Virus record (IMG/VR): IMGVR_UViG_3300046671_000011
Span: 1 to 64,000 of that record
Source: a virus
Lineage: Duplodnaviria; Caudoviricetes
Direction: 5' to 3' (one strand)
DNA length: 64,000 bases
A program made the position numbers and the translations under genes. Under the pieces are notes generated by a model that had not been told where the DNA came from, did no database searches, and saw nothing but the letters and a program-made list of their open reading frames with translations. Of this stretch, positions 1-64,000 are shown in pieces (the first letter of the stretch is position 1; the number at the start of each line of letters is the position of its first letter).

Positions 1-812
1 ATTGTATCACAATTTAGTGTATTATTAATATCGAAGGTATTAATACCTGCACTAAACGCCTTCGCTATCTCATTGATAATCCTCTTACCACCAAGATCGG
101 AACTCGTATAACTAGTTCCTATTAGTCTTGGGCCTTGATAGAGAGTGATGTCGAGGGTAAGCATCCCGATGTCTACAACAGCCGTGATCCCGCTTGTTAC
201 TATCTGTCCAGGCGCAGTTGTATTCCTGCCTGTTAGCCATTGAACGAAAGTACCGAGACCTTCAGGATAGAATTTGAACCTTCTATCCATTGGCTCACCC
301 TTACTATTCTCTACAATCTCACTCACTACCCTGAACTCAAAGGTATATCCATTGATTGCGGACACATAATAAGTTCCGAGTAATGCCTGCTTGATTCGGT
401 CTTGCTCTTTACGATCAGCATAAACCGTCGCTGGCAGGCTTAAGGCTATTACTACCTCGATAGGATTATCATAAACTGGCTTATCCTTCATTGAGTCCCA
501 TGCCCCAAAAGCACGGAATAGACTATAGGCAAATAGCTTTCGATATTTATCTCCACCATATCGGCTCATTGTCATGTGAGACTTTGCCGATTTTGGCTTC
601 GAGAAGATATCTATCTTATCTCCAAAGATAAGCCAGTCGCCTTCAAAGAAGATAGCATCATTCCAGTCTGGTGTATCCTGAGTAACTGCATCTGACTTCA
701 CTCCAAATATCGAAGGAAAGACAAACTGCACTCCCCCATCAGCTACACCCTTAACACCCCAATTGCCTTCATCTAGTGAAAGTAACCTTTCGGGTTGTTG
801 CTTCTTCGCCAT
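1..812 (-). CDS. ParM/StbA-like actin-family ATPase (C-terminus beyond left window edge)
   Basis: Absent from the ORF track because it has no stop in the window. Manual translation from ATG 812 (RBS AGGAGA upstream) gives MAKKQQPERLLSLDEGNWGVKG...VVDIGMLTLDITLYQG..., i.e. actin phosphate-1 and phosphate-2 loops of ParM/AlfA-type proteins; frame open to base 3. Confidence 0.8.
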   Translation of the reverse strand, partial: MAKKQQPERLLSLDEGNWGVKGVADGGVQFVFPSIFGVKSDAVTQDTPDWNDAIFFEGDWLIFGDKIDIFSKPKSAKSHMTMSRYGGDKYRKLFAYSLFRAFGAWDSMKDKPVYDNPIEVVIALSLPATVYADRKEQDRIKQALLGTYYVSAINGYTFEFRVVSEIVENSKGEPMDRRFKFYPEGLGTFVQWLTGRNTTAPGQIVTSGITAVVDIGMLTLDITLYQGPRLIGTSYTSSDLGGKRIINEIAKAFSAGINTFDINNTLNCDT

Positions 813-825
813 TCACTTCTCTCCT

Positions 826-922
826 GATCTATGGATTAACTATGGATCAGACTAACGATCTATGGATTATCCATAGATCAAGTTATGTGATCCATAGATT
901 AACTATAGATGATCTATGGATC
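826..922. repeat. Cluster of ~7 direct and inverted 11-bp repeats ATCCATAG(A/T)T(C/T/A); parC/iteron-like
   Basis: GATCTATGGAT at 826, 857, 911; ATCCATAGATC at 869; ATCCATAGATT at 890; variants at 838 and 901; perfect inverted pair 857-879; directly upstream of the parM-like RBS. Confidence 0.85.
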
Positions 923-1147
923 AATGTCAAGGGTTTTCTTAAATAGTCTTATATAAGACCTTTTAGATGTTGTCTGAGCCTGTTCGAGAGTGGATGAATA
1001 TCCTACGCTAATAAGTTTACCTTTATAGATAACTGACCATCCATAACTCATTTCATAGTGACTATAAGAGACATAAACGTCAAGCTTTGCGTTTTTTAGT
1101 TTCCATTCAGGAGGATTTGACTTCGCACAAAATTCCCACCTAAGCAT
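914..1147 (-). CDS. hypothetical protein
   Basis: 77-aa ORF translationally coupled to the upstream gene; no motif recognised. Confidence 0.55.
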   Translation of the reverse strand: MLRWEFCAKSNPPEWKLKNAKLDVYVSYSHYEMSYGWSVIYKGKLISVGYSSTLEQAQTTSKRSYIRLFKKTLDIDP

Positions 1148-1410
1148 TATTTAATTTCTCCATGCGAAAAATTGTACGATATCAATAAGTCGATCCCATG
1201 ATTGGTTATTCGGTATTCTCTTGCCCGACCAAATCCGCCTACACTTTCGATCAATCGAAGTCTGCGAAGTCCTAACATGATCTCATCACGCAGGAGACTA
1301 TCTTTGCAAACTTCAAGACAGACTTTCCGCAAGGTTTCGGTCTTCTCCAAACCTGTTCGAGAGTTGGATAGTATAGTCAGTACCGCTTGTGCTGCTCGTA
1401 GATCTTTCAT
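1147..1410 (-). CDS. small winged-helix DNA-binding protein (putative)
   Basis: 87 aa with wHTH-like wing LRRLRLIESVGGFGRAREYRITNHG. Confidence 0.5.
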   Translation of the reverse strand: MKDLRAAQAVLTILSNSRTGLEKTETLRKVCLEVCKDSLLRDEIMLGLRRLRLIESVGGFGRAREYRITNHGIDLLISYNFSHGEIK

Positions 1411-2116
1411 TGAGTACGCTTTCTGGAAACTGACGACCCTCTTCAGGAGTCCATCGTTCCCCTTTAGCTAACCTTACCATAGCATCGCTAAATTCCAGGC
1501 CATCAAGTTCATAGCCTGAACACTGCCAGTCCTTATACTGTCGTCTAGCAAACATCTCGAAGAACTCTACTTTTGGTCTACCAAATAATCTCTCGATATT
1601 TGCATTAGCCCGATCAGGTTTCTCACTATGTTCACCTATAGGAGAGAGTATCCATGAACGGACATCTCTCCGAACTCGCAGGACATTCTTCTTCTTAGGA
1701 AAAGTAAAAAGCCAAACATCCTCGACATTCGCACGAGTATAATATCCCATACCAGTCTTAACGAGCTTCTCCATAATGTTATCCATCTCTTCATCGAGAG
1801 GTGGCATTAGAGTAGAACCCATAGTCTTCCTAAGAGATTGCTTATAGCGCTTATTTAACTTTATCCAGGTGCATAACCGGGTCTTATATTGTAAGCCCCA
1901 ATGGGTAGCCAACTTCATAGTAAAGTCAAACTGAGGGGGAGTTGTCCAAAGACAAACCGCGCTTTCATCCTCTCGAAAGGGATCCCATAAGGACTTCCAA
2001 TCCATCATTATCTTAGGAGTAATTGTCTTATAGTGATGCTCTGCTGACCTTCCCTTACCTTTTTCGCTATGAACCTTAAACTCCCAGGGAAGATCAAGCA
2101 GAAATATCTTCGGCAT
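1313..2116 (-). CDS. MT-A70 family adenine methyltransferase
   Basis: N-terminal LLDLPW (DPPW-like motif IV), LWTT, TWIK, GMGYYTRANVE, HSEKP and FEMFARR motifs of MT-A70. Confidence 0.85.
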   Translation of the reverse strand: MPKIFLLDLPWEFKVHSEKGKGRSAEHHYKTITPKIMMDWKSLWDPFREDESAVCLWTTPPQFDFTMKLATHWGLQYKTRLCTWIKLNKRYKQSLRKTMGSTLMPPLDEEMDNIMEKLVKTGMGYYTRANVEDVWLFTFPKKKNVLRVRRDVRSWILSPIGEHSEKPDRANANIERLFGRPKVEFFEMFARRQYKDWQCSGYELDGLEFSDAMVRLAKGERWTPEEGRQFPESVLNERSTSSTSGTDYTIQLSNRFGEDRNLAESLS

Positions 2117-2360
2117 TGTATATCCTTATGTAGTGTTCTAAGTGTCCATATTGAGTCCAAATCTCTTTGGTAATTCCATGTTTTCTGAAAACCCAATAAT
2201 AAGCCTTTCTCTCTAGTTGTTCACTAGAGAGTAAGTCTTTCAAGTCCGATTTCCAGGTATTTACTTCCGAAGGCTTATAACGAATAAATGTTAACCCGTG
2301 ATAATAGCCGTAAAGTTCGCCTTCAAGCCAAGTTCTCATCGGGAAGTACATCTCCCTCAA
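2094..2360 (-). CDS. hypothetical protein
   Basis: 88-aa ORF overlapping neighbours operon-style. Confidence 0.55.
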   Translation of the reverse strand: MREMYFPMRTWLEGELYGYYHGLTFIRYKPSEVNTWKSDLKDLLSSEQLERKAYYWVFRKHGITKEIWTQYGHLEHYIRIYNAEDISA

Positions 2361-3423
2361 TCTCCTTATTGATCTCTTCCTCTGATTGAACCTTAATATC
2401 TATCTCCTTAGCCTTGAACGCTTCTAGGATAGCAACTTCAATTAGACTGGCTTCAAGCAGGTTATCTAATAAGTAATTACGGAGAGCTTCGCGTCCATTC
2501 CATTGCCTGTTGACATAGTAATACCACGCACCTTTGCGGGTAATTACCTTAGCCTCTAAAGCCCAATCAATAATTTCTCCTACTCGATCAGGCCCGACAT
2601 CTGAGCGAAGTCCATACTCACCAGATACCCAATTGAGTCCCCATTTATTCTTGGAGATAACAGCTTTAATCTTCTTACCTACAATCTCGTCACCAGCTTC
2701 TAGTTGACCTATATTGATAAGCTCCAGGGTAAACTGAGAGTTGTGCATAAGAGAATGCCCGCCACCATAGTGAATCTTCTTACGCGCACGGGGATCAATC
2801 ACGGCTCTTGCTTGTTGGATAAAGAAGAATGTCGAGTGCGTCATACGTAGATCCGCGACAAGTTCCGGCAACCATGCACTTAATACTCGTGCAGTATCCG
2901 CTATATGTCGATCTTCAACGTCACCTTGAATACGAGACTCGGTCATCGCATTGTCCAAACTATCAAAGATGACAACCCCACCTGTCGGGCATTTAGAGGA
3001 GTCATTCAAGAACTTACCTGTCATAATTGCAATCTTCTCTAAAGTCATTCGAGGACTATTCTTAATAAGAGAAGTTCGATACTCTGCTACCTCGAAGTTG
3101 TTACCTGCGGCGGAGAGATCAATTCCTGCATCTACGGCCCGCTCAGTATCGAAGGCGCTCTCGGTATCTATATAAAGAACCGACTTTCCTTTCCTAAGAG
3201 CGTCTTTAGCAACTCTATACATCAGTGACGACTTACCTACCGCCTCTTGTCCGAGAATGCGGTTAACGCAGTGTTGAGGAAACCCACCTAATCCTGAGAT
3301 TAGATTAATAGTGAGGGAGCCACTATCGAGGGTTTCAAGTATACGCTTGTATTTATAGGCGGGGATAGCTACATTGTAGCCATCCTCACCCCAAGTCTCA
3401 TCAAAGGTTTTGTCTTTAGCCAT
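2323..3423 (-). CDS. recA: RecA/UvsX-like recombinase
   Basis: Walker A GQEAVGKSS, YIDTESAFD, VIFDSL, GGHSL, KNK and KGAWYY motifs of RecA. Confidence 0.92.
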   Translation of the reverse strand: MAKDKTFDETWGEDGYNVAIPAYKYKRILETLDSGSLTINLISGLGGFPQHCVNRILGQEAVGKSSLMYRVAKDALRKGKSVLYIDTESAFDTERAVDAGIDLSAAGNNFEVAEYRTSLIKNSPRMTLEKIAIMTGKFLNDSSKCPTGGVVIFDSLDNAMTESRIQGDVEDRHIADTARVLSAWLPELVADLRMTHSTFFFIQQARAVIDPRARKKIHYGGGHSLMHNSQFTLELINIGQLEAGDEIVGKKIKAVISKNKWGLNWVSGEYGLRSDVGPDRVGEIIDWALEAKVITRKGAWYYYVNRQWNGREALRNYLLDNLLEASLIEVAILEAFKAKEIDIKVQSEEEINKEIEGDVLPDENLA

Positions 3424-4135
3424 TTAGCCACTCTTTAACTTTAAGAGCAACTTCATTGCCCTTCTTATCAAAGATTTCGCCTTCCGGAAGCGTATAAGCC
3501 CGCGAACCTTCGATCTTCAACATCCCATTCGACATGACGGCGACAATATCAAACTCAAATCCTAACTGTCCATCCTGAATGACAGAGCCAGGATACTTCT
3601 TGATATCAGTCTTACCTGTCATCTTGTCGCGCTCAGGAACTACTTTCGTCTTTGTACGGACAGTGCAGATCACATGAGCCGGAACTGTCTGGATAGTCTT
3701 GATAAGCTGCCTATGAAGTTCCTTTGGTTTCTTCCAGACATTCAAACTCTTATCACTCTCTTGAGCAATATTTACCTGATCGAGCAGGCCACCTTCACCA
3801 TCCCATTCAGGTGATAAGCCGTCAATAATAATTACCTTTGCATTTGCCTCGACAGCCAACCAGATAGCATCAATATAGTTCTTGGCTGAATAATTACCCA
3901 AGTTGATTACTGCCATCTGAGGAAAGTCACGCTTATACTTGAGTGATGAGCGGTTTTCGGTGTCGATTACTGGCAGGATATCTTCTTCACCTGAAAGAGC
4001 CTGAGCAATCTGGAGAGCCGTATAGGTCTTTCCTGACTTCTCCCTACCCTTTAATAGCATACGAAGATAAATATCGTTATAGCCGTTATCCCATTCAACT
4101 TGAGGGACTGCAAGTTTGGTTTTACTGTTCATCAT
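3416..4135 (-). CDS. AAA ATPase, Sak4/AAA_24-like single-strand annealing protein
   Basis: GREKSGKTYTAL, IDTENRS, IIIDGLSPEW and EFD motifs; adjacent to recA. Confidence 0.8.
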   Translation of the reverse strand: MMNSKTKLAVPQVEWDNGYNDIYLRMLLKGREKSGKTYTALQIAQALSGEEDILPVIDTENRSSLKYKRDFPQMAVINLGNYSAKNYIDAIWLAVEANAKVIIIDGLSPEWDGEGGLLDQVNIAQESDKSLNVWKKPKELHRQLIKTIQTVPAHVICTVRTKTKVVPERDKMTGKTDIKKYPGSVIQDGQLGFEFDIVAVMSNGMLKIEGSRAYTLPEGEIFDKKGNEVALKVKEWLNG

Positions 4136-4535
4136 TTAATATCTCTTCCCATTCCTCTAAATAAATTGGTTGATTAGCCATCTCATTGTATGCAGCGATA
4201 GCTGCTTTAACCTCATCGAAACCCCATAATTCGATTGATCGAATTAAGAGAGTTTTACGGCCTTCTTTGCTATCAGCTTTTATCCGGCCTAGATTGGTAT
4301 TGCACCTTCGACAGAGAAGAGCATGAAGAGGGACAGGTAACAAATCTACAAGGTCTGTGTTTGCTATCCTGCCCCTATTATATATCTCGTGTAAATCTAG
4401 TCCTGTCGAGGATGTTTGAGGCTGACCACATAGCCCACAAAAAGGCCCCATGAGCTTAAAGTGGCTACAGATCTTTCTAGTTAGGTTTGCTCTCGTCGTC
4501 TGTCGGGACATCGAATTCCCCATTCTGTTCGCCAA
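4122..4535 (-). CDS. Zn-binding HNH-like endonuclease (putative)
   Basis: CGLCG...LHEI...LLCRRCN pattern. Confidence 0.55.
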   Translation of the reverse strand: MANRMGNSMSRQTTRANLTRKICSHFKLMGPFCGLCGQPQTSSTGLDLHEIYNRGRIANTDLVDLLPVPLHALLCRRCNTNLGRIKADSKEGRKTLLIRSIELWGFDEVKAAIAAYNEMANQPIYLEEWEEILNDEQ

Positions 4536-4770
4536 TGTACATGTTCATCCCTGTAATCAGGCTGACCCGAACAAGATGTGTAAACTCTTCAAAGTCTACA
4601 TTGGTCGAGTCCTTATATAACCTTAGAAAAAGGGCGCGTGCAAAAAGCCATGTACACATCATCATACGTTCACTTAGATGTGGATGTGCAGTTGCAGCCA
4701 TCTCTTTTTCCAAGAAGGCTTCAACTTTTGGCTGAAGATTATTGAGAATGTCTTCGGTTTTTGTGACCAT
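4477..4770 (-). CDS. hypothetical protein
   Basis: 97-aa ORF in operon. Confidence 0.55.
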   Translation of the reverse strand: MVTKTEDILNNLQPKVEAFLEKEMAATAHPHLSERMMMCTWLFARALFLRLYKDSTNVDFEEFTHLVRVSLITGMNMYIGEQNGEFDVPTDDESKPN

Positions 4771-5080
4771 ATTTTTTGTCTGCTAATTCCTTAAGATCTG
4801 TACTTAATACGTTTGCACATTTAGACCATATATAGGCTTGACCAAAGGTCATATCGTTCGCGCTATGTATATCCTGGTTGAAAACTAATCCCAGGAACTC
4901 TTTGCGTTGGGTATCATCTAAATTAATTCCTAAGACCGAAAACTGTGTATAGATCATCTTGGTAATCTGTACACGAGATCGATCAGGAAGTTCAGATAAT
5001 GGGGTATCAGCAATGTCATTGCGCTCACTATAAAGGTCTAATTCTCCAGCCACAAGAGACTGAAGTTTAGTAAGATTCAT
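4739..5080 (-). CDS. hypothetical protein
   Basis: 113-aa ORF with RBS AGGAGA and upstream extended -10. Confidence 0.65.
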   Translation of the reverse strand: MNLTKLQSLVAGELDLYSERNDIADTPLSELPDRSRVQITKMIYTQFSVLGINLDDTQRKEFLGLVFNQDIHSANDMTFGQAYIWSKCANVLSTDLKELADKKYGHKNRRHSQ

Positions 5081-5096
5081 TGTTCTCTCCTGTGTA

Positions 5097-5107
5097 ATTA
5101 TACCACA
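5097..5107 (-). promoter_or_regulatory. extended -10 promoter element TGTGGTATAAT
   Basis: Perfect TATAAT with TG extension; identical 11-mer at 11631-11641 on +. Confidence 0.6.
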
Positions 5108-5117
5108 TTAAGGGGTA

Positions 5118-5471
5118 TTATAAAATTTGATAAGTGAGCAAGTCTTCCGCGCTAAAGCACATCCGACTAATATTCTGCACAAGATCTTCATAAACATTGA
5201 AACCTCCACCACTTATCTTAAGACCTTCTCTTCGATAGTCTTCCCGTACATTTCCTATCCCCAATAAGAAGATAAGATGATTGATGTTATTCATATAAAT
5301 CCCGTTGCCTTCGTGCTTTCGCATAGGTATATAACAGGTAACTACTCGAATAGTCTGCTGACGACTGACTGATCGCTCAATCATATAGATAATAGGCTTT
5401 TCTTTACGCCCAAGCAAAGTCTTGAGTTCGGCTACGGCCTTAAGGTGTTCTTCATGTGAAAATCTAATCAT
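5118..5471 (-). CDS. hypothetical protein
   Basis: 117-aa ORF coupled to the helicase stop (ATGA overlap). Confidence 0.6.
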   Translation of the reverse strand: MIRFSHEEHLKAVAELKTLLGRKEKPIIYMIERSVSRQQTIRVVTCYIPMRKHEGNGIYMNNINHLIFLLGIGNVREDYRREGLKISGGGFNVYEDLVQNISRMCFSAEDLLTYQIL

Positions 5472-7120
5472 GGTAATTCTTCTCCCCCGCGTTGATAGCG
5501 GGCGTTATTTTCTTCTTTTTGCTGTTTTCTTCTATTCTCAGGGTTAGGTAACTTATAAGCAAGGTTATAGGCTCTAATCATATCTGCCTGACGTACAAAG
5601 AACTTGTCATCGGCAGCTTCCAGTATAGGAATTCTAAATTCCTCTAAAGGGTTCATGTCTATCTTAGTCTTAAACTCAGGTGTAATCGCGCGAAAACGTG
5701 GGCCTTCAAAGATAGCCCATACTCGACCAGTCCTACCTTGATTGACTTTCTTTATCTGGAATTGTATCCAGACACTTCTATCTCCAACATCAGCTAAGAC
5801 TACTTGCCGATTATCAAGATTGACAATATCTCTACTGTTGAGATCCTTAACTACCTCTCGATTGACTTGGATATAGATCTGAGGCTTCTGTTCGAGTGCT
5901 CTTGCCCAAGCTGTATGAAATCCGCCCTTTTCGTCAGGAGTTACCTGACTAACAATCAAGGTATTGCAATTCCACTTCTCGGTAGTAATCTTCAAGTCCT
6001 CAGCGCCTTTAGTGGCAACATTCACATATGAAAGATTGCCCTGGCCTGCTAAGGTCTCAAAGTCGGCCTTCTGATAGTAGTCAATGACTACATCGTCTAG
6101 GTGCTTACCTTGCATCTGAAAACTGGCTGCAACTTCATTGATCTGGTTAATCATATCCTGAACAGTATGGCCTGCTAGATATTTATAGATGATCTCACCG
6201 CCATGTGCTTGCCAGGACGCTCGCATTTGGGCCATCTGCGCCATCTTCTCTTTGGGATCACCACGCTCTAATTCTTCTAGAGTGGTGTCTGGTATCCAGC
6301 GTGTACACTGTCGAAGGAGAATAGTTTCTAGGTTATCTTCCATGTGAATAACCAACACCTTACGGCCTGAGACTGCTTGCCACTCGGCATACTGCATAGC
6401 TAATGCGCTCTTACCATCACCAGTAGCTCCAGAGATGACAATCATCCAGCCTGGTTTTATCCGAGGAATAAACGGTCTTAATCCCCAATGATTAGGAAAG
6501 GTTTTCAAAGGCCGTCCGACTTCTGATCGCTTTTCAATGACAATATCCTTGAAGGCTTTCTCCTGCTCTTCCCACTCGGCAGTCACTTCTTGAGTATGAG
6601 TCTTGTTGTCTAAGTTATCCAGGTATTCACGAGTAAAAGCGATGATTTCTTTCTCACTCTTTTTAGCAGTTTTACCTGTCATAGCTTGCAGTAAGAAGGG
6701 AAGTCTTTCGAGGGTTTGAGTACGCCAGATTGACTCCATAGCCCGTTCACGCTTGATAAATTCCGCAAAGTACGCCGCGCCACGCTTGCCTATCGCAATC
6801 AGGTCATTAACTAACTGGTTATAGGCAATATTCTCTGAGTCTGTACTCATCTGAGAAGGGGTAACAATACCATTCCTAAGCATGATATTGGCGAGTTCAT
6901 TTGGATACTTAGGAACCTTCTCCCAATCGGCTATCTGGACAGCCTCAAAGATTGCCTTTGTAAATTTATCAGTCATATCTGAAGGTTTCAGGCTAGTCAC
7001 TGTTCGATGAGTATAGAAGTCTTTATCCTTTTTAATGTCAGGAAACTGGATAAAGCTACCCACATAGAGAACTTCGTGAGTGACAGCGCTCTCAGCATCA
7101 AGGTCTTTAATTGATGTCAT
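5468..7120 (-). CDS. dnaB: DnaB-like replicative helicase (SF4)
   Basis: Walker A GATGDGKS, HMED, VVIDYYQ, SQV, and IKKVNQGRTG arginine-finger region. Confidence 0.85.
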   Translation of the reverse strand: MTSIKDLDAESAVTHEVLYVGSFIQFPDIKKDKDFYTHRTVTSLKPSDMTDKFTKAIFEAVQIADWEKVPKYPNELANIMLRNGIVTPSQMSTDSENIAYNQLVNDLIAIGKRGAAYFAEFIKRERAMESIWRTQTLERLPFLLQAMTGKTAKKSEKEIIAFTREYLDNLDNKTHTQEVTAEWEEQEKAFKDIVIEKRSEVGRPLKTFPNHWGLRPFIPRIKPGWMIVISGATGDGKSALAMQYAEWQAVSGRKVLVIHMEDNLETILLRQCTRWIPDTTLEELERGDPKEKMAQMAQMRASWQAHGGEIIYKYLAGHTVQDMINQINEVAASFQMQGKHLDDVVIDYYQKADFETLAGQGNLSYVNVATKGAEDLKITTEKWNCNTLIVSQVTPDEKGGFHTAWARALEQKPQIYIQVNREVVKDLNSRDIVNLDNRQVVLADVGDRSVWIQFQIKKVNQGRTGRVWAIFEGPRFRAITPEFKTKIDMNPLEEFRIPILEAADDKFFVRQADMIRAYNLAYKLPNPENRRKQQKEENNARYQRGGEELP

Positions 7121-7283
7121 TCCTTAAATACCTTCATAAGATACCATCCAAAGACGCTAAACATTAGGATTAGACAAATAACACTGGTAGCATCAGCCAC
7201 GCTTTCGTGAAGGACATTAGTTAGAACTAAAAAGGTTATTAGTAAACTTACAAGGCAACTATAAAAAATAGTGATTTCTTTTC

Positions 7284-7688
7284 TCAACTTAGATCCAGTG
7301 GACTATTAGAGTCCTCTACTACAGGCGTATCCTCTCGGATCCCTGGACGATAATTTAACCAGCCATAGATGGGCATGGAGTACATACGAATACGGTTGAT
7401 TAACCGTGAGATTGACCATTTTTGCTGCTTAGCATAAGAACAACAATCCTCGACATAACCCTTAAAGTTAGGTTCTGTCTCCATAAGTTCATGTGGAGAT
7501 AGATAGGTCTTACCACTTAGAATGACACCTGCTTTTAATTTCTGTCTGTCGAGGGTTGAAGGCCGTTTTCCCATATAGTGAATAATTACACTTTCAAGTA
7601 TAGTGGGAAGATCAACCTGAGATTGTTCTCTTAGGCTCTCATCGAGCTTCATGGTCATATTCTGTTTAGGGATTTTGAATTTCGGCAT
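7284..7688 (-). CDS. hypothetical protein
   Basis: ORF 7284..7742 in track; likely start MPKFK at 7688 overlapping the primase end. Confidence 0.55.
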   Translation of the reverse strand: MPKFKIPKQNMTMKLDESLREQSQVDLPTILESVIIHYMGKRPSTLDRQKLKAGVILSGKTYLSPHELMETEPNFKGYVEDCCSYAKQQKWSISRLINRIRMYSMPIYGWLNYRPGIREDTPVVEDSNSPLDLS

Positions 7689-8682
7689 TAGGTTCGATCC
7701 ATCGAAAATTATCTCGGATAAATTCGTGCAAAGCCTCTTCACCTTCGGCAGCTACTAAGTCGGATACTTGTTTATATTTAGGTGTCTTGGTGATCAAACA
7801 GGCTCTTCTATCATCTCGTCTTTTAATAGCCTTAAATAATCGTTGTGCGATCTCTTCTCCAGGGCCATCATCGTTATCTTGAATAATGATAGGTATCATC
7901 ACGTTCTTTAAGCACTTATCTATATGATAGAGCCAATCCTTACCGCCCTTAAAAGCGACGGCATTGTAGCCAGCCTGATCAAGTACGATTACATCCTTTT
8001 CGGACTCTACGATAAAAAGGCTCTCACAGTATGGGCCAATTCTTTCCATAGCTGGTAATGAGGTGAGTGGTTGACCAAAAAAGCCGGGTTTCCGAGAGCC
8101 TCTCCAACTAATATATTTGACCATTCGCGGGTCAAAGGCTCGACTGTCATCCCTTCGTATACTTGCCCCTGTAAGGTGACTTTTTCCTTCCCCATCTCTA
8201 ATATAGTATGGTATGAGATAACCTGACCAGAGTCCGTTTTCTCGATAACCAATGTCCCACTTATAGATTGAATGTTTAGAAATACCGAGAGGTACGTAGT
8301 ATTCGGCTGCTCGTTCTTTTGCTTGTTCATTTGTTGACCTTTCAAACTCTTCCATGTCTATATTAGGACGTATAAGATCCTCTAACTTTGGTACTGGTAA
8401 CTCTGGTGGACGAGTTCGGGCTATTCTTCTCTCGATAGCTTTCCCTAAGAACTCTTTAGCTTCTAGAGAAGACATATTATGAGTCTTCATTATATAGATA
8501 ACATCATTGCCGTTCTCACCACAGACCCGACACCACCAGCCAGGTACTTCTGCATAAGGCCACACCTGAAAGCGATCAGTCCCACCACAGAAAGGACAAG
8601 GGCCAGACCATTGCCCGCCCTTGTAGCTATCTGAAGTCTTCTTGAGATTGACCTCTGGTGCAATGAGGTCTAGAAGGTTCAT
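7666..8682 (-). CDS. DNA primase (Zn finger + TOPRIM)
   Basis: CPFCGGTDRF...CRVC zinc finger; TOPRIM VESEKD and QDND motifs. Confidence 0.88.
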   Translation of the reverse strand: MNLLDLIAPEVNLKKTSDSYKGGQWSGPCPFCGGTDRFQVWPYAEVPGWWCRVCGENGNDVIYIMKTHNMSSLEAKEFLGKAIERRIARTRPPELPVPKLEDLIRPNIDMEEFERSTNEQAKERAAEYYVPLGISKHSIYKWDIGYRENGLWSGYLIPYYIRDGEGKSHLTGASIRRDDSRAFDPRMVKYISWRGSRKPGFFGQPLTSLPAMERIGPYCESLFIVESEKDVIVLDQAGYNAVAFKGGKDWLYHIDKCLKNVMIPIIIQDNDDGPGEEIAQRLFKAIKRRDDRRACLITKTPKYKQVSDLVAAEGEEALHEFIRDNFRWIEPNAEIQNP

Positions 8683-9500
8683 TCGTACCGCGTCTTCGTA
8701 TCCACTAAATCTACCAATATTGGTAGATCGTGTTGAATAACTCCATCCTCATCCATAGTTGGCTTTTGTAATCCCTGAAGTTCATAGGTAACATCATATA
8801 GCTCAACACTATGATAAGAAACTCGCTTATCAAGTCCGAGACGAATAAAAGCGTCTTCTTTTTCATTCATAGGATGAATAAAATAGAGATAGGTTCCATC
8901 TTCAAGTAACACCCTTTTAATGTCGATAGGTAACTGTCGAGTGTTTGTATGGCCTTCCTCGTGTAAATAGTCCTCAAACTCCACGCGGCTAAGACTACCT
9001 GCCTGTTCGATAAGGTCATCTAGCTTAGGAAGAGCCTCACTTAAAGGAGCATCGCGCATAATCGCGCCTGCCGCCTGTGCTGCACGCTGCATATTCCCTT
9101 CAGGTAAAGCTAAGAGATCATCTACTGAGTGTGTAAGAAGTCCTTTATTCACAGGATCAACTAGTCTGACCATGAAGTTCTTTAGACTTGATTGTGTAGA
9201 TGCAGGAAGTTCGGTTTCCTCACAGATGTAGGAAAACCAAGCCGCGAAATCATCGAACACTATCTTTTCATTAGGGTCATTCTGAAAAGGAAGTCTTAAC
9301 TCTCGATAAGTTTCCTCTATATAGACGGTGACGATTTGGGCACGTAAGGCAAATGTCGAGGTCTTTACTTCTTTAGCAAGTTCTATTGTTGCCAGGTGAT
9401 CGGCTTCGGCATTGGACTTCCCTTGTTCGAGGAATTTGCCTTTTACCCGTTCAACTCGTCTCAAATAGTTCGGGCTGTTTGATTCGATTAAGTTCGTCAT
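8679..9500 (-). CDS. hypothetical protein
   Basis: 273-aa ORF in replication operon; no motif recognised. Confidence 0.65.
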   Translation of the reverse strand: MTNLIESNSPNYLRRVERVKGKFLEQGKSNAEADHLATIELAKEVKTSTFALRAQIVTVYIEETYRELRLPFQNDPNEKIVFDDFAAWFSYICEETELPASTQSSLKNFMVRLVDPVNKGLLTHSVDDLLALPEGNMQRAAQAAGAIMRDAPLSEALPKLDDLIEQAGSLSRVEFEDYLHEEGHTNTRQLPIDIKRVLLEDGTYLYFIHPMNEKEDAFIRLGLDKRVSYHSVELYDVTYELQGLQKPTMDEDGVIQHDLPILVDLVDTKTRYE

Positions 9501-10089
9501 GTAATTCTCCTAAGTTATATTTTTCCACGAAAGGATGCTCGATTTTGGGCATCCAGGTTTCATCGCCAAACCAGTTAAGTTCATACTCTGCCAGATAACT
9601 GATTGCATTAACAGTTATATCCTTCGTCTGCTTTCGAGGAGCAGATGCAATCTCCTGATTAAGCGGAAGATAGTCTACACCCGTTCGTTCGCGGGCTTGA
9701 TCTCTTAGAGCTATAAACTCTCTGAAAGGAATTAGCCATGTTCTCCGTCGATAGGTAGGGTTAGTAGAGTTGACTCGCTCAGTTCCCATTACTAGGAAAA
9801 TCCAAGCAGTCCCATTGGTCTTCGCTTCCCACTGTTCGAGGAAGACAATCTGTTCGTCACGGAGTTCCTTCCATCGGAAATCATTTTCTCCGCCCTTCAT
9901 CTCTACCATCGTGGCAACTGCGCCGTTAGGCGTGTTGATAGCAGCAAAGTAATCGGCAATTCCAGTTGCTTTCGGGTGAACCTTTGAATGACACCTTAAG
10001 CAAATGACTACATCCTCATTCTTAGTTGCCCATCCCCATAAGGATAAGGTTCTATAGCATTGACCCTGGTTGACTCGCTCATTACTCAT
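9451..10089 (-). CDS. RecU-like Holliday junction resolvase (PD-(D/E)xK)
   Basis: IADY...VEMK...LRDEQ motif set. Confidence 0.65.
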   Translation of the reverse strand: MSNERVNQGQCYRTLSLWGWATKNEDVVICLRCHSKVHPKATGIADYFAAINTPNGAVATMVEMKGGENDFRWKELRDEQIVFLEQWEAKTNGTAWIFLVMGTERVNSTNPTYRRRTWLIPFREFIALRDQARERTGVDYLPLNQEIASAPRKQTKDITVNAISYLAEYELNWFGDETWMPKIEHPFVEKYNLGELHDELNRIKQPELFETS

Positions 10090-10513
10090 TAACGCTCTCC
10101 CAATCAGGAACCCCGTTTACAACCTCGATAGAATAAGGCCAATCACTAACCTCTAGACTCATAAGCTCTATCACGAAGTTAATTCCTTCTTCAGTAGGTA
10201 TAAAACTTCTTTCTGCTGAGGATAAAGGATTACCTCTTAGATAGACCAGACCTGCGCGGGCTAGTCTTTCAGCTATCCTATATACCTGGGTAGAAAACTC
10301 TCGAACAGTCCCTAGCTTATTCTCTATGATGAACTTGTTGAGTAGGGAGTCTTCAGGGTTTTGATTACCCCATAGCATTGTGATAGTGATTGGATTTACT
10401 GCCGAGGGGATTGATGCCTGTGGGATCCCTTCTTGCCGGACACGTTCCCACTCACTCCAATTATGAGTGACGCATACATACAAAGTAGCTAGATCATAAC
10501 TATGTAGTCTCAT
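10082..10513 (-). CDS. hypothetical, possible winged-helix protein
   Basis: RLARAGLV...FIPTEEG wing-like segment. Confidence 0.45.
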   Translation of the reverse strand: MRLHSYDLATLYVCVTHNWSEWERVRQEGIPQASIPSAVNPITITMLWGNQNPEDSLLNKFIIENKLGTVREFSTQVYRIAERLARAGLVYLRGNPLSSAERSFIPTEEGINFVIELMSLEVSDWPYSIEVVNGVPDWESVNE

Positions 10514-11612
10514 GTTTAATTTTATCGCCTTCTAAGTTCAATACGTTCGGGATATTCGACGGATCGAAACCCGCCCTTCTAAGTTCTTCCTCATAGCAAT
10601 ACTTAAACAAGGGACATCTAACGTATATCGTACCTGTATGTGGCTTTAAGTCTCCCTTTTCATACTGTCCACTCTTTCTCTTATAGTATTCAGGGAGTAC
10701 AGTCTTTCCACATCTCCAGTCTGTCGGGATACCCTTCTTGGCAGGCCCATTTACACGTCGAACAGCTTCAGGATCGTCTTTAAGTTTCTGATACCAATCC
10801 TTATGCTCCTGTACGAGTTCATTAAAATCACCGCGCGGATAATAGACCGTGCCATTCCAGGTCGTTGGAAAATCATCACCAGCTACCTGTATAGGCTTAT
10901 TCTTCTCATCTATCAACCACCAACCATCTTCCTCGAAAGTCTCTGCTACTATCCAGACTTTGTGAGTAACCTGATCGGGATCGGTGTCGTTTAATGGATA
11001 GGTTGTGTAGATAAATCCAAACGAGGAGTGAAGAAGGTTCATATAGACAATAGTCTGGAGCATCTGCGTCCAAGACACACCGCCATTTCTCATTACTCCT
11101 GTCCTCTTTACCTCAACAGGATAAGTTTCCGTATCCTTATTCTCGAAGACTCTACGAAGGACAATATCAGGAGTACCCGCAAAATCGAACTCCTCTGCAT
11201 TCTGCCTATCTTCAAAGGCCGCTTCCCACTTGAAAGGCATCTTAAAGTGCAGATACCGATCATTCTCTTTCCTTACTCCCCATTCAATCGCCTCAGCAAC
11301 GCTCTCGCCACGTCGCATCCCATCATCAAACTTGATTGCCAGAGTAACCGGAATAGGTTCTTTCTCAGACTCAGGAAGATTTAATCTCTCGGCAGCGTGC
11401 TTTTTCGCACAATCAAAAGCCGAACTTGCCCGCATCTTCCCTTCACTCTTCCAATTAGCACTACTCTCAGTTATCCTTACTCGATCATCGTTGATCAGAT
11501 AAGCAGGCCATATCGCTTTTAGCCAGTCCCTTATCTTGCAGGCATTGAATAACGCCTTCTCCCATTCAACTTTCGTCATACCTAAAACTTTCTGTTTAAC
11601 ACTTACACACAT
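10500..11612 (-). CDS. Cas4-like / PD-(D/E)xK exonuclease
   Basis: RASSAFDC, GTPD, EVK, Q-x3-Y and C-terminal C...CPLFKYC Fe-S ligands; real start possibly 11579. Confidence 0.75.
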   Translation of the reverse strand: MCVSVKQKVLGMTKVEWEKALFNACKIRDWLKAIWPAYLINDDRVRITESSANWKSEGKMRASSAFDCAKKHAAERLNLPESEKEPIPVTLAIKFDDGMRRGESVAEAIEWGVRKENDRYLHFKMPFKWEAAFEDRQNAEEFDFAGTPDIVLRRVFENKDTETYPVEVKRTGVMRNGGVSWTQMLQTIVYMNLLHSSFGFIYTTYPLNDTDPDQVTHKVWIVAETFEEDGWWLIDEKNKPIQVAGDDFPTTWNGTVYYPRGDFNELVQEHKDWYQKLKDDPEAVRRVNGPAKKGIPTDWRCGKTVLPEYYKRKSGQYEKGDLKPHTGTIYVRCPLFKYCYEEELRRAGFDPSNIPNVLNLEGDKIKHETT

Positions 11613-11641
11613 TATATCATAGATTACAAATGTGGTATAAT
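11611..11641. promoter_or_regulatory. back-to-back extended -10 promoters at local strand switch
   Basis: TGATATAAT on - (11619-11611) and TGTGGTATAAT on + (11631-11641). Confidence 0.6.
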
Positions 11642-11658
11642 CTAGTCAGGAGAACAAA

Positions 11659-11898
11659 ATGATTAAAAAAGATTATCTTAAACACTTAGCAATGGAACTC
11701 TCTGGAGACCACCTCGTAGTCGTCTCTATGGATGTGATCGTTGGTCGGGTCTATCCAACCTCTAAGGAAACCTGTGTGGTTGCTATTGAACCTACCTTCA
11801 ATGAGGATAATGCCAAGATTATTGAGTTCGTCAATAATTGGATGCTTTCCCCAAAGCCAAGTCTTCCTCCTATAAGGTTGATTGCTTCTGATGCCTAG
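11659..11898 (+). CDS. hypothetical protein
   Basis: RBS AGGAG; first gene of a two-gene plus-strand island. Confidence 0.6.
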   Translation: MIKKDYLKHLAMELSGDHLVVVSMDVIVGRVYPTSKETCVVAIEPTFNEDNAKIIEFVNNWMLSPKPSLPPIRLIASDA

Positions 11899-12496
11899 AC
11901 CCGACTATATGCCGCGCTTGCCTGCGGTCATTGTTCAACCTGATCTCGCAGAAGACATTCCTTCCGAGGAATTAATGATTAGCCTGGATATCTCCCCTAA
12001 AGAATTTGGAGACTTTATCCAGGCTATGCGCTTAACTATCCTGATTAGTCAGGGATTAAGTATTACTGCTGCCTGCGAACAAATCGGACTATCACGTCGA
12101 TTAGTCTATGATGAGCATTGGCAACGATTGTTAGCAAAGGCACAAAGGATGGTGACAGGCCGTTTGATGGTCGGAGTCCGTAATGCCTCCAATGTGATCT
12201 TTGATAAGTGGCCCGCAATCGTTGAACGTCAGGCTCGAATAGCTCTACATGGTCTTGATAAAGATGCTACTGCTGCTGCTCAGTTCTTGTATGAAGCCTT
12301 TGTAGTTCCTTCTCAGGAAGTCTCTAAGGATGACAGTGAAGAACGGAACTATGCGCGGCAGGGACATAACTTTAATCCGATGCAAACCTTACTCGATAGT
12401 CTGAGTAAGGCTCAGAATACGACGATTAATATTTATCAGACGGAAGCTATTCCTGAGCCACCGATAGAGGGTCAGGTGATTGACTTGGGAGAATAG
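11882..12496 (+). CDS. HTH protein, candidate terminase small subunit
   Basis: HTH SITAACEQIGLSRRLVY, helical middle, C-terminal tail PIEGQVIDLGE; same strand as virion genes. Confidence 0.45.
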   Translation: MLLMPRPDYMPRLPAVIVQPDLAEDIPSEELMISLDISPKEFGDFIQAMRLTILISQGLSITAACEQIGLSRRLVYDEHWQRLLAKAQRMVTGRLMVGVRNASNVIFDKWPAIVERQARIALHGLDKDATAAAQFLYEAFVVPSQEVSKDDSEERNYARQGHNFNPMQTLLDSLSKAQNTTINIYQTEAIPEPPIEGQVIDLGE

Positions 12497-12747
12497 TCTC
12501 TCTGATACTGGAGAGTGACTCCCATAGCCAACTTGATGTGTCCTCTATAGACATTAAACCCTGTGCTTCCCCTTGTAAGTCATAGTAATAAGCTCGAATA
12601 TCTAGTCGGTGATTTCCAAGAGGAGTCATCTCTATATATCTGATTTCGGGTATTCGATAGACAGCATTAGCAAATTCTTCTATTTGCTCTTCAGTCATTC
12701 CGATTAGATAGGGATCAATGTTGACTTCGAAGATAAACCCTACAAGT

Positions 12748-13059
12748 TTACTTAACATCTTCCTCGTCCTTGACTGAAAGATTAGCCTGACCGAGTTGGT
12801 AGACAAACGGTTTCTGAGTACGCTCAATCTTAACCACGTACTCTTCAATATCTTCCCAATTCATGTTATTGCCTAGCCAATCAGTAAGATAGTCTTTCTC
12901 GCGCAGGGCTTCTTCAAGTTCTTCTTCATAAGCTTGACGCTTACCTGCCTCAGTAAATTTATCTTGGTTGGAGTAGTATTTTGCCCGATCACTGGCGACT
13001 ACGAATGGGTTTAACCTGTAAAGTTCGCCATTTGAGAATTCTATATATATATACTGCAT
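12748..13059 (-). CDS. hypothetical protein
   Basis: 103-aa acidic ORF. Confidence 0.55.
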   Translation of the reverse strand: MQYIYIEFSNGELYRLNPFVVASDRAKYYSNQDKFTEAGKRQAYEEELEEALREKDYLTDWLGNNMNWEDIEEYVVKIERTQKPFVYQLGQANLSVKDEEDVK

Positions 13060-13301
13060 TATTCGATTCCTAGCTCTTTCTTGATTATCCCAATGTCTCC
13101 GCCTACTGGAATTATTGATTCGAAGGAAATCTCAAATTCAGCCTCTTCAGGCGAGATTTGGGAAAAACTGCACTGTAGATTATCTACGCCCCAAAGTCCT
13201 TTTATCTTATCCATAAGTTTTTCAACCTTACTCCGTTCTTCATTGGTAATGATTGAATACTCATAGATTGTCTTAACATCAAAATCAACGCTTGTGGTCA
13301 T
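13059..13301 (-). CDS. hypothetical protein
   Basis: 80-aa ORF with RBS GGAGA. Confidence 0.55.
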   Translation of the reverse strand: MTTSVDFDVKTIYEYSIITNEERSKVEKLMDKIKGLWGVDNLQCSFSQISPEEAEFEISFESIIPVGGDIGIIKKELGIE

Positions 13302-13313
13302 TTTCTCTCCAAT

Positions 13314-13336
13314 AAAAAGGGAAGCGCAGGCTTCCC
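13314..13336 (-). terminator. intrinsic terminator after ro60
   Basis: GGGAAGC-CTGC-GCTTCCC followed by TTTTT. Confidence 0.75.
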
Positions 13337-13343
13337 CCTCTAA

Positions 13344-14909
13344 TTACTTTAAGAACTCGCTGATCAGTGCAGGAGTATTCGTATCGAACCCTACAATATT
13401 GAGCGTACCCAAATCTTTGGGATCCCCAATACTAAACCCTGTACTTGTCATTCCGACTACGATCAACTTCGCATTGATACCCGTCTTCTTACGGTAGTTA
13501 GCCAGAGCAACTTCAGGAGCCGTTCCCGAATTGGTCTCATTATCCGTATAGATAATGAAGGCGTCATACAGTCCCCCTGTTCGAAGGGCAAACTCGATTG
13601 CCGCCGCACAATTGGTGCTGCCAAAGTTACTCATCTGGACTTTTGCCATCGCCTGCTGTAGTGAGTCTCCCCGACCAATCCTAAGCTGAACAACTTGCTT
13701 TGAAAAGCCGACAATATTATAGTCTTTCTCTACACGAGCCGTGACCATACTCATACAGGCAGTACCCTGTGCAGGCGTAAACCCTGGAATTCCGGCAATC
13801 TCACCCGCTCCCATAGAGCCAGAGACATCAAGTCCCATCAGAATACGCTTACCTGTTGGCTGTACGTACTTGAATGATGAGAAGTAAGCCTGTTCGAGAG
13901 CGTCAATTATACGTGGGTTAACTTCCCATTCGCCGTGACCATAGTTCCCGTGTCCTGCCCCGTAAGTAATAGAAGCGGCTAAGATAGCAATCGGATGAAT
14001 TCGGGCCTTCTCAATCTTCTTTTCATCCTCGATAGTATTCACCACAAAGCGCGACTCTTCACTACCCATACCTAGTAAACCTGACTTGCTCATATTACCC
14101 AGGTTACGGATAATGGCGGTTAAGCCCATATTAGGCAGTAAAGCCTTCTGTACCTCGACAGAGTTTAAGAACTGAGTAGGAATAGCTTCACGAGGAAGCT
14201 GATACTCGGTTGCCAGTTGAGCGACTTCATGGGCATATTCCCGGCGCTTAGCAAACTCAAAGCCCAGGATAACCTTTGCGTCTTCCGAGATCCCATCAAT
14301 ACCACCTTTAGTTATCCAGTGGTAGACAGCTTGTCTTTCTGTCGAGGTGGGAATAGGATGTGAGAGCCGCAGCAAATCGCGGTGTGACCAGCCATCGCGT
14401 GACTGATATTTAACTACTTGGTAAGCGACATCACGGATAGATTTCTGATCATACCAGTTAGCTACCGCCCGACGCAGACCACGCCCCCAACCCCGCATAC
14501 TGTCGATGTAGGCTGCAAAGTGAAAGAGGTGAGTCCCAATACGGCAAACCTTCGGCAGTGCCTTCTCTGCATAAATACGTGAATATGCTCCTGGATGAGA
14601 GAATGCGATTGCTAAAGCCAGAATAGCAGGCTCATTCTTAGGAGCACGACCACTATCACTGATCTCAACAATTGTGCGAACTGTACGTTCAGGATCTTCG
14701 TTCAAACAGCGCCAAACGACTTTAGCAGCATCTACAGTCAACTTCTGCTCAGAGACATAGTAGGTTCCGCCTTCGCTGCCGAGGATTAAAAAGCGCTCAA
14801 GATATTTCCAGTCATCAATCTTGAAAGCTTCCCCGCCACCATTGTTAGGAACCTTGTTGGATGCAATCGAGGGCTTCTTGTTGAGGCCCAATGCTTTATT
14901 GTAGGTCAT
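13344..14909 (-). CDS. rsr: Ro60/Rsr RNA-binding protein (TROVE + vWA)
   Basis: RFLILGSEGGTY, GWSHRDLLRLSHP, LPREA, IRNLG, ARIHP, vWA MIDAS LDVSGSM and YTDNE; start MTYNK at 14909 follows RBS GGAAGG (track starts at 14933). Confidence 0.95.
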   Translation of the reverse strand: MTYNKALGLNKKPSIASNKVPNNGGGEAFKIDDWKYLERFLILGSEGGTYYVSEQKLTVDAAKVVWRCLNEDPERTVRTIVEISDSGRAPKNEPAILALAIAFSHPGAYSRIYAEKALPKVCRIGTHLFHFAAYIDSMRGWGRGLRRAVANWYDQKSIRDVAYQVVKYQSRDGWSHRDLLRLSHPIPTSTERQAVYHWITKGGIDGISEDAKVILGFEFAKRREYAHEVAQLATEYQLPREAIPTQFLNSVEVQKALLPNMGLTAIIRNLGNMSKSGLLGMGSEESRFVVNTIEDEKKIEKARIHPIAILAASITYGAGHGNYGHGEWEVNPRIIDALEQAYFSSFKYVQPTGKRILMGLDVSGSMGAGEIAGIPGFTPAQGTACMSMVTARVEKDYNIVGFSKQVVQLRIGRGDSLQQAMAKVQMSNFGSTNCAAAIEFALRTGGLYDAFIIYTDNETNSGTAPEVALANYRKKTGINAKLIVVGMTSTGFSIGDPKDLGTLNIVGFDTNTPALISEFLK

Positions 14910-14938
14910 TATTATTTTCCTTCCCGTGAACACACGGA

Positions 14939-15325
14939 TTAGTAAGCTAAACTAAACTCAAAAACGTAACCTGCCCATTTACCCTTATCATGGTCAATCA
15001 TACACCAAGCATAAGAATAACCGTTGATCTTTTCGATTGATCGAACTTCAACTTTGTCTCCTGGATTTAACCAGAAAAGGACTTCTTTGAGGTTCTGATC
15101 AAAGTAAACCTTCGTTTGTACAGTCGCAGTTGCCTTTATTTTCAGGCTATTTGCATAGACGCTCACAATTGCGCCTTTTGATAGCCAAGAATCTTTAGGC
15201 TTCTCTACATATTCAAGCTGAAGATACTTACCCTCATTGCTTGAATAGCTGTTAGTAATCTTTACCTTGTGATTATCTCCCCATCGGACTATGCGGTTAA
15301 GCAAAGGATGATCATAGTTTGGCAT
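14939..15325 (-). CDS. hypothetical, SH3-like C-terminus
   Basis: LNPGDKVEV...WAGYV pattern. Confidence 0.5.
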   Translation of the reverse strand: MPNYDHPLLNRIVRWGDNHKVKITNSYSSNEGKYLQLEYVEKPKDSWLSKGAIVSVYANSLKIKATATVQTKVYFDQNLKEVLFWLNPGDKVEVRSIEKINGYSYAWCMIDHDKGKWAGYVFEFSLAY

Positions 15326-15569
15326 AGGTCATAAACTCCTTTACATAGCCCATCACGGTAATCCCGCGCTTGGTCTCATAAACTATGTGCAAAACCCGAT
15401 CAAGGTCTGCCATGACTACAAGCTCGGCATCACGGGGAGCAACGACAACTACATTATCTTCATCGACAATTGAACACTCAGGAGAACTGTAGATTACACA
15501 TTCATCCAGAGCATATACTCTCTCGCCACTCTTATACATTTCTCTCCTTTTTTTCTTATGCGGGTTCAA
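15312..15569 (-). CDS. hypothetical, SH3-like
   Basis: beta-rich 85 aa ending MGYV. Confidence 0.45.
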   Translation of the reverse strand: MNPHKKKRREMYKSGERVYALDECVIYSSPECSIVDEDNVVVVAPRDAELVVMADLDRVLHIVYETKRGITVMGYVKEFMTYAKL

Positions 15570-15951
15570 TCCAATGCCAGGTGTCCGGCTCTGGTTCTGC
15601 CGAATAACGAATCTGATTAACCCATCGCATACCTTGAGAACTATTCAGGAATGCCTGTAGGGAGACAACCCCCATTGTAGAATTGTGAATCTCTACAATT
15701 ATCGCAGGCAAATGCTGTCCACGATCATAAGCACCACCAGACACATAATGCACCATGCGTCCTGGCGTTAAACCCTTCATGCTCACGTTCTCAGGAGCAG
15801 TCGGATTAAATACCTCGACAGGTTTTGAAAGATCGACTAATACCTGACTGTCAGGGATAATCGTAGTCTCTTCAGACGGAGGGGCTTGATCATCAGGATA
15901 ATCCTGCATTTCCGGTGTCGCTCCGGCGTTCTTCACACGCTTTAATGCCAT
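15556..15951 (-). CDS. conserved phage hypothetical protein
   Basis: PGRMVHYV...PAIIV...TWHW pattern common in phage proteins. Confidence 0.6.
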   Translation of the reverse strand: MALKRVKNAGATPEMQDYPDDQAPPSEETTIIPDSQVLVDLSKPVEVFNPTAPENVSMKGLTPGRMVHYVSGGAYDRGQHLPAIIVEIHNSTMGVVSLQAFLNSSQGMRWVNQIRYSAEPEPDTWHWIEPA

Positions 15952-15960
15952 TTTAGGTTC

Positions 15961-17991
15961 CTATACCTTACACAAACTATATCCACAAGATGTACAAGTC
16001 TCACATCCTTCAGCCATAATGAGTATCTCTCCACAATCAGGACACTTATCTTCCTTTATGATAGGCGTAAGTACCTGCTCACTTCGGCTTTGATCACGAT
16101 AGACCGTGCCACCTTTGCATCCTGCATTATACATGGTAATGTACAACTGTGCAACATCTTCTATTGTAGCTGTCGAGGGAAGGTTAACGGTTTTGGATAT
16201 ACTTGAGTCTACCCACTTCTGGATAGCTGCCTGAACTTTAACGTGCTCTTCAGGGGTAATTGTCTGTGCAGTTACGAAGTAATCAGGCAAGGCATAATTC
16301 GCGCTTTCTGGAAACTTCTGGATATAGTCATCAAGAACCTTAACATGCTCAAGATGCAATCCTAGCCGTGATTGGCGGGTATACCCGAACGCAAAAAAGG
16401 GTTCGATACCTGTAGAGGTTCCTACCATAGTTCCTATAGTTCCATTAGGAGCCTGCGTTAGCAGGGTAACATTTCGGAGACCTTTTTTGACCTTTTTACT
16501 AAGGTCAGCATGTTGCTGTAGGAAGCCACTCTTGAGGATTTTCGATTGATCGAACTCTGGAAACAGACCCTTTTCTTCTGCTAATTTAGTGCTAGTATCA
16601 TAAGCATTATTGGCAATCTCTCGGTAAAGAGTATCAATGAATTCAATACTCTCGTCCGACCCATAGCGGATACCTAATTGGATAAGCATATCAGCTAATC
16701 CCATTGTATTTAACCCGATCCGGCGCTCTTTTAGCTGCTGGTCGCGGTTTTGCTGTAGGGTGTAGGGATTGATGTCGATAATATTGTCAAGGAATCGGAT
16801 TGAAAGGCGGACAGTATGTTCAAGTTCTACCCAATCAACTTCTCCATCTTTTACAAACTTCGCAAGATTTATGGCTCCGAGGTTGCACACTCCCCACCCA
16901 GGTAAACTTTGCTCCCCACACGGATTGGTTGCGATTAAGCGGTCAAAGTAATAAGAATTACTCATTTCGTTAGCTTTATCTATAAACCAGATGCCGGGTT
17001 CGGCAGATGCCCAAGCACTCTCGGTTATCTGGTTCCATATCTCTCGCGCAGGCATACTCTTACTAGAAACTATCCTATGCATACTCCTCACCCATTTCCC
17101 GATATCCCCATCCCAATAGTTATCATAGTCTGGTTCTGTAGTATCAGGGAAGTAAAAGTGCCAAATAGTATCTTCCTCGACAGCTTTCATAAACTCATTA
17201 GAAAGTCCTACCGAGATGTTTGCATTTGTTAAATAGCCTGACTTTTTCTTGGCGTTAATAAACTCTATTAAGTCTGGATGCCAGTCTTCTAGGATAAGCA
17301 TCAAGGCTCCGCGACGTGACCCGCCTTGTTCGATGAGACCTGTTGTATTGCTATAGATAGATCCCCAAGAGACGGCTCCTGAGCTTCTACCATTTACTCC
17401 TCTGACAATTGACTGTCGAGGACGAAGAGTAGACAGATTAATCCCGACTCCACCACCTCTAGACATAATCTCAGTCATCTGACCTAAAGTTTCCAAGATA
17501 CCTAGACGGCTATCTTTTGGAGAAGGAAGTACATAGCAATTGTAAGCACTTAAGACTTGACCACTACCCACTTGGGCCATAATGCGACCCGCAGGCACGA
17601 ACTTCCAATCCTTTAAGATTTTATAGAACTCTACTTCATACTTTCTCATAAGAGCTAGAGAATTCTCAGCGACAGATGCTCCGGCAGCGACTCGATGCCA
17701 AATATGTTCAGGAGACCACTCAATCGGACGGTCACAACTCTCGATAGGAAGAGTAATCTCCTCTAAGTTAGTACCCCATAGAGTACAAGTAACATTCGAT
17801 CCGTCGAAATCGGTGACGGTTCCAAGTTCACGTTGATTGCTATCTGGATTGATAAGGCATATCGCAATATCTCCAGGAACAAAAGACCGCGTTAAGTCCT
17901 TGAGACTATAGCGGTCTAACATTATTTTATATCCGAGGATAGAAAGACCATGTGTATTACCCGTTTGGATAAACTCGGTGTCGGGGATCAT
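15961..17991 (-). CDS. nrdJ: class II (B12-dependent) ribonucleotide reductase
   Basis: PAGRI, NCYV, RGGGVG, RRGALM, TNPCGEQ, CNLGAINL, APNGT, DSSISKT and C-terminal CPDC...CTSC; no beta subunit gene nearby. Confidence 0.93.
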   Translation of the reverse strand: MIPDTEFIQTGNTHGLSILGYKIMLDRYSLKDLTRSFVPGDIAICLINPDSNQRELGTVTDFDGSNVTCTLWGTNLEEITLPIESCDRPIEWSPEHIWHRVAAGASVAENSLALMRKYEVEFYKILKDWKFVPAGRIMAQVGSGQVLSAYNCYVLPSPKDSRLGILETLGQMTEIMSRGGGVGINLSTLRPRQSIVRGVNGRSSGAVSWGSIYSNTTGLIEQGGSRRGALMLILEDWHPDLIEFINAKKKSGYLTNANISVGLSNEFMKAVEEDTIWHFYFPDTTEPDYDNYWDGDIGKWVRSMHRIVSSKSMPAREIWNQITESAWASAEPGIWFIDKANEMSNSYYFDRLIATNPCGEQSLPGWGVCNLGAINLAKFVKDGEVDWVELEHTVRLSIRFLDNIIDINPYTLQQNRDQQLKERRIGLNTMGLADMLIQLGIRYGSDESIEFIDTLYREIANNAYDTSTKLAEEKGLFPEFDQSKILKSGFLQQHADLSKKVKKGLRNVTLLTQAPNGTIGTMVGTSTGIEPFFAFGYTRQSRLGLHLEHVKVLDDYIQKFPESANYALPDYFVTAQTITPEEHVKVQAAIQKWVDSSISKTVNLPSTATIEDVAQLYITMYNAGCKGGTVYRDQSRSEQVLTPIIKEDKCPDCGEILIMAEGCETCTSCGYSLCKV

Positions 17992-18074
17992 TATGTAATT
18001 AACCTTTCAGGGAAAAACGATAGTCTTGATTCTACATCAAAACCGCTAAAGAGGACGAGACAACATGTTAAGGT

Positions 18075-18302
18075 TTACTCATCAACTACCTTTATAAGAG
18101 TCTCTATGGAAAAGACAATCTCCTGAAGTGGACGGAAACCGACGATTGCATGGGTAATATGCCCGCCCTCACCATAAACTCGTAAAACTGTCCCTACATC
18201 ATAAAGTCGAGGAAGGCTAACATAGAAGGATATATAGTAAGCAGGAATACTCTCGATAGCCTTCTGATCAATAATTACTACATCCATAGGTTTAATATTC
18301 AT
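18075..18302 (-). CDS. hypothetical protein
   Basis: 75-aa ORF coupled to the upstream gene. Confidence 0.5.
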   Translation of the reverse strand: MNIKPMDVVIIDQKAIESIPAYYISFYVSLPRLYDVGTVLRVYGEGGHITHAIVGFRPLQEIVFSIETLIKVVDE

Positions 18303-18631
18303 AGCCAGTAATCATCCTTTAGACTCTTGAGAGCCTTAATTTCTTCTACATCTTGATCGTTCAGTAAGAACCATTCGTTTTTAACAAGCTTATCTTTATA
18401 TCGAGTGTGTAAAGCCGCCTCTGCCCGCTCATATCCTGAACAGGGTATATGATGGAGTAAGACAGCCTCAAATGGTAAAGTTCGATAGATCGAATTGAAG
18501 CGGGTATATACATCCCTCGAACAGCCAATCTTATAGTATTTGTCAGCCTTAATCAGATAGACACCTGAAGCCGTCGCAGTTGGATACTGTCGAGGAGGTT
18601 GATCGCTAAAGATTTGATAGAGATTGATCAT
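18299..18631 (-). CDS. GIY-YIG (T5orf172/MUG113-like) nuclease domain
   Basis: GVYLI...YKIGCS...R...E..LH...KNEWF. Confidence 0.85.
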   Translation of the reverse strand: MINLYQIFSDQPPRQYPTATASGVYLIKADKYYKIGCSRDVYTRFNSIYRTLPFEAVLLHHIPCSGYERAEAALHTRYKDKLVKNEWFLLNDQDVEEIKALKSLKDDYWL

Positions 18632-18933
18632 TTATCTCTGCGTAATTCTACGAATTTCTCGAACTCTTCATCACTGAGATTGATGTATTCATCTTTAGCT
18701 ACAAAGTCAGGTATATCTACTGGATATCTGACATTAATACCTACCTCCATAAGCTTTGTATATCTTGTCCAAGTCTTTAGGTTTGCTTTAGCCTCAGCAA
18801 TAGCAAAAGGATTATCAAGGTTCTTGACTAAATAGATATAAGCCTCAAGATATCTATCCCGCTCAAATTGGACAGCACTTAACATCTCATAGACATCCAT
18901 TATTTTAGTAGCTCCTGTAGCTCTTCTATACAT
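18628..18933 (-). CDS. hypothetical protein
   Basis: 101-aa ORF. Confidence 0.5.
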   Translation of the reverse strand: MYRRATGATKIMDVYEMLSAVQFERDRYLEAYIYLVKNLDNPFAIAEAKANLKTWTRYTKLMEVGINVRYPVDIPDFVAKDEYINLSDEEFEKFVELRRDK

Positions 18934-19316
18934 AAACGGTGATGCTCAACAAGCGCGTGCCATTTCGACAGATCGAATACTCCCTGACTATCAGGGTTCT
19001 CGGCAAGAAAACGGATATTACCCTCGACATATAGCAATGCTGTCTTATGCCCATCTATCCGATCCTGAATGGTATCATTCATCTGTCGAAAAGCAGTAAA
19101 TTTTCTTATGATCTCATCCTGTTGACCATCATAGTATTTACCAAAATAAGTAACAACCTCGACAGGCTTCTTATCTTTAATGCCAATGACGATATAAAAG
19201 CGATCATCTTGCCAATAAGATAACCAGGTTTGAAACTCGTCATTCTGCCAGTTTTCTAGAGATGAGTAATCATTTCTTAAGACTTCTTCACTAAGAGTTA
19301 AAGTGCTATACGTCAT
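18900..19316 (-). CDS. hypothetical protein
   Basis: 138-aa ORF. Confidence 0.5.
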   Translation of the reverse strand: MTYSTLTLSEEVLRNDYSSLENWQNDEFQTWLSYWQDDRFYIVIGIKDKKPVEVVTYFGKYYDGQQDEIIRKFTAFRQMNDTIQDRIDGHKTALLYVEGNIRFLAENPDSQGVFDLSKWHALVEHHRLCIEELQELLK

Positions 19317-19980
19317 CCTTAAACTCCCTAAAGCATAGCTTCCACATTACCCGCTCGCCATGTTGATCATATATAACGGGTTGAGTCTTAGCTACAATTC
19401 CTTCAGCTTCTACTTTACTCTGACTATCAAGTATTGCAGTCATAGAAAAAGGGATAATCTCATGCATAGCATCTTTAGTCTTAGGAATTTCTTGGATATA
19501 TCCAAGAAAAGGGACTTTTGGGATATGAAGCGAGTCGCAAATCTGCGTACAAGTGTCAGGACTCACCCATTTGGTTTCGATACCAAAGGCAATATCGAAG
19601 CAGCGAAATTTCTTTTCCTGTGAATAGGTCATTCCCATAGGCGACTGAATACTTCCACCATAACCTTCACCATAGAAGGTAATAGCCCAATCTTCTTCGC
19701 TCTGAAGGAAATCCGCACGAATTCTAGGCATTTCGGGTTCAAAGATACTATGAATATGGTCATTCAAGTCTTTAGGGATCTGAGCATTATCTCCACGTCC
19801 CTTAACATGAAGGACGCCTTTATAGTCAACCGTGACGCGCATATTCATGCCGTCAATCTTCTCGGTTATCTGCCAACGCTTAATAAGTTCCGTCTCTGGC
19901 AGGCGATTAATACCAAAGGCCAATAAGTTATTGCTTTTATCACGACTGAAGACAGTCTCGATAGATGGATATTTCTTCAT
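19306..19980 (-). CDS. RNA ligase, Rnl2-like nucleotidyltransferase
   Basis: Motif I TEKIDGMN, GR, III FYGEGYG, IIIa FRCFDI, IV EGIV, V MWK; N-terminal KYPSI. Confidence 0.85.
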   Translation of the reverse strand: MKKYPSIETVFSRDKSNNLLAFGINRLPETELIKRWQITEKIDGMNMRVTVDYKGVLHVKGRGDNAQIPKDLNDHIHSIFEPEMPRIRADFLQSEEDWAITFYGEGYGGSIQSPMGMTYSQEKKFRCFDIAFGIETKWVSPDTCTQICDSLHIPKVPFLGYIQEIPKTKDAMHEIIPFSMTAILDSQSKVEAEGIVAKTQPVIYDQHGERVMWKLCFREFKDDV

Positions 19981-20010
19981 CTGTAAGTCTCGCTTTCATT
20001 TAAGATTCAA

Positions 20011-20085
20011 TAGGCTTGATGGGATTTGAACCCATACTTTACTGGTTTTAAGCCAGTTTCCTCTGCCAAGTTGGGATACAAGCCC
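20011..20085 (-). tRNA. trnL: tRNA-Leu(TAA), short variable loop
   Basis: Acceptor GGGCTTG/CAAGCCT+A; anticodon arm ACTGG-CTTAAAA-CCAGT; T arm ATGGG-TTCAAAT-CCCAT. Confidence 0.88.
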
Positions 20086-20104
20086 GGAGTGTAGGGCGTT
20101 AGCC

Positions 20105-20521
20105 CTACGGAGTAACCTTTGTGTATGCAATGAGAGTATCATCCACATCCACATAGTTACCTGAGTAAGCGCCACTGATAATCTTGTAGAAGAAGTGGCC
20201 TCTATAGAGTACGCCTGTTTGGTCACACCAAAGGATTGTACCTTTATCTACAGTGGCTACAATCACTGACGTATAATCTGCCGAGGTATAAATACGTGTC
20301 GGCTTGCTTGTCTGCCACTTAACTGTGGGTTCCGGCAGGCTTGGGAAATTAAGGTTAAGGGTAGCGAGTACAGTTGCACTTGCCTCACCTGCACCTGTAG
20401 GTGCTTGTCCCAAGTCTTGATAGAGATAGTAAGAAGCAGCAGTCCCGGCTTTGATCGCGGCGGCGGCGTTCACACTAGAGATTGTCGTACTTGTAGCTGG
20501 AGGAGCAGTTGGAGCGGTCAT
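20105..20521 (-). CDS. hypothetical, SH3-like C-terminal domain
   Basis: Low-complexity N-terminus, then an SH3b-like segment. Confidence 0.55.
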   Translation of the reverse strand: MTAPTAPPATSTTISSVNAAAAIKAGTAASYYLYQDLGQAPTGAGEASATVLATLNLNFPSLPEPTVKWQTSKPTRIYTSADYTSVIVATVDKGTILWCDQTGVLYRGHFFYKIISGAYSGNYVDVDDTLIAYTKVTP

Positions 20522-20985
20522 TATTTAGTATCCTTATTCTTATCTAAGTCTTCTATTCTAGCATAAGAAAAGTTTCCTGTATATATAGGTGGTCTCCATT
20601 CCTCAACATAGGGAAAACCCATGCTTTTTCGATTCTCATATTGTTCGAGTTTCTCTATAAAAGAATCTTTAGATAAAGTTAACTCTTCAGGCTCTTTTGC
20701 AGCCACAATCTGAGCAAGACAGATACTATATCCTATTAGGTCATCTACATTGTCTGTCGAGTGTGAATGCGCTTCTCGTATGAGTTTGACATAGCACATG
20801 CAAAGCGCGACCTGTTCGGGTGTCACCTTTATATTGAGAATACCTGACCAACCATCAGCTATGCGTTGAAAGTTGCGTTCAGGAGCATCATAAGATTTTT
20901 GACGCTCTTTGATAATCTCAATAACTTTCTGAAATCTTTTCGACGGATCGAATGTACTCATAACCAATAACGTCCTTTCTATCAA
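20521..20985 (-). CDS. DUF6378-like phage protein
   Basis: RQKSYDAPERNFQRIADGWS...VALCM..VKL.R...DN..DLIGY. Confidence 0.75.
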   Translation of the reverse strand: MIERTLLVMSTFDPSKRFQKVIEIIKERQKSYDAPERNFQRIADGWSGILNIKVTPEQVALCMCYVKLIREAHSHSTDNVDDLIGYSICLAQIVAAKEPEELTLSKDSFIEKLEQYENRKSMGFPYVEEWRPPIYTGNFSYARIEDLDKNKDTK

Positions 20986-21229
20986 CTAGCACTAGCCGTT
21001 TACCTACCGAGACTTTTAGGGAACCATCGCGGTAAAAACCTTCGACAGTACCACTCCCTGTCTGAGCAAAGAGAGAGGGATCATGCCAGATGATCCTACT
21101 CCCCTTCTGGATGTGTGTCTCGGAGATTGAATGGCTTTTCCCACTGGATAGTAGCGCCGTTATTGTCCCTAACAACTCCACGAGCATAATATAGCTCCCT
21201 GCATACCCCACATGAAAAAACGATACCAT
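20918..21229 (-). CDS. hypothetical protein
   Basis: ORF with Sm/SH3-like C-terminus; real start probably internal. Confidence 0.45.
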   Translation of the reverse strand: MVSFFHVGYAGSYIMLVELLGTITALLSSGKSHSISETHIQKGSRIIWHDPSLFAQTGSGTVEGFYRDGSLKVSVGKRLVLVDRKDVIGYEYIRSVEKISESY

Positions 21230-21317
21230 TATGATCGCTATTTACCATGTCAAGTTTATGATCAAAATCGCATATAGCGATACTAAGTAAGTCGGGAAGA
21301 TTATACGTCATTTTTTG

Positions 21318-21390
21318 TACCCTCGACAGGATTCGAACCTGCAACAATTATTTTAGAAGAATAATACTCTATCCGTTGAGCTACGAGGGT
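21318..21390 (-). tRNA. trnR: tRNA-Arg(TCT)
   Basis: Acceptor ACCCTCG/CGAGGGT+A; D arm GCTC/GAGT; anticodon arm TTATT-CTTCTAA-AATAA; T arm GCAGG-TTCGAAT-CCTGT. Confidence 0.92.
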
Positions 21391-21629
21391 ATGTCTAACT
21401 TACCTTGTAACCAATACCATAATCCCGCGCAGCCTTCAGGAGTTAAATAAACCCCATTATCTACACTATCTCTTATCCAACCCATACGAAGGAATTTGCC
21501 AAGCACTTTGGGATCAATCCCAAAAGGCGAAGAAAAGGTATTACGAGCATCCTTAAATCCAAAGTGGATATTAAGAAGGTCTCGATAATCATTATCGCTA
21601 ATAGTCTTCGTCGTCATCTTCGGCTGCAT
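21381..21629 (-). CDS. hypothetical, wHTH-like
   Basis: LRMGWI...YLTPEG wing motif; stop overlaps the tRNA-Arg 5' end. Confidence 0.5.
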   Translation of the reverse strand: MQPKMTTKTISDNDYRDLLNIHFGFKDARNTFSSPFGIDPKVLGKFLRMGWIRDSVDNGVYLTPEGCAGLWYWLQGKLDIPS

Positions 21630-21918
21630 CTATAACTGCTACTGCAATCTTGCCCCAAGTGAACTTCATTTCGGGGTTGAGAGATTTCCAGGGAGGTAAC
21701 ATGGCCTTTTTGTCTTCGCAATATACATAGGCTTCATATGCTACCTGAGCAAGAGATCTCTTTTCCAGCAGATCTGTAGTCTCATAGCTATAGCCGTCTG
21801 GTAAAACCTGCTCTAAAAGGTGGTTGTTAAATATATTGTCTACGACTTTTTCAGCGCTCTTCTCATCTTCAGCGTTGACTTCCATCTTAACTTCGACAAT
21901 TACCGTATAAGTATTCAT
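21598..21918 (-). CDS. hypothetical protein
   Basis: 106-aa ORF. Confidence 0.55.
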   Translation of the reverse strand: MNTYTVIVEVKMEVNAEDEKSAEKVVDNIFNNHLLEQVLPDGYSYETTDLLEKRSLAQVAYEAYVYCEDKKAMLPPWKSLNPEMKFTWGKIAVAVIDAAEDDDEDY

Positions 21919-22337
21919 TCAATCCTACTCCCATAGGTTTTTAGCATCTTTATAATCTCGTCAGCAAGTTCTTGATCGCTAACCCGCTCGCTTTCGGGCA
22001 AATCTGAATAGTGTGACCACATCTGCCGCTTCCAACGTTCAACACTCTCGACAGGCATTGTCCAACTACCATCAGAATTAAATGTACCCTTACTGAACAT
22101 CCAGGTCATCCAGCGTGACCAGATGTCATGCTGAAGATTAGATAGTCTCTCTCGTATGCTTATTGTATTTTCAGTGAATCCTAGCCCAAACTCGGTTGCG
22201 GCATCTTCGCGTTCAATTAGATGACTTTTAAGTAGAGACATAACTTCGTTATCGTTGTGAGATGCGAATTCCCATGCGTCTTCACTATTCTTATATTGCT
22301 TAGCATACTCGGAACCGATTACTCTAAAGCTTCTCAT
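21915..22337 (-). CDS. hypothetical protein
   Basis: 140-aa ORF. Confidence 0.55.
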   Translation of the reverse strand: MRSFRVIGSEYAKQYKNSEDAWEFASHNDNEVMSLLKSHLIEREDAATEFGLGFTENTISIRERLSNLQHDIWSRWMTWMFSKGTFNSDGSWTMPVESVERWKRQMWSHYSDLPESERVSDQELADEIIKMLKTYGSRIE

Positions 22338-23076
22338 ATTTTCCCTCTATTAGCAAATTCTCTGCACACCAAGCGATAATTCCATCACTTGTTTGAATCT
22401 TTACCCACTGATACCAGATAAGACCAAGAGGTTCAAGTATTCGATCATTATCAAGCACCGTGCAGTTTTCGAAAGGATTCATTTGTCCTATTCTCTTGCC
22501 CGCAGGACTTTCACGAAGATTGACGACTCCAACTGTATGAGCATCTCCTATAGAAAGATTATCTCTAAAGCAGATACCCGTAAAAGGTGCTGGTGAAAGG
22601 GCTAATCCGGCTTTGTACTCTTGTATAGGTATATGGAAGTTATCACCCTTATTGAGATTAGATCCCCAAAAGTCAGGATCCTTCACGATTATATACTCAT
22701 TAGGTTCATAACCAACCACAAGTACAAAGTGTCCGCTTTTATCTGAGAGATTTTGGCGCTTAGAGATAGACCCATAATGTATAAGTGCAATCACTGGTCT
22801 CTCATGGTCGATCTCAGAGATAGTCTTCTCTAATAAAAGCGCCTTATCTACATAAGATCGAATACCATATCGAGAGAGTAAAGCTACGAGTTCATAGTTG
22901 GTTAATCCCTGATCGTTAGTTGCCAATCGGGTTTGGCGTGAAAGGCTATCAGTGGTGCTGACTTGTATACCTTTACCTGCTAAATACATACGAACACAAG
23001 CAGGCCCGCAGTCATTCCGATATCTCTTGGCATCAGGAATCTCTTGAGAAAAATAAGGATAGTTAAGTAGTAGCAT
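22324..23076 (-). CDS. C39-like peptidase with SH3 domain (candidate cell-wall hydrolase)
   Basis: NDCGPAC catalytic Cys, GHFVLVVGY, DP; C-terminal SH3 VNLRESP...WVKI..DG..AW. Confidence 0.78.
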   Translation of the reverse strand: MLLLNYPYFSQEIPDAKRYRNDCGPACVRMYLAGKGIQVSTTDSLSRQTRLATNDQGLTNYELVALLSRYGIRSYVDKALLLEKTISEIDHERPVIALIHYGSISKRQNLSDKSGHFVLVVGYEPNEYIIVKDPDFWGSNLNKGDNFHIPIQEYKAGLALSPAPFTGICFRDNLSIGDAHTVGVVNLRESPAGKRIGQMNPFENCTVLDNDRILEPLGLIWYQWVKIQTSDGIIAWCAENLLIEGKYEKL

Positions 23077-23250
23077 CTGATCCTTTCTGGATAAACGGTA
23101 TTTAACGTGTAACCGTTACCACGTTCGACAAGACTCCCTTTTCAGAGTCAGGACAACTTTCTACTACTCGTCGGTAGTCCGCCAGCGCGATTTTCCCTTG
23201 TTCGTTACGTCTAACATTAGGCTCCTGATGCACCTAACCAAATGTCGAAG

Positions 23251-23337
23251 CGGAGAGTGTAGGAATTGAACCTACTCAGGCTTTTACCCCTGGCTACTCG
23301 TTAGCAGTGAGACCCCTTACCAATCGGGCAACTCTCC
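23251..23337 (-). tRNA. trnS: tRNA-Ser(GCT)
   Basis: Acceptor GGAGAGT/ACTCTCC+G; loop CTGCTAA; long variable arm; T arm GTAGG-TTCAATT-CCTAC; anticodon stem imperfect. Confidence 0.85.
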
Positions 23338-23341
23338 ATAA

Positions 23342-23428
23342 AGGATGGCGAGGGGATCGAACCCCCGTGCGCTTTTAATCGCATCGGTAGTTTTCAAGAC
23401 TACAACCTTACCGCTCGGTCAGCCATCC
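23342..23428 (-). tRNA. trnS: tRNA-Ser(TGA)
   Basis: Acceptor GGATGGC/GCCATCC; anticodon arm GTAGT-CTTGAAA-ACTAC; long variable arm; T loop TTCGATC. Confidence 0.9.
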
Positions 23429-23726
23429 ATGTAATATAAGTCATTAACATCGCGCTTATTAACCAACTAACCCCAATATAAGTAAATAAAGGGGCATCTT
23501 CATTCTCGACAGCAGCTATGATAAAGCTAATAGCGATATACCATAGTATCAGTGTTAGTGATAAACGCACTATCTTACTTGATAATTTGAGGAGCAAGCC
23601 GCAATACCATCTCGAAAGTGAATAATGTAAGCAGCATACATGCACCTGTAGGCCACTTTACCTGATTGAAAAAGCGCCATACACCACCTGCAAGGGCAGC
23701 AGCAACAAAGATAATTACTATTGTGA

Positions 23727-23999
23727 TCATTTTTTCTTATCCTCTAGTATCTCTTTAACTTCTACTTGGTTCTGAATGAATGTTAGGGACTGTCGAGGGT
23801 AAAGCAATTGTATCCACCATGCATCTTTAGCCCGATCCTGTCGTCCTACCCACCCGCGCCCCTCGTTAGACGTAAAACTCCATATAGGAATATCACGCTT
23901 AAAAAGGAGATTAAACTCTACCTGTGTAAATCCTCGATCAGTAAGTAATTTCTCGCACAAAGACCGATTTTCGAGTTCCCTCTGATTGTTCACGTCCAA
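23727..23999 (-). CDS. hypothetical protein
   Basis: 90-aa ORF. Confidence 0.5.
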   Translation of the reverse strand: MDVNNQRELENRSLCEKLLTDRGFTQVEFNLLFKRDIPIWSFTSNEGRGWVGRQDRAKDAWWIQLLYPRQSLTFIQNQVEVKEILEDKKK

Positions 24000-24288
24000 C
24001 CTTCCATAATTCTATCATATTCTCAAGTTCCTTGAGCGCGGACTTGAAGTTTCCAGTTAAGAATACAAAGGTATATTCTTCATCTACTATATACCGAAAG
24101 ACAATCTGTTGTAGCTTATTGGCAATATCGTCAGGGTTATGCCGCTCTCCTACAGTGACTTCAAACTCTCGACAGATCCCTGGAGAAGTTAATGTTACCC
24201 AATAGACTGCCCGTTCAGTAAACCTTACATACTCTGGTAAAGAGGATAAGATACCCTTATAGACTGGAAACCCATCATTATCAAGCAT
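23938..24288 (-). CDS. hypothetical protein
   Basis: 116-aa ORF with RBS GAGG. Confidence 0.55.
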   Translation of the reverse strand: MLDNDGFPVYKGILSSLPEYVRFTERAVYWVTLTSPGICREFEVTVGERHNPDDIANKLQQIVFRYIVDEEYTFVFLTGNFKSALKELENMIELWKVGREQSEGTRKSVFVREITY

Positions 24289-24394
24289 AGAACCTCATAT
24301 TTCGATTGATCGAAAGTGGCCTCGGCGTTTGCCAAAAGGCCACGATCTTAGGAGGATGTCGTCACGTATACTGCCCGTCTACAGGATACGCTAG

Positions 24395-24467
24395 TAGGAA
24401 GAGAAGGAGTCGAACCCTCATAGTAGCTTTATAAGAACTACGTCCTAGACCGTTGAACGATCTTCCC
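24395..24467 (-). tRNA. trnI: tRNA-Ile(TAT)
   Basis: Acceptor GGGAAGA/TCTTCCT+A; D arm GTTC/GGAC; anticodon arm TAGTT-CTTATAA-AGCTA; T arm GAGGG-TTCGACT-CCTTC. Confidence 0.85.
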
Positions 24468-24632
24468 ATGCGGGGAGGTTAAGCGCGCATACTCCCCTTG
24501 ACCTTCTGTAGCTTAGTTCCATCACCTAACACCATAAGGGGGAACTTCTTACATGAGACTCAGTTATTTGGTGATTACTGAGGAGATCATGTCCGGTATA
24601 TCTAGGGTTTTGACCGGAACTCCACTACATAG

Positions 24633-24703
24633 AGCGGATACTCAGACTCGAACTGAGATCAATAGTTTGGAAGACTATAGCTCTACCGTTGAGCTATACC
24701 CGC
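24633..24703 (-). tRNA. trnG: tRNA-Gly(TCC)
   Basis: Acceptor GCGGGTA/TATCCGC+T; anticodon arm ATAGT-CTTCCAA-ACTAT; T arm CTCAG-TTCGAGT-CTGAG. Confidence 0.93.
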
Positions 24704-25018
24704 TTACTTTCCGTAATGTTCTTGCAGCATCTTATTACCAAGAGGTGTTATCTCAAACCATTGATGAGGCTCATTATGTTGATCGGTATTGAGACTCAAA
24801 AACCAGCCAGCTTTTCGGGCTAATTCTTTTATTGCCGCCATCTCATTAGGTGTCGGATAGTTTTGAAGAGGTACTCGGATACGATTGATGTCATCTGCTT
24901 TTCTAATCGCTTGATTGATTAGTCTCTTGTACTCAGACAGGTCAACGTTTCTTAGGATTTTAGCCGCCTCTTCAGCGCTAATCAGATTTTCGTTTGGTTC
25001 CATCTGCTCAAGTGTCAT
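24704..25018 (-). CDS. hypothetical protein
   Basis: Likely start MTLEQ at 25018 after RBS GAGGGAG; the longer track ORF overlaps a tRNA remnant. Confidence 0.55.
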   Translation of the reverse strand: MTLEQMEPNENLISAEEAAKILRNVDLSEYKRLINQAIRKADDINRIRVPLQNYPTPNEMAAIKELARKAGWFLSLNTDQHNEPHQWFEITPLGNKMLQEHYGK

Positions 25019-25107
25019 CGGTTTCTTCTCCCTCGATATATAAACAAGACGAACAAAAGGTAGAATTACGGGTTTTAATGCTTCCACTACACCAAAAGAC
25101 ACCGAGA

Positions 25108-25168
25108 TGCCCCTGTGGGATTCGAACCCACGCCTAATCAGATAATTGATAACGTAATTCAAAACGGC
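25108..25168 (-). pseudogene. degenerate tRNA remnant lacking a normal anticodon arm
   Basis: Perfect T arm GTGGG-TTCGAAT-CCCAC then AGGGGCA; AATT/AATT D-like stem; only a TCT-GATT-AGG mini-hairpin at the anticodon position. Confidence 0.5.
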
Positions 25169-25177
25169 TCGTCTTAG

Positions 25178-25249
25178 CTGCCAAAGTAGGACTCGAACCT
25201 ACAACCCATCGGTTAACAGCCGATTGCTCTGCCATTGAGCTATTTAGCA
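25178..25249 (-). tRNA. trnN: tRNA-Asn(GTT)
   Basis: Acceptor TGCTAAA/TTTGGCA+G; anticodon arm ATCGG-CTGTTAA-CCGAT; T arm GTAGG-TTCGAGT-CCTAC. Confidence 0.93.
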
Positions 25250-25425
25250 TTAAAAGGGGGAGGCGGTGAGATCCCCCTTTAAGTATTTATAAAACTTTTG
25301 GTGCTATCACCGTTAGCGCACCCTTAAAACTACACCTCGGTAGAAAGATAGGTGCTCTATCTTTTTTGTTCAATGCTAGGTGTCATTCGCCTCAAGTTAG
25401 TACAAGACTTTGAACACTTCGCATG

Positions 25426-25498
25426 TCCTTCCTGATGGACTCGAACCACCAACAGCCAAGTTTACAGCCTGACGTTCTTCCAATTGAACTAAGGAAGG
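25426..25498 (-). tRNA. trnY: tRNA-Tyr(GTA), C1-G72, short variable loop
   Basis: Acceptor CCTTCCT/AGGAAGG+A; anticodon arm TCAGG-CTGTAAA-CTTGG; T loop TTCGAGT. Confidence 0.85.
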
Positions 25499-25502
25499 AA
25501 AA

Positions 25503-25575
25503 TGGCGATGAAGGGATTCGAACCCATGACCTCCAGGCCAATTGACCCGGCGCTCTACCACTGAGCTACATCCCC
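25503..25575 (-). pseudogene. tRNA-like RNA with aberrant 8-nt anticodon loop
   Basis: GGGGATG-TA-GCTC-AGTGGTA-GAGC-G-CCGGG-TCAATTGG-CCTGG-AGGTC-ATGGG-TTCGAAT-CCCTT-CATCGCC-A; G3.G70 mismatch; no U33. Confidence 0.7.
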
Positions 25576-25579
25576 ATAT

Positions 25580-25665
25580 ATCGGACAAGTGTTGAAAAAG
25601 ATATTGGCAGGTTTCCCTGCTCCACTTCATTTGGTAAATAGATAACCTTTTTCTGTCGGCCCGAT
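25580..25665 (-). ncRNA. Y-RNA-like RNA 4
   Basis: 5' ATCGGGCCGACAGAAAAAGGTTATCT pairs with 3' CAATATCTTTTTC...GTCCGAT; internal GCAGG-GAAA-CCTGC hairpin; shares boxes with the other array members. Confidence 0.6.
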
Positions 25666-25686
25666 CTTTCTTAAGTGTCTGGATAA

Positions 25687-25776
25687 AAGGCGTCTAGAGG
25701 TAAGTGGAATTTCGATTTCGCTCTCCAGGGAGAGTTACTTCTAAAATTTTTGGCTGATAACTCTAAACAACGACCC
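25687..25776 (-). ncRNA. Y-RNA-like RNA 3
   Basis: 5' GGGTCGTTGTTTAGAGTTATC pairs with 3' CTCTAGA-CGCCTT; internal CTCTC-CCTG-GAGAG acceptor-like hairpin. Confidence 0.6.
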
Positions 25777-25792
25777 AAACTTTGTAAAAAAA

Positions 25793-25869
25793 CTGCTATT
25801 CATCGTCTTTGTGGATAGAACGACTCAGCGCGCGCACATGACTCGCGTTAGACTATTGTCGAATAGCAG
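25793..25869 (-). ncRNA. multibranch RNA between Y RNAs 2 and 3
   Basis: 9-bp closing stem CTGCTATTC/GAATAGCAG enclosing three small hairpins, followed by a U-tract. Confidence 0.45.
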
Positions 25870-25881
25870 ATTTATGGATGA

Positions 25882-25979
25882 AAGTCGCTAAAGAATATTG
25901 CTCGTCCAGTTGAGTTTACTCTCTTGTAGTGGAGAGCATAGGATTCGAACCTATAACAGATAACCTTTAACTACGACCC
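25882..25979 (-). ncRNA. yrlA: YrlA-type Y RNA (circularly permuted tRNA mimic)
   Basis: GGGTCG-TAG-TTAAAG-GTTAT-CTGTT-[T arm ATAGG TTCGAAT CCTAT]-[GCTCTC CACTACAA GAGAGT]-AA-[D arm ACTC AACTGGAC GAGC]-AATATT-CTTTAG-CGACTT; 5' and 3' ends pair. Confidence 0.85.
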
Positions 25980-25985
25980 ACATAT

Positions 25986-26005
25986 AAAAGCCTGCGTTAG
26001 CAGGC
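25986..26005 (-). terminator. intrinsic terminator between Y RNA 1 and YrlA
   Basis: GCCTGC-TAAC-GCAGGC followed by TTTT. Confidence 0.7.
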
Positions 26006-26031
26006 ATACATCACTGTTCGAATGTTAAAAA

Positions 26032-26095
26032 CCGGATAAGGATTGCGGAGGGATATTGGTTTACTGATAGTAGATAACCCTCAACTTCGACCCGA
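26032..26095 (-). ncRNA. Y-RNA-like RNA 1 (short, no tRNA domain)
   Basis: Starts GGGTCGAAG (exact GNCGAAG Ro-binding motif), then TTGAGGGTTATCT; GAGGG pairs with CCCTC after CAATAT; directly downstream of a consensus promoter. Confidence 0.7.
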
Positions 26096-26103
26096 TGTGT
26101 AAC

Positions 26104-26132
26104 AGTATAACACTCTGTTCTTTTTTAGTCAA
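26104..26132 (-). promoter_or_regulatory. sigma70-type promoter driving the Y RNA/tRNA cluster
   Basis: TTGACT-N17-TATACT with TG extension; predicted start ~26096-26098. Confidence 0.85.
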
Positions 26133-26134
26133 GT

Positions 26135-26935
26135 CTATAGACCGTCATTGTCCGTGACTAAGCCTTTATAGAAGCTAAGATTAGCCAGGACGTTGCCGGG
26201 ATCACCTCGATCATAAAGCTCGTCTTGCCAAGCTCCATATACTGCCGTGATATAAGGCTCTACAAGTCTGAGCATTGCTAGACTTGGTAGCCTGATTTCT
26301 TCCTGAGCATCGTCGGCACAGCGTAAGGTTGCATACTTGAGAAAGTTATGAAGATCGCAGTTGACTACTATCGTCATATACTGGATGCTGTAGGGAAGAA
26401 AGAAGCGGGCCATTTCCCGACTAATTCCTCTCTCGATAGCATGTTGATAGTTTAACCTACCTACTTTAATCGTCTGTTCGAGTGTCTGTGAGAAGTAATT
26501 GCCAATCTCAGGTTCAAGATTTTCTCCACTCATCTGCTTATTTATCTTATGCTGAGTCCGCCAGGTCTGCGGTTGATAGAACTCGTCCTTTAACTGATGG
26601 TATCTACCACTCTCACTGTTAAACCTGAAAGTCCTGTGCCTGAGCAATTGGATGATAGCTACTACAGGTAGTCTCATCTCGAAGGTCAAGGAGACCTGTT
26701 CGAAGGGGGAAGTATGTTTATCTTTCCATAAACGCTCGATCAGTTTCCGGTCAGACTCTTCTCCTTTAGAGATTCGATTGATCGAAGTTCTAGCAGCCAT
26801 CGCTATCCATTCATCTGGTGAAGGAGCATCAGGGCGTAGAGGATCGGGCATCATCATCGCTAAGGCTACATACCCGATATCGTCACCATATACTTTGCGG
26901 TCAATATCAAGATAAGGCATTTTTGTCCTCGTCAC
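26135..26935 (-). CDS. thyX: flavin-dependent thymidylate synthase
   Basis: HTSPFEQ, QLLRHRTFRFNSESGRY, N..LHNFL. Confidence 0.93.
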   Translation of the reverse strand: MTRTKMPYLDIDRKVYGDDIGYVALAMMMPDPLRPDAPSPDEWIAMAARTSINRISKGEESDRKLIERLWKDKHTSPFEQVSLTFEMRLPVVAIIQLLRHRTFRFNSESGRYHQLKDEFYQPQTWRTQHKINKQMSGENLEPEIGNYFSQTLEQTIKVGRLNYQHAIERGISREMARFFLPYSIQYMTIVVNCDLHNFLKYATLRCADDAQEEIRLPSLAMLRLVEPYITAVYGAWQDELYDRGDPGNVLANLSFYKGLVTDNDGL

Positions 26936-27347
26936 TGTAAATAATCAGACTAAAGTTTTTATAGCCACGTTTGATAAGTTCTTTGTCTATAGTCTCACGG
27001 GCTATCTTGGAGATTTCCTGTCTTTGCTGTCGAGTGGTTGGGATAGGTGCTTTCACATACTTATTCTGCCGTTTTCCATAGGTCATCTGTACAAGACCGT
27101 CTACTCTTGTGATATTCCCTATATAAGCTATATAGTAGACTATCTCGATAGGCTTATCTAAGTCTTCCATTTCCCAAGTCTCAGTTTTAGGGCGTCCTCT
27201 GGAGGCGATAAGAGCCGCGATATCAGATGATCCCCGGCTCTCAAATCTCGCTACTTTGCAGATAATCTCCGTTGGTGGTTGCATAGGACGGCCCCACTTA
27301 AAGCTAGTCTCAAATTCTACGACTAGCCGTACATGGCCTTCTCGCAT
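26907..27347 (-). CDS. hypothetical protein
   Basis: 146-aa ORF between dcd and thyX. Confidence 0.55.
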   Translation of the reverse strand: MREGHVRLVVEFETSFKWGRPMQPPTEIICKVARFESRGSSDIAALIASRGRPKTETWEMEDLDKPIEIVYYIAYIGNITRVDGLVQMTYGKRQNKYVKAPIPTTRQQRQEISKIARETIDKELIKRGYKNFSLIIYSDEDKNALS

Positions 27348-27914
27348 CTATAACCTCGCTGTAGTAACCTCTGTTTGACCCTGGTACTTACCCTTTCGAT
27401 CAGCATATGTCGAGTGTGGTAACTCTCCACTATCAAAGATAATCTGACAGATACCTTCATTAGCATAGACCATGACCGGGTTGGTTCCTAGATTGGCTAA
27501 CTCGATAGTCAGTCTACCCTTCCAGCCAGGCTCTAATGGGGTCACATTCGGAAAGACACCTAATCTTGCATAGGTGCTTTTACCTAGACAGATACCCATG
27601 ACGTTATCGGGCATACAAAAAGTCTCGACAGACATCCCTAACACCCAAGATTTTGCAGGGATGATAATTCCTTGAGCTTCTATAGAGTCATAGTAGATCT
27701 GATCGGGCCGTTTAACGTCAAGGACAAGATCAGGAGAAGCTACAGGAATCTTAAAAGAGGAAGATAGTCGGATATCATACCCAAAGGATGATAATCCATA
27801 GCTAAGTATCTCTTTGTCATTTCTTAATCTTACCTGACTATCTACGAATGGGGATATCATGGGATAAGAGTTGGTCTCAGCGCAAAGCCGTGTGATTTCG
27901 ATGTCACTTAGCAT
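27348..27914 (-). CDS. dcd: dCTP deaminase
   Basis: MLSD, GLSSFGYD, GKSTYAR, TPLEPGWKG, ANEGICQ, Y..RKGKYQ.Q. Confidence 0.95.
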   Translation of the reverse strand: MLSDIEITRLCAETNSYPMISPFVDSQVRLRNDKEILSYGLSSFGYDIRLSSSFKIPVASPDLVLDVKRPDQIYYDSIEAQGIIIPAKSWVLGMSVETFCMPDNVMGICLGKSTYARLGVFPNVTPLEPGWKGRLTIELANLGTNPVMVYANEGICQIIFDSGELPHSTYADRKGKYQGQTEVTTARL

Positions 27915-30900
27915 CAGTGTTTAGTCCTTTGTTTGCATATTCGATCAATCGAACTTCTTCTTCAGATACTCTAGCATCTTCTACTAAGATCTTTCGAGAG
28001 TTCTCTACATTGTAGCCATCCCTAAGCGCGACGGCATAGAAGACCTTACAGCACTCTACCCAATCTGCGTGAAAAGGGCTTATGGGAGTGCTGTCCATGC
28101 GGCCTCGATAGCTGTCTCTACAGTCTGAATAGCCAGGATAACATCAATCAGGTTGTCTTTGACATCCTCATAAAGCTCTTTCTTTTCTGCTGCCGTTAGT
28201 TGATCCCCATATCCATATAACCCCTTAAATCGAGTGTAAAGGATAGTCTCAACAATTATCTGCATAGCCCGGTCAATTGACGTTGAACTAGGCACTTTAG
28301 GTGTTAAGGCAGTAGCATCATAGTAATCATCTACTGATGCCGCACCTGGATAGACACCTTTTACATAAGTTTGAAGAATATAGGCTTGTTCTTGGCTGGT
28401 AGTGTTTGTAGTCATAATAGCTCCTTAGAAACTATTATACGCTTTATCAAAGGCTTTGCTATAGTCCTTAAGGCGTTTAAGGGCATCGGCTACATTTTGC
28501 TTATTCCAGACTAGCCAAACTGAACCCTCTTGATTCTCATAGCAAACAACTAATACCTCTCGCCAAGTATCCCCTTTACCTGTAGTTGTATAGCGCATAG
28601 ACCCATGAGGATAAACAAGTTCAACTTCACTTCTCTTCATAAGCGTCATCACACGCTCGGTATTATTTCTGTTCATCTTTATGCCCTTTCTTTAAGGCTC
28701 CTCGTTTTTGGATGATCGCATTCTTTTCAGGATTAGCCCGCCGCCATTCCCTCATCACTTGATTGTGCTTTTCTCTATCCATAGGCTTATCTGCTAAGTT
28801 CCTGCATAGACGGCACATCGAACGTAATCTCTTTATTCCTCGACAGACATATCCTTCAAATCTATCGAGGGGGAGATAGCCTTTGCATCCTGAACAATAG
28901 CGTTTATCTCCTCTGGTGAAATCTGGCCTTCCGATTTTCCCTTCTCCTTATATAAGAAAAGCACCGCATTCAGGTTAATAACTTTCTGCTGATAATCGGT
29001 CATCCTAAGATAGATTTCTTTCGGTAGAGTTGACATAACTCCATCTATCATCTCCTGGACGACTTCATTAGTATAGTGCTCGTCATCACTCCTGTACCCA
29101 AAGCAGCTATCACCATCAAGCTTGATCCCGTTCACATAGGGAACAACTTCAATCCCAAAGTACCACCAATCGCCACGATGATAAGAATGTAGACGGTCTT
29201 TATCTTCTTCAGCCCACTTCTCACAGTTATCCATATCCTCTAGAGTAGGATTTTCAAAGTCTTTCAGGTACTCTTCATAAGTCCTCAGATCTTCATGGGG
29301 ATCGCTATGATAGTCATACACAAAGTTGACCCGAATGGCTGTGTTTAAGCCCATGTCGTGAACTTTATGTCCATAGACATCATCCTGTCCATTCCTCTTG
29401 TCAAGCTCTATGAGAAAATCCTCATGGTCATACATCATCATCATCCTTCAATAATTCGATTGATCGAAAAAATTCTTCTAAGTGTTCAGTCTTAGGCCAC
29501 CCGCCTTGATCATCAATGTTGTCGTCCCACCCATTATAGTGTTCAGATAAATAAGTATAAGCCTGATCAACCAGGTCTTTGGGACTAACGTCAAGATCGT
29601 GCCTGCTAATCACCCATCTAAGTTCCTGTTCGAGATTGTCTGAAGTAGCTTCAAGTTCTAATTGACTGTAGACATCTTCATCAAGAATCGGATAACTCTC
29701 AAGTTTCTCAAAGGTCTCACAGACTTTTATAAAAGCAGGTGTTAACTTAGTGTGCTTATAGTCACGGTAAACGCGCACTCGATAGCCTTCTACCCACCCA
29801 ACCAAGAAGTGGAAAGCATTATACTCTTTAATATCATACTCATACTTCTCTACAATCTTTGTCCAGACTTGAGCATTAGAAAGTTCAAGTAAGCGCGAGT
29901 CTCTATTGTGGGTATAGAAGATAAACCAGTTGTCAGGATTAGTTAAGTCTAGTCCTGACGCGAAGGAATGCCACTTACGCCAATTGCCCGCGCATTCTTT
30001 GGCAGCTTCGTTAGCGTCACTCCACTTGATATTCATCATTTTCCTTCTTATAGCTTTCGTGAAGAGCGCGAAGTTCATTCTTTAACTCTTCAATGTCGGT
30101 TTCTGCAAGATCTTTATAGCGTTGAGCAGAAGCAAGCTGCTTTCTCCTATCCTCAAAGATAATAGTAGCTTTTGAGATCTTGATCAGAATTTCTATTTGA
30201 GCCTGCAAATACTCGATCTCAGTCATTAGTCTGCAATCCCATATAGCTGCTTAAGATACCGAACAAGAAAACTTTTGACTTCACGCTTAATATAATCTTC
30301 AGAACCGTGATAAGGCGGATTGCCTTCCCAAATCCAGGCGATACTGCTCTTTAGATAATGACTACCGCCAAATCTCTCGACGGCTCTTACCATGAGAGAA
30401 GGCACATAATACTTTTCTTGGATATGAGTGGTAATATGATCGTTATTTTTCTCAGCCTCTCCAAGAGTTAAGCCGTCCTCGGTTTTCATAAAGCAATACC
30501 AGCAATCGCCCGCACTCGGTTCTAGAACTTGTCCATTAACCAATGCCTGAGCGAAATCGGTTGCATACTGAGTGATTGTCTTTACAATCTTCTTTACCTC
30601 AGTCTCACGAGCCTTATCAGCATCACCCGTAACCGTGCCGTCTTGATGAATAACAATCCCGTCCTGATAAATAACTACTTTCCTATCAACTGATAAAAAC
30701 CAAAGACCTTTAGCTTGACTAACCCCGACTCTTTCGGGTGTATAGTTATTCATGCGCTCTTTAGTTGTCTGAGTCATATACCCATCAGATTGAAGGATAA
30801 TATCGCCATCTTCCTTAAAGGTTACTACTGGTGTTTGATGATAGACAACATGAATACTACTTCCATCCTTTATCAACATTGTTGCCTTACCAGGGAGCTT

Positions 30901-33069
30901 TCGAGAGAATTTACTCTTTTTGCCCTTCGATAGATAATCACTAGCTGTCTGATAGCTAGTGATCCCAAGCTCTTCACCTTTAAGACCAGGCATTCTGCCA
31001 TGCATTGTCATTATAGCTCCCATTATATTCTCGTGTAAAATGATGAAATTCGATCACATGCTTATCCCACTTTTCGATCAATCGAAGTGTGTGCTCATCG
31101 TGATCCTGTAAATATATTATTGTCGTGTCAACCCCATATCGAGCATTGTTCTCTGCCTGCCATAAAGCCCAAAGAATCCCGTCAGGTGTGCAGTGTTCAA
31201 ACTCAGTATCGCGCTTAGCCTGTCGAACATTATTCGTAAAGGCTACGGCATCATTAGCGTTACCAGTTAAAATTATCAAAAGAGGCATAGCCTTACGGCG
31301 ACCTCTCCAATAACGGCTACTAGCCATCAATAAATGACCAGTTACTAAGATTATAGGGCAATGGAAGGCACTGGAAATTAGTATCGACAACGAGTACATC
31401 TTTCTCGTCCAGTAATATGAAGTCAAAAGCATTTAGATACTCTTTCTTATCGAGAAAGTTTAAGTTTAGTTCAGGGATACTTGCCGGGAACCAAATCCCA
31501 TCCTGAGCAAGTAAAACCTCCAAACTTCGACGGTTAAAGGTTCCCTCAGTTATCCAGCTTATATGCTGATCACTCTGAGAGAACATGATAAGTGTATTCA
31601 CCTATTCCTCGTTAATTATGTTTAGCATTTCCTTGAGAAAAGCTATCTTTGTTTGATATGCATACATCTGTGCCGAATAAACCTCAAGGCTACCATCATC
31701 ATCTGGATCGCCATCTTCAACGTTGTGTTTTATCTCTTCAACGAAGAGATTTTTAGCACGAGTGAAATTTGACTGATCAATCACTAGCATATCTTCTAAT
31801 AGACCCTTAAGGATTTCTAATTTGTTATCCATTTACTCTTTACCGATCATCTTAAGTAACTCTCGATATGCATACATCTGATTTTTGTATAATTGGCCTT
31901 CAGTTGCATATCGCTCAAGTATATCTGTTGGATCCTGATCGCCGTTATATCGAAGGTTTCTGCGCTCGTCATGAAATTGCTTGTTAGCATATTCGTAATT
32001 CACAGTAGCCCGATTACATGCGGACTGAACCCAATTCTTGATCTCATTGATCTTAGTTAGATAAGCAGCTACCTTATCTGAGCAATCAAGAGCCTGTTTA
32101 GCTTGCTCTTCCATTAAATCTTTAGTATCCATCTAGTCTAGTCCTTTTATCGTCGGCTGCATCTTCATTGAATATAGTCAAGACAAACTCAGACGCCTGA
32201 TCGAGTGCCAAACGCATCTCGTCCTCGAAAGCAACTATATCTATGAGATAACATCCATCTAAAGGAGCATTAACATCAAGAAAAAAGCGGGTCTCGGTAA
32301 TTAGGTTAAGAATAAAGTTGGCTTCATCCATTGAGCGTTTGTCTTTTGTCCACTCAAAAGTATTTGCATATCCCATAAGTGCCTGGAGTACATTCTTATA
32401 GTATTTAGCTGTTAGCATCAGATTTTTTTCTTAAATAGGAGAGCCTTCTAGCAGTTTCAAAGTGATAATATGAGACCGTATACTCACAAACAATCTCCAG
32501 ATCTTCAATAGATATTTTATCGACATCCTTTAACCAATTGTCTAAAATACTTACAAGATCTTTTGCTATCCTATAGTCACCCTTACAGTATGCACATCCC
32601 GATACAAATCTTTTTTCTCCATCCCAATAGGGAAGATTGCAGAATGGGCATCTGAAGTCAGGGTGTTGCTCTTCTACATAATGGTTAAGCTGGATAAGAC
32701 TCTTAATCTTTTGTATTCCGTTCATTATAAGTTCCTCAAAGCTATGACTTCTTTTATATCGGGATAATGCCAATTCGTACCGTCAATCCACTTCGATCTA
32801 TCGAATTCAATACTCAAGACTCCTTCGATCAATCGAAAACGACCTTCTCTATGGAAGTTCTCTAGATGATTATTGACAATATCGGATCTTAGACCTTTCT
32901 TGCCCCATATTTCTGAGAAGGGTTTTTCTAAGGCAATTGCAAGGAGAACTACCCGCTCGAATTCACTTCGAACAGGTAGCTTCCATACCCTTTCCAGATC
33001 AGGGTAGTTCTTCGCCATCACCAAATGCCAAATCCGCCGCGCTCTTTGCATTACCATAGAACTCGTCAT
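27904..33069 (-). other. tightly packed small hypothetical ORFs (e.g. 28080-28415, 28425-28676, 28833-29444, 29428-30078, 30017-30226, 30226-31023, 31320-31601, 31602-31832, 31833-32132, 32122-32418, 32405-32773, 32725-33069)
   Basis: Co-oriented, overlapping start/stop codons, RBSs; no function recognised. Confidence 0.65.
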
Positions 33070-33421
33070 CGGCAGGATCAGTTACAGCCTGCTCAGGTCG
33101 CGGGCTTAAGGTCTTATAGTAAGAAGAGAATACAACGAGGCTATTCTTGGTTGTGCCATCTTTAGCCTGATACTCTTCTAACTCTACAGTTCCCTTCACA
33201 TAGATTAACTGACCTTTTGTGATAAGGTTCTTATCAATAACAGACGCAGCCTTGTCTCCAAAGACTTTACAGTTAAACCATTTTGTGCTTTCAGTATTAG
33301 TGGTTGGATTCCACTTGCTGATTGCAACACCAAAACTTACCCATGCATTTCCGGCTTTAGAATGGCCCATCGAGACATTCCCAACGTGACCAATCAATGT
33401 CAATTCTTCTACTGACGCCAT
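32999..33421 (-). CDS. ssb: single-stranded DNA-binding protein
   Basis: LIGHVG...FGVA...WFNCKVFG...KGQLIYVKG...Y; acidic tail ending ELP. Confidence 0.9.
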   Translation of the reverse strand: MASVEELTLIGHVGNVSMGHSKAGNAWVSFGVAISKWNPTTNTESTKWFNCKVFGDKAASVIDKNLITKGQLIYVKGTVELEEYQAKDGTTKNSLVVFSSYYKTLSPRPEQAVTDPADDEFYGNAKSAADLAFGDGEELP

Positions 33422-34059
33422 TAGATTTTTCCTTTTTGTACCGTTGTACTATTAAACATTATATCATAAACTATCGGTGATTTCGAGACGGACTTGTCTT
33501 AAACACTCTTCAAGCTCCGTTAGGAGCAGAAGCGAATACTCTGATCGAGGGAAGGTCATTGACCAGCCGCCTTCGCTACGAAAAACGGTTAAGTCTTTAC
33601 TCTCAGGGCATTCAATGACATTAAACCTTCGATATGGAATTAAAGGCTTGTCGTAGTATTGACAAACCTCTTCAACAGGGGTAACATCTAACATGATTTC
33701 TCTCCTTGAGCATGGGACTAAGATTAGGCCGGGTTTCTCGCCCCGGCCTTTTCGTTTTTAATAGTCGTAGATGTGGTAAGTTAAGTCTAGCTCAACTAAT
33801 ACTGCTAAAAGAAGCTCGTAGTCGTGAGCATACTCCATAACAGTCTGATCGTATGGAGAAACTATAGTTATATAGCTTTCTTTACCTGGATTGTAGAAAA
33901 CATACCCTCGAACAAGATTTGAGTCTAACCCAAACTTATCTGCCTCTTCCCCAATCTTTTCTATCACTCTAGTTATGGCCTTAGTTATAGAGTCTACAGA
34001 GAAGAAGGTTGAAGGATCAGGTAATCCTGTCATTGAAGGTATATCCCAATTAGGATACA

Positions 34060-35265
34060 TTAGTCGTCTAATCCTAACTCTTGTAGGATATACTCATAAG
34101 CATCACGATTGCGCTTAGCCCGGTCTTTACCAGGAATAAGAACGCTAGTCTGCACGTTACGACCTGAGATATGATTGGTTACAGCCGTCACTGCTTGATA
34201 AGCGCCATACCAGTTACCGTCAATCCCCTGGCCTTTACATTCATGGTTATAGGCATACAAAACGGCTTCCTGTTTGCCTTGTGCTGCTAAGAAATCAGAC
34301 TCATATTTGTCCATCTTACCAGCATCACGCATGATAATATTTTCACCAGCAGTTTCGACTGATCGAATTCCCCAGGCATCATAGAACTCTTGGTCAAGCT
34401 CTTTCGAGGTAGTGACAGTAATCCCACGTTCACGGTTAACTCCCTCAACGATAGTCCCACCATCTTTCAATTGCAGGGGTTTCTTGGGGAGAGGGAACGC
34501 GATCTGTGCGAGGTCAAATAACTTTTCATCTTCGATAGGACTCTCAGCCATGACATCGAATAGAAACTTCTGACGCTTAGTATAACTGGCAATATCCTTC
34601 ATTACTGAGGTTGCCCAAATCAGACGGTCTTCCATTCCCTCAAAGTGATTAAGGGTCACAGAAAGTTCTGAATTCTTAAGTGCATAAGAAACTGCATTCG
34701 TACAGCGCAGACGTAAACTTACCCATGCAATCGTGGTAGACCCATCAGCCCGCTTGCTATCATAAGCCATAATATAAGACTCGTTCTGGTCTTGCTGTCC
34801 ATTCACAAAGATATCGAATGGTGCTGACTTAAACAAAGCAAACGTGCCTTCACCCTTACCAAGACTACCAAATGCCTCGACAGGTGCTTGAGTCCGAAGA
34901 GCATCAAAGGCTTGTGCAAACATCCGATTTTGAAGGACATTGTACTTATTGCTAGCTGTCCCTAATGGACGATATTCAGGATCGTCAGCCGTTGGATGAC
35001 GGATAATTCCAAACTTGTTGGGTTCACCCTTTTTGTCCACAAAGGGAATATATTGTCCATCGACCAGGGCATACAATGGATACTTTTGAACCTCAAAGTT
35101 CATACCTGCATCTTCAAACCCTTGTACGAGATCATCATCAGGGTTCATAGCAGTTGCAGCAGCAGCATGTGTAATCCAGGGAGCCTGTCGAGCGCCTTCA
35201 TTAAAGCGCGTTCGCGCTCCAAAGGCGTTATGAGCCACATTCATAAATTCTTCATTCTTATTCAT
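34060..35265 (-). CDS. DUF932/DUF945-like phage protein
   Basis: AGMNFEV, LG..S..Y..LQN..F, G.LG.G, YDSK.ADGS, RLRCTNA, H, W..YQAVT pattern. Confidence 0.75.
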   Translation of the reverse strand: MNKNEEFMNVAHNAFGARTRFNEGARQAPWITHAAAATAMNPDDDLVQGFEDAGMNFEVQKYPLYALVDGQYIPFVDKKGEPNKFGIIRHPTADDPEYRPLGTASNKYNVLQNRMFAQAFDALRTQAPVEAFGSLGKGEGTFALFKSAPFDIFVNGQQDQNESYIMAYDSKRADGSTTIAWVSLRLRCTNAVSYALKNSELSVTLNHFEGMEDRLIWATSVMKDIASYTKRQKFLFDVMAESPIEDEKLFDLAQIAFPLPKKPLQLKDGGTIVEGVNRERGITVTTSKELDQEFYDAWGIRSVETAGENIIMRDAGKMDKYESDFLAAQGKQEAVLYAYNHECKGQGIDGNWYGAYQAVTAVTNHISGRNVQTSVLIPGKDRAKRNRDAYEYILQELGLDD

Positions 35266-35491
35266 CTTTACTAATTCTCTCTTCTAAATCTAAATACTCT
35301 AGATACTCTATATATACTACCAATTTCCAGTATAGCCATACTCCAAACATTAGCACGCTCGTTATGGCTATTGCTAAAAGGAGACTCATTGATCTCCTCC
35401 TAGCCACATATAAGCAACCACAAAGATCAAAGACACCAGCAAAATCACTGGCGTCAATGCAATCACAAATACTATCCAGTGAAAAACTTCA

Positions 35492-37092
35492 CTAAGGATA
35501 TTGTTCAAGATTATCTTTCCAGTCTGGTACTAGCTTATTCAGCTTCTTGAGGGTAATTTTGGGCTTTGTCTTCTGGTCTTCACAAAGCTCTATATCCGAA
35601 AAAGTGACATCGCCATTATCGGATTCAATCCCAATGTTTATATCCCAAGCTAGAGCCATATCCTGAGCAGTTTTAGCATCAGGAGCCTGAACGGTAATCG
35701 AATAAAACTCTTCACGAGTAAACGTATAGGTAAAGATAGGCATTAACGGTTATCCTTTAGGATTATCCATAGGCTTATATATAAGGATACAAGAACAACT
35801 GCTAAAACCACGATAATGGTGATGGTATTAGTTATCATCACCATTTCCTGTTCGAAAGAGATCAGTTAGGAATAGCGCCCACAGAAAAATTAGCCCTGTG
35901 ACAGTAATTCCCCAAAAGATCTCGCCAATAATCTCATTCATTTTCCTTCTCCTTTTTTATAGGAATAAGATGCGCTTCATCAAAAACCATTATTCCTATA
36001 TTCAACTTAGGATAATCCATAATGTGATAACTGTTATCATATATATGAGATTTACTTATAATAATAACAGTATTACCATCTTTTATTCTTGAGTTTATGC
36101 CATTTGAAATTCTTTTGTAGAACTCCTCATAACCATCAATAACGGTAGCAAGTTCTCCAGGATGGAATTTATCCATTATCTTCCTCCTCCTCTATATCAG
36201 ACTTGTAAATCTGAATATACTGCGTGCAGTGGTCGGCGTTAGCCGACAATATCTTCGCCATAATTTTCGGGCCTAAATACTCTAAGGAAGCTAACTGTCT
36301 ACATCGGTAGACAGACAACTCCCAAAGAGTTTTTAATGCTTCGATAGCATCTTTCTTGAACTCAAAAGATTCGTGGAACTCAGGTAAACAACCGACCTGA
36401 CCACTTTCGGCTACCCATTTCATTAGAATTGCAGCTTTTGTGGCTCTAACAGACTCTTGAAAGTATCCATGTCGCCCTGGATAGCGGCGCTAAGCTGCAC
36501 TGTTACCTGAGTGATCATCATACTATGCTTGAGTTCATCAATGATCATGGCAACGGGCAATGTCGGGTCAACAATTACCTCGATAGGCTCAAACGGCAGA
36601 TCTATACGAGACTTAACAATCACACCAGGAACCCTCGACCAGTCTTGGATAACAATATCCTTGACTTTCATCTGAATACAGTAAACTCGGACGATCTCAA
36701 GACCACCTGTTGTCTGTTGACCAGACATAATCTTGAAAGATCCATCGCTCATCGTAAAATCAACTTGCATTGTCATTCTTTTTTCCTTTTAGATATCTGA
36801 GAAACCACTCAGTTCCATATTCATCGCCAAGTAATCCATAAGTGATAATCGGCTCAATAACATCGCCTTTAGCGAGACATATACTGATTTGACAGTTGTC
36901 TTTTTGAGCGCGATTAACTGCCTCTTGGATTACCTGATCGATTTCGCGTGCAGGCCGAATACAGGACTTTTTATCGCTAGTAATGCCGTCTATACTCTCT
37001 ACATAAAAAGCAACCCCGTTACCGAGTGCTGCATGAATATAGAAATTGTACACTTTATCCGGCATATACTTTTTGACTGTTGAACTATTCAA
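35492..37092 (-). other. small hypothetical ORFs (35492-35743, 35934-36176, 36169-36423, 36423-36776, 36760-37092)
   Basis: Co-oriented coupled ORFs. Confidence 0.55.
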
Positions 37093-37213
37093 CGTATTTT
37101 ACTCCTAATTTGACCACGACGCAAGCGTATGTTACAATCAGACACATCGTTTTTGCCTGATTGCAACACGATTTGACCTTATGAGATTGCGCCTCTTATA
37201 AGGTCATTCCTTC

Positions 37214-37690
37214 TTACAGAGCTTCGACGGCTTCTGCGCCAACATCGACCATGATAGCCGCTACATCCTGAGATGCAACTTCACCACGCCCTTGACGTGC
37301 AGCATAACGCGCGATCATCGCCTTCTCACTCCAACCCAAAACCTTGATTTCGTCCTTTACAGAAGAGATACTCAGGCTCAGGAAGGTCTTGATAATGGCA
37401 ACACCATTCGCGTCGTGCTCATCAGTCAGGACACCCCAACCGCGAACGGTTCCGGTGACTTCGACATGACGGCCTGCATTCAATTGCAGCTTGGCGTATG
37501 CGCCCTTAGCACGGTTCTCGTTCCAAATCGTGACCTGATGAAACTCTGCGACATCTTCCCACTTGCCCGTTGCCGGGTTAAGCTTGGATGTATTCGATGC
37601 AATGGTAAAGCTGCAAACGGTCTGATCCGCCACAGTCTTTAGCTCGGCATCCTTAGTGATGTAACCTGTCAGATTACCCTTGATAGTCAT
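37214..37690 (-). CDS. ssb: second single-stranded DNA-binding protein
   Basis: GYITKDAEL...CSFTIAS...FHQVTIW...GRHVEVTG. Confidence 0.8.
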   Translation of the reverse strand: MTIKGNLTGYITKDAELKTVADQTVCSFTIASNTSKLNPATGKWEDVAEFHQVTIWNENRAKGAYAKLQLNAGRHVEVTGTVRGWGVLTDEHDANGVAIIKTFLSLSISSVKDEIKVLGWSEKAMIARYAARQGRGEVASQDVAAIMVDVGAEAVEAL

Positions 37691-37736
37691 CTTTTTTTCC
37701 TTCCCGCATCTTAGCGGATAAATTAAAAACTCAAAT

Positions 37737-37761
37737 AAAAAGGGAGCGTTAGCTCCCCTTT
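37737..37761 (-). terminator. intrinsic terminator with C(UAAC)G loop
   Basis: GGGAGC-TAAC-GCTCCC then TTTTT. Confidence 0.75.
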
Positions 37762-37828
37762 ATTAAATGATCGATCTGTTTTCGATCCATCGAATTTACA
37801 GTAATCGATCAAGTAATCACTTTTAGCA

Positions 37829-40414
37829 TTAGAGTAACTTTCGCATAGTGTCATGATAGATATTAAACGGGCTTCCTGTAGTCCATTCGCTTAAACGCCC
37901 ATCGCTATCTATAGGCTGATGACAAGTAGCATTGCCATCTTCAATAAAGATAAGATAAGCAAAATCATACTTACTCTCTTTAATGGCTACTCTTAGACAG
38001 TTAAAGAAGGTACTGTCGAGGGTTAAAACCGCAATGCTTTTGGCTTTTGCCCTATTGATTATATGTTTAGCTAACTGCATATACTTTACTGGATGTGTAG
38101 TCAATTCTGGCCTGTCATAGACTGCATCAAAATCCGTGATTTTAGCCGGACATGAAAGGGTATCTTCTCCCCAAGTGATGATTGTTAGCATCACTTAATC
38201 CATTCGGCTATTGAGGGGATAGTTTCAGTGCATTGACCTTCGAACTTTGATGCCCAATACTCAAAAAATGGTTTGTGGTTACAGTAGAAGCTGGCATCAT
38301 ACATACTACCATGTTCATCCTGAAAACTCATATATATATCTCCCTCGGTGGCCTTGAAGGAAATATTGTGAGAGCCTGACTCAGAATCGGTAGAAAGGAT
38401 AACATTCTTATCTGCTAACCATTCATGCACTTGTCTATATAGCTGGAAGCAATTTAACCCTCGATAGGTTTGCCGTCCACCTTCATTACTTTCGTCATAG
38501 TAAACTCTAGATAAAGCCTTACTCATTGAAAAACTCGTTCATATCTGGTAACTCTTTCTCGTACTCTTCGATTTCTTTCATTAGCCAATCATAAAGGTAA
38601 TTAAATAACAGTAGACTATTACAGGAAAGATATCTAACCCTCTTATGACGTTCATAGATAATCTCAATACGCCCCTGCTTAGATGGAAACCAGGCTCCCC
38701 ATCCATTAGAAACTTCAAGATTGCTCCAATATGGAGCTTTCTCATCTAAACGTCTTGTGATATATCTTAGAAAGTCAGCTTCAAGCTCGTCGTGAAGAGC
38801 AGGGAATACAACTTCCATAATTTTCAAGCTGGAGTTCCATTTAGGTGGATATGCTTTCATATTCTTACTCCGAATACAAAGCCTTGCCTGCCACCTATCC
38901 ATAAGAATCGGGGCAGGTTCACGATAACCGCAATTGAGGGCTTGCCTTGATAGACAAGCCTCTTGAATTTAATACTCATTTGAGATCGACTACCCACTTT
39001 CCATTCTGATCTTGGAGGAATTCATAGATAGAGTTAGGTGCAAGCGGCTCATTCGGCTTTGCTTGCATATCTATACCTTTATTATAATATTCTTCTGCTT
39101 TAGCCTCAGAAAAATACTTCGGTTGCTTCTTTTGATTGTTACCTTGATGTTGCTGTTTAGGCTGTTGTGCAGCTTTCTTAGGAGCACCATGATCATAGAT
39201 CCTCCACAGCGTTTGTTCGAGGTCTGACCAGTTTCGGATAGTTGCCAAGTTGTCATCTTTGAGCTTCCATGCTGTTGTCATAACAAGCTTGCCGAGGTCA
39301 GAGTCTATCCAATATGAATTTTCGTCAACCTTACCACTACCTTCAAGATATCCGTTCTGGAATAGATATGCCAGTAACCTCATACACTGTAAGGCGTTCT
39401 GGTCTATGCGATCAACTGATTGGATAACTGTACGCTGCCGAGGTTGTGCTGGCTGTGCTTGTACCCGCTCGGTAGCCAAATCCTGATGCGACCACACATA
39501 GGTTGCTCCGGTGATTACTATAGCAATGATAAGCATGAGAGTTCCGTCTATGTGCATTCCGGTTGCGCCGAGCATCCAACCGAATGTGGAAACGAACCCT
39601 AATCCGACTTTTCCCACGATTGATCTCCTTGTGTACTATTAGAGGCCCAAAACGAGCCTCTACGATAATTAGCCACATCATAGTATCCGATATAATAACC
39701 GATATTTGAAAGCTCAATCTCGTGGGCTTCCGCATATGTCATCTTCGGTTCACGAGTTTGAAGTTCCTTAATGCAGTCTTCAAGGAAGTTTTTTGCGGCT
39801 TCCTCTGTGAACACATTAATAACACCACTATATTTCTGACCTATTGTGAGACCCATTCTGACTCCTCTTGTGCATCAAACTGTTCGAGTTGTTCAACTCG
39901 AACTCTGTAGGTAACATTCGATCCATCGAAATGTATGCATGGACGGCCTCGATCATATCCGATCACCATAGCGCGACGAGTATTGATCTTATCATCAAGA
40001 TATAACTGAGTCATGCCTGCTATCGTCACGAGTACCCGCTCACCAATCTTCGCGTTAAAGGCCATGATTATGATTACCATGCTTCCTAAAATCGCCACCA
40101 AAATCGAGCGTAATAATTACATCTGGTGTAAATAACTTACATACTGCCGTATCTTCATCTTCCCAATCGAAAGTCAACTCTGATAATGATAATTCATAGG
40201 ACATTCTGTGACCTTCACGGGTTGCTCGACGGCCTGAAGGTGTTGTCATCCGTGCAAACGTAAGTGAAATTGACTCATTAGATGAGCGAATGTTTGTACA
40301 TTCGCCGTAAATAATCTCTCGACCAGTCACTATGGTTGCTTCTACTGTCGAGGCGGCAACCAATCTGTCCTCAAGGCTTGAAAGCTGATCGGTTAACATC
40401 TTCTTCCTTTCCAA
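37829..40414 (-). other. small hypothetical ORFs incl. membrane protein 38976-39617
   Basis: 37829-38194, 38191-38526, 38519-38902, 38976-39617 (two N-terminal hydrophobic segments), 39599-39856, 39841-40101, 40055-40414. Confidence 0.55.
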
Positions 40415-40491
40415 AATAAAGTGAAGGTTATTATAGATACCTGTAAACTATTACTCTATCTGACTATCTTAACCAGGAAGACTAGTCATTG

Positions 40492-40632
40492 TGGGGATAG
40501 GTGGATTCGAACCACCATCAGAACTATCTTTGTTTAACCTTGACTAAGGCTATTTAGTTTTGGTCTCATAGATACAGCCATCTTAGAGATAAAGATTTTC
40601 CTGATACTCGTGTCCCACCACGATGTATCCCC
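40492..40632 (-). ncRNA. tRNA-like RNA with a greatly extended anticodon arm (141 nt)
   Basis: Acceptor GGGGATA/TATCCCC+A; D hairpin TCGTG/CACGA; ATCAGGA/TTCTGAT and ATCTTT/AAAGAT enclose ~59 nt; T arm GGTGG-TTCGAAT-CCACC. Confidence 0.7.
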
Positions 40633-40637
40633 ATAAA

Positions 40638-40703
40638 ACACATGGTAGGACTTGCACCTACACTTCTATCAACAGATAGCGTGCTACTTATCACCACAGC
40701 GTT
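40638..40703 (-). pseudogene. degenerate tRNA (Asn-like)
   Basis: T arm GTAGG-TGCAAGT-CCTAC; shortened CTATC-TGTT-GATAG anticodon hairpin; broken acceptor stem. Confidence 0.5.
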
Positions 40704-40714
40704 ATGAAGGGCCG

Positions 40715-41520
40715 TTTTTATAGGAGATCACGACCAAACCTTTCGAGACATTGGGTGGTTTTTCTCTAAGGAGGTTATCACCGAACCTATTTAATAGGCA
40801 TGTACACACCTATATCCGCTTTTATCGTTCTATACCCGTGATATGTATAGAGAAGGATAGCTTCCTACAAGAAACTGTCGAAGGTTTAAGACTGATCAGG
40901 TCTTTATTTCCCGTACTAACCTTTAGGGAAACGCTAATCCATAGGTGCTGTCACGGACGCAAACCGGGCCGTTATGGTAGGATCCCCACCCCATAGTTAT
41001 TCACGGTACTATGGAAAAACGCCCTCGAAGATTATTTCCCCCTCCAGGTCGGGATACCTCACCACACCACCAGCCTACGTTTAAGTTTGGTATTCTCCGT
41101 TAAGGGTATACCCCTTAGCGGACTGTAGGATAAGTCTAGATGGTCTTGATAGTCCTTTGCCGTGCATTACTGCACCCTCTACTCAGGCTTATATCCCTGT
41201 AAAGAGATATTATAGAAGTCAGGCTCGTAACCTGTTTGTGCCCTTACTGTATTCTCAAAGCCTATCGTCAGCGCCTTCTAGAAAGGGATAGGTTCAGGGC
41301 TAGGAGTCTTATTGTGCCTGCATTTGCAGCCTGTCTAGCGATGTATTTAACCATACTTTTCCGTCGAATTGTATAGCGAGACAGGTTCGGCTCTCCGCAA
41401 ATCTTAAATGGAGTATCCTGCATCGAAGCAGGGTCTCTACCGAATTTTTTTGTAGTGCCTTTCGAGTGTATTTGTACGCCTTCTGTCTACTCAGCACTAA
41501 TTCGATAGATCGAAACCTTT
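40715..41520 (-). ncRNA. candidate large structured non-coding RNA
   Basis: ~800 nt with no credible ORF and at least 10 hairpins (e.g. 41417-41432, 41330-41385, 41162-41175 GNRA, 41102-41116, 40991-41014, 40888-40904, 40736-40887). Confidence 0.5.
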
Positions 41521-41529
41521 ATACCCCGT

Positions 41530-42153
41530 TTACTTCATCCAATCAGGGTAGCCGCTAGGATGCCCCTCTAAACGGTCATTGTCTTTGAACATCGGCTGAT
41601 CAGTATTCTGATACCGATCAATGTTGGAGTTAGGCTTATTAGCTTCTACAAAGCGATCTTGATCCCAATGTGTCTTCTGTGGGATACTAGGAATTTCTGA
41701 TTTCGAAAATCCGGCAGCAGCAGTGGTCATTCCCAATGTTGGCTTTGACTTAGATTGCATCTCTGCTTCGTGCTTAACCTGCTCTATTGCCCACTCGACA
41801 GCATCTTTCGCTTCTCGAAGCCCACAACCAGTTTCCTGACGGACTTCCTTGATAGCTTCGACTTTCTCACTAGTCTGAATCCACTTAGGCCAAATGCGTC
41901 GGGCAACAACTCGAAGCTCAAGTTCTGTATAAGACTCCTTGATGTTCAGGGACTCATAGACCTGATACTCAATCTGTCTAGCAAATATAGTGGTTTCGAT
42001 GTCCTTTAGAACGTCTTTAAGAGTTATTACATCTCCCCAACCTGTATTCTCAAGATACTTGATAGTTGCTTGTAAATTGGTCTTAGCGTTGACCAGATCA
42101 GGCAGTTCCTTTTTGATCGCGCGCATTTTCGTGATAGCAATCTGATAGTCCAT
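41530..42153 (-). CDS. protein with ribosomal L7/L12 C-terminal domain
   Basis: KVEAIKEVRQETGCGLREAKDAVE matches the bL12 CTD consensus (K..VIK.VR..TGLGLKEAK..VE). Confidence 0.8.
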   Translation of the reverse strand: MDYQIAITKMRAIKKELPDLVNAKTNLQATIKYLENTGWGDVITLKDVLKDIETTIFARQIEYQVYESLNIKESYTELELRVVARRIWPKWIQTSEKVEAIKEVRQETGCGLREAKDAVEWAIEQVKHEAEMQSKSKPTLGMTTAAAGFSKSEIPSIPQKTHWDQDRFVEANKPNSNIDRYQNTDQPMFKDNDRLEGHPSGYPDWMK

Positions 42154-42160
42154 GATACCT

Positions 42161-43051
42161 CTACTTAGCTAATCCCCAACCAAAAAGATGAAGCTTGTCC
42201 ATTAACCATGAGATTAGCGTAATGATGGTTAACAGGATCCCTATAAGGGATAATAACAATTCCCCTCGAACAGTCTTTGCATCTTCGCCTGTTGGATGCA
42301 GGAAAATATAGAAAGATGCAATTAGACTAATTACTATTCCGACAATGATGACACCTTGACCACCTTCATAGATAACAGCTTCCATGATTATTGTTTCTCG
42401 GTAGAAACTGCATAAATAATAAATTTTCCAGTCAATACCAAGAACATTCCAGACATGCAAATTTGATAGGCAGTTGTAAACTGTAAATACTGCATACTGT
42501 ATTCAGGTAACAATAAAGGAATTGTGATATTCCAGGCTACACACAGAAAAATGGCGGCGACGGCAAGTGATAGTGCTGTCTTTATTAACAGTTCTATCAA
42601 GATTTCAAGCACTTCTGCTAACACGAATAAGCGGCTTTTTGACATTTTCTCTCCATACTGTTTAATCTATACACATTGTACTACTGCGTTGATCATCAGT
42701 CAATAGCCCGCTAACGCGGGCTTAGAATACATCGAGTTGATCACTTACTCGATGAGGCCAGCCAGTTCCATCCCATTCATAGACAAGAACTAAATGTTCA
42801 TGTTTAGACTCAACAACAATTTGATTGCTATCCCATCTATAAATGAATAACTCATCTTCATCTGTCCATTCAAGGTGAGTTGTTGATTGCTTCCAATCCT
42901 CATTCGTGAAAGGATTTTTCATAGAGTGGTTACAATCATAAGAGTAGCAGTCATCATCACAACCCCTGCGCTCATTAGTGCAGCCTTGATTTTGCCGTTT
43001 TGGGTTTGCTTGACTACATCCCATCCAAAGTAAAGGATACAGATCATACAA
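42161..43051 (-). other. small ORFs, two hydrophobic (42161-42460, 42388-42645), plus 42722-43051
   Basis: TM-like segments; starts uncertain. Confidence 0.45.
42675..42703 (-). promoter_or_regulatory. sigma70-type promoter
   Basis: TTGACT-N17-TACAAT upstream of 42645. Confidence 0.75.
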
Positions 43052-43104
43052 GTAACAAATTTAATAATAAAGATATCCATTAGAACTCCTTATTCGATTG
43101 ATCG

Positions 43105-43127
43105 AAAAGAGAGGGGCGTTAGCCCCT
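43105..43127 (-). terminator. terminator after RNAP gene, C(UAAC)G loop
   Basis: AGGGGC-TAAC-GCCCCT then CTCTTTT. Confidence 0.65.
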
Positions 43128-45660
43128 ACTCAGCAATTACGTGTAGATTCCCATCATGTTCAAAGGCACTCTTGATCGTGATGGTATCCCTTACCAAACG
43201 CGCTTCTTGTCCTTTAGCCACATAAGCAAACAAAAGGTTACTAGGCTTATAGCAGGCAACCTTACGTTCACCTAATTGACTAATAGTCAACTCGCGTCCA
43301 ACAAAACCGCCTATGCTTAACGCACCTATCTGGATTTTACTCTCGACAGGCATATGAGCAAGAGTAGCGACTATACTCTTGTATAGTTTCCTGTCTTCAA
43401 TAGGTACATCTCCCATAGCTGTGATAGCTTTGGACTCAGCTATTTTGAACAGGTTAAACCAGGTTCCATTCAGATAGACAACAGTAGCACTCTTGGTATC
43501 TAAGGGATTAACCTCGGTATACCACATTACCTGATTGCCTACGATAACAGGCTCATCAATTACACCTATCGAGCGCAAAGCCGCGAGTGTCATCTGTGCA
43601 ATCCCCGGCTTACGTCCCTCAGTTATCTTCTCACCTATTTGCCAAACACAAGCCTCAGTAGTTTCTGGCCCTTCCGCTTGCATCCAACTGCCAAGAATAG
43701 CTCCAAGTAAGACTTGACCGCGATAGTCTCCATCTATGGTATTGAACTTTTCCAGATACCTTTCGCTTGATAACCTTGCTATCTCAAAGATACTCTCATA
43801 GTCACCTTTGAGTCTTAAGACCTCAGCGTACAGTTGTCGAAGTTCATTTCCGGCTTCTAGCCATTGAGTACCAGCCTCAAAGACCTCGGCAGGCGGGCTT
43901 GCCTTCTTTACCAGTAGACTTATATCCTCTTGGAAGGACTCTATGTGGTTATCTACCAGCTTGATAGTTCTATCTACCCAATTGTCATCTGTCGAGAGTG
44001 TCAGGTCTTTCATGGATTTGGGTACTAGCCCGATTACACGCGCAATCATCGCTGATGGAAACTGCTGGCCTTCATTGATGAGCTTGCCTACTACCATCTT
44101 ACACCAGTCCATCACTGGTGAGAGGTCATAACCTAGCTTGACAGTCCCATCAATCACATTCTCTAACAGGTCAGGCAGTTGCTTGGGCAACCTATCGAAC
44201 ATGACGTAGAAGACCATCATGGTATTCACATATGCACCCAACGCGCCTGCGTTGCCTCTTGCTCTTTCGATAGCCTTATCAATCAGGCTCATATCATAGT
44301 ATGTAGAGGGTGATAATGAAGTCTTGGGATCAATGAGTCCCTGTTCTCCATCTTCTCGTTTAAGATAAACCTGTTGACTGAGATCTATCCTTGTTGGAAG
44401 CTTACTGCTGTCGAGGGTAGGAAACTCACTCTCACCGTCGATAGTCTCCCATTTGATAATGTCACTATCCTCAGTGGGTTCAAGTACCATCCATTCACCT
44501 AGTTGGTTAGGTGAACGCCAGAAGAGAACCTTATTCTTCTGATCAACATCATCTCGAAAGCAGATAGTCCAACAAGCATCATCTTGATCAGCACCACCAA
44601 GAACCCGGCTGATCGTGCTTATCCAATCTTCAGCATTCACCCATATTGTACCTGCTTGGATATCAATCTTAATCTGTCCTTGAGGGATAGACTTAAGACC
44701 AACCTCATCAACCATGATGTATAGCCGACCACCAGGGCAAGGTAAACGCATCCCATCGCGGGTTGTGTTCTTGAGCAGCTTCACATACTGGTTAGCAATC
44801 CCTTTAATGATTGATGGAAACCACATCGGGTGTCCACCACTCATCAGATATTCGAGGACATGCCAGCTAGTAGCCTTATCTATATCTTGTGGCCCAAGCG
44901 AGCGCCCAATCCCGGTCATTTCCCCATTTTCGATTGATCGAACTTGCAGGGCTGACCTCTCATTCAACCAGCGCATAAGATCTTCCTGATTGAACAGGTG
45001 ATTGAGATTGACCAACGATTGAATATCGAGCCGCATCTGATCATTACCATGCACAGGGTTGATCCCTACATAGTATCCCTTTGTATACTTGACATCAGTT
45101 TTGGTATCCGAGGGAAGCATCAGGTCATACTCATTGGTATCTACTACTACTGCATGACCCTTATCCTGACCTTTTGCGCTCATCAATGTAAACTCTACTC
45201 TCTCGATAGTATCTAGCTCCTTAGCTAGACGTTTAATCTTTCGAGGTTTTCCTGCTAAGGTCATCTGCTTGAGAAAGTCGCGGCTAATGCGTGCTGCACC
45301 ATCCCATACCTTACTTGTTCGAGCATCTTTTGGTAGATAGACAATCTTAGCACTCTCGAACAGACCATAGATATAGTAGGGTCGAAGAACCGCGCGTTTG
45401 AATCTCTTACTAAAGACATATGGGCCTTTAGGCATAGAGAACTCTAGACCTGTCGAGGATGAAAAAGTAGCCGCGTCTTGTCCCTCTATATACAGGTCAA
45501 TGACATTCGCATCATCAGTTACTCGAATAGTTGGCTTATGAGCCTGATCAATCTCGTCTTTATCACCCACCTTATAGTGAATGATTGCCCACTCTGGATG
45601 TTGAGTAAGCAAAGGATAGACACCAAGACTGGTGTCTCTATGCGTGATGATAGTAGACAT
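43126..45660 (-). CDS. single-subunit two-barrel RNA polymerase (YonO/QDE-1-like)
   Basis: QDKGHA (DPBB-A), FWRSPN, RVLGGADQDD metal-binding motif, ALGAYVN, VIDGTVKLG; start MSTII at 45660 after RBS AAGGAGA (track starts at 45777). Confidence 0.75.
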   Translation of the reverse strand: MSTIITHRDTSLGVYPLLTQHPEWAIIHYKVGDKDEIDQAHKPTIRVTDDANVIDLYIEGQDAATFSSSTGLEFSMPKGPYVFSKRFKRAVLRPYYIYGLFESAKIVYLPKDARTSKVWDGAARISRDFLKQMTLAGKPRKIKRLAKELDTIERVEFTLMSAKGQDKGHAVVVDTNEYDLMLPSDTKTDVKYTKGYYVGINPVHGNDQMRLDIQSLVNLNHLFNQEDLMRWLNERSALQVRSIENGEMTGIGRSLGPQDIDKATSWHVLEYLMSGGHPMWFPSIIKGIANQYVKLLKNTTRDGMRLPCPGGRLYIMVDEVGLKSIPQGQIKIDIQAGTIWVNAEDWISTISRVLGGADQDDACWTICFRDDVDQKNKVLFWRSPNQLGEWMVLEPTEDSDIIKWETIDGESEFPTLDSSKLPTRIDLSQQVYLKREDGEQGLIDPKTSLSPSTYYDMSLIDKAIERARGNAGALGAYVNTMMVFYVMFDRLPKQLPDLLENVIDGTVKLGYDLSPVMDWCKMVVGKLINEGQQFPSAMIARVIGLVPKSMKDLTLSTDDNWVDRTIKLVDNHIESFQEDISLLVKKASPPAEVFEAGTQWLEAGNELRQLYAEVLRLKGDYESIFEIARLSSERYLEKFNTIDGDYRGQVLLGAILGSWMQAEGPETTEACVWQIGEKITEGRKPGIAQMTLAALRSIGVIDEPVIVGNQVMWYTEVNPLDTKSATVVYLNGTWFNLFKIAESKAITAMGDVPIEDRKLYKSIVATLAHMPVESKIQIGALSIGGFVGRELTISQLGERKVACYKPSNLLFAYVAKGQEARLVRDTITIKSAFEHDGNLHVIAE

Positions 45661-45685
45661 GATTTCTCCTTGAGCAAAGAGAGAA

Positions 45686-46288
45686 TTAGCGCTTGACCTG
45701 ACAGTTAATGCAGATACCAAACGCCATCTCGTCACGGCGCAAGTAATCCCCGCACTTCTTACATACACAACCATCATTCACATCAGCTTTGAGTTCATTC
45801 ACTGCATAGCCAATGTATTTCTGGATATTCTCAGTTTTTGCAGGACTCTCAGGCCGTGTATCTACAATGATCCCATTGATCGCGTTTGAACAGAGCCGAT
45901 CACAAAGGGCATTCTGTTTGTTGTCGCTATGTCCAAGAACTTTCACGAAAGATAGCGAACAAGTACGATGAAGAACATTCATCAAACCCGTAACTTCAGC
46001 AATCAAGAGTTGATTAGCTTTAGCTTTATTGTGCTTGAAGAAAATGCCTTCGACATACTGGCTATCACCGTGAATGATTAACGCTGTTGCTTTGAATGCC
46101 AGTCCGAATAGCAAGGCTTCTTTGAAGGCCAAGATTTCAGACTGATTGTTGGTCTTATCACTACCGAAGTTTACTGACCAGGTAAACTCATCATTATCAT
46201 CACTTAAGGCAACAATACCTGCTGCCCCGATGCCTGGATTGGGGGCTGAGCCGCCATCAATCCAGATATTCCAATACTTATTTACCAT
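45686..46288 (-). CDS. rnhA: ribonuclease HI with C-terminal Zn ribbon
   Basis: WIDGGS..NPG.G, TNNQSE, GDS, GHS...N..CD.L; C-terminal CKKC...CINC; start MVNK at 46288. Confidence 0.88.
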   Translation of the reverse strand: MVNKYWNIWIDGGSAPNPGIGAAGIVALSDDNDEFTWSVNFGSDKTNNQSEILAFKEALLFGLAFKATALIIHGDSQYVEGIFFKHNKAKANQLLIAEVTGLMNVLHRTCSLSFVKVLGHSDNKQNALCDRLCSNAINGIIVDTRPESPAKTENIQKYIGYAVNELKADVNDGCVCKKCGDYLRRDEMAFGICINCQVKR

Positions 46289-46786
46289 GATATCTATACT
46301 CCCTAATCTTTTCCCATGCCTCATCATGACGCTTGTCCAATGCCTGATATTGGTGATACTGCTTTTTGCTCAATTTCCAACCTCTCACAGTTAGAAGTGA
46401 ACCCAAAGCGCAATACCAATAAGACTCTGCTATACCAGTATGATCTTCTTGACGAGAAAGTATGTCTTCAACAATGTCAAGTTGGTCAGCAATATACTTC
46501 TTAGCTGAACGATATTTCTTACCCATGATTCCTCCATTTTACGTAGTAGCGCAAAAGATCAAGGCTAAACAAATGAATCTGATTGAGAATTACCTTCTGC
46601 TTGTCGGTTAAATTGCATAACCACATAGCATGAATAATTCCAGATGCATTGTTGTGTGCTGCCATTGGCAAAGCTTTGTTATCTTCTGTAGAGATAGTAT
46701 CTCGATAATGCTTCCACTCCATCTCTAAACAAAAGGTTGCTTGCCCAATCAAAACGCTGAAAGTTTCTTCTTCCATTACTTGCTCC

Positions 46787-46871
46787 ATCCATAGTTAATC
46801 CATAGATCATACACTACAATCCATAGTTAATCCATAGATCAATTGCTTGATCCATAGATTATCCATAGATC
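46787..46871. repeat. second cluster of 11-bp ATCCATAG(A/T)T(C/A/T) repeats (six direct copies)
   Basis: Copies at 46787, 46798, 46819, 46830, 46850, 46861; same unit as 826-922. Confidence 0.9.
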
Positions 46872-48375
46872 AGAATGGTATATCTTCTTCAACAGGGTCA
46901 GGGCCGAGTGCCTGTAGTACAAGTTCGTATTGCTCTCTATATCCCTGATCACGGTTTTGCTGATTTTCGATCCGTCGAAGTTCACGCTCTGCTATCTCAA
47001 ACTCTTCAGGCGAGAGTCCACCAATAGCAGGTATCACTGTTGGTGTGTGGTGGATATAGTAATTGGTAAATAACATCTTCATGGATTTACACAAGCGATT
47101 GTCCTGATTACGCGGGCCATGCACTTGCATAACGTGACCTTCTGCATCCACCTCGATTGTAGCCTGCTCATCTTCGTGCTCAACATGAAAGATGAATGAT
47201 CTTCCACTCAAGCATTTGCTAAGATATGTGCCTACACAATGCCCCATATTCAATTGCTCAACTTGCAAGCGTGAGTTTACTGCTATTGGCTCAATGATTA
47301 CACCCTTTCGAATAGGCATACTATCGAGTTGTGGAAGATGAACATCTTCATCATAGGGAGTATTCGTCCACAGCGCGATCTTTTGCAATCGCCTTTTGAT
47401 AGCTATCTCATCTGCTAGCAAATCTTGTTGTCTGAGATCCTGGTGATAGTCACGACTGTCTTCAGCTAACTTGTGAATATGTCGTGTCTCTTTCTCTCGA
47501 AAGGGAACATCAAATACCCACGTTAATGCACCTAGACATTCACCATACTTGCGGATATTGGTAGATACATGATTATATCTATCATGGATTGCAATCGCTT
47601 TTCGAATGTGATCGACATTAGTTAGCAGATGTGTGGGCATAGAATTGCCAGCATGATTAGATAGCAACGCCGCTATTGCTATCGCTTGCAATCGCTTAGT
47701 TACTGGCTCATCTAGCTTAACTTGACTAAGCCAGCCAGTTGTATGTGATGGTAGACCACCAGGCCAATTATCTATCGAAAGATTATGCGCCTTATATGCT
47801 TTACCATTATAAGCGCTTAGATTTCGCCAATCGAGAAGACTTTCAATTGAGTGGGATCCTTGTGACCATTTGACAAAGAACGGATACCGAATGTAATCCC
47901 TGATTATCATCTCCTTCTCTCGATCAGGCATATCCAAATCAAGAGGTGTCCAGACCATAGCGGCATTTGGGCCTAATGACCTATAAGCCGACATCTGAAT
48001 ATTTAAGATTGTGGGATCAGCACGCTTCCGCTCTTCGTGATACCATCCTTTAAGCGAAGATGCTATTGCTTTTGCTGTTTGAGTCTTCTGCCATTCCTTG
48101 ATCATACTCTGTTGACGGTAATGGCCTTCTCTTGCTTCCCATGCTTCGCTAATAATGCGGGATATAGCATGAACAAGACCATTCATGTTTATAAAGTCGA
48201 ATTGAGATTGATATACGAGACCGATACCATATTTGTACCTGCTAACAGTCTCATCATAGATCTCATAGCCATTCGGTGCGCGCTTGATGTCCACAGCAGT
48301 CCCAAACTTGCTATGGATAACCCGAATGCCATTCGACATTGGTTCTAGCTTGATTACCCTCTCGCTGTTTTCCAT
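46870..48375 (-). CDS. PcfJ-like domain protein
   Basis: L..EQ..MGHCVGTY...S.IFHV...ATIEV...QVHG.RN; likely start MENS at 48375. Confidence 0.7.
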   Translation of the reverse strand: MENSERVIKLEPMSNGIRVIHSKFGTAVDIKRAPNGYEIYDETVSRYKYGIGLVYQSQFDFINMNGLVHAISRIISEAWEAREGHYRQQSMIKEWQKTQTAKAIASSLKGWYHEERKRADPTILNIQMSAYRSLGPNAAMVWTPLDLDMPDREKEMIIRDYIRYPFFVKWSQGSHSIESLLDWRNLSAYNGKAYKAHNLSIDNWPGGLPSHTTGWLSQVKLDEPVTKRLQAIAIAALLSNHAGNSMPTHLLTNVDHIRKAIAIHDRYNHVSTNIRKYGECLGALTWVFDVPFREKETRHIHKLAEDSRDYHQDLRQQDLLADEIAIKRRLQKIALWTNTPYDEDVHLPQLDSMPIRKGVIIEPIAVNSRLQVEQLNMGHCVGTYLSKCLSGRSFIFHVEHEDEQATIEVDAEGHVMQVHGPRNQDNRLCKSMKMLFTNYYIHHTPTVIPAIGGLSPEEFEIAERELRRIENQQNRDQGYREQYELVLQALGPDPVEEDIPF

Positions 48376-49821
48376 GTTCTTAGCTTCTTCTCCATCTCCC
48401 AAAACTTATCACGAACAAAATAGTCATCACCACCAGGGAATGCCATTCTATATACATCTAACATCCCAAGCGCATAAAACCGCTTCCTCTCGAAATCAAC
48501 ACTTACAGGTAGAGAAAATGTAAATATATCCATCTCTAGCATCATGTTGTTGATTGTGGTGCATATCTGTTCAGCTACTTGTTGTTTATCCATCTTGTCT
48601 CCTTTATAGTAAATACAGGACAACCCGAAGGCTGTCCCATATACTTATGATTCTCCATTTACCCACTGATCGAGAGTGTTTTCCATCTCTATCAGTTCGC
48701 CCTCTGTCTTTGTTGTCCACATCAAAGTACCAACTAGCATATCTTTGAGTGTATAGAACTCATCAGTTAATACTGAGAGTCGAGCAATGTTGTCGTCGTC
48801 AGACGGGTTGTCTTGCATGAAGACCAATATATCTGCAAGCACCTGCCGCCATTTATCACGAGCGGTTAGCAGTCCTAACATCAAGAACATGATTTGACTC
48901 CTACTTTCGATCCGTCGAATTTTGACCACTCAGAAAACGGTTATATTTCACCGCATCCTGAATGACGATAATAAGCAAAAGGACAACGATTGTGATGACG
49001 GCACAATCAATTGTAGACATTATCCCTCCAGTTCGGGCTGATGAGTTGTTTGATACTCGATACTACGATTGAAGTCCTTGATAGCCCACCGATAGTTGGC
49101 TGTTATATACTTATAGCCAAACGTATTGCGATGTGTGTACGTGATGGTGTTATTTGTCCATGAGCGAAGTGTATAGGTATGCTTACCTAACACTAAGACC
49201 AGATCTGTATATGTGCGATGTGTATATGACATAGCACCTAATGAGATCATTCGATTAATCAAATTGAGGATCATCGCGGATTTTCTCTTTCTCTCTCGAA
49301 CAGTATTGAATATAAATATATATACAACTATCACACTACATCTCTTGCCGCGTTAGCGGTTAATACAGGCTTTCATGTGTGATTGATATTGCATATACGG
49401 GCTATCTATACCAGAGATGTTTCCAGTCTGTTGTATAGTTAAACATTATAACATTCAATCTAATCTCTTCATAGCTGTACTAGGGCTATTCGATTGATCG
49501 AATGTCTCTCAATTATGAACAACTGACCAGGGGCTATCCCCCCTGGGTTGTATATTTATTGTAGGCTTGCCGATATGCTGCCATTGCAGTCGGGCCAGAT
49601 CCATGACAGCTACCGAAAACGGCTTTCCATCCATTGCCGAACTTGAATACTGTGATGTGTATATCCACAATACCTAATCGGGGAATGTTCACGCTCTCAA
49701 TGGTGTCTACTCGCTTGTTAGCTCTTAGATCATCTAAGAAGCTCGTTGTCTGCTTTGTGAGCATAGTTGGGTATCTCCTAAATGATAGATTTGAAATGGA
49801 TGATTCGAGACTCTGGCGCAA
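48354..49821 (-). other. small early-type hypothetical ORFs (48354-48623, 48645-48929, 49020-49334, 49534-49821)
   Basis: Co-oriented ORFs near the strand switch. Confidence 0.5.
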
Positions 49822-49889
49822 TTAGTTGATAGGTTAAATATGTGAATAGTGATCATCCCGAAGGACAATCACCACTCACATACGTGAAC

Positions 49890-50453
49890 TTACAACGAGG
49901 ATACTGCGACGACAGGTGCGCCAACGTCAACGAGTACTGGTTGACCGCCGAATGCGTCTGCCATTCCCGCGAAGGTATCATCACTGACAACGGGCGAAGA
50001 ACCCATGTCATAGATTACACCATCACTGGTCGTCACCTTGCTGAAGCTCATGTGCATCTCGTGATGAACGAAGAGCGGGGCAAGCACCTTGACGATATCA
50101 CCAATGTCTGCGACGACATTCTCGGTGTTGCGTGCGGTGATGTTGCGAATGACCTGGCCAAACATGCCAGACGCCTTGACCAACGCTGCTGAGGCTGCTG
50201 CCGCTTCGATACGCCTGGGAAGAGCGGAACCTACCCACACCTGTGAGTATGCACCACTGACCTGCACATCGGCCTTGCTGCCCGCCTTGAGATTGGTTGC
50301 TGCCCAAGCACCGTCAGGGCCATAGAACGCGGCCTTAACCCACGCCTTGCCATCACCGATTGTGAAGCGCACGTTGGTGACTGTGGACGGGCCGTACTTC
50401 TTGCTAACGATGCTCTTGTTGGCATCTTCAACGAGAACGACTGAGATTTGCAT
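49890..50453 (-). CDS. hypothetical, OB-fold/SSB-like N-terminus, GC-rich
   Basis: RBS GGAG; V..VRF...WVKAAFYG...LKAGSK..V.VSG pattern. Confidence 0.5.
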   Translation of the reverse strand: MQISVVLVEDANKSIVSKKYGPSTVTNVRFTIGDGKAWVKAAFYGPDGAWAATNLKAGSKADVQVSGAYSQVWVGSALPRRIEAAAASAALVKASGMFGQVIRNITARNTENVVADIGDIVKVLAPLFVHHEMHMSFSKVTTSDGVIYDMGSSPVVSDDTFAGMADAFGGQPVLVDVGAPVVAVSSL

Positions 50454-50703
50454 GGTGGAAAACTCCCCATATAAACGAGAGTGCTAAGAGGAAGACCCCC
50501 TGAGTTCACTTCTCGTAGATTGAAACGGAAGCCCCCATCCATGCAAATTCCAAAAGTGAAAATCTAAAAAAGTGGAGGTGTTTCCAAAAATTTGGGAGTG
50601 CTGTTATATAGCGTTGTACACTTTACGAGTAATGTTATTACTAGTACGCTATACTATAGTGTACAGTGTTGCAATCAGGCAGTCATGTTAGGCGAGGAAC
50701 CGA

Positions 50704-50934
50704 ATGGCTGCGACATCACACAAGAACAATTTAACCGGAGCACAACGCCTGGTTATGTTATACATGAAATTACTGACGGGGATACCCATTAACCCGACTA
50801 TATACGCTAAAGAGATGGGTTTACAGCGCGGCAGCATCTACTATCAACTAGATTTACTATCGGGAATGAATATCCCGGTAGTTAATTGCAGTTACGGACA
50901 ATGGACACTTTTGCAGTTTTGTGGAGATAATTAA
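50704..50934 (+). CDS. HTH transcriptional regulator
   Basis: INPTIYAKEMGLQRGSIYYQLDLL...G.W wHTH. Confidence 0.7.
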   Translation: MAATSHKNNLTGAQRLVMLYMKLLTGIPINPTIYAKEMGLQRGSIYYQLDLLSGMNIPVVNCSYGQWTLLQFCGDN

Positions 50935-51149
50935 TGGAAAACACACCGATTCGTATTGAACAGCCGGATCCGCAATGGCTGGTACTCTGGAACTTCTGGA
51001 ATGTTCAGGGTCGCCCTACTCAACTTGAACATGGGAGATACTCTTATCTCGTTCTTAAAGAAAATGATAAGATGGTCTTTGTCCTTACTGGTGGCTCACA
51101 AGGCCCTGGTAATATGTATGACAGTTCGTCATTTCAGAAAATGGGCTAA
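50934..51149 (+). CDS. hypothetical protein
   Basis: 71 aa, coupled to terL. Confidence 0.5.
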   Translation: MENTPIRIEQPDPQWLVLWNFWNVQGRPTQLEHGRYSYLVLKENDKMVFVLTGGSQGPGNMYDSSSFQKMG

Positions 51150-52997
51150 ATGGCTAAGCAGATTATCCAGCCAACAAGGAAAGTTGACCGACTAAATCAG
51201 GCTGACTTTGATATCTTCAAACAGGGTTCAGTAAACGTCAACTTCTTTACAGACTGGTATATGCGTTCACCCTCGTCAGGTACTCGCTTCTCCAGACATA
51301 GTGATAGTGATAATCCCAAGTTAGATGCTATCTGGTTGATGTTGATTGAAGCCTGGACGAAGGAAGGAAAGCCCGGTGATGGTTGGACTCATCAAGGAGT
51401 CCCTTATCGGATATTGGTAGATGAGAATGAAGACCCGATTTTTTGGGTTCATCATGGTTGGCTCTGGCAAGACTGGCAGAAAGACTGCTTTCATGCTCCC
51501 CAACCTGAACAGACAATCATTGGCGGGTTTGGTTGTGGTAAGACTGCTTATATAGCAATGTCTCTTGCAGTTTTGGCAGCGACAATTCCCAACTTTCGAG
51601 GGTATGCAGTTGCTCCTCAGATGCTACAGGCTATGGAAGTCTATCGCTATATCTCGACAGCCTGCGCGGATACTCCCTGGTGGAACCGATGGGTTTGGCG
51701 TAACCCTATGAAACCTATCCCCTTATTCGAGATTAAGAATTCTTATGTAGGAACTTCTACTATAGAGATCCTTAGTATCGAACATGACCCCGAAAAAGTG
51801 CGTACTCTCGAAGGAGATGTAATCTTTCTCGATCAGGCTGAAAAGATTGATGACTTAGATGGTCTTATTCGTGACCTGGGATCGCGTTTGCGCGGTGCTG
51901 TGCATGGAAGGTCTCGACTAGGCCGTTTGTGTCTGATTGCTAACGCTGGCGATAACCCTCAACTATGGTATCGCTATGATATGGGAGAACTTGAACCTAA
52001 TATCTATCTGTCTAAGAACCCAAAAAGCTCGGATAATCCTGCTATTAGTAAGAAAGACCTCGAAAGTCTCTATCGAAGAGTAGGTGGAACTAAGCAAGAT
52101 GCCGAACAGTGGATGAATGGTCAGCGCCCGATGGGTCGGGGTGAACACTTTCCACCAGATATGGTCAGAGCTTGCACAAATGTAGGCTTAGATAACGTCA
52201 TGGATGCTTGGCTTAAGCAAAAAGACGACGAGATTACGGAGTGGGAGACGGTTAAAGAGACTATCAACTATGATATGTCTCCTCTCGATAGTGAGGCTCA
52301 ACAATATCATCGGTTAACTACTCATAGAGTAGGAGTCTACCGATGGGAAATGCCACCTGATCATCGGGCTAAGCGCCAATATATAGTTATTGCTGACCCT
52401 GGACAGGGAAATCCACCTGATCGCAACTCTGCGTGCATAATGGCGTGGGATATCACTGACTTTCCATCAAAACCAGCGACTATGCGGGCTTTTAATTGGG
52501 TCTTTTGCAATGGAAGTTACTGGCCTTTTCTACAAGAGTATGAGAGATATGTAAAACTCTATCATGCTCAGGGTAGAAATGCCTTCGATAGCACTGGAAC
52601 CCAAAAAGGCTTCGATGAACTTGTGTTTGCGACTATGGAGCTACATGCTCAGGGTATGGATATGGCCCAAAACGGTAAATATCTAGCTCTAAATAGTCTT
52701 AAATTCTTTATGGGTAAGTATCTTATGCAATTTCCGTATATCTCTCACCTTGTTAATCAGTTAACCAACTATCGGTTGCCTGATACCAAGATCGCACAGG
52801 ATTTGGTGATGACAATGGCGATGAGTGCGGCTTATATGCGTAGGTTCTACTATGAAGATATCCCTGATGATGAGACTTTAGCAAGAACCAGAGCTACTAC
52901 TCGAACAGTAAATAGATATGAGCGAGATTCGATTGATCGAAATTCCAGAAGTGGTCAACCTGTCATTCGAACAGATAGGAGAGGGATAAAGATATGA
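51150..52997 (+). CDS. terL: terminase large subunit
   Basis: Walker A GGFGCGKT, Walker B region VIFLDQAE, coupling motif IAN, nuclease IADPG and C-terminal D..M; precedes portal. Confidence 0.88.
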   Translation: MAKQIIQPTRKVDRLNQADFDIFKQGSVNVNFFTDWYMRSPSSGTRFSRHSDSDNPKLDAIWLMLIEAWTKEGKPGDGWTHQGVPYRILVDENEDPIFWVHHGWLWQDWQKDCFHAPQPEQTIIGGFGCGKTAYIAMSLAVLAATIPNFRGYAVAPQMLQAMEVYRYISTACADTPWWNRWVWRNPMKPIPLFEIKNSYVGTSTIEILSIEHDPEKVRTLEGDVIFLDQAEKIDDLDGLIRDLGSRLRGAVHGRSRLGRLCLIANAGDNPQLWYRYDMGELEPNIYLSKNPKSSDNPAISKKDLESLYRRVGGTKQDAEQWMNGQRPMGRGEHFPPDMVRACTNVGLDNVMDAWLKQKDDEITEWETVKETINYDMSPLDSEAQQYHRLTTHRVGVYRWEMPPDHRAKRQYIVIADPGQGNPPDRNSACIMAWDITDFPSKPATMRAFNWVFCNGSYWPFLQEYERYVKLYHAQGRNAFDSTGTQKGFDELVFATMELHAQGMDMAQNGKYLALNSLKFFMGKYLMQFPYISHLVNQLTNYRLPDTKIAQDLVMTMAMSAAYMRRFYYEDIPDDETLARTRATTRTVNRYERDSIDRNSRSGQPVIRTDRRGIKI

Positions 52998-53167
52998 TAA
53001 GAAAACTAAAGACTTGGATAAGTAAGCGATTAGTTGCTTATGGATCCTGGTTAATGACTGATCACAAGTGGGCAAGGTTATGCTTCCGGCTTGCTCACTG
53101 GTTAGACAAAGATGTACGGCGGGAAGCTCCAATCGTTAAACAATCACGTTATACAAGGTAGGAAACT

Positions 53168-54823
53168 ATGGCAGGTGACTTTGGTGATCCCCGCTTAGCT
53201 GGATATTTTGATGTCGAGGATAGAAGAGTAGGAACTAGCGGGACAATCCCGTTTGAGAAGGCCGAATTCCCTGCCTCTTTCCCTTTTGCACGCTGGAATT
53301 TCCAGAGCCAGAAGTATCTAACCTATTGGCGATACTTTACAGGGGAGTTTTTAGAAGAAACTATCCCTAATCAGCAGGACGAGGATGGAAATCCTATCCT
53401 TAAGTATCCTTTGCAGATTAACTATATTAAATCTGCGGCGATGAAGCATAACTATGTTCTTTGGGGAGAAGTTCAGGATACACCTGATTGTCTTGCGCCA
53501 GTTCGTGCTCGACCTCGATTAGATGCAGGCCAAGAGCGACCAGAAGATGACGAGGTTCAAAAGGCTAAAGAAGCTGAGAATTTAGTCAATCGTGTCTGGA
53601 TAGAAAACTCAGGCCGTGCGCTTCAGCAAGAATCGGGTCTTCTTCAGCAGTTTCTAGGTGGGATTATTATCCGAGTAGGCTGGCAACCAGATGATGATGA
53701 ATTAGAGTATGGTATTCGACTAGAATATATACTGCCTGATTTCTTCCTACCAGTTTGGGATAATGGTAAGCCTGATAATTTGCTAGAGGCATGGATTGTC
53801 TATCGAATGCCTAGTCGAGAGGCACAAATTAGGTTTGGTTTCGACGGATCGAATGACACTAATGCTCAACCACTCTATATAGAACATTGGACTAAAGAAT
53901 CCATCTCTATTACCCTCGGCGGAAAACCTATCTCTTATAATATCAATGGCGTCGATATTACTTATGATGATATAGATAATCCGTTCGGGTTTGTACCCTT
54001 TGTTTACATCCCTCGTGAGCGGGCAGGTAGCTATTATGGTCTATCCATGATAGATGACCTGATTGGCATGGTTAAGGAGATGAACTCTCGATGGGCTGAT
54101 CTTGGAGATGTTATCCGTGATACTTCTCATCGTGATATCTTTGTCCGCAACGTGCCGGGTAATATCCGAACCCGTGACATTGGTTCCTCTCGATCAGCTA
54201 TTGACTTAGGAACTGCTTCTCCAGGCAGTAGTGATCCTGAAGCCTTTGTGATTGACCCACCTTCTCTTGCTGAAAGTCTAACTACCTATCCTGAAGACTT
54301 ACGTAAACAATTTATGCGCGATGCCTTTATCACAGGAGTTTCTGAAGGTGAAGATGAAGGCTCTCAACGGTCAGCATTAACTCTTGCTTTTCGTATGTGG
54401 CCTTTAACCGCAAAGGTACGGACTATTCGGACAAATTGGGGAGTTGCTCTCACTCGAATAGCAAAGATGATTGTTAAGATGGCAGCAATCAAAGATGTAG
54501 CAGGAATAACGCTTGAACATCTAGAGGATATTGATTGGGAAGTTGATTGGTCGCCAATGGTTCCAAGAGATGCCGAACAAGAGCTTAACGCTGTCGTGAC
54601 AAACGTACAGACTAATCTAATGTCACACGTCACAGCGATTGAAAAACAAAGAACTGTACATGATCCCCTTGACGAATGGGAGAAAATAAAGGATGATATG
54701 AAATGGATGGCATCGCTTGAAGCTTCTAAGACACCTCAGAAGCAAGCTGATGGCACAACCAAAGTATCTCCTGACTTACCAAGTCTCGGACAATCTGGTT
54801 CCCCGACAACGGAAACAGAGTAG
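53168..54823 (+). CDS. portal protein (SPP1-like)
   Basis: 551 aa after terL; Y..Y..G, INY, NPFGFVPFVYIP, S.IDDL, SAL.L helix. Confidence 0.85.
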   Translation: MAGDFGDPRLAGYFDVEDRRVGTSGTIPFEKAEFPASFPFARWNFQSQKYLTYWRYFTGEFLEETIPNQQDEDGNPILKYPLQINYIKSAAMKHNYVLWGEVQDTPDCLAPVRARPRLDAGQERPEDDEVQKAKEAENLVNRVWIENSGRALQQESGLLQQFLGGIIIRVGWQPDDDELEYGIRLEYILPDFFLPVWDNGKPDNLLEAWIVYRMPSREAQIRFGFDGSNDTNAQPLYIEHWTKESISITLGGKPISYNINGVDITYDDIDNPFGFVPFVYIPRERAGSYYGLSMIDDLIGMVKEMNSRWADLGDVIRDTSHRDIFVRNVPGNIRTRDIGSSRSAIDLGTASPGSSDPEAFVIDPPSLAESLTTYPEDLRKQFMRDAFITGVSEGEDEGSQRSALTLAFRMWPLTAKVRTIRTNWGVALTRIAKMIVKMAAIKDVAGITLEHLEDIDWEVDWSPMVPRDAEQELNAVVTNVQTNLMSHVTAIEKQRTVHDPLDEWEKIKDDMKWMASLEASKTPQKQADGTTKVSPDLPSLGQSGSPTTETE

Positions 54824-54914
54824 GTAATAGAAGGGCGTATAACAGTATTGAACGGTATCTTGGAATAATGATACCGTTAGTTAATTTTATGTAAGTTAGG
54901 AGTATTGTGTAACG

Positions 54915-55628
54915 ATGACAGACGACCTGCAAGATGAAGCCTCGGAAAAAACCGGGAAGAAAACTACCGACACTTCTTCTAGTAACTCGGAAACATCCAT
55001 TGACTATAAGGCCCGCTTTGAAGGGGCCACACGTAAGATTGACAAACTCGTCAAACAAATGGACGCGCTTCAATCTCGTTATGACTTGGCTGTTGAAGAA
55101 CACGAAGGTGAGCTTGCTGACCTGCGTAAGAATAGCAAATCCGAGTCTTCTAGAGTAAAAGAACTTGAACGTGAAGCTGCTAATGCTAAGGCAGATGCAG
55201 AAAAACTTCAGGCTCAATTAACTGGAATAACCGAGAAAGAGACTATTCGGGCTAAGATAAAAGATAAATACCCCGCGCTTGAAAGCGTATTCGATCAGGG
55301 TGACTTGAAAGACAAGTCACTATTCAAAGACGAAACCGAGTATGATGCTTATTTAGACCGTATGGCAAAAATTGCTGGTGCTCAGCAATCCCTCAATGAA
55401 GAAGCGCCTCCACCTGACGAGACTGAAAATCAACTAAAGCGCGTTACGGGTGCGGTTCCTGCTAATCCCCTACGTGCGCGTGAAGGGCAAAAGAAAGCCC
55501 GTTCAGTTTCAGAGATCAATGAAGAATTGTGGAGTATCGACTCTAAAGATAAGAAAAACCAATCAAGGTTGGTTGAGCTATATGCGGAGTTAGATGCTTC
55601 AGGTGCATCCCTAACCGGGGTGAAGTAG
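54915..55628 (+). CDS. capsid scaffolding protein
   Basis: Acidic coiled-coil between portal and capsid. Confidence 0.75.
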   Translation: MTDDLQDEASEKTGKKTTDTSSSNSETSIDYKARFEGATRKIDKLVKQMDALQSRYDLAVEEHEGELADLRKNSKSESSRVKELEREAANAKADAEKLQAQLTGITEKETIRAKIKDKYPALESVFDQGDLKDKSLFKDETEYDAYLDRMAKIAGAQQSLNEEAPPPDETENQLKRVTGAVPANPLRAREGQKKARSVSEINEELWSIDSKDKKNQSRLVELYAELDASGASLTGVK

Positions 55629-55639
55629 GAGCTTAAATC

Positions 55640-57049
55640 ATGGCTGAATTAATAGGTACGCCCTATTCTCAGACACTACCATCAACTTTCGATGTTGCAT
55701 ATCCAGATAATCCCTGGGCTAACATCACCACAAAAGAGCGTCTTTGGTATGATCCTATTCTGCGTGATGTTTATCGTCAACGCGCAGTCTTTGGTCAGTT
55801 TACAATGTTCGCTCAGAACTTAGCTAACCGTAATGCTAAAACGATGCAAATCACGTCATTGTATGATATTCACCCAAACTTCGATCAAATCGGATTGCGT
55901 GATATGTGGATGCCCGCGTCACACGTTGACAGCCGTGCATTGCAGATCACCTTTGGTCGGTATGGTGGTAAGGTTGCTTATCACGCCTATGATGAGATTA
56001 TCAACTATTGGGAATATAATGGCGGTAACTCCAGCGCTCTTCGCCGGATTATCAATGATAAGCTAGGCCAGCATATGATTGACGTGCAGGACTTCCTGTC
56101 ACGTAACGCCTTGCTTGGTGTTCCCCACACTCTCTTTGCTAATGATAAGACCTCGTTTGCTGACCTGAGCCTCGAAGATAAGGCTACGACTTCAGCCTTA
56201 AATGAAATTCACCTCGGTATGAAGTATCGTGGAGTTCCTTATGCTCAGAGCCGTGATGGTTCTGTCGGGAACATTGTCTGTATTACCTCTCCTGGTGTGA
56301 TCTTCGATCTTCAGCAACAGACTGATCCTAAAGATTGGTTAGTTCCGATGGCTTATGCTGATCCTTCACGGCTGCTTAACTATGAAGTGGGTACATACCG
56401 GAATGTTCGCTTTGTCGAAACTCCAAAGATGACTCTCTTCAACTGCGGTGCGATTATCGTTCAGGCTGTTGTGTCTGCCGCGATCAATGCGGGTGATGGT
56501 TCTCCTGATCCTGCAACCACGAAAGTTGATCAGACCTATATGGTTGGTCAGCCTGCATCTACTCACTATGTTCAACTGGCATCAGGCACGTCAGCCGGGG
56601 ATATGGCAAAGTTTAAGGTTAATGATTATGTGACTGTCCACGTCCAGCGCACCAGTGACTTTGGGGTCACGAACGGCGTAGACTATCGAGACGGAAAACT
56701 GCATAACCGCCGTATCGTTGCCGTTGATACTGTGAATAAGCGTCTCTCCTTCGATCAGCCGATTATGATCGATATTGCTACTTTGCTAACGACTGCTACC
56801 TATGCCTATGTGACGAAGGCTGTTCACGTCCACGCAATGATCTTTGTGGGTGGTAGTGATGGTATCGTGATGGGTATCGGACGCCCGCCACGTTTGCACG
56901 CACCTGGGCCTGTTGACGACTTCGATAGTATCTTCCGATTTTCGTGGGATAGCTATCAGGGCTATGGGGTGTATAACCCCGCCGTCCTTGAAGTCCTCTT
57001 TGTGGGTGGTAACTTCCGTATGGTTGGTGCTATGGCGCTGCAAGGATAG
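55640..57049 (+). CDS. major capsid protein (N4-gp56-like HK97 fold with insertion)
   Basis: Position and size; EVG.Y.NVRFVET, DDFD...RFSW motifs. Confidence 0.85.
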   Translation: MAELIGTPYSQTLPSTFDVAYPDNPWANITTKERLWYDPILRDVYRQRAVFGQFTMFAQNLANRNAKTMQITSLYDIHPNFDQIGLRDMWMPASHVDSRALQITFGRYGGKVAYHAYDEIINYWEYNGGNSSALRRIINDKLGQHMIDVQDFLSRNALLGVPHTLFANDKTSFADLSLEDKATTSALNEIHLGMKYRGVPYAQSRDGSVGNIVCITSPGVIFDLQQQTDPKDWLVPMAYADPSRLLNYEVGTYRNVRFVETPKMTLFNCGAIIVQAVVSAAINAGDGSPDPATTKVDQTYMVGQPASTHYVQLASGTSAGDMAKFKVNDYVTVHVQRTSDFGVTNGVDYRDGKLHNRRIVAVDTVNKRLSFDQPIMIDIATLLTTATYAYVTKAVHVHAMIFVGGSDGIVMGIGRPPRLHAPGPVDDFDSIFRFSWDSYQGYGVYNPAVLEVLFVGGNFRMVGAMALQG

Positions 57050-57056
57050 TCTTATG

Positions 57057-57773
57057 ATAAGTTGGGGTGTGCTGAAGTCTTATATCTTAGATGGATTACT
57101 ACAAGTATCTACAACCTCATCGACAACGACTGAGGTGACTGATGATATTGTCTATACCTCAGCACAACTTCTGACTTGGGCTAGATGGGCTTGTTCTGAA
57201 GTTAGTTATCATACAGCACAAGCCGCACAGGAAAGATATCTTGGGGATGGAGTCACTAAAAAGTGGCTTCTTCCGCCATTAATGATTGATGCGATTGAGA
57301 AAACTGCATTAGTTATGTATGACGATGGGAAGACTCAAAACTTTTTGCCACCGTTGAAAGTAAGACCCGATCTGGTGTTTGCAAACGGGCATTCACAGAG
57401 AGCTTACTATGAGTGGCCTATGGGTACTTTGTCTCTTGCCTTTATAGTTCCTAATGGTCAGAGTGTCACTCTTGATTACTTTAAGATATGGACACCGCCA
57501 ACTGACGACAATAGCATTATGGAGTTTCCTCAATGGATGGAAATGCCTTTTGCCTACTTTGTAGCGGCTTATGCAATGGAGCCTGTTGGGGTTCAAGCAA
57601 GTCGTATTCGTCAGTGGAACCGTAAACAAGATTCAGGTAATCCTGAACATAATCCTCTTCATCGTCAGACTGAGCATTTTATCGCTATGGCTAATCGTCT
57701 TCTCAATAAAGCCACTCCACAGGATCGAGATAAGTTCTTTGATCCTGATAGTAAAAGTCTAGGGATACGTTAA
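57057..57773 (+). CDS. head-tail adaptor/connector
   Basis: Follows capsid; likely start MISWG near 57054-57057 rather than track 56913; L..WARWAC and AYFVAAYA helices. Confidence 0.55.
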   Translation: MSWGVLKSYILDGLLQVSTTSSTTTEVTDDIVYTSAQLLTWARWACSEVSYHTAQAAQERYLGDGVTKKWLLPPLMIDAIEKTALVMYDDGKTQNFLPPLKVRPDLVFANGHSQRAYYEWPMGTLSLAFIVPNGQSVTLDYFKIWTPPTDDNSIMEFPQWMEMPFAYFVAAYAMEPVGVQASRIRQWNRKQDSGNPEHNPLHRQTEHFIAMANRLLNKATPQDRDKFFDPDSKSLGIR

Positions 57774-58312
57774 TGGACTCTAGTGTATGTAATCTTCTGA
57801 TAGATACTGTGAATACATATCTAACTGAGATTCTACAGGAGTTTGTAGATGTGACTGATGAGACCAGAGCCGGAACTGTTCGGCCTGGACTTCTGCAAGA
57901 TGACCCGACCAGGTTTCATATAAGTATCCTGACATATAGCAATGACCCTGATCACCAGGATCGATGGCGACATTCAATTGTCAATCACGATCTGAGTACA
58001 GGGAAAAGAAATCCGCCAGCTTATCAATTAGGTGGTGGAAGTATGTGGTTTCGCAGGTTTACGACAGTGCTTGAACAATACTGGAAACCGTCTACAGATA
58101 GACAACGTGGACGGACATTAGGGAATGTGGTACTGTCGAGGGCCGAGCACGCACTTAATCACGCACCAATTAATAATTTGGTGGATAGTTTTGGAGAATA
58201 CGCTGTGCAAATGTATGTAAAGAGTTCGACAGCTACAGATGCAGGCGGACAAGGGCAGTTTATCACCCATAGTAAGATATGGTGGGAAGTATTAACGGCC
58301 CGTGATGATTAG
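57773..58312 (+). CDS. head completion / tail terminator protein
   Basis: Position between adaptor and tail tube. Confidence 0.55.
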   Translation: MDSSVCNLLIDTVNTYLTEILQEFVDVTDETRAGTVRPGLLQDDPTRFHISILTYSNDPDHQDRWRHSIVNHDLSTGKRNPPAYQLGGGSMWFRRFTTVLEQYWKPSTDRQRGRTLGNVVLSRAEHALNHAPINNLVDSFGEYAVQMYVKSSTATDAGGQGQFITHSKIWWEVLTARDD

Positions 58313-58408
58313 TTCCCTCGCATTAGGTTTGTCCACACTTCCCGGTAGGTCTGGACAAGATCAAATTCGACGGATCGAAATAAAGCAATCGAACCGAATA
58401 CGGGGGCA

Positions 58409-60235
58409 ATGACAATGACAGTTATCGCACAGGGCGGACAATTCTGGTACGCCCTACAATATGGAAAATATGAGGATGGCTATACTCAGGGACTCCCCGC
58501 AAAAGGAGCAGTTACCTTTATCGCCAATCCCGCAGTCTCAGATACTCTGGCGATTGATGGTATTACCTATACCTTCAAAGCGTCTCTTACTACAGCAAAT
58601 GATGTTAAGATTGGTGTCGATTTAGACACAACCTTAGCTAACCTGTATGCGGCCTTGAATGGTACTGTCCTTTCAGGAGCGTACTTCGCTGCGACAGTTC
58701 CTCAAAAGAAAGTTATTTGCGATGTGGGTACGCATACACTCTTTCTGACATCTTTGATCCCAGGCACAGCAGGTAACTCGATTACTCTGACTCAGGGCGG
58801 ATCAGGTGTCGCAGGTCGCTTTACGCTTTCAGCTTCTACCTTACTTGGTGGAACTAAGGGTGGTAATGCCGTCGCGGGGGTCGGGTCAGTTGCAATCGCT
58901 ATTCAGCCGATTGCCGATGATACTCTGGTAATTGGTGTTACTACTTATACCTGGAAAGCAAGCGCGTCTCTCTCGACAGAAATTACAATCGGTGCAAATC
59001 GACAAACTTCTATCACTAATCTTCTTGCTAAACTAGCTTCTAACGCTGCTATCAAGAATCCTTTAGTGAATGTCGAAGGTGGCAGTGTCGCGTTCTTTAA
59101 GGGTGCTACGCCAGGAGTCGCCAGCAACTCTACCGTGACAACTACAACTACCTCGGCAGGTGTGGCCTTAGCAGGCACGACACTACTTGGTGGTCAGGAT
59201 GCGTTTACCTATGTGCGCTCAAACTTCACATGGAAGCGGCATCGCGCTCGTGAGCTTGATTATGATGCAAGCCAAATGCAGCAGGTCTTCCCCTTAGAAC
59301 TTGGAAGTACAATCGTCCCTACAGGTGCGTATAAGTCTGGTGTCGCTCTCTCCGGTGGCGTCACGCTTTTACCACGTCTAGAGGATGACTTTGGAGTTCT
59401 ATTACTTGCGTCGTTAGGTAAGTCTTCATCAAGTTCTTCAGGTGGAGTCGGTACTCACATCTTCACCTTCCTGACGAATGAAAGCGAAACCCCCTGGTTA
59501 GCCATTCGAAAGATGATCCCAGGTCGGGATAATGTAGATCCGCTTGGTATGGTTGGCTTTGATAATAAGGTAGCAGCTTTAAGACTTACAATGCCGCCTG
59601 CTGCGCCTATCGAGGCAAGATTAGAATTTATCGGGCGCGTGCCTGAACTTGATAATCACCCTGATGTTTGGGAAGGAGAAGCCTTTGAGGACTTCAAGAG
59701 TACGCCCCTTGCGTGTAAGGGACACTTCACAATACCCACTATCTTTGAGAAGCAATTACCAACTACTCAGGTGGTGGTTGAACTCCAGAATGGTGTCACG
59801 ACTCCGCGCGAGGAAATGATTATCGGCTCCTACTTCATGGACGATATTGTCATGCGTACCCGTGCGCTGATGTTGAGGTTTGTGTTCAAATGGAATAACC
59901 CTGAACTCTATCAACGTACCTTTGCAGCTAAAAAGGGTGGAAAAACTTGGTCGCCAGAACCCTTCATTACATCAACCGATCTTGATGGTAATTTTGCCTT
60001 TGACATCCTTATGGAATCACCATTTAATATTCCCGGCACGACAACGCCGTATTCTCTCCGAATTCGCGCGAACTCTTGCTATTGGGAACCACAGGGTAAT
60101 ATGCAGCTTCAAGCAGGTGGAATTGTCATGCAGCAATATATGGCAACGGTACTCGCTCCAGCCGCAAATGCTTACTGCGAATTCATCCTCGTCAATGGAA
60201 ATACATCGGGTTACTCAGTACCAGCAGAACCCTAA
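58409..60235 (+). CDS. major tail tube protein with inserted duplicated beta-domain
   Basis: Two copies of a domain (FIANPAVSDTLAIDGITYTFK / IAIQPIADDTLVIGVTTYTWK) followed by a tail-tube-like C-terminus. Confidence 0.75.
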   Translation: MTMTVIAQGGQFWYALQYGKYEDGYTQGLPAKGAVTFIANPAVSDTLAIDGITYTFKASLTTANDVKIGVDLDTTLANLYAALNGTVLSGAYFAATVPQKKVICDVGTHTLFLTSLIPGTAGNSITLTQGGSGVAGRFTLSASTLLGGTKGGNAVAGVGSVAIAIQPIADDTLVIGVTTYTWKASASLSTEITIGANRQTSITNLLAKLASNAAIKNPLVNVEGGSVAFFKGATPGVASNSTVTTTTTSAGVALAGTTLLGGQDAFTYVRSNFTWKRHRARELDYDASQMQQVFPLELGSTIVPTGAYKSGVALSGGVTLLPRLEDDFGVLLLASLGKSSSSSSGGVGTHIFTFLTNESETPWLAIRKMIPGRDNVDPLGMVGFDNKVAALRLTMPPAAPIEARLEFIGRVPELDNHPDVWEGEAFEDFKSTPLACKGHFTIPTIFEKQLPTTQVVVELQNGVTTPREEMIIGSYFMDDIVMRTRALMLRFVFKWNNPELYQRTFAAKKGGKTWSPEPFITSTDLDGNFAFDILMESPFNIPGTTTPYSLRIRANSCYWEPQGNMQLQAGGIVMQQYMATVLAPAANAYCEFILVNGNTSGYSVPAEP

Positions 60236-60292
60236 TTTTCACTGAAACTCAAATACCGTCCTACGTGGTTTGACGGTTATCAAGTAATATCT

Positions 60293-60326
60293 TAGGGTAG
60301 AGGCGCAATCTCTACCCTATTTTTTT
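60293..60326 (+). terminator. intrinsic terminator after tail tube gene
   Basis: TAGGGTAGAG-GCGCAAT-CTCTACCCTA followed by a T-run. Confidence 0.85.
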
Positions 60327-60337
60327 ATGGAGTTTCA

Positions 60338-60805
60338 ATGGCAGTAATTCTTAAAATCCCACTTCAGCAGAAGGTTTTCTTAAACCTTCCTACCGACATC
60401 GATCCTGATCAGGATACCTATGTCGAAGTTCGTCAAGCTACTCAGCGCGAAGTTGAAAAGCGTGCAGACTTGACGGCTGATGCCTCTCGTATTTTTCGTG
60501 ATGGTTCTCAAGAAGTAGAAGTTCGTCAGCGTTGGTCTGTCGAGGAACAAAAGCGCCTTGAGGTTTGGCTTACCCTAGCAGGTTCTAATCTGGTGACTGA
60601 AGACTCTGATCATCCAGAAGGTCAGCGCCCACTTTTCCGGTTTCAGAAGATTAAAAACTCTTATATGTTAGCAATGACTGAAGAGCAATTTAAGGAAGCT
60701 TGGGGAAGTTTGCCCGAAGTTGTGGCGACATCTATTCACGCTGCGGTTCTTAAAGTTAATCCGCAGTGGAACCCAAACTACAAAGCTCCCTCGACAGTCA
60801 GCTAG
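60338..60805 (+). CDS. tail assembly chaperone (gpG-like)
   Basis: Follows tail tube; RBS GGAG; ends just after a slippery heptamer. Confidence 0.75.
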   Translation: MAVILKIPLQQKVFLNLPTDIDPDQDTYVEVRQATQREVEKRADLTADASRIFRDGSQEVEVRQRWSVEEQKRLEVWLTLAGSNLVTEDSDHPEGQRPLFRFQKIKNSYMLAMTEEQFKEAWGSLPEVVATSIHAAVLKVNPQWNPNYKAPSTVS

Positions 60806-61143
60806 AGGAACTAGAGTCGGAAATATGGGGGTACTTGTCCTATTGGACAGACTTCCATAACGCTGATGATGCTACAAAGATATTACTAGGTAATGATGAG
60901 AATAAGCCAGAGATCCCTTATTACTTCCTTATCTATAGAAAACTCAAGAAATATGGAGGGACATTACCTTTTTTATGGGAAGGTGGCTATATGGATCAGC
61001 CTTATCTAGCTACTATCTGTATAGAAAGGTGTATATCAGTCGAACAGGATTATGAGTATAGTCTAAAAGCGAAGGCAAATGAAGTTAACCAGAAACCAGA
61101 ATCAAACAATCCGTCACCTACAGACCCTCGGAATTTCGAATAG
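60772..61143 (+). CDS. tail assembly chaperone -1 frame extension (gpT-like)
   Basis: Overlapping -1 frame ORF entered at C CCA AAC (60772-60778); LPF..GGYMDQP motif typical of gpT. Confidence 0.7.
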   Translation, partial: PKLQSSLDSQLEELESEIWGYLSYWTDFHNADDATKILLGNDENKPEIPYYFLIYRKLKKYGGTLPFLWEGGYMDQPYLATICIERCISVEQDYEYSLKAKANEVNQKPESNNPSPTDPRNFE

Positions 61144-64000
61144 TAATATCCAGAAAGTTTTGGATACCTTCCCCGAATCTATCGAGCAAGGTCAGATCGC
61201 GTCCGGTCTTGATTGGCTCTCATCTGAAAAGCTAGACCCGCAATCTCGCGTCTCTATTAAGGCCGATATTGTTGAGTCTACTATTGGTCAGGTTAACTCT
61301 CTTATTAAAGAAGGTCTCATTCATCCGGCTCGTGCAAAGGAATGGGACTTTCGCTGGTCAACCTCAACGCCGTTTGCTGATCGATCTCTCTATGAGGCTA
61401 TCTCTTATATTAAAGATGTTAATGCTGATCGAGGAAGGGCGTTAGCCCGTTTTCGATCAATCGAAAATCAACTTCAGGACTTAGAGACCCTAAAAGCTAA
61501 GGTTCTTAATCCTGTCTTTGAACGTCAAGCTCACTTAGGACTGGATATCTCTACTACTCCTGCTTTCTATGGCGATGTCCCTTATCTTAAGGTTGGTAAC
61601 TGGTTGGCTACCGAGCAGGAACTTGAGGATATCTCTACTTCTGATAGGAAAGCCTATCGTTGGACGACTACAATTCGGGCAATTTCTCAAGGCGACAAAG
61701 TTCAGGGCTTAATCGGCAACTTCCCTATCTATCAGGCAATGCCGATAGATATGTCTACCGGGAAACTTTCCCCTCGAAAGGATATTCCCGATTTCCATGA
61801 ACTCCAGCAGCAAACACTTGAACACCTATTTAGTCAGGGTCAAAACCCCTGGTCTGTAATCAAGAAAGAACGTACTCTAGGAGCTATGGCTTCTGGTGGT
61901 GGAGAAGCTGACATCGGGGATATTATCGCGCCTTATGCGACGATGGGTGCTCCCTTTATTGACTATACAATGGGAACTATGCGGATACCTGGTTGGTATC
62001 GGATAGTGCCTGGTCTTGAGCGTACAAACGTCCAGGAGTATACAGGAAAAGATCAGCGCGTTCTTAAACTCAAAAGACTACATGATGACGAAGGTAATGC
62101 AATTGTTAAATGGGCAGGAGACGCGACGGCGCTGGCAGGCGATTGGGCAAACACCAGGAATAATGGAGCTACGGTTTTCCATGATCTGAGTGCTCGAATG
62201 CTAGGTAGATTTGTTGCCCAAGATGAGAATGGAGAGGATTATGTCTATAACGTTCTTGGTAACTCTGCCAAGCAGATAAAGAAAGATCGTATAGAGCAGC
62301 GTCCTACTGTTCAACTTGGATACCGTGATGAGATGGGTATCTTTCAGGCAATACCTTTCGAGAGTAAAAGCCGTTTTGGGTTCCCTATTATTGGTGCTCC
62401 CTTGACTGTAGCTGTCTCGGTAACAGGCGGATTAATTCCTGAAGGTCAGGCTTATGCACATCCGTCACTAGAAGCCTTTGATGAAGCCAATTTTCGCTTA
62501 AAGATCTCTAGTGATGAGACTGGCTTTAAGATGACCACAGAGACTCAGAACGCGCTTAATGCCTCGATAGGCCAAACCTTTAAGCGTGGACAAGAGTTAA
62601 TGATTAATGGTGTCCCTTTGAAGGTTACTAAGAACTTTCGAGAGGGAAAGATTAAGGGCTGGAATATCCTTCATGAAGGTGATGAGTCTGGTGAAGGTGG
62701 TGCTGACTATCTGGTTGTTCATACGGAAGTTCGAGGCGCACCCTATGCACTCGACAGCAATGCCGCCAAGATTAATATAGCTAAGAGTAATCTTGTTAAG
62801 CGCTATGGTGCTGATATCGTCGCAGGTGGGATGACTGCCTGGAATCAACAGATGGAAGTCTCTCTCGGTATCATGTCCGATGAGAACTATAACCGTTTGC
62901 TGGAGAAAGCCCTTTTTCGTCGTCAACGAGAAGGTATGGATACCAGCCATATTTGGGATCGTATGCAGGCTAAGAATGAGGAAAGTCTCTGGAATAAGGA
63001 AAATCTTGGCATCCATCAAGAAATGTTCAGGGAACACCTTCTCGAAAGTACCTTCTTTAAGAAGTTCTCTACTATAGTTAACTACTCTACATTAGGTGTC
63101 TTCCAGAGTAGGAACGAGAATATCCAGGATGAAGTTGCCCGACATTTTGGCTATGCTGATCGATCACAATTACCACCTATGGCCCAACTACTTGGGTTTA
63201 ATGATCAGTCAGAACTTCCTCAGTTTATAGATAAAGTTGAGTCTATTGGTCAGGGTCTATATAAGATTACCGGGAACGAGATGTTCTTCCGATTCGAGAC
63301 CCGCTATCGTCCTACATTACTACCGTCGAGAGAACAAACTAAGTTCAATACCGAAGCTCTTACCGGATATGGTATTAGAGTAGAGGATGACTTAGGGTTT
63401 AATAAGACTAGTCGAGCGGTCACTGATATTATCAATATGTCAGGTCGGGCTGATCGCAATGCTGCCGCTCAGCTTGTTCGGGCTGTTGGTCTCAATCGCG
63501 GCTTAAAGGTTGATAAGGCTGATGAGTATCTAGAGTTTAACAAGAATACGGTTACGCCTGCTATTTATGCAGAGTATCAGGCACTCTCAGGGACTCTTGC
63601 GAAGAAGCTAGAGAACAATGAGATTACCGAGTATGAACTCACACAGGCCAAGTTAGCTTATTTGAAGACAGCTTTCGATCCGTCGAAATCTATCCAGATG
63701 GGGAACGATCACCGTGCGTTCTTTTCTCCCTCGATAGATTGGATAAGTAAGAAATCCTCTCCTAACTTCTCAGGTCAGGAAACTTCTAATCTGGTTAATA
63801 AGGCTTTAGGAGCTTTCGAGAGTTTAATTACTGAGAGTCAGGCGGATATCCGCAACGTCGCCACTCCACAGGTAAAAAGCCTTATACGCTCACTCGATCA
63901 GGAATTTGAGTCTCCAGGTATTAAGCAGAAGTTTATGAGTGGCAATGATAAAGCTGCCCGAAACTACCCTGTTGTTGGTGACTATGCATTAGCGCCTAAC
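61079..64000 (+). CDS. giant virion protein at tape-measure position (>970 aa, runs off window)
   Basis: Open frame from ATG 61079 (MKLTRNQ...) to the window end (...DYALAPN); absent from the track because it has no stop; N-terminal part looks globular rather than TMP-like. Confidence 0.75.
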   Translation, partial: MKLTRNQNQTIRHLQTLGISNSNIQKVLDTFPESIEQGQIASGLDWLSSEKLDPQSRVSIKADIVESTIGQVNSLIKEGLIHPARAKEWDFRWSTSTPFADRSLYEAISYIKDVNADRGRALARFRSIENQLQDLETLKAKVLNPVFERQAHLGLDISTTPAFYGDVPYLKVGNWLATEQELEDISTSDRKAYRWTTTIRAISQGDKVQGLIGNFPIYQAMPIDMSTGKLSPRKDIPDFHELQQQTLEHLFSQGQNPWSVIKKERTLGAMASGGGEADIGDIIAPYATMGAPFIDYTMGTMRIPGWYRIVPGLERTNVQEYTGKDQRVLKLKRLHDDEGNAIVKWAGDATALAGDWANTRNNGATVFHDLSARMLGRFVAQDENGEDYVYNVLGNSAKQIKKDRIEQRPTVQLGYRDEMGIFQAIPFESKSRFGFPIIGAPLTVAVSVTGGLIPEGQAYAHPSLEAFDEANFRLKISSDETGFKMTTETQNALNASIGQTFKRGQELMINGVPLKVTKNFREGKIKGWNILHEGDESGEGGADYLVVHTEVRGAPYALDSNAAKINIAKSNLVKRYGADIVAGGMTAWNQQMEVSLGIMSDENYNRLLEKALFRRQREGMDTSHIWDRMQAKNEESLWNKENLGIHQEMFREHLLESTFFKKFSTIVNYSTLGVFQSRNENIQDEVARHFGYADRSQLPPMAQLLGFNDQSELPQFIDKVESIGQGLYKITGNEMFFRFETRYRPTLLPSREQTKFNTEALTGYGIRVEDDLGFNKTSRAVTDIINMSGRADRNAAAQLVRAVGLNRGLKVDKADEYLEFNKNTVTPAIYAEYQALSGTLAKKLENNEITEYELTQAKLAYLKTAFDPSKSIQMGNDHRAFFSPSIDWISKKSSPNFSGQETSNLVNKALGAFESLITESQADIRNVATPQVKSLIRSLDQEFESPGIKQKFMSGNDKAARNYPVVGDYALAPN

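Follow-up and report, generated by a model that had tools for sequence, protein, structure and literature searches.

Iteration of an exact 14-bp word

Why does a phage genome carry the same 14-bp word again and again, within genes as well as between them, and what might read it? An initial annotation of the window (64,000 bp, the whole stretch of DNA analysed here) had counted at least 31 copies by eye and considered chance to be excluded. The count was borne out, as TTCGA-YN-GATCGAA has exactly 31 exact matches in the 64-kb window, the first starting at 1246 and the last ending at 63687, and no match in 100 dinucleotide-preserving shuffles. The whole virus record (73,860 bp) contains 35 exact copies, 20 in the + and 15 in the - orientation, and no copies of the reversed control pattern. 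This 74-kb contig is 82% complete, with ~18% of the genome missing. The copies in the window are listed with their strand, core and setting, followed by the related genes.

1246..1259, -, core TT, intergenic, just downstream of the MT-A70 methyltransferase gene
4230..4243, +, core TT, coding, antisense
7693..7706, -, core TG, primase gene junction
10555..10568, +, core CG, start codon 49 bp downstream
15032..15045, +, core TT
16541..16554, +, core TT, within RNR (FDAEK to FDQSK)
17795..17808, -, core CG, within RNR (FDGSN)
18481..18494, +, core TA, within the T5orf172/MUG113 (GIY-YIG-like) ORF
18964..18977, +, core CA, start codon 38 bp downstream
20939..20952, +, core CG
24301..24314, +, core TT, intergenic, Shine-Dalgarno of the next gene 4 nt on
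26773..26786, +, core TT, within ThyX
27940..27953, -, core TT, 33 bp upstream of the dCTP deaminase start
29455..29468, +, core TT, directly upstream of a Shine-Dalgarno and ATG
31073..31086, -, core TT
32792..32805, -, core TA, intergenic, first of the only close pair
32824..32837, -, core TT, intergenic, 32 bp from the preceding copy
34354..34367, +, core CT
37781..37794, -, core TG, terminator-like hairpin ~25 nt after
39917..39930, -, core TG
41501..41514, +, core TA, intergenic
43093..43106, +, core TT, intergenic, terminator-like hairpin on one side, Shine-Dalgarno and ATG on the other
44929..44942, +, core TT, within an 883-aa ORF, 17 codons from the own site of relatives L009/L010
46966..46979, -, core CG
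48906..48919, -, core CG, Shine-Dalgarno and ATG 3 nt after
49489..49502, +, core TT, intergenic
52928..52941, +, core TT, terL 3' end
53840..53853, +, core CG, within the portal gene
58366..58379, +, core CG, intergenic, between the 179-aa and 608-aa structural genes
61452..61465, -, core TT, giant ORF
63674..63687, -, core CG, giant ORF
Contig positions 65128, 67064, 68534 and 72425, four further copies past the window
3-812, actin-like (ALP_N) gene
1313..2116, -, MT-A70 family DNA methyltransferase
18299..18631, -, 110-aa ORF with a T5orf172/MUG113 (GIY-YIG-related) domain
50704..50934, +, 76-aa winged-helix ORF, two genes upstream of terL, a weak candidate reader

The core had been described as YNGA. 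Its G8 and A9 are indeed invariant whichever way the copy is oriented, but the N was too broad; C is never found at position 7, and the core is Y-D-G-A, giving 12 invariant positions and a variable Y-D centre. No one-mismatch variants of the 14-mer were found in the phage genome, and conservation is all-or-none. A perfect palindrome, T(TCGA)3A, would include CGATCG, one of 25 palindromic hexamers wholly missing from this genome (0 copies against ~19 expected). The asymmetric centre is thus accounted for by the presence of an avoided restriction-site hexamer in the perfect palindrome.

Spacing and placement of the copies

The mean gap of 2,094 bp agrees with the earlier estimate of a copy about every 2 kb, an estimate that understated the order of the array. 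Spacing is more even than random (CV 0.53 vs 0.96), none of 5000 simulations being as regular; the largest gap measures 4.5 kb, whereas the median for the simulations is 8.1 kb. The giant ORF of >12 kb itself holds six copies, 1.5-3.9 kb apart. Eighteen of the 35 copies lie ≤60 bp from a gene boundary (8.4 expected, P=0.0005), and many copies separate a stop codon from the Shine-Dalgarno sequence that follows. Orientation follows no domain structure and shows no strand switch along the contig, and the 35 copies lack strand polarity of the Chi/KOPS type.

Selection on DNA rather than protein

By location the 35 copies comprise 8 intergenic, 12 sense and 15 antisense, a split that rests on rough ORF calls, with 77% inside called ORFs. 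Coding copies use all three frames on each strand (six in all) and are found in RNR, ThyX, primase, TerL, portal and the giant ORF, where the peptides FDGSN, FDPSK, xRSIE and xRLIE recur. This matches the description first given, of copies inside and outside genes, in both orientations and in various frames. Synonymous-codon shuffles keep 8.5 copies, 8 of which are the untouched intergenic ones, and codon-order shuffles keep 8.0. Coding cannot therefore explain the enrichment, since these controls leave ~0.5 and 0 coding copies, respectively, against 27 observed. In RNR the motif turns FDAEK, fully or almost fully conserved across 18 homologues, into FDQSK without an indel. Together the shuffles, the frame use and this substitution support the earlier proposal that selection acts on the DNA and not on the proteins. 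The 14-mers are under DNA-level selection, dyad-symmetric, regularly spaced and conserved in all-or-none fashion.

Related phages carry their own words at the same places

Cultured phages gave no nucleotide or TerL match to this phage. The initial annotation had pointed to related phages as a place to look for the motif, and in six metagenomic relatives (TerL 47-61% identical) we found, in each, its own 12-17-bp dyad word. TTCG...CGAA arms are common to four of the six, and the phages with common outer arms span 43-53% GC. TTCG-N6-CGAA occurs 7 times in L009, 7 times in L010 and 8 times in L011, against 0.2-0.4 copies simulated and ~0 in spacer-length controls. The words of the others are TTCGAC-N-GTCGAA in L216 (four copies), TCYACC-GGTRGA in L215 (six copies) and a 17-bp palindrome in L012 (four copies).

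Positions are kept while the words differ. The own dyad word stands just after terL in four relatives and inside the terL 3' end in L012, and the site between the 179-aa and 608-aa structural genes is common to L009, L011 and L216. Between L009 and L010 the flanks are 65-80% identical and the cores at orthologous positions differ (4/6 positions); one of these orthologous sites is intragenic, and the residue there differs (P vs S). The relatives therefore bear lineage-specific versions at conserved positions.

These comparisons bear on whether the 14-mer is a passive or host-driven word of the HIP1, uptake-sequence or Chi kind, mirrored by the phage or exploited through a host protein or repair bias. 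HIP1 (GCGATCGC) is an iterated cyanobacterial palindrome with CGATCG as its core; it belongs to the host genome and is tied to methyltransferases acting on GATC and CGATCG. Like HIP1, the 14-mer is a short palindromic word iterated within genes in all frames, as uptake sequences are also iterated in genes regardless of frame, and the phage has clearly been shaped by host restriction systems. Unlike HIP1, it is specific to a phage lineage, and both CGATCG and one-mismatch variants are missing. Neither a one-mismatch halo nor transition-specific depletion was seen, and orientation polarity is absent. A host word would also sit poorly with different cores at the same positions in similar flanks, and with arms common to phages of such different GC content. 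We found no host-like enrichment in 406 Chloroflexota genomes (maximum 3 copies per genome), the phylum to which the nearest RNR homologues belong, although the actual host may belong to another. The IMG/VR stretches listed, at least 118 in number, all carry a single copy each. The suggestion of a HIP1-like methylation-linked repeat is not supported by these data; a host-driven origin has the slimmest chance of the readings considered, and a phage docking site rather than a host signature is most likely.

The relatives also inform whether the word works as a small RNA or single-stranded DNA hairpin, serving mRNA processing or stabilisation, a translational operator at gene junctions or a lagging-strand priming signal. 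Consistent with such roles are the many copies between stop codon and following Shine-Dalgarno, the co-variation of positions 5 and 10 among lineages as A-T, G-C or G-T, and L010, where 5/5 asymmetric copies lie in the orientation permitting a G-U pair in the mRNA. This bias is a weak hint of strand-specific reading. The predicted hairpins are, however, weak (-3.3 to -6 kcal/mol even when two flanking pairs are added; -0.3 kcal/mol in the case of the L215 word). Of the coding copies, 12 would have YDGA in the loop and 15 UCHR, both invariant; orientations in L215 are 3 vs 2, there is no strand switch along the genome, and 27 copies lie within ORFs, where processing would be harmful. Since G8 and A9 are invariant both ways and orientation is irrelevant to transcription, recognition of the duplex fits better than that of an RNA loop, and we regard a hairpin as very improbable.

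Candidate docking sites for a phage-encoded protein

These data allow us to propose that the 14-mers are candidate duplex-DNA docking sites for a co-evolving, phage-encoded and probably dimeric protein, a proposal to which we give about an even chance. Dispersed sites for a dimeric phage or host protein had been suggested at the outset, with genome organisation, parS-like loading, protection or translocation as possible roles. The dimeric part of that suggestion is the best supported, by the dyad arms, the independence of orientation, the invariant core and the versions in relatives. A host protein as reader is not supported, L009 and L010 carrying different cores at the same positions. The phage protein would dock on double-stranded 14-mers, its specificity evolving with the sites. 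The ideal site would be T(TCGA)3A, but this holds the banned CGATCG, and the nearest allowed version would combine one strict half-site (TTCGATC) with one relaxed half-site (TTCGA-Y-D). One site would be needed per ~2 kb, with intervals never above ~4.5 kb; short intergenic gaps would be used first, and substitutions in coding sequence would supply the remaining sites. We infer that the sites have a protein reader, that this reader is encoded by the phage, and that the lattice it forms on the DNA would act genome-wide rather than gene by gene, whether as a stoperator-like roadblock or silencer or in genome organisation or protection.

In Pfam scans, none of 94 ORFs was recognised as a ParB, a repressor or another clear DNA-binding protein. 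The only DNA-binding fold recognised in the phage is the 76-aa winged helix, a weak candidate for the reader. Among 14 proteins compared between L009 and L010, the orthologue of this winged helix is the best conserved, at 95% identity, and this argues against its reading the variable core, as the cores differ at 4/6 positions.

The sites could instead be recognition sequences of a phage-encoded DNA enzyme, either a site-specific nickase or a methyltransferase, by which virion DNA would be regularly nicked or base-modified in the service of replication, repair or self-marking. Regularly spaced nicks are known from the virion DNA of T5-like phages. Recognition of the restriction-modification type is typically marked by exact, all-or-none conservation and a defined degeneracy, the 14-mer contains GATC and two TCGA tetramers, and the phage encodes both an MT-A70 methyltransferase, whose gene has a copy close to its downstream end, and a stand-alone T5orf172/MUG113 (GIY-YIG-related) protein, a possible nickase. 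Fast-changing specificity domains would fit the core differences between L009 and L010. Against this, neither protein is linked to the 14-mer, GATC and TCGA are missing from the words of the relatives, and a known rationale for enriched, evenly spaced modification sites is wanting. We consider an enzyme site plausible but unlikely. Perfect all-or-none conservation resembles enzyme recognition sites equally, which counts against the docking-site proposal.

A segregation or compaction system using the 14-mers as centromere-like or parS-like loading sites would similarly account for palindromic, orientation-free and evenly spread copies. It might employ the actin-like protein, whose gene stands at the contig end, together with an adaptor not seen here, to position or partition a plasmid prophage or replicating genome; the gene in the adaptor position, downstream of the actin-like gene, lies off the contig. 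KorB OB operators on RK2, Noc, SlmA and MatP sites and the dispersed centromeres of N15 are 12-16-bp palindromes, dimer-bound and dispersed. Compared with the 14-mers these are far sparser, lie largely outside coding sequence and have a known reader whose gene is close by, whereas no ParB/KorB-like gene was found among the 94 ORFs of this phage. Nor did Pfam find ParR, the region beside the actin-like gene being missing from the contig. Known ParMRC and ParABS centromeres are clustered beside their genes and are not 35 sites spread evenly over 74 kb, and the replication, nucleotide-metabolism and tRNA content of the phage looks lytic. Partition is therefore very unlikely in our judgement.

Comparison with known phage repeats

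The closest known case is the 17-bp dyad repeat TGTTCGG-N3-CCGAACA of the Cluster O mycobacteriophages (Corndog and relatives), and the closest with a known function the stoperators of Cluster A. In Cluster O, 34 invariant copies have no orientation, and the authors proposed sites for a dimeric protein while leaving the function unknown (PMC4351075). Both phage types have ~34-35 copies in a ~70-kb siphovirus-type genome. The inverted arms are invariant while the centre is allowed to vary, copies with one mismatch are nearly absent, and orientation carries no meaning; in both, copies lie between and within genes, mostly at positions conserved among relatives. The word and the phage lineage are, however, unrelated; Cluster O would offer a functional analogue and not a sequence family. 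Distinct to the present phage are the 77% of copies in called ORFs, the demonstrated regularity of spacing, the different cores on common arms in relatives and an asymmetric centre explained by restriction-site avoidance.

Stoperators number up to ~30 sites, which evolve in step with their repressor as lineages diverge (PMC6550527, PMC9283540), and those of L5 gp71/Bxb1-type repressors have been demonstrated to block transcription elongation genome-wide (PMC9283540, PMC6550527). Here too there are dozens of short sites genome-wide, and just as the stoperator motif differs between sublineages along with its reader, the words of L009, L010 and this phage vary at kept positions. Stoperators differ in being asymmetric, monomer-bound and oriented with transcription, whereas the present sites are dyad-symmetric and orientation-free. 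No repressor or integrase was found in the 74 kb (82% complete), and the ALP_N gene is the only possible sign of lysogeny.

Rather unlikely, in our estimate, is a bolder form of the docking-site proposal, in which the lattice is a fast-evolving 'identity mark' of this uncultured phage clade, every lineage marking its genome at intervals of a few kb with a dyad word of its own. If so, a cognate reader would tell own DNA from that of the host and of rival phages, and could arrest a translocating nuclease, block the travel of restriction enzymes or RNA polymerase, or exclude heterotypic co-infecting phages. Such a mark would account for the evenness of the spacing, the quick change of cores at fixed positions between close relatives and the overwriting of conserved residues in an otherwise palindrome-purging genome. 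A second iterated word, CTCGAYAG, is present in the phage in 74 copies.

Distribution of the 14-mer and selection on DNA

We found 31 matches to the near-palindrome TTCGA-YN-GATCGAA in the window, exactly where the initial annotation had placed them, and 0 matches in 100 dinucleotide-preserving shuffles of the window. The whole 73,860-bp IMG/VR record, which begins with the 64-kb window and has an estimated completeness of 82%, holds 35 copies (20 on the + strand and 15 on the −), equivalent to 474 per Mb, and none of the reversed control pattern. Twelve positions never vary among these 35 copies. Position 6 holds T in 23 of them and C in 12, and position 7 accepts T, G or A, C being excluded throughout; beyond the word, an A/T lean is limited to the two flanking bases. 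The contig contains zero one-mismatch copies and about three two-mismatch look-alikes, and such all-or-none conservation constrains any mechanism. The 14-mer lattice is a genuine feature under strong selection.

The annotation had also held that selection acts on the DNA and not on the encoded proteins, and this was borne out. Using rough ORF calls (− strand to ~49.5 kb, + strand beyond, with an ORF of >4,260 codons running off the contig), 8 of the 35 copies fall between genes and 27 within them, 12 in sense and 15 in antisense orientation, with every frame used. Synonymous codon shuffling within genes left 8.5 copies, 8 of which are the intergenic ones that the shuffle does not touch, and codon-order shuffling left 8.0. 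In the class II ribonucleotide reductase (RNR), the copy at 16541 encodes FDQSK in place of the FDAEK, or a close variant of it, found in 18 homologues, and the alignment with these homologues shows no indel at this copy. Since the motif replaces conserved residues without an indel, the 14-mer was written by substitution at their expense. The footprint of an insertion or mobile element was ruled out by the lack of indels in the RNR and large-protein alignments, and is further disfavoured by a length of 14, which is not a multiple of 3.

Spacing of the sites

The reported recurrence of about 2 kb holds, with a mean gap between copies of 2,094 bp. The gaps have a coefficient of variation of 0.53, compared with 0.96 for random placement (0/5000 simulations were as regular), and none exceeds 4.5 kb, whereas the largest gap in the simulations has a median of 8.1 kb. 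Taking the copies of one orientation alone had the same effect as thinning a single regular series at random; orientation is therefore irrelevant, and no strand switch of site orientation was found along the genome. Sites prefer gene junctions: for 18/35 the nearest gene boundary is at most 60 bp away, where 8.4 were expected (P=0.0005), and several sites are preceded by a stop codon or terminator-like hairpin and followed by a Shine-Dalgarno sequence. Yet the giant ORF holds six copies, 1.5–3.9 kb apart, and the requirement therefore looks like one site per few kb, satisfied wherever this is cheapest. Statistically even spacing, independent of gene structure, is a second constraint on any mechanism.

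Two coding regions associated with these sites were noted separately:
61079-64000 (+), giant ORF of >4,260 codons in the tape-measure position, continuing to contig position 73858
32405-32837 (−), region of a small Cys-rich ORF, probable start 32725

The first 973 residues of the giant ORF gave no Pfam or PHROG match; its counterparts in relatives are 2,948–7,082 aa long. The Cys-rich ORF, with two CxxC pairs, lies downstream of the 14-mers at 32792 and 32824, the only two that stand close together. It had no Pfam match and no homologue in the parts of the relatives compared, and could be an autoregulated zinc-ribbon protein.

Duplex DNA or hairpin

An inverted repeat might act as an RNA or single-stranded-DNA element, and the asymmetric copies in one relative (L010) all lie in the G-U-compatible sense (5/5). 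In a second relative, L215, the split of 3 versus 2 does not reach significance. The predicted hairpins have little stability, and for L215 the word barely folds. Furthermore, G8 and A9 are invariant regardless of the transcribed strand, so that an RNA loop would show GA or UC depending on the copy. We regard an RNA or single-stranded element as very improbable; a strand-specific role for the sites may exist, but recognition as duplex DNA is favoured.

Relatives carry their own words at kept positions

Neither megablast of 20 kb nor tblastn of TerL matched a cultured phage, and no related loci were found via the portal protein among viral contigs or via RNR among genomes. Metagenomic TerL homologues of up to 61% identity lie on contigs of 73–92 kb with shared gene order. 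None of these relatives has this phage's own 14-mer, each carrying a different word instead; an exact-word scan of IMG/VR met the 14-mer in at least 118 stretches, with a single copy in each among the matches listed.

Dyad words of the metagenomic relatives
L009: TTCGGC-NN-GCCGAA type, 7 copies in 31.5 kb
L010: TTCGRG-GT-CTCGAA type, 7 copies in 31.6 kb
L011: TTCGAY-AY-RTCGAA type, among 8 TTCG-N6-CGAA matches in 21.8 kb
L216: TTCGAC-N-GTCGAA, 4 copies
L215: TCYACC-GGTRGA, 6 copies
L012: 17-bp palindrome, 4 copies

Simulated expectations for these words were 0.0–0.4 and spacer-length controls were near zero. Although the L216, L215 and L012 words were identified post hoc, 12–17-mers recurring 4–6 times in 21 kb cannot have arisen by chance. 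L132, which is more distantly related, showed no such dyad word.

The positions of the sites are kept. A site directly follows terL in L009, L010, L011 and L215, and lies within the terL 3′ end in this phage and L012; another separates the 179-aa and roughly 605-aa structural genes in this phage, L009, L011 and L216. Between L009 and L010, flanks are 65–80% identical and cores differ at orthologous places, including junctions of stop codon, site and Shine-Dalgarno sequence, and one coding position at which the residue differs (P in one, S in the other). In an 816–883-aa large protein, the site of this phage is 17 codons away from that of L009 and L010; here the neighbourhood of the site, rather than its exact codons, is conserved. 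Replacement of the word in place, with positions retained, is a third constraint on mechanism. Kept positions with switched words point to a protein reader that would co-evolve with its sites. Docking sites on duplex DNA for such a phage protein, acting genome-wide, are the explanation we favour, at about an even chance.

The same comparison bears on whether the 14-mer is a passive signature of the host, against which kept positions with differing cores argue. In 406 Chloroflexota genomes we found at most 3 copies per genome, about 1 per Mb compared with 474 in the phage; of 401 genomes scanned, one (G232, with a single copy) is unpublished, and the conclusion stands without it. RNR has its nearest homologues in Chloroflexota, at 55–59% identity, insufficient to name the host. 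The proposed check of host density was thus only partly answered: these Chloroflexota genomes lack a comparable density. A host-linked signature seems the least probable account.

Palindrome avoidance and the asymmetric centre

Palindromic hexamers are strikingly depleted, 25/64 being absent from the genome (including CGATCG, CTCGAG, GTCGAC, CTGCAG, GCATGC and TTTAAA) compared with 21/2016 (1%) non-palindromic hexamer pairs, most of which contain GGWCC or CCCAG. GGWCC and CYCGRG are also absent, and CCCAG is seen only within CCCAGG. Relatives show the same avoidance, lacking 13–38 of the 64 palindromic hexamers in ~21 kb. Avoidance this extreme implies hosts carrying very many restriction systems.

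CGATCG is part of the perfect palindrome T(TCGA)3A, and would likewise be created by C at position 7; in bacterial genomes, versions of the 14-mer with C at position 7 do exist. With CGATCG forbidden, the observed 14-mer is thus the closest permitted approximation of T(TCGA)3A, in which one half-site (TTCGATC) is strict and the other relaxed. Palindrome avoidance dictates the asymmetric centre, and the coexistence of the two is a fourth constraint on mechanism.

Candidate reader proteins

Among 94 ORFs scanned against Pfam and PHROG we identified RNR, ThyX, dCTP deaminase, helicase, primase, a UvsX-like recombinase, two SSBs and RNase H, together with an MT-A70 methyltransferase, an actin-like ALP protein and a T5orf172/MUG113 nuclease-like ORF. 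Pfam found no DNA-binding domain fused to the MT-A70 protein. Recognition sites for an enzyme are an unlikely identity for the 14-mers, though one we give some weight. Partition or loading sites would call for a protein such as ParB, and the scans matched neither ParB nor a repressor; we consider this function improbable.

For the favoured docking protein, two ORFs beside terL were considered:
50704-50934 (+), 76-aa winged-helix ORF, two genes upstream of terL
50934-51149 (+), conserved 71-aa ORF that follows it and abuts terL

The winged helix is the only DNA-binding fold found among the phage ORFs. Its model (pLDDT 85) best matches the NiaR, BirA and PurR wings, at TM 0.6–0.7 with weak E-values. 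The ORF is conserved across the relatives compared except L012 and L132, as a single 76-aa ORF here and in L215 and as a 148–154-aa tandem double domain in L009, L010 and L011. Its recognition helix is altered in the phage whose word has different arms. However, the L009 and L010 proteins are 95% identical, the most conserved of 14 proteins compared, despite differing cores, and the predicted winged helix is therefore a weak candidate reader. The 71-aa ORF was rejected as a DNA-binder, its confident fold matching no DNA-binding or other known fold.

Several further genes were recorded:
3-812 (−), ALP_N actin-like gene, cut by the contig end
1313-2116 (−), MT-A70 DNA methyltransferase, near the ALP_N gene
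13344-14933 (−), 19306-19980 (−) and 20011-25576 (−), regions of a Ro60/TROVE protein with a vWA domain, an RNA ligase and nine tRNA genes

The ALP_N gene hints at plasmid-like segregation or DNA positioning. One odd tRNA call has a four-base anticodon. L009 and L010 encode a 394–395-aa protein with a PARP catalytic domain (L213:12215-13402, L214:11985-13169), for which we found no counterpart in the 74 kb of this phage.

Relation to known systems

Dispersed, lineage-specific phage palindromes have been known since 2015, their function never established. Among published cases, the 17-bp dyad repeat of Cluster O mycobacteriophages comes closest, with 34 copies, invariant arms and only three one-mismatch copies; it is orientation-free with largely conserved positions, and its authors suggested a dimeric binder without establishing a function (PMC4351075). 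Cluster A stoperators, genome-wide repressor sites whose motif diverges along with the repressor (PMC9283540, PMC6550527), are the closest case of known function, but are asymmetric and oriented, unlike the 14-mers. The 14-mers belong to a recurrent kind of element without a mechanistic explanation. If a reader is found, this clade would supply natural sets of readers and sites with matching specificities, in which lattice function could be tested; if none is found, it stands as a well-documented case of a known, unexplained phenomenon.

A second iterated word

A second and more abundant word, CTCGAYAG, absent from the initial annotation, occurs 74 times in 73.9 kb (for example at 456-463, 3848-3855, 14154-14161 and 51653-51660), compared with 10.0 ± 2.9 in synonymous shuffles. 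Its family is centred on TCGA (TCGA-N-AG, 193 copies; CTCGAAAG, 23; TCGAWCAG, 48). Copies lie on both strands (46 +, 28 −) and in all six frames, with one intergenic; spacing is Poisson-like and the neighbour halo is graded. Linkage to the 14-mer was rejected, as distances between the two words are random. A Vsr/HIP-type repair drive was likewise rejected, the 8-mer showing no transition-neighbour depletion and the 14-mer having no neighbours at all. CTCGAYAG is absent from the relatives; L009 carries CCTGACC instead, with 32 copies in 21.8 kb.

What the first reader, a model, noticed from the sequence alone, without database searches (positions are those of the whole stretch)
13344..26132. 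Phage Ro60 + RNA ligase + Y RNA array + tRNAs: candidate integrated RNA surveillance/repair system
Seen in sequence: a full-length TROVE-vWA Ro60 (13344-14909), an Rnl2-type ligase (19306-19980) ending 30 nt from the first tRNA, eight tRNAs, and four Y-like RNAs (25580-26095). Established: bacterial Rsr binds Y RNAs and often sits with the RtcB ligase in RNA-damage operons; T4 Rnl repairs nuclease-cut tRNA. Here RtcB is replaced by an ATP-dependent ligase and the Y RNAs lie ~11 kb from ro60, inside the tRNA cluster. Inference: a counter-defence against host anticodon nucleases, or a way to redirect host PNPase. No Pnkp-type end-healing enzyme is visible in the window.
Basis: partly seen in the sequence, partly recalled or inferred. 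Interest (0 to 1): 0.85.

Follow-up and report, generated by a model that had tools for sequence, protein, structure and literature searches.

The report
Phage Ro60 with Y RNA array
An uncultured phage carries its own Ro60 RNA-binding protein, five matching Y RNAs made together with its tRNA genes, and a small separate RNA ligase; this is a good new example of a known kind of phage module, and the evidence that the parts form one repair machine is weak.

Summary
The parts are real. The window is a 73.9-kb viral contig with no close relative. It encodes a full-length Ro60/Rsr (13344-14933, minus strand) and a 224-aa Rnl2-like ligase with the nucleotidyltransferase domain only (19306-19980). It has eight normal tRNAs and one aberrant tRNA.

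There are five Y RNAs, not four: A-D at 25580-26096 and a fifth at 25047-25174. Two are YrlA-like. The array sits behind a near-consensus sigma-70 promoter.

The shared 5' box occurs nowhere else in the genome. It pairs with a 3' strand to give the Ro60-binding helix with a bulged C. The same RNAs sit beside Ro60 in related viral contigs and directly upstream of rsr in 16 of 18 bacterial loci.

- 7 of 80 viral contigs with this ligase family also have Ro60.
- A complete Ro60 phage has no RNA ligase (PF09414 or RtcB).
- No end-healing enzyme was found in the record.
- Phage Ro60/Y RNA modules next to tRNAs, hijacking of host PNPase, and TROVE plus ligase repair sets are already published.

Verdict: a new member of a known kind, with Ro60 10 kb from its Y RNAs. 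Earlier notes of this scan on the same genome described the array; none was on other DNA.

The parts
13344..14933 (-). Ro60/Rsr orthologue (TROVE ring plus vWA domain with MIDAS motif), 529 aa from a GTG start
   Evidence: Pfam TROVE and vWA_Ro60. NF041674 scores 511 bits, below its equivalog cut-off of 900. Full-length alignments to 2nvo, 9nen and 1yvp.
19306..19980 (-). Rnl2-like ATP-dependent RNA ligase, nucleotidyltransferase domain only (motif I is EKIDG with K41; EGIVAK; K214)
26104..26132 (-). Sigma-70-type promoter TTGACT-17-TATACT with a TG extension. The predicted start lies at the 5' end of Y RNA A.
   Evidence: 10 of 12 matches, the best site in the 8-kb scan.
26031..26096 (-). Y RNA A: small stem-loop type, 5' GGGUCGAAG box, ends in a U run
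   Evidence: (49 bits with R1, though A is a training sequence of that model). Weak match to the nematode sbRNA family RF01656.
25990..26005 (-). GC-rich hairpin followed by UUUUAU, terminator-like, between units A and B
25873..25982 (-). Y RNA B: YrlA type, with a T arm, a closed acceptor-like hairpin and a D arm inside the Ro60-binding stem
   Evidence: Rfam YrlA 32.2 bits, E 3.8e-5 in the local scan. Alignment A3.
25783..25875 (-). Structured RNA of about 90 nt closed by a 13-bp stem and ending in U7. Function unknown, possibly a terminator.
   Evidence: (inverted repeat I1).
25678..25779 (-). Y RNA C: the same lower stem and AGUUAUC box, with a distinct apical domain
25580..25665 (-). Y RNA D: both strands of the canonical Ro60 helix (GGGC-C-GA / UU-GUCC). 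Its 3' end lies 3 nt before the next tRNA-like gene.
   Evidence: Fold z-score -3.8. (48.7 bits; D is a training sequence of R1).
25502..25576 (-). Aberrant tRNA-like gene: 8-nt anticodon loop, G3-G70 mismatch, 59% GC
   Evidence: 54 bits to the tRNA model, with non-canonical pairs flagged.
25425..25498 (-). tRNA-Tyr (GUA)
25177..25249 (-). tRNA-Asn (GUU)
25047..25174 (-). Y RNA E: a fifth unit of YrlA type. It has the variant box GAGCCG...CGUUAUC, an 8-bp lower stem, a T arm and a D-arm-like hairpin.
   Evidence: Sequence, alignment with YrlA-like units of relatives, and a fold of -37.9 kcal/mol with z -2.1.
24632..24703 (-). tRNA-Gly (UCC)
24394..24467 (-). tRNA-Ile (UAU)
23250..23428 (-). 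tRNA-Ser (UGA) and tRNA-Ser (GCU) in tandem
21317..21390 (-). tRNA-Arg (UCU)
20011..20085 (-). tRNA-Leu (UAA), 30 nt upstream of the ligase start codon

Best explanation
The phage makes its own Ro60-Y RNA ribonucleoprotein. One strong sigma-70-type promoter fires into a row of Y RNAs (A-D), which is followed by tRNAs and then a fifth Y RNA (E). I infer that host RNase P, RNase Z or RNase E cuts the precursor into single RNAs.

Each Y RNA closes with the same lower helix: 5' NNNGGGY, a bulged C, then GA, paired with UU-RUCCN'N'N'. This is the Ro60 docking site known from animals and Deinococcus. The apical parts all differ. Two are tRNA-shaped (YrlA type) and three are other stem-loops, so the five RNAs probably couple Ro60 to different partners.

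The most likely job is the one known for Ro60/Y RNA/PNPase complexes (RYPER) and for Thermus phage phiLo: the RNP tethers or sequesters a host exoribonuclease such as PNPase, and so changes which structured RNAs are degraded during infection.

The Rnl2-like ligase is best read as a separate accessory gene. It is probably expressed with the tRNA cluster and can seal 3'-OH/5'-phosphate nicks in duplex RNA or tRNA stems. It belongs to the same broad RNA-maintenance tool kit but is not a fixed partner of Ro60.

Shown here: the identity of the protein families, the Y RNA architecture, and its linkage to Ro60 across genomes. Inferred: binding, processing, the PNPase partner and the ligase substrate.
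For: Ro60 is full length, with an intact MIDAS motif.

Y RNA motif and structure:
- The 5' box is unique to the array in this genome.
- The box was found without reference to any 3' strand, and 13 of 14 occurrences have a perfect 7-bp partner downstream. Shuffles give a mean of 4.4 and a maximum of 10 in 2000.
- In 11 small units, 9 lower-stem pairs are 96% paired and 4 pairs show compensatory changes. No shuffle out of 500 reaches the observed covariation, and slid registers fall to 41-52% paired.
- Upper stems differ in sequence but stay paired.

Linkage to Ro60:
- The same box occurs in 2-4 copies next to Ro60 in related viral contigs.
- Model R1, built from phage units, finds new hits upstream of Ro60 in further viral loci and in Streptomyces phage Comrade's tRNA cluster.
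- R1 finds 31 hits in 16 of 18 bacterial rsr loci, all on the rsr strand and directly upstream.

Other points:
- Units B and E have the YrlA architecture.
- A phage Ro60 binds phage Yrl RNAs and host PNPase in vitro (PMC12135203).
- The ligase is Rnl2-like. Its co-occurrence with Ro60 is low.
Against: - There are no expression or binding data.
- Every Rfam match of the window's Y RNAs is below the gathering score.
- The array lies 10.1-11.2 kb from ro60, whereas relatives keep it within about 1-4 kb.
- Hairpins with U runs inside the array could stop transcription, so a single transcript is not certain.
- The host, and whether it has PNPase, is unknown.
- Locus L023 packs an Rnl2-like ligase, tRNAs, Y RNAs and Ro60 into 6.3 kb on one strand. 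TROVE is found in about 9% of contigs with this ligase, against about 0.7% of records in the phage collection. Some functional link to the ligase therefore remains possible.
- The record is only 82% complete.
Confidence: 0.6

Rival explanations
1. Integrated tRNA repair machine. The Ro60/Y RNA complex recognises nuclease-cut or misfolded tRNAs and hands them to the Rnl2-like ligase. Together they act as a counter-defence against host anticodon nucleases, with the ATP-dependent ligase taking the place of RtcB in the bacterial rsr-rtcBA operon.
For: - All parts lie on one strand within 12.8 kb, and the ligase starts 30 nt after tRNA-Leu.
- L023 has ligase, tRNAs, Y RNAs and Ro60 within 6.3 kb.
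- Streptomyces phage Comrade and its close relatives carry both genes.
- TROVE is about ten times more frequent among contigs with this ligase than in the phage collection overall.
- Other Ro60 phages carry RtcB.
- TROVE plus RNA ligases have been proposed as phage RNA repair sets (PMC7824862).
Against: - 73 of 80 contigs with this ligase lack TROVE.
- 7 of 8 Ro60 relatives lack a PF09414 ligase, including a complete genome.
- No kinase, phosphatase, 2H enzyme or RtcB is present to heal cyclic-phosphate and 5'-OH ends.
- The ligase lacks the Rnl2 C-terminal domain, which T4 Rnl2 needs for full nick joining (established knowledge on Rnl2(1-249), PDB 1s68).
- The ligase has no conserved neighbours.
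Confidence: 0.2
2. Decoy set. The tRNA-shaped Y RNAs (B, E) and the aberrant tRNA with an 8-nt anticodon loop act as baits that soak up host tRNA-targeting nucleases or tRNA-sensing defence proteins. Ro60 serves mainly to stabilise these RNAs.
For: - Two units copy the tRNA elbow (T and D arms) but have no anticodon arm.
- An abnormal tRNA directly follows unit D.
- A Ro60-like protein of phage Bas63, encoded next to that phage's tRNAs, counters the ppl defence system (PMC11482910).
- Loss of Ro60 lowers Y RNA levels in cells (PMC4726728).
Against: - The same YrlA-type and small Y RNAs sit upstream of rsr in free-living bacteria, where no phage decoy role applies.
- Three of the five units have no tRNA-like part.
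- There is no evidence that anticodon nucleases bind RNAs that lack an anticodon loop.
Confidence: 0.1
3. The ligase serves DNA replication rather than RNA repair. It would seal nicks with an RNA 3' end at primer-DNA junctions, or substitute for a DNA ligase. In this reading it has nothing to do with Ro60 or the tRNAs.
For: - No ATP- or NAD-dependent DNA ligase domain is found in the record.
- The gene lies in a block of replication and nucleotide-metabolism genes: RNR, ThyX, dCTP deaminase, primase, helicase, SSB and RNase H.
Against: - The best sequence and fold matches are RNA ligases, T4 Rnl2 first and then Naegleria and archaeal RNA ligases.
- The protein has no OB or other DNA-clamping domain.
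- Most phages of this size use the host's LigA.
- A tRNA lies within 1 kb of the ligase in 9 of 80 related loci.
Confidence: 0.1

Closest known systems
Bacterial Rsr (Ro60) with YrlA/YrlB-type Y RNAs, as in Salmonella Typhimurium, Mycobacterium smegmatis and 22 phages (Chen et al. 2014, PMC4201824)
   Same: - A full-length TROVE-vWA protein.
- Several Y RNAs on the same strand upstream of the gene.
- At least one Y RNA with a T arm, a closed acceptor hairpin and a D arm inside a Ro60-binding stem.
- The GNCGAA-type 5' strand (unit A reads GUCGAAG).
   Different: - The Y RNAs lie 10-11 kb from ro60 rather than within 4 kb.
- They are interleaved with tRNA genes.
- There are five of them.
- Both strands of the lower helix are recognisable.
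- There is no RtcB/RtcA operon.
- Rfam YrlA scores are below the gathering threshold.
Thermus phage phiLo Ro60 with Yrl1/Yrl2 and host PNPase (PMC12135203)
   Same: A phage-encoded Ro60, phage-encoded small Y-like RNAs with a CGAA-containing stem-bulge-stem, no phage PNPase, and a proposed hijack of host PNPase.
   Different: - This Ro60 is far closer to cellular Rsr and Ro60 (E about 1e-115) than to phiLo Ro60 (E 1e-5).
- It has five RNAs, including tRNA mimics, set in a tRNA cluster.
- Nothing has been tested biochemically here.
Streptomyces phages of the Comrade/Gilson group (Stanwilliamsviridae, about 130 kb)
   Same: - Ro60 inside a tRNA cluster.
- A Y-like RNA between tRNA-Trp and tRNA-Ile.
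- A roughly 210-aa RNA ligase of the same family elsewhere in the genome.
   Different: - Ro60 is only about 43% identical and the ligase about 29%, with no DNA similarity.
- There the ligase is 33 kb from Ro60, against 4.4 kb here.
- The host is an actinomycete, while this contig's host is unknown.
T4 RNA ligase 2 (Rnl2; PDB 1s68, 2hvq)
   Same: The nucleotidyltransferase domain with motifs I, III, IV and V, a similar N-terminus, and the best match by both sequence profile and fold.
   Different: - It is 224 aa against 334 aa, and the C-terminal domain is absent.
- It belongs to a stable family of stand-alone proteins of 206-258 aa.
T4 Pnkp plus Rnl1 tRNA repair against PrrC, and the bacterial rsr-rtcBA operon
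   Same: A phage or cell carrying an RNA ligase together with tRNA-related RNAs, with a proposed answer to RNA damage.
   Different: - There is no Pnkp, Rnl1, RtcB or RtcA.
- The ligase cannot use cyclic-phosphate or 5'-OH ends without healing.
Metazoan Y RNAs and nematode stem-bulge RNAs (Rfam RF00019, RF01656)
   Same: - A lower stem with a bulged C (GGUC-C-GA / UU-GACU against GGGY-C-GA / UU-RUCC).
- A variable upper stem.
- A (G)UUAUC box at its apical end.
- Unit A, and more clearly the small Y RNAs of relative L009, match these models (19.6, 36.2, 31.8 and 27 bits).
   Different: - All scores are below the gathering thresholds.
- The RNAs are made from a bacterial-type promoter.
- Homology as opposed to convergence on the Ro60 site is not settled.

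Membership tests
Ro60/Rsr (TROVE family) | TROVE/HEAT-repeat ring followed by a vWA domain, full length | tested here: met
   Pfam TROVE and vWA_Ro60. Residues 23-527 align to 2nvo residues 22-529, and likewise to 9nen and 1yvp.
Ro60/Rsr (TROVE family) | MIDAS motif (DxSxS) in the vWA domain | tested here: met
   LDVSGSM aligns with the same motif of Rsr and human Ro60.
Ro60/Rsr (TROVE family) | NCBIfam equivalog score for bacterial Rsr (NF041674, cut-off 900 bits) | tested here: not met
   511 bits. It is a family member but not an equivalog by NCBI's strict threshold.
Y RNA | 5' and 3' ends pair into a stem holding the conserved Ro60-binding helix with a bulged C | tested here: met
   The GGGY/RUCC pair covaries (C-G in 7 units, U-A in 4).
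Y RNA | Encoded next to the Ro60 gene (within 4 kb in Chen et al. 2014) | tested here: not met
   The array lies 10.1-11.2 kb upstream of ro60 on the same strand. The same RNA type does lie next to Ro60 or rsr in viral and bacterial relatives.
Y RNA | Bound by Ro60 in vivo or in vitro | not testable with these tools
   Needs RIP or CLIP, or a gel-shift assay.
Y RNA | Rfam gathering score (YrlA 69, Y_RNA 38, sbRNA RF01656 38 bits) | tested here: not met
   Unit B scores 32.2 bits to YrlA and unit A 19.6 bits to RF01656. C, D and E have no match.
YrlA subclass | tRNA-like domain in the order T arm, closed acceptor-like hairpin, D arm, inside the Ro60-binding stem | tested here: met
   Unit B by alignment to the YrlA model. 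Units B and E by alignment with YrlA-like RNAs of relatives, and by fold.
Rnl2-type RNA ligase | Covalent nucleotidyltransferase motifs, including the motif I lysine | tested here: met
   K41 (EKIDG), E105, E193/G194 and K214 are invariant in 37 homologues and align to T4 Rnl2.
Rnl2-type RNA ligase | Rnl2-specific C-terminal domain | tested here: not met
   The protein has 224 aa and the alignment stops at T4 Rnl2 residue 232-233 of its 334 aa. Family members found have 206-258 aa. The downstream ORF 18900-19316 has no relatives or informative fold.
Rnl2-type RNA ligase | Seals 3'-OH/5'-phosphate nicks in duplex RNA | not testable with these tools
   Needs an enzyme assay.
T4-type tRNA repair (Pnkp plus ligase) | End-healing kinase-phosphatase encoded with the ligase | tested here: not met
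   No AAA_33, metallophosphoesterase or 2H match in the 73.9-kb record. No P-loop or HxT/S motifs in the small ORFs of the interval. The record is 82% complete.
rsr-rtcBA RNA repair operon | RtcB ligase encoded with Rsr and the Y RNAs | tested here: not met
   No RtcB match in the record.
RYPER-like complex (Ro60/Y RNA/PNPase) | A Y RNA loop binds PNPase and tethers it to Ro60 | not testable with these tools
   The host is unknown, and I did not search the record for a PNPase gene. The role is inferred from D. radiodurans, Salmonella and phage phiLo (PMC4201824, PMC12135203).

The most novel reading that the evidence does not exclude
The small Y RNAs of this phage and its relatives, and of many bacterial rsr loci, may be true homologues of animal Y RNAs and nematode stem-bulge RNAs. 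They keep three features: both strands of the Ro60 helix, a covarying upper stem, and the (G)UUAUC box. In animals that box has been tied to initiation of DNA replication. If the homology is real, the box is an ancient module that came with Ro60 and predates eukaryotes. A phage could then carry a whole panel of such adaptors, five here, to aim one Ro60 at several host targets.
Probability: 0.3. Interest if true: 0.65.

Novelty: new member of a known kind. Interest (0 to 1): 0.42.

Why it matters
Phage Ro60 is annotated in hundreds of genomes, but its RNAs are almost never annotated and its role in infection is unknown. This contig gives a clean, compact test set: one Ro60, five distinct Y RNAs behind a promoter that should fire in E. 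coli, tRNAs, and a minimal ligase.

The covariance model built here finds Y RNAs beside Ro60 in phages and in distant bacterial phyla that the Rfam YrlA model misses. It could therefore be used to annotate Y RNAs widely. The resemblance to animal Y RNAs bears on whether bacterial and animal Y RNAs share an origin.

The proposed Ro60-ligase repair machine would matter for phage counter-defence, but the present data do not carry it.

Tried and rejected
- DNA search of the interval against 50,697 phage records: no match.
- Close ligase relatives in viral contigs with a single-protein query: none. The family profile was needed instead.
- The ligase as a single sequence against PDB: no hit. The profile was needed.
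- The idea that ORF 18900-19316, which overlaps the ligase stop, is a split Rnl2 C-terminal domain or an end-healing enzyme: no Pfam, NCBIfam or PHROG match, no relatives in 110 loci, and a poor Atlas model. Rejected for lack of evidence.
- Conserved neighbours of the ligase in 80 loci: the largest group covers only 11 loci and has no Pfam match. A phosphoesterase follows the ligase in 4 loci. The rest are portal, methylase, HNH and similar proteins.
- Weak YrlA match at 25450-25548: rejected as the known tandem-tRNA false positive described by Chen et al. 2014.
- The promoter-like site at 25788-25760 lies inside unit C and is no better than chance.
- My first fixed-spacing motif search missed three units because the spacer is 8 or 9 nt. 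This was corrected.
- MAFFT could not align the upper stems, so upper-stem covariation rests on single folds, not on a formal count.
- Codon usage shows the phage uses UUA, AGA, AUA and GGA often. This fits tRNA supplementation, but without a host genome it decides nothing.

Full report
**What the window is.** The window is the first 64 kb of a 73,860-bp IMG/VR viral record that CheckV rates 82% complete. It has about 43% GC. From 1 to about 50 kb nearly all genes are on the minus strand. They include RecA, a DnaB-type helicase, a primase, a ribonucleotide reductase, ThyX, a dCTP deaminase, two SSBs and an RNase H. No phage record resembles the interval at the DNA level.

**Ro60.** ORF 13344-14933(-) has 529 aa and matches TROVE and the Ro60 vWA domain. 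It aligns end to end with D. radiodurans Rsr (2nvo, 3e-115) and with human and Xenopus Ro60 (about 1e-107), and the MIDAS motif is conserved. It is much closer to cellular Ro60 than to the one solved phage Ro60, from phiLo (E 1e-5). In the phage collection, 368 records encode a relative, all under 60% identical and mostly actinophages annotated 'Ro-like RNA binding protein'. A phage Ro60 is therefore not new in itself.

**Ligase.**
- ORF 19306-19980(-) has 224 aa and matches PF09414 and phrog_548.
- Homologues found have 206-258 aa, so the family consists of small stand-alone proteins.
- The invariant residues are those of covalent nucleotidyltransferases: K41 in EKIDG, E105, E193/G194 and K214.
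- The family profile hits the T4 Rnl2 adenylyltransferase domain (1s68, 1.5e-17), far ahead of Naegleria Rnl at 3.5e-5.
- A confident AF2 model (pLDDT 92.8) has T4 Rnl2 as its best fold match.
- The alignment ends at Rnl2 residue about 232 of 334, so the Rnl2 C-terminal domain is missing. From established work on Rnl2(1-249), that truncation can adenylylate itself and seal a pre-adenylylated nick but is poor at complete nick joining.
- 'Rnl2-type' is thus right for the catalytic domain only.

**tRNAs.** ARAGORN and Rfam agree on nine genes. The anticodons are Leu-UAA, Arg-UCU, Ser-GCU, Ser-UGA, Ile-UAU, Gly-UCC, Asn-GUU and Tyr-GUA. The ninth is an aberrant tRNA at 25502-25576 with an 8-nt anticodon loop and an acceptor-stem mismatch. 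The normal ones read A/U-ending codons that the phage uses often. This is the usual picture of codon supplementation.

**Y RNA array in the window.**
- The box GGGYCG-N8-9-RGTTAT occurs exactly four times in the whole genome, all on the minus strand between 25641 and 26093. Shuffled genomes give 0.11 on average.
- Each box starts a unit whose first seven bases pair with a strand 57-110 nt downstream.
- The lower helix reads GGGY, a bulged C, then GA, against UU-RUCC. This is the arrangement of the Ro60 site in animal Y RNAs.
- Unit B (25873-25982) aligns to Rfam YrlA over the whole model (32 bits, E 3.8e-5 locally, gathering score 69), with a T arm, a closed hairpin and a D arm.
It has the variant box GAGCCG...CGUUAUC, an 8-bp lower stem and a T arm, and it aligns with the YrlA-like RNAs of relatives.
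- A TTGACT-17-TATACT promoter, the best site in the 8-kb scan, would start transcription at the first base of unit A's stem.
- Unit D ends 3 nt before the next tRNA-like gene, so processing by tRNA enzymes is a natural inference.
- Two hairpins with U runs lie inside the array (26005-25990 and 25875-25783). One transcript is therefore likely but not certain.

**Comparative support for the Y RNAs.** The comparative evidence makes the Y RNA call solid despite the low Rfam scores.
- Nine viral contigs encode a Ro60 that is 32-47% identical.
- In four of them the same box occurs in two to four copies on the Ro60 strand, right beside the gene.
- The box was found without reference to any 3' strand, and 13 of 14 occurrences have a perfect 7-bp partner downstream. 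Shuffles give a mean of 4.4 and never more than 10 in 2000.
- In an alignment of 11 small units, the nine lower-stem pairs are 96% paired and four pairs show compensatory changes. No shuffle out of 500 reaches the observed covariation, and slid registers drop to 41-52% paired. The outermost pairs and the Y-R pair were partly selected for, which is why I ran the unbiased test.
- A covariance model built from these units finds further hits upstream of Ro60 in L003, L005, L006, L011 and L023. It also finds one in Streptomyces phage Comrade, between tRNA-Trp and tRNA-Ile, 1.9 kb upstream of its Ro60.
- In 18 bacterial rsr loci (Poribacteria, Gemmatimonadota, Propionibacteriaceae, Isosphaeraceae and others) the model gives 31 hits in 16 of the loci. 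All are on the rsr strand and directly upstream of rsr, often as arrays of three or four.
- Multi-copy Y RNA arrays upstream of rsr are therefore general. This phage keeps the order and strand, but 10 kb of tRNAs and genes lie in between.

**Is the ligase part of the same system?**
- Of 80 viral contigs with this ligase family, seven encode a TROVE protein, and 3 of 32 that are at least 90% complete.
- Of eight Ro60 relatives searched whole, one has PF09414 ligases (two, of a larger type). A complete genome with terminal repeats has none and no RtcB either.
- RtcB is present in 2 of 14 Ro60 viral records.
- Comrade (129,015 bp) has both genes, 33 kb apart. A 125,726-bp complete record, the same length as phage Annadreamy, has the ligase but no TROVE.
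- About 9% is well above the roughly 0.7% of phage records with Ro60.
- A tRNA lies within 1 kb of the ligase in 9 of 80 loci.
- No neighbour family recurs in more than 11 loci, and a phosphoesterase follows the ligase in 4 loci.
- The best case for coupling is L023. There an Rnl2-like ligase, eight tRNAs interleaved with three Y RNAs, and a Ro60 gene interrupted by stops occupy 6.3 kb of one strand.
- In the present record there is no AAA_33-type P-loop kinase of the kind in Pnkp, no metallophosphoesterase, no 2H enzyme and no RtcB. The ligase could therefore only join 3'-OH/5'-phosphate ends. It could not join the products of PrrC, RloC or colicin-type nucleases.
- There is also no DNA ligase domain, which keeps a replication role open.

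**What is already known.**
- Chen et al. 2014 reported YrlA RNAs near Ro60 in 254 bacteria and 22 phages, and discarded candidates more than 4 kb away.
- Iyer et al. 2021 list TROVE proteins with a tRNA-like partner among phage RNA repair sets, together with RtcB, Rnl1/Rnl2, kinases and phosphoesterases.
- A 2025 study showed that Thermus phage phiLo Ro60 binds two phage Yrl RNAs and host PNPase and attenuates PNPase.
- A 2024 preprint found that a Ro60-like protein of phage Bas63, encoded just upstream of its tRNAs, counters the ppl defence system. It also suggested that some of the annotated tRNAs are Y RNAs.

**A point that may be new.** The small Y RNAs keep a (G)UUAUC box at the top of the upper stem's 5' strand, in this window and in the relatives.
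- Two small Y RNAs of relative L009 score 36.2 and 31.8 bits against the nematode stem-bulge RNA family (gathering score 38). One of them scores 27 bits against metazoan Y_RNA.
- Unit A of the window scores 19.6 bits against the stem-bulge family.
- A review states that UUAUC is conserved in vertebrate Y RNAs and in stem-bulge RNAs and is needed for their replication activity. It also states that bacterial Y RNAs are not homologous to the vertebrate clades.
- The resemblance seen here reopens that question, but convergence on the Ro60 site is not excluded.

**Verdict.** The best reading is a phage-borne Ro60-Y RNA particle whose RNAs are made with the tRNA cluster, plus a loosely associated stand-alone RNA ligase. 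The single integrated repair machine remains a minority possibility. The finding is a new member of a known kind. Its interest is moderate and comes mainly from the array, the unusual distance between Ro60 and its RNAs, and the animal-like features of the small Y RNAs.

Noticed in passing
window 25502-25576 (-): A tRNA-like gene with good D and T arms but an 8-nt anticodon loop (UCAAUUGG), a G3-G70 mismatch and 59% GC, against 41-49% for four of its neighbours. ARAGORN calls a four-base anticodon. It could be a pseudo-tRNA, a decoy or a frameshift suppressor.
   Followed up: partly
window 25783-25875 (-): A structured RNA of about 90 nt between Y RNAs B and C. It is closed by a 13-bp stem, ends in U7, and has no Ro60 box. 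It may be a terminator or an unknown small RNA.
   Followed up: partly
L003:9068-9198 and L009:9717-9836: Next to Ro60 in two related viral contigs lie tRNA-shaped RNAs of about 120-130 nt. The acceptor stem, D arm and T arm are intact, but a Y-type box (GGGCCG...UUAUC) sits where the anticodon arm should be. This is the inverse nesting to YrlA. Rfam calls them weak tRNA or tRNA-Sec.
   Followed up: partly
L007:10001-18710: A related viral contig of low GC has Ro60, then at least six Y RNAs (mostly YrlA type), then a full tmRNA (168 bits), a tRNA and an RtcB ligase, all on one strand within about 9 kb. The RtcB position was computed from contig coordinates.
   Followed up: partly
L023:14449-16269: The Ro60 gene of this ligase-tRNA-Y RNA-Ro60 cluster is split into two ORFs, and the TROVE match reads through five stop codons. 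It may be a broken gene, an inserted element or a sequencing problem.
   Followed up: no
L104:4554-5000 and other bacterial rsr loci (L098-L111): Poribacteria and other bacterial genomes carry arrays of three or four Y RNAs directly upstream of rsr. The model built from phage units detects them. The Rfam YrlA model was not run on these loci.
   Followed up: partly
L009:9837-9985: Small Y RNAs of a related phage nearly reach the Rfam thresholds of the nematode stem-bulge RNA family and the metazoan Y RNA family. They share the UUAUC box that is linked to DNA replication in animals.
   Followed up: partly
window 41530-42153 (-): A 207-aa phage protein with a ribosomal L7/L12 C-terminal domain (Pfam 8e-8). 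This is unusual for a phage and is possibly a translation-factor decoy or recruiter.
   Followed up: no
window 18299-18631 (-): A 110-aa ORF two genes downstream of the ligase, with a GIY-YIG/T5orf172-like signature (GVYLI...YYKIG) and weak PHROG matches, one to an endonuclease family. It is probably a remnant of a homing endonuclease.
   Followed up: no
window 22324-23076 (-): A peptidase C39-like domain fused to a bacterial SH3 domain, encoded in the middle of the tRNA cluster. It is likely a cell-wall or peptide-processing enzyme rather than an RNA gene.
   Followed up: no
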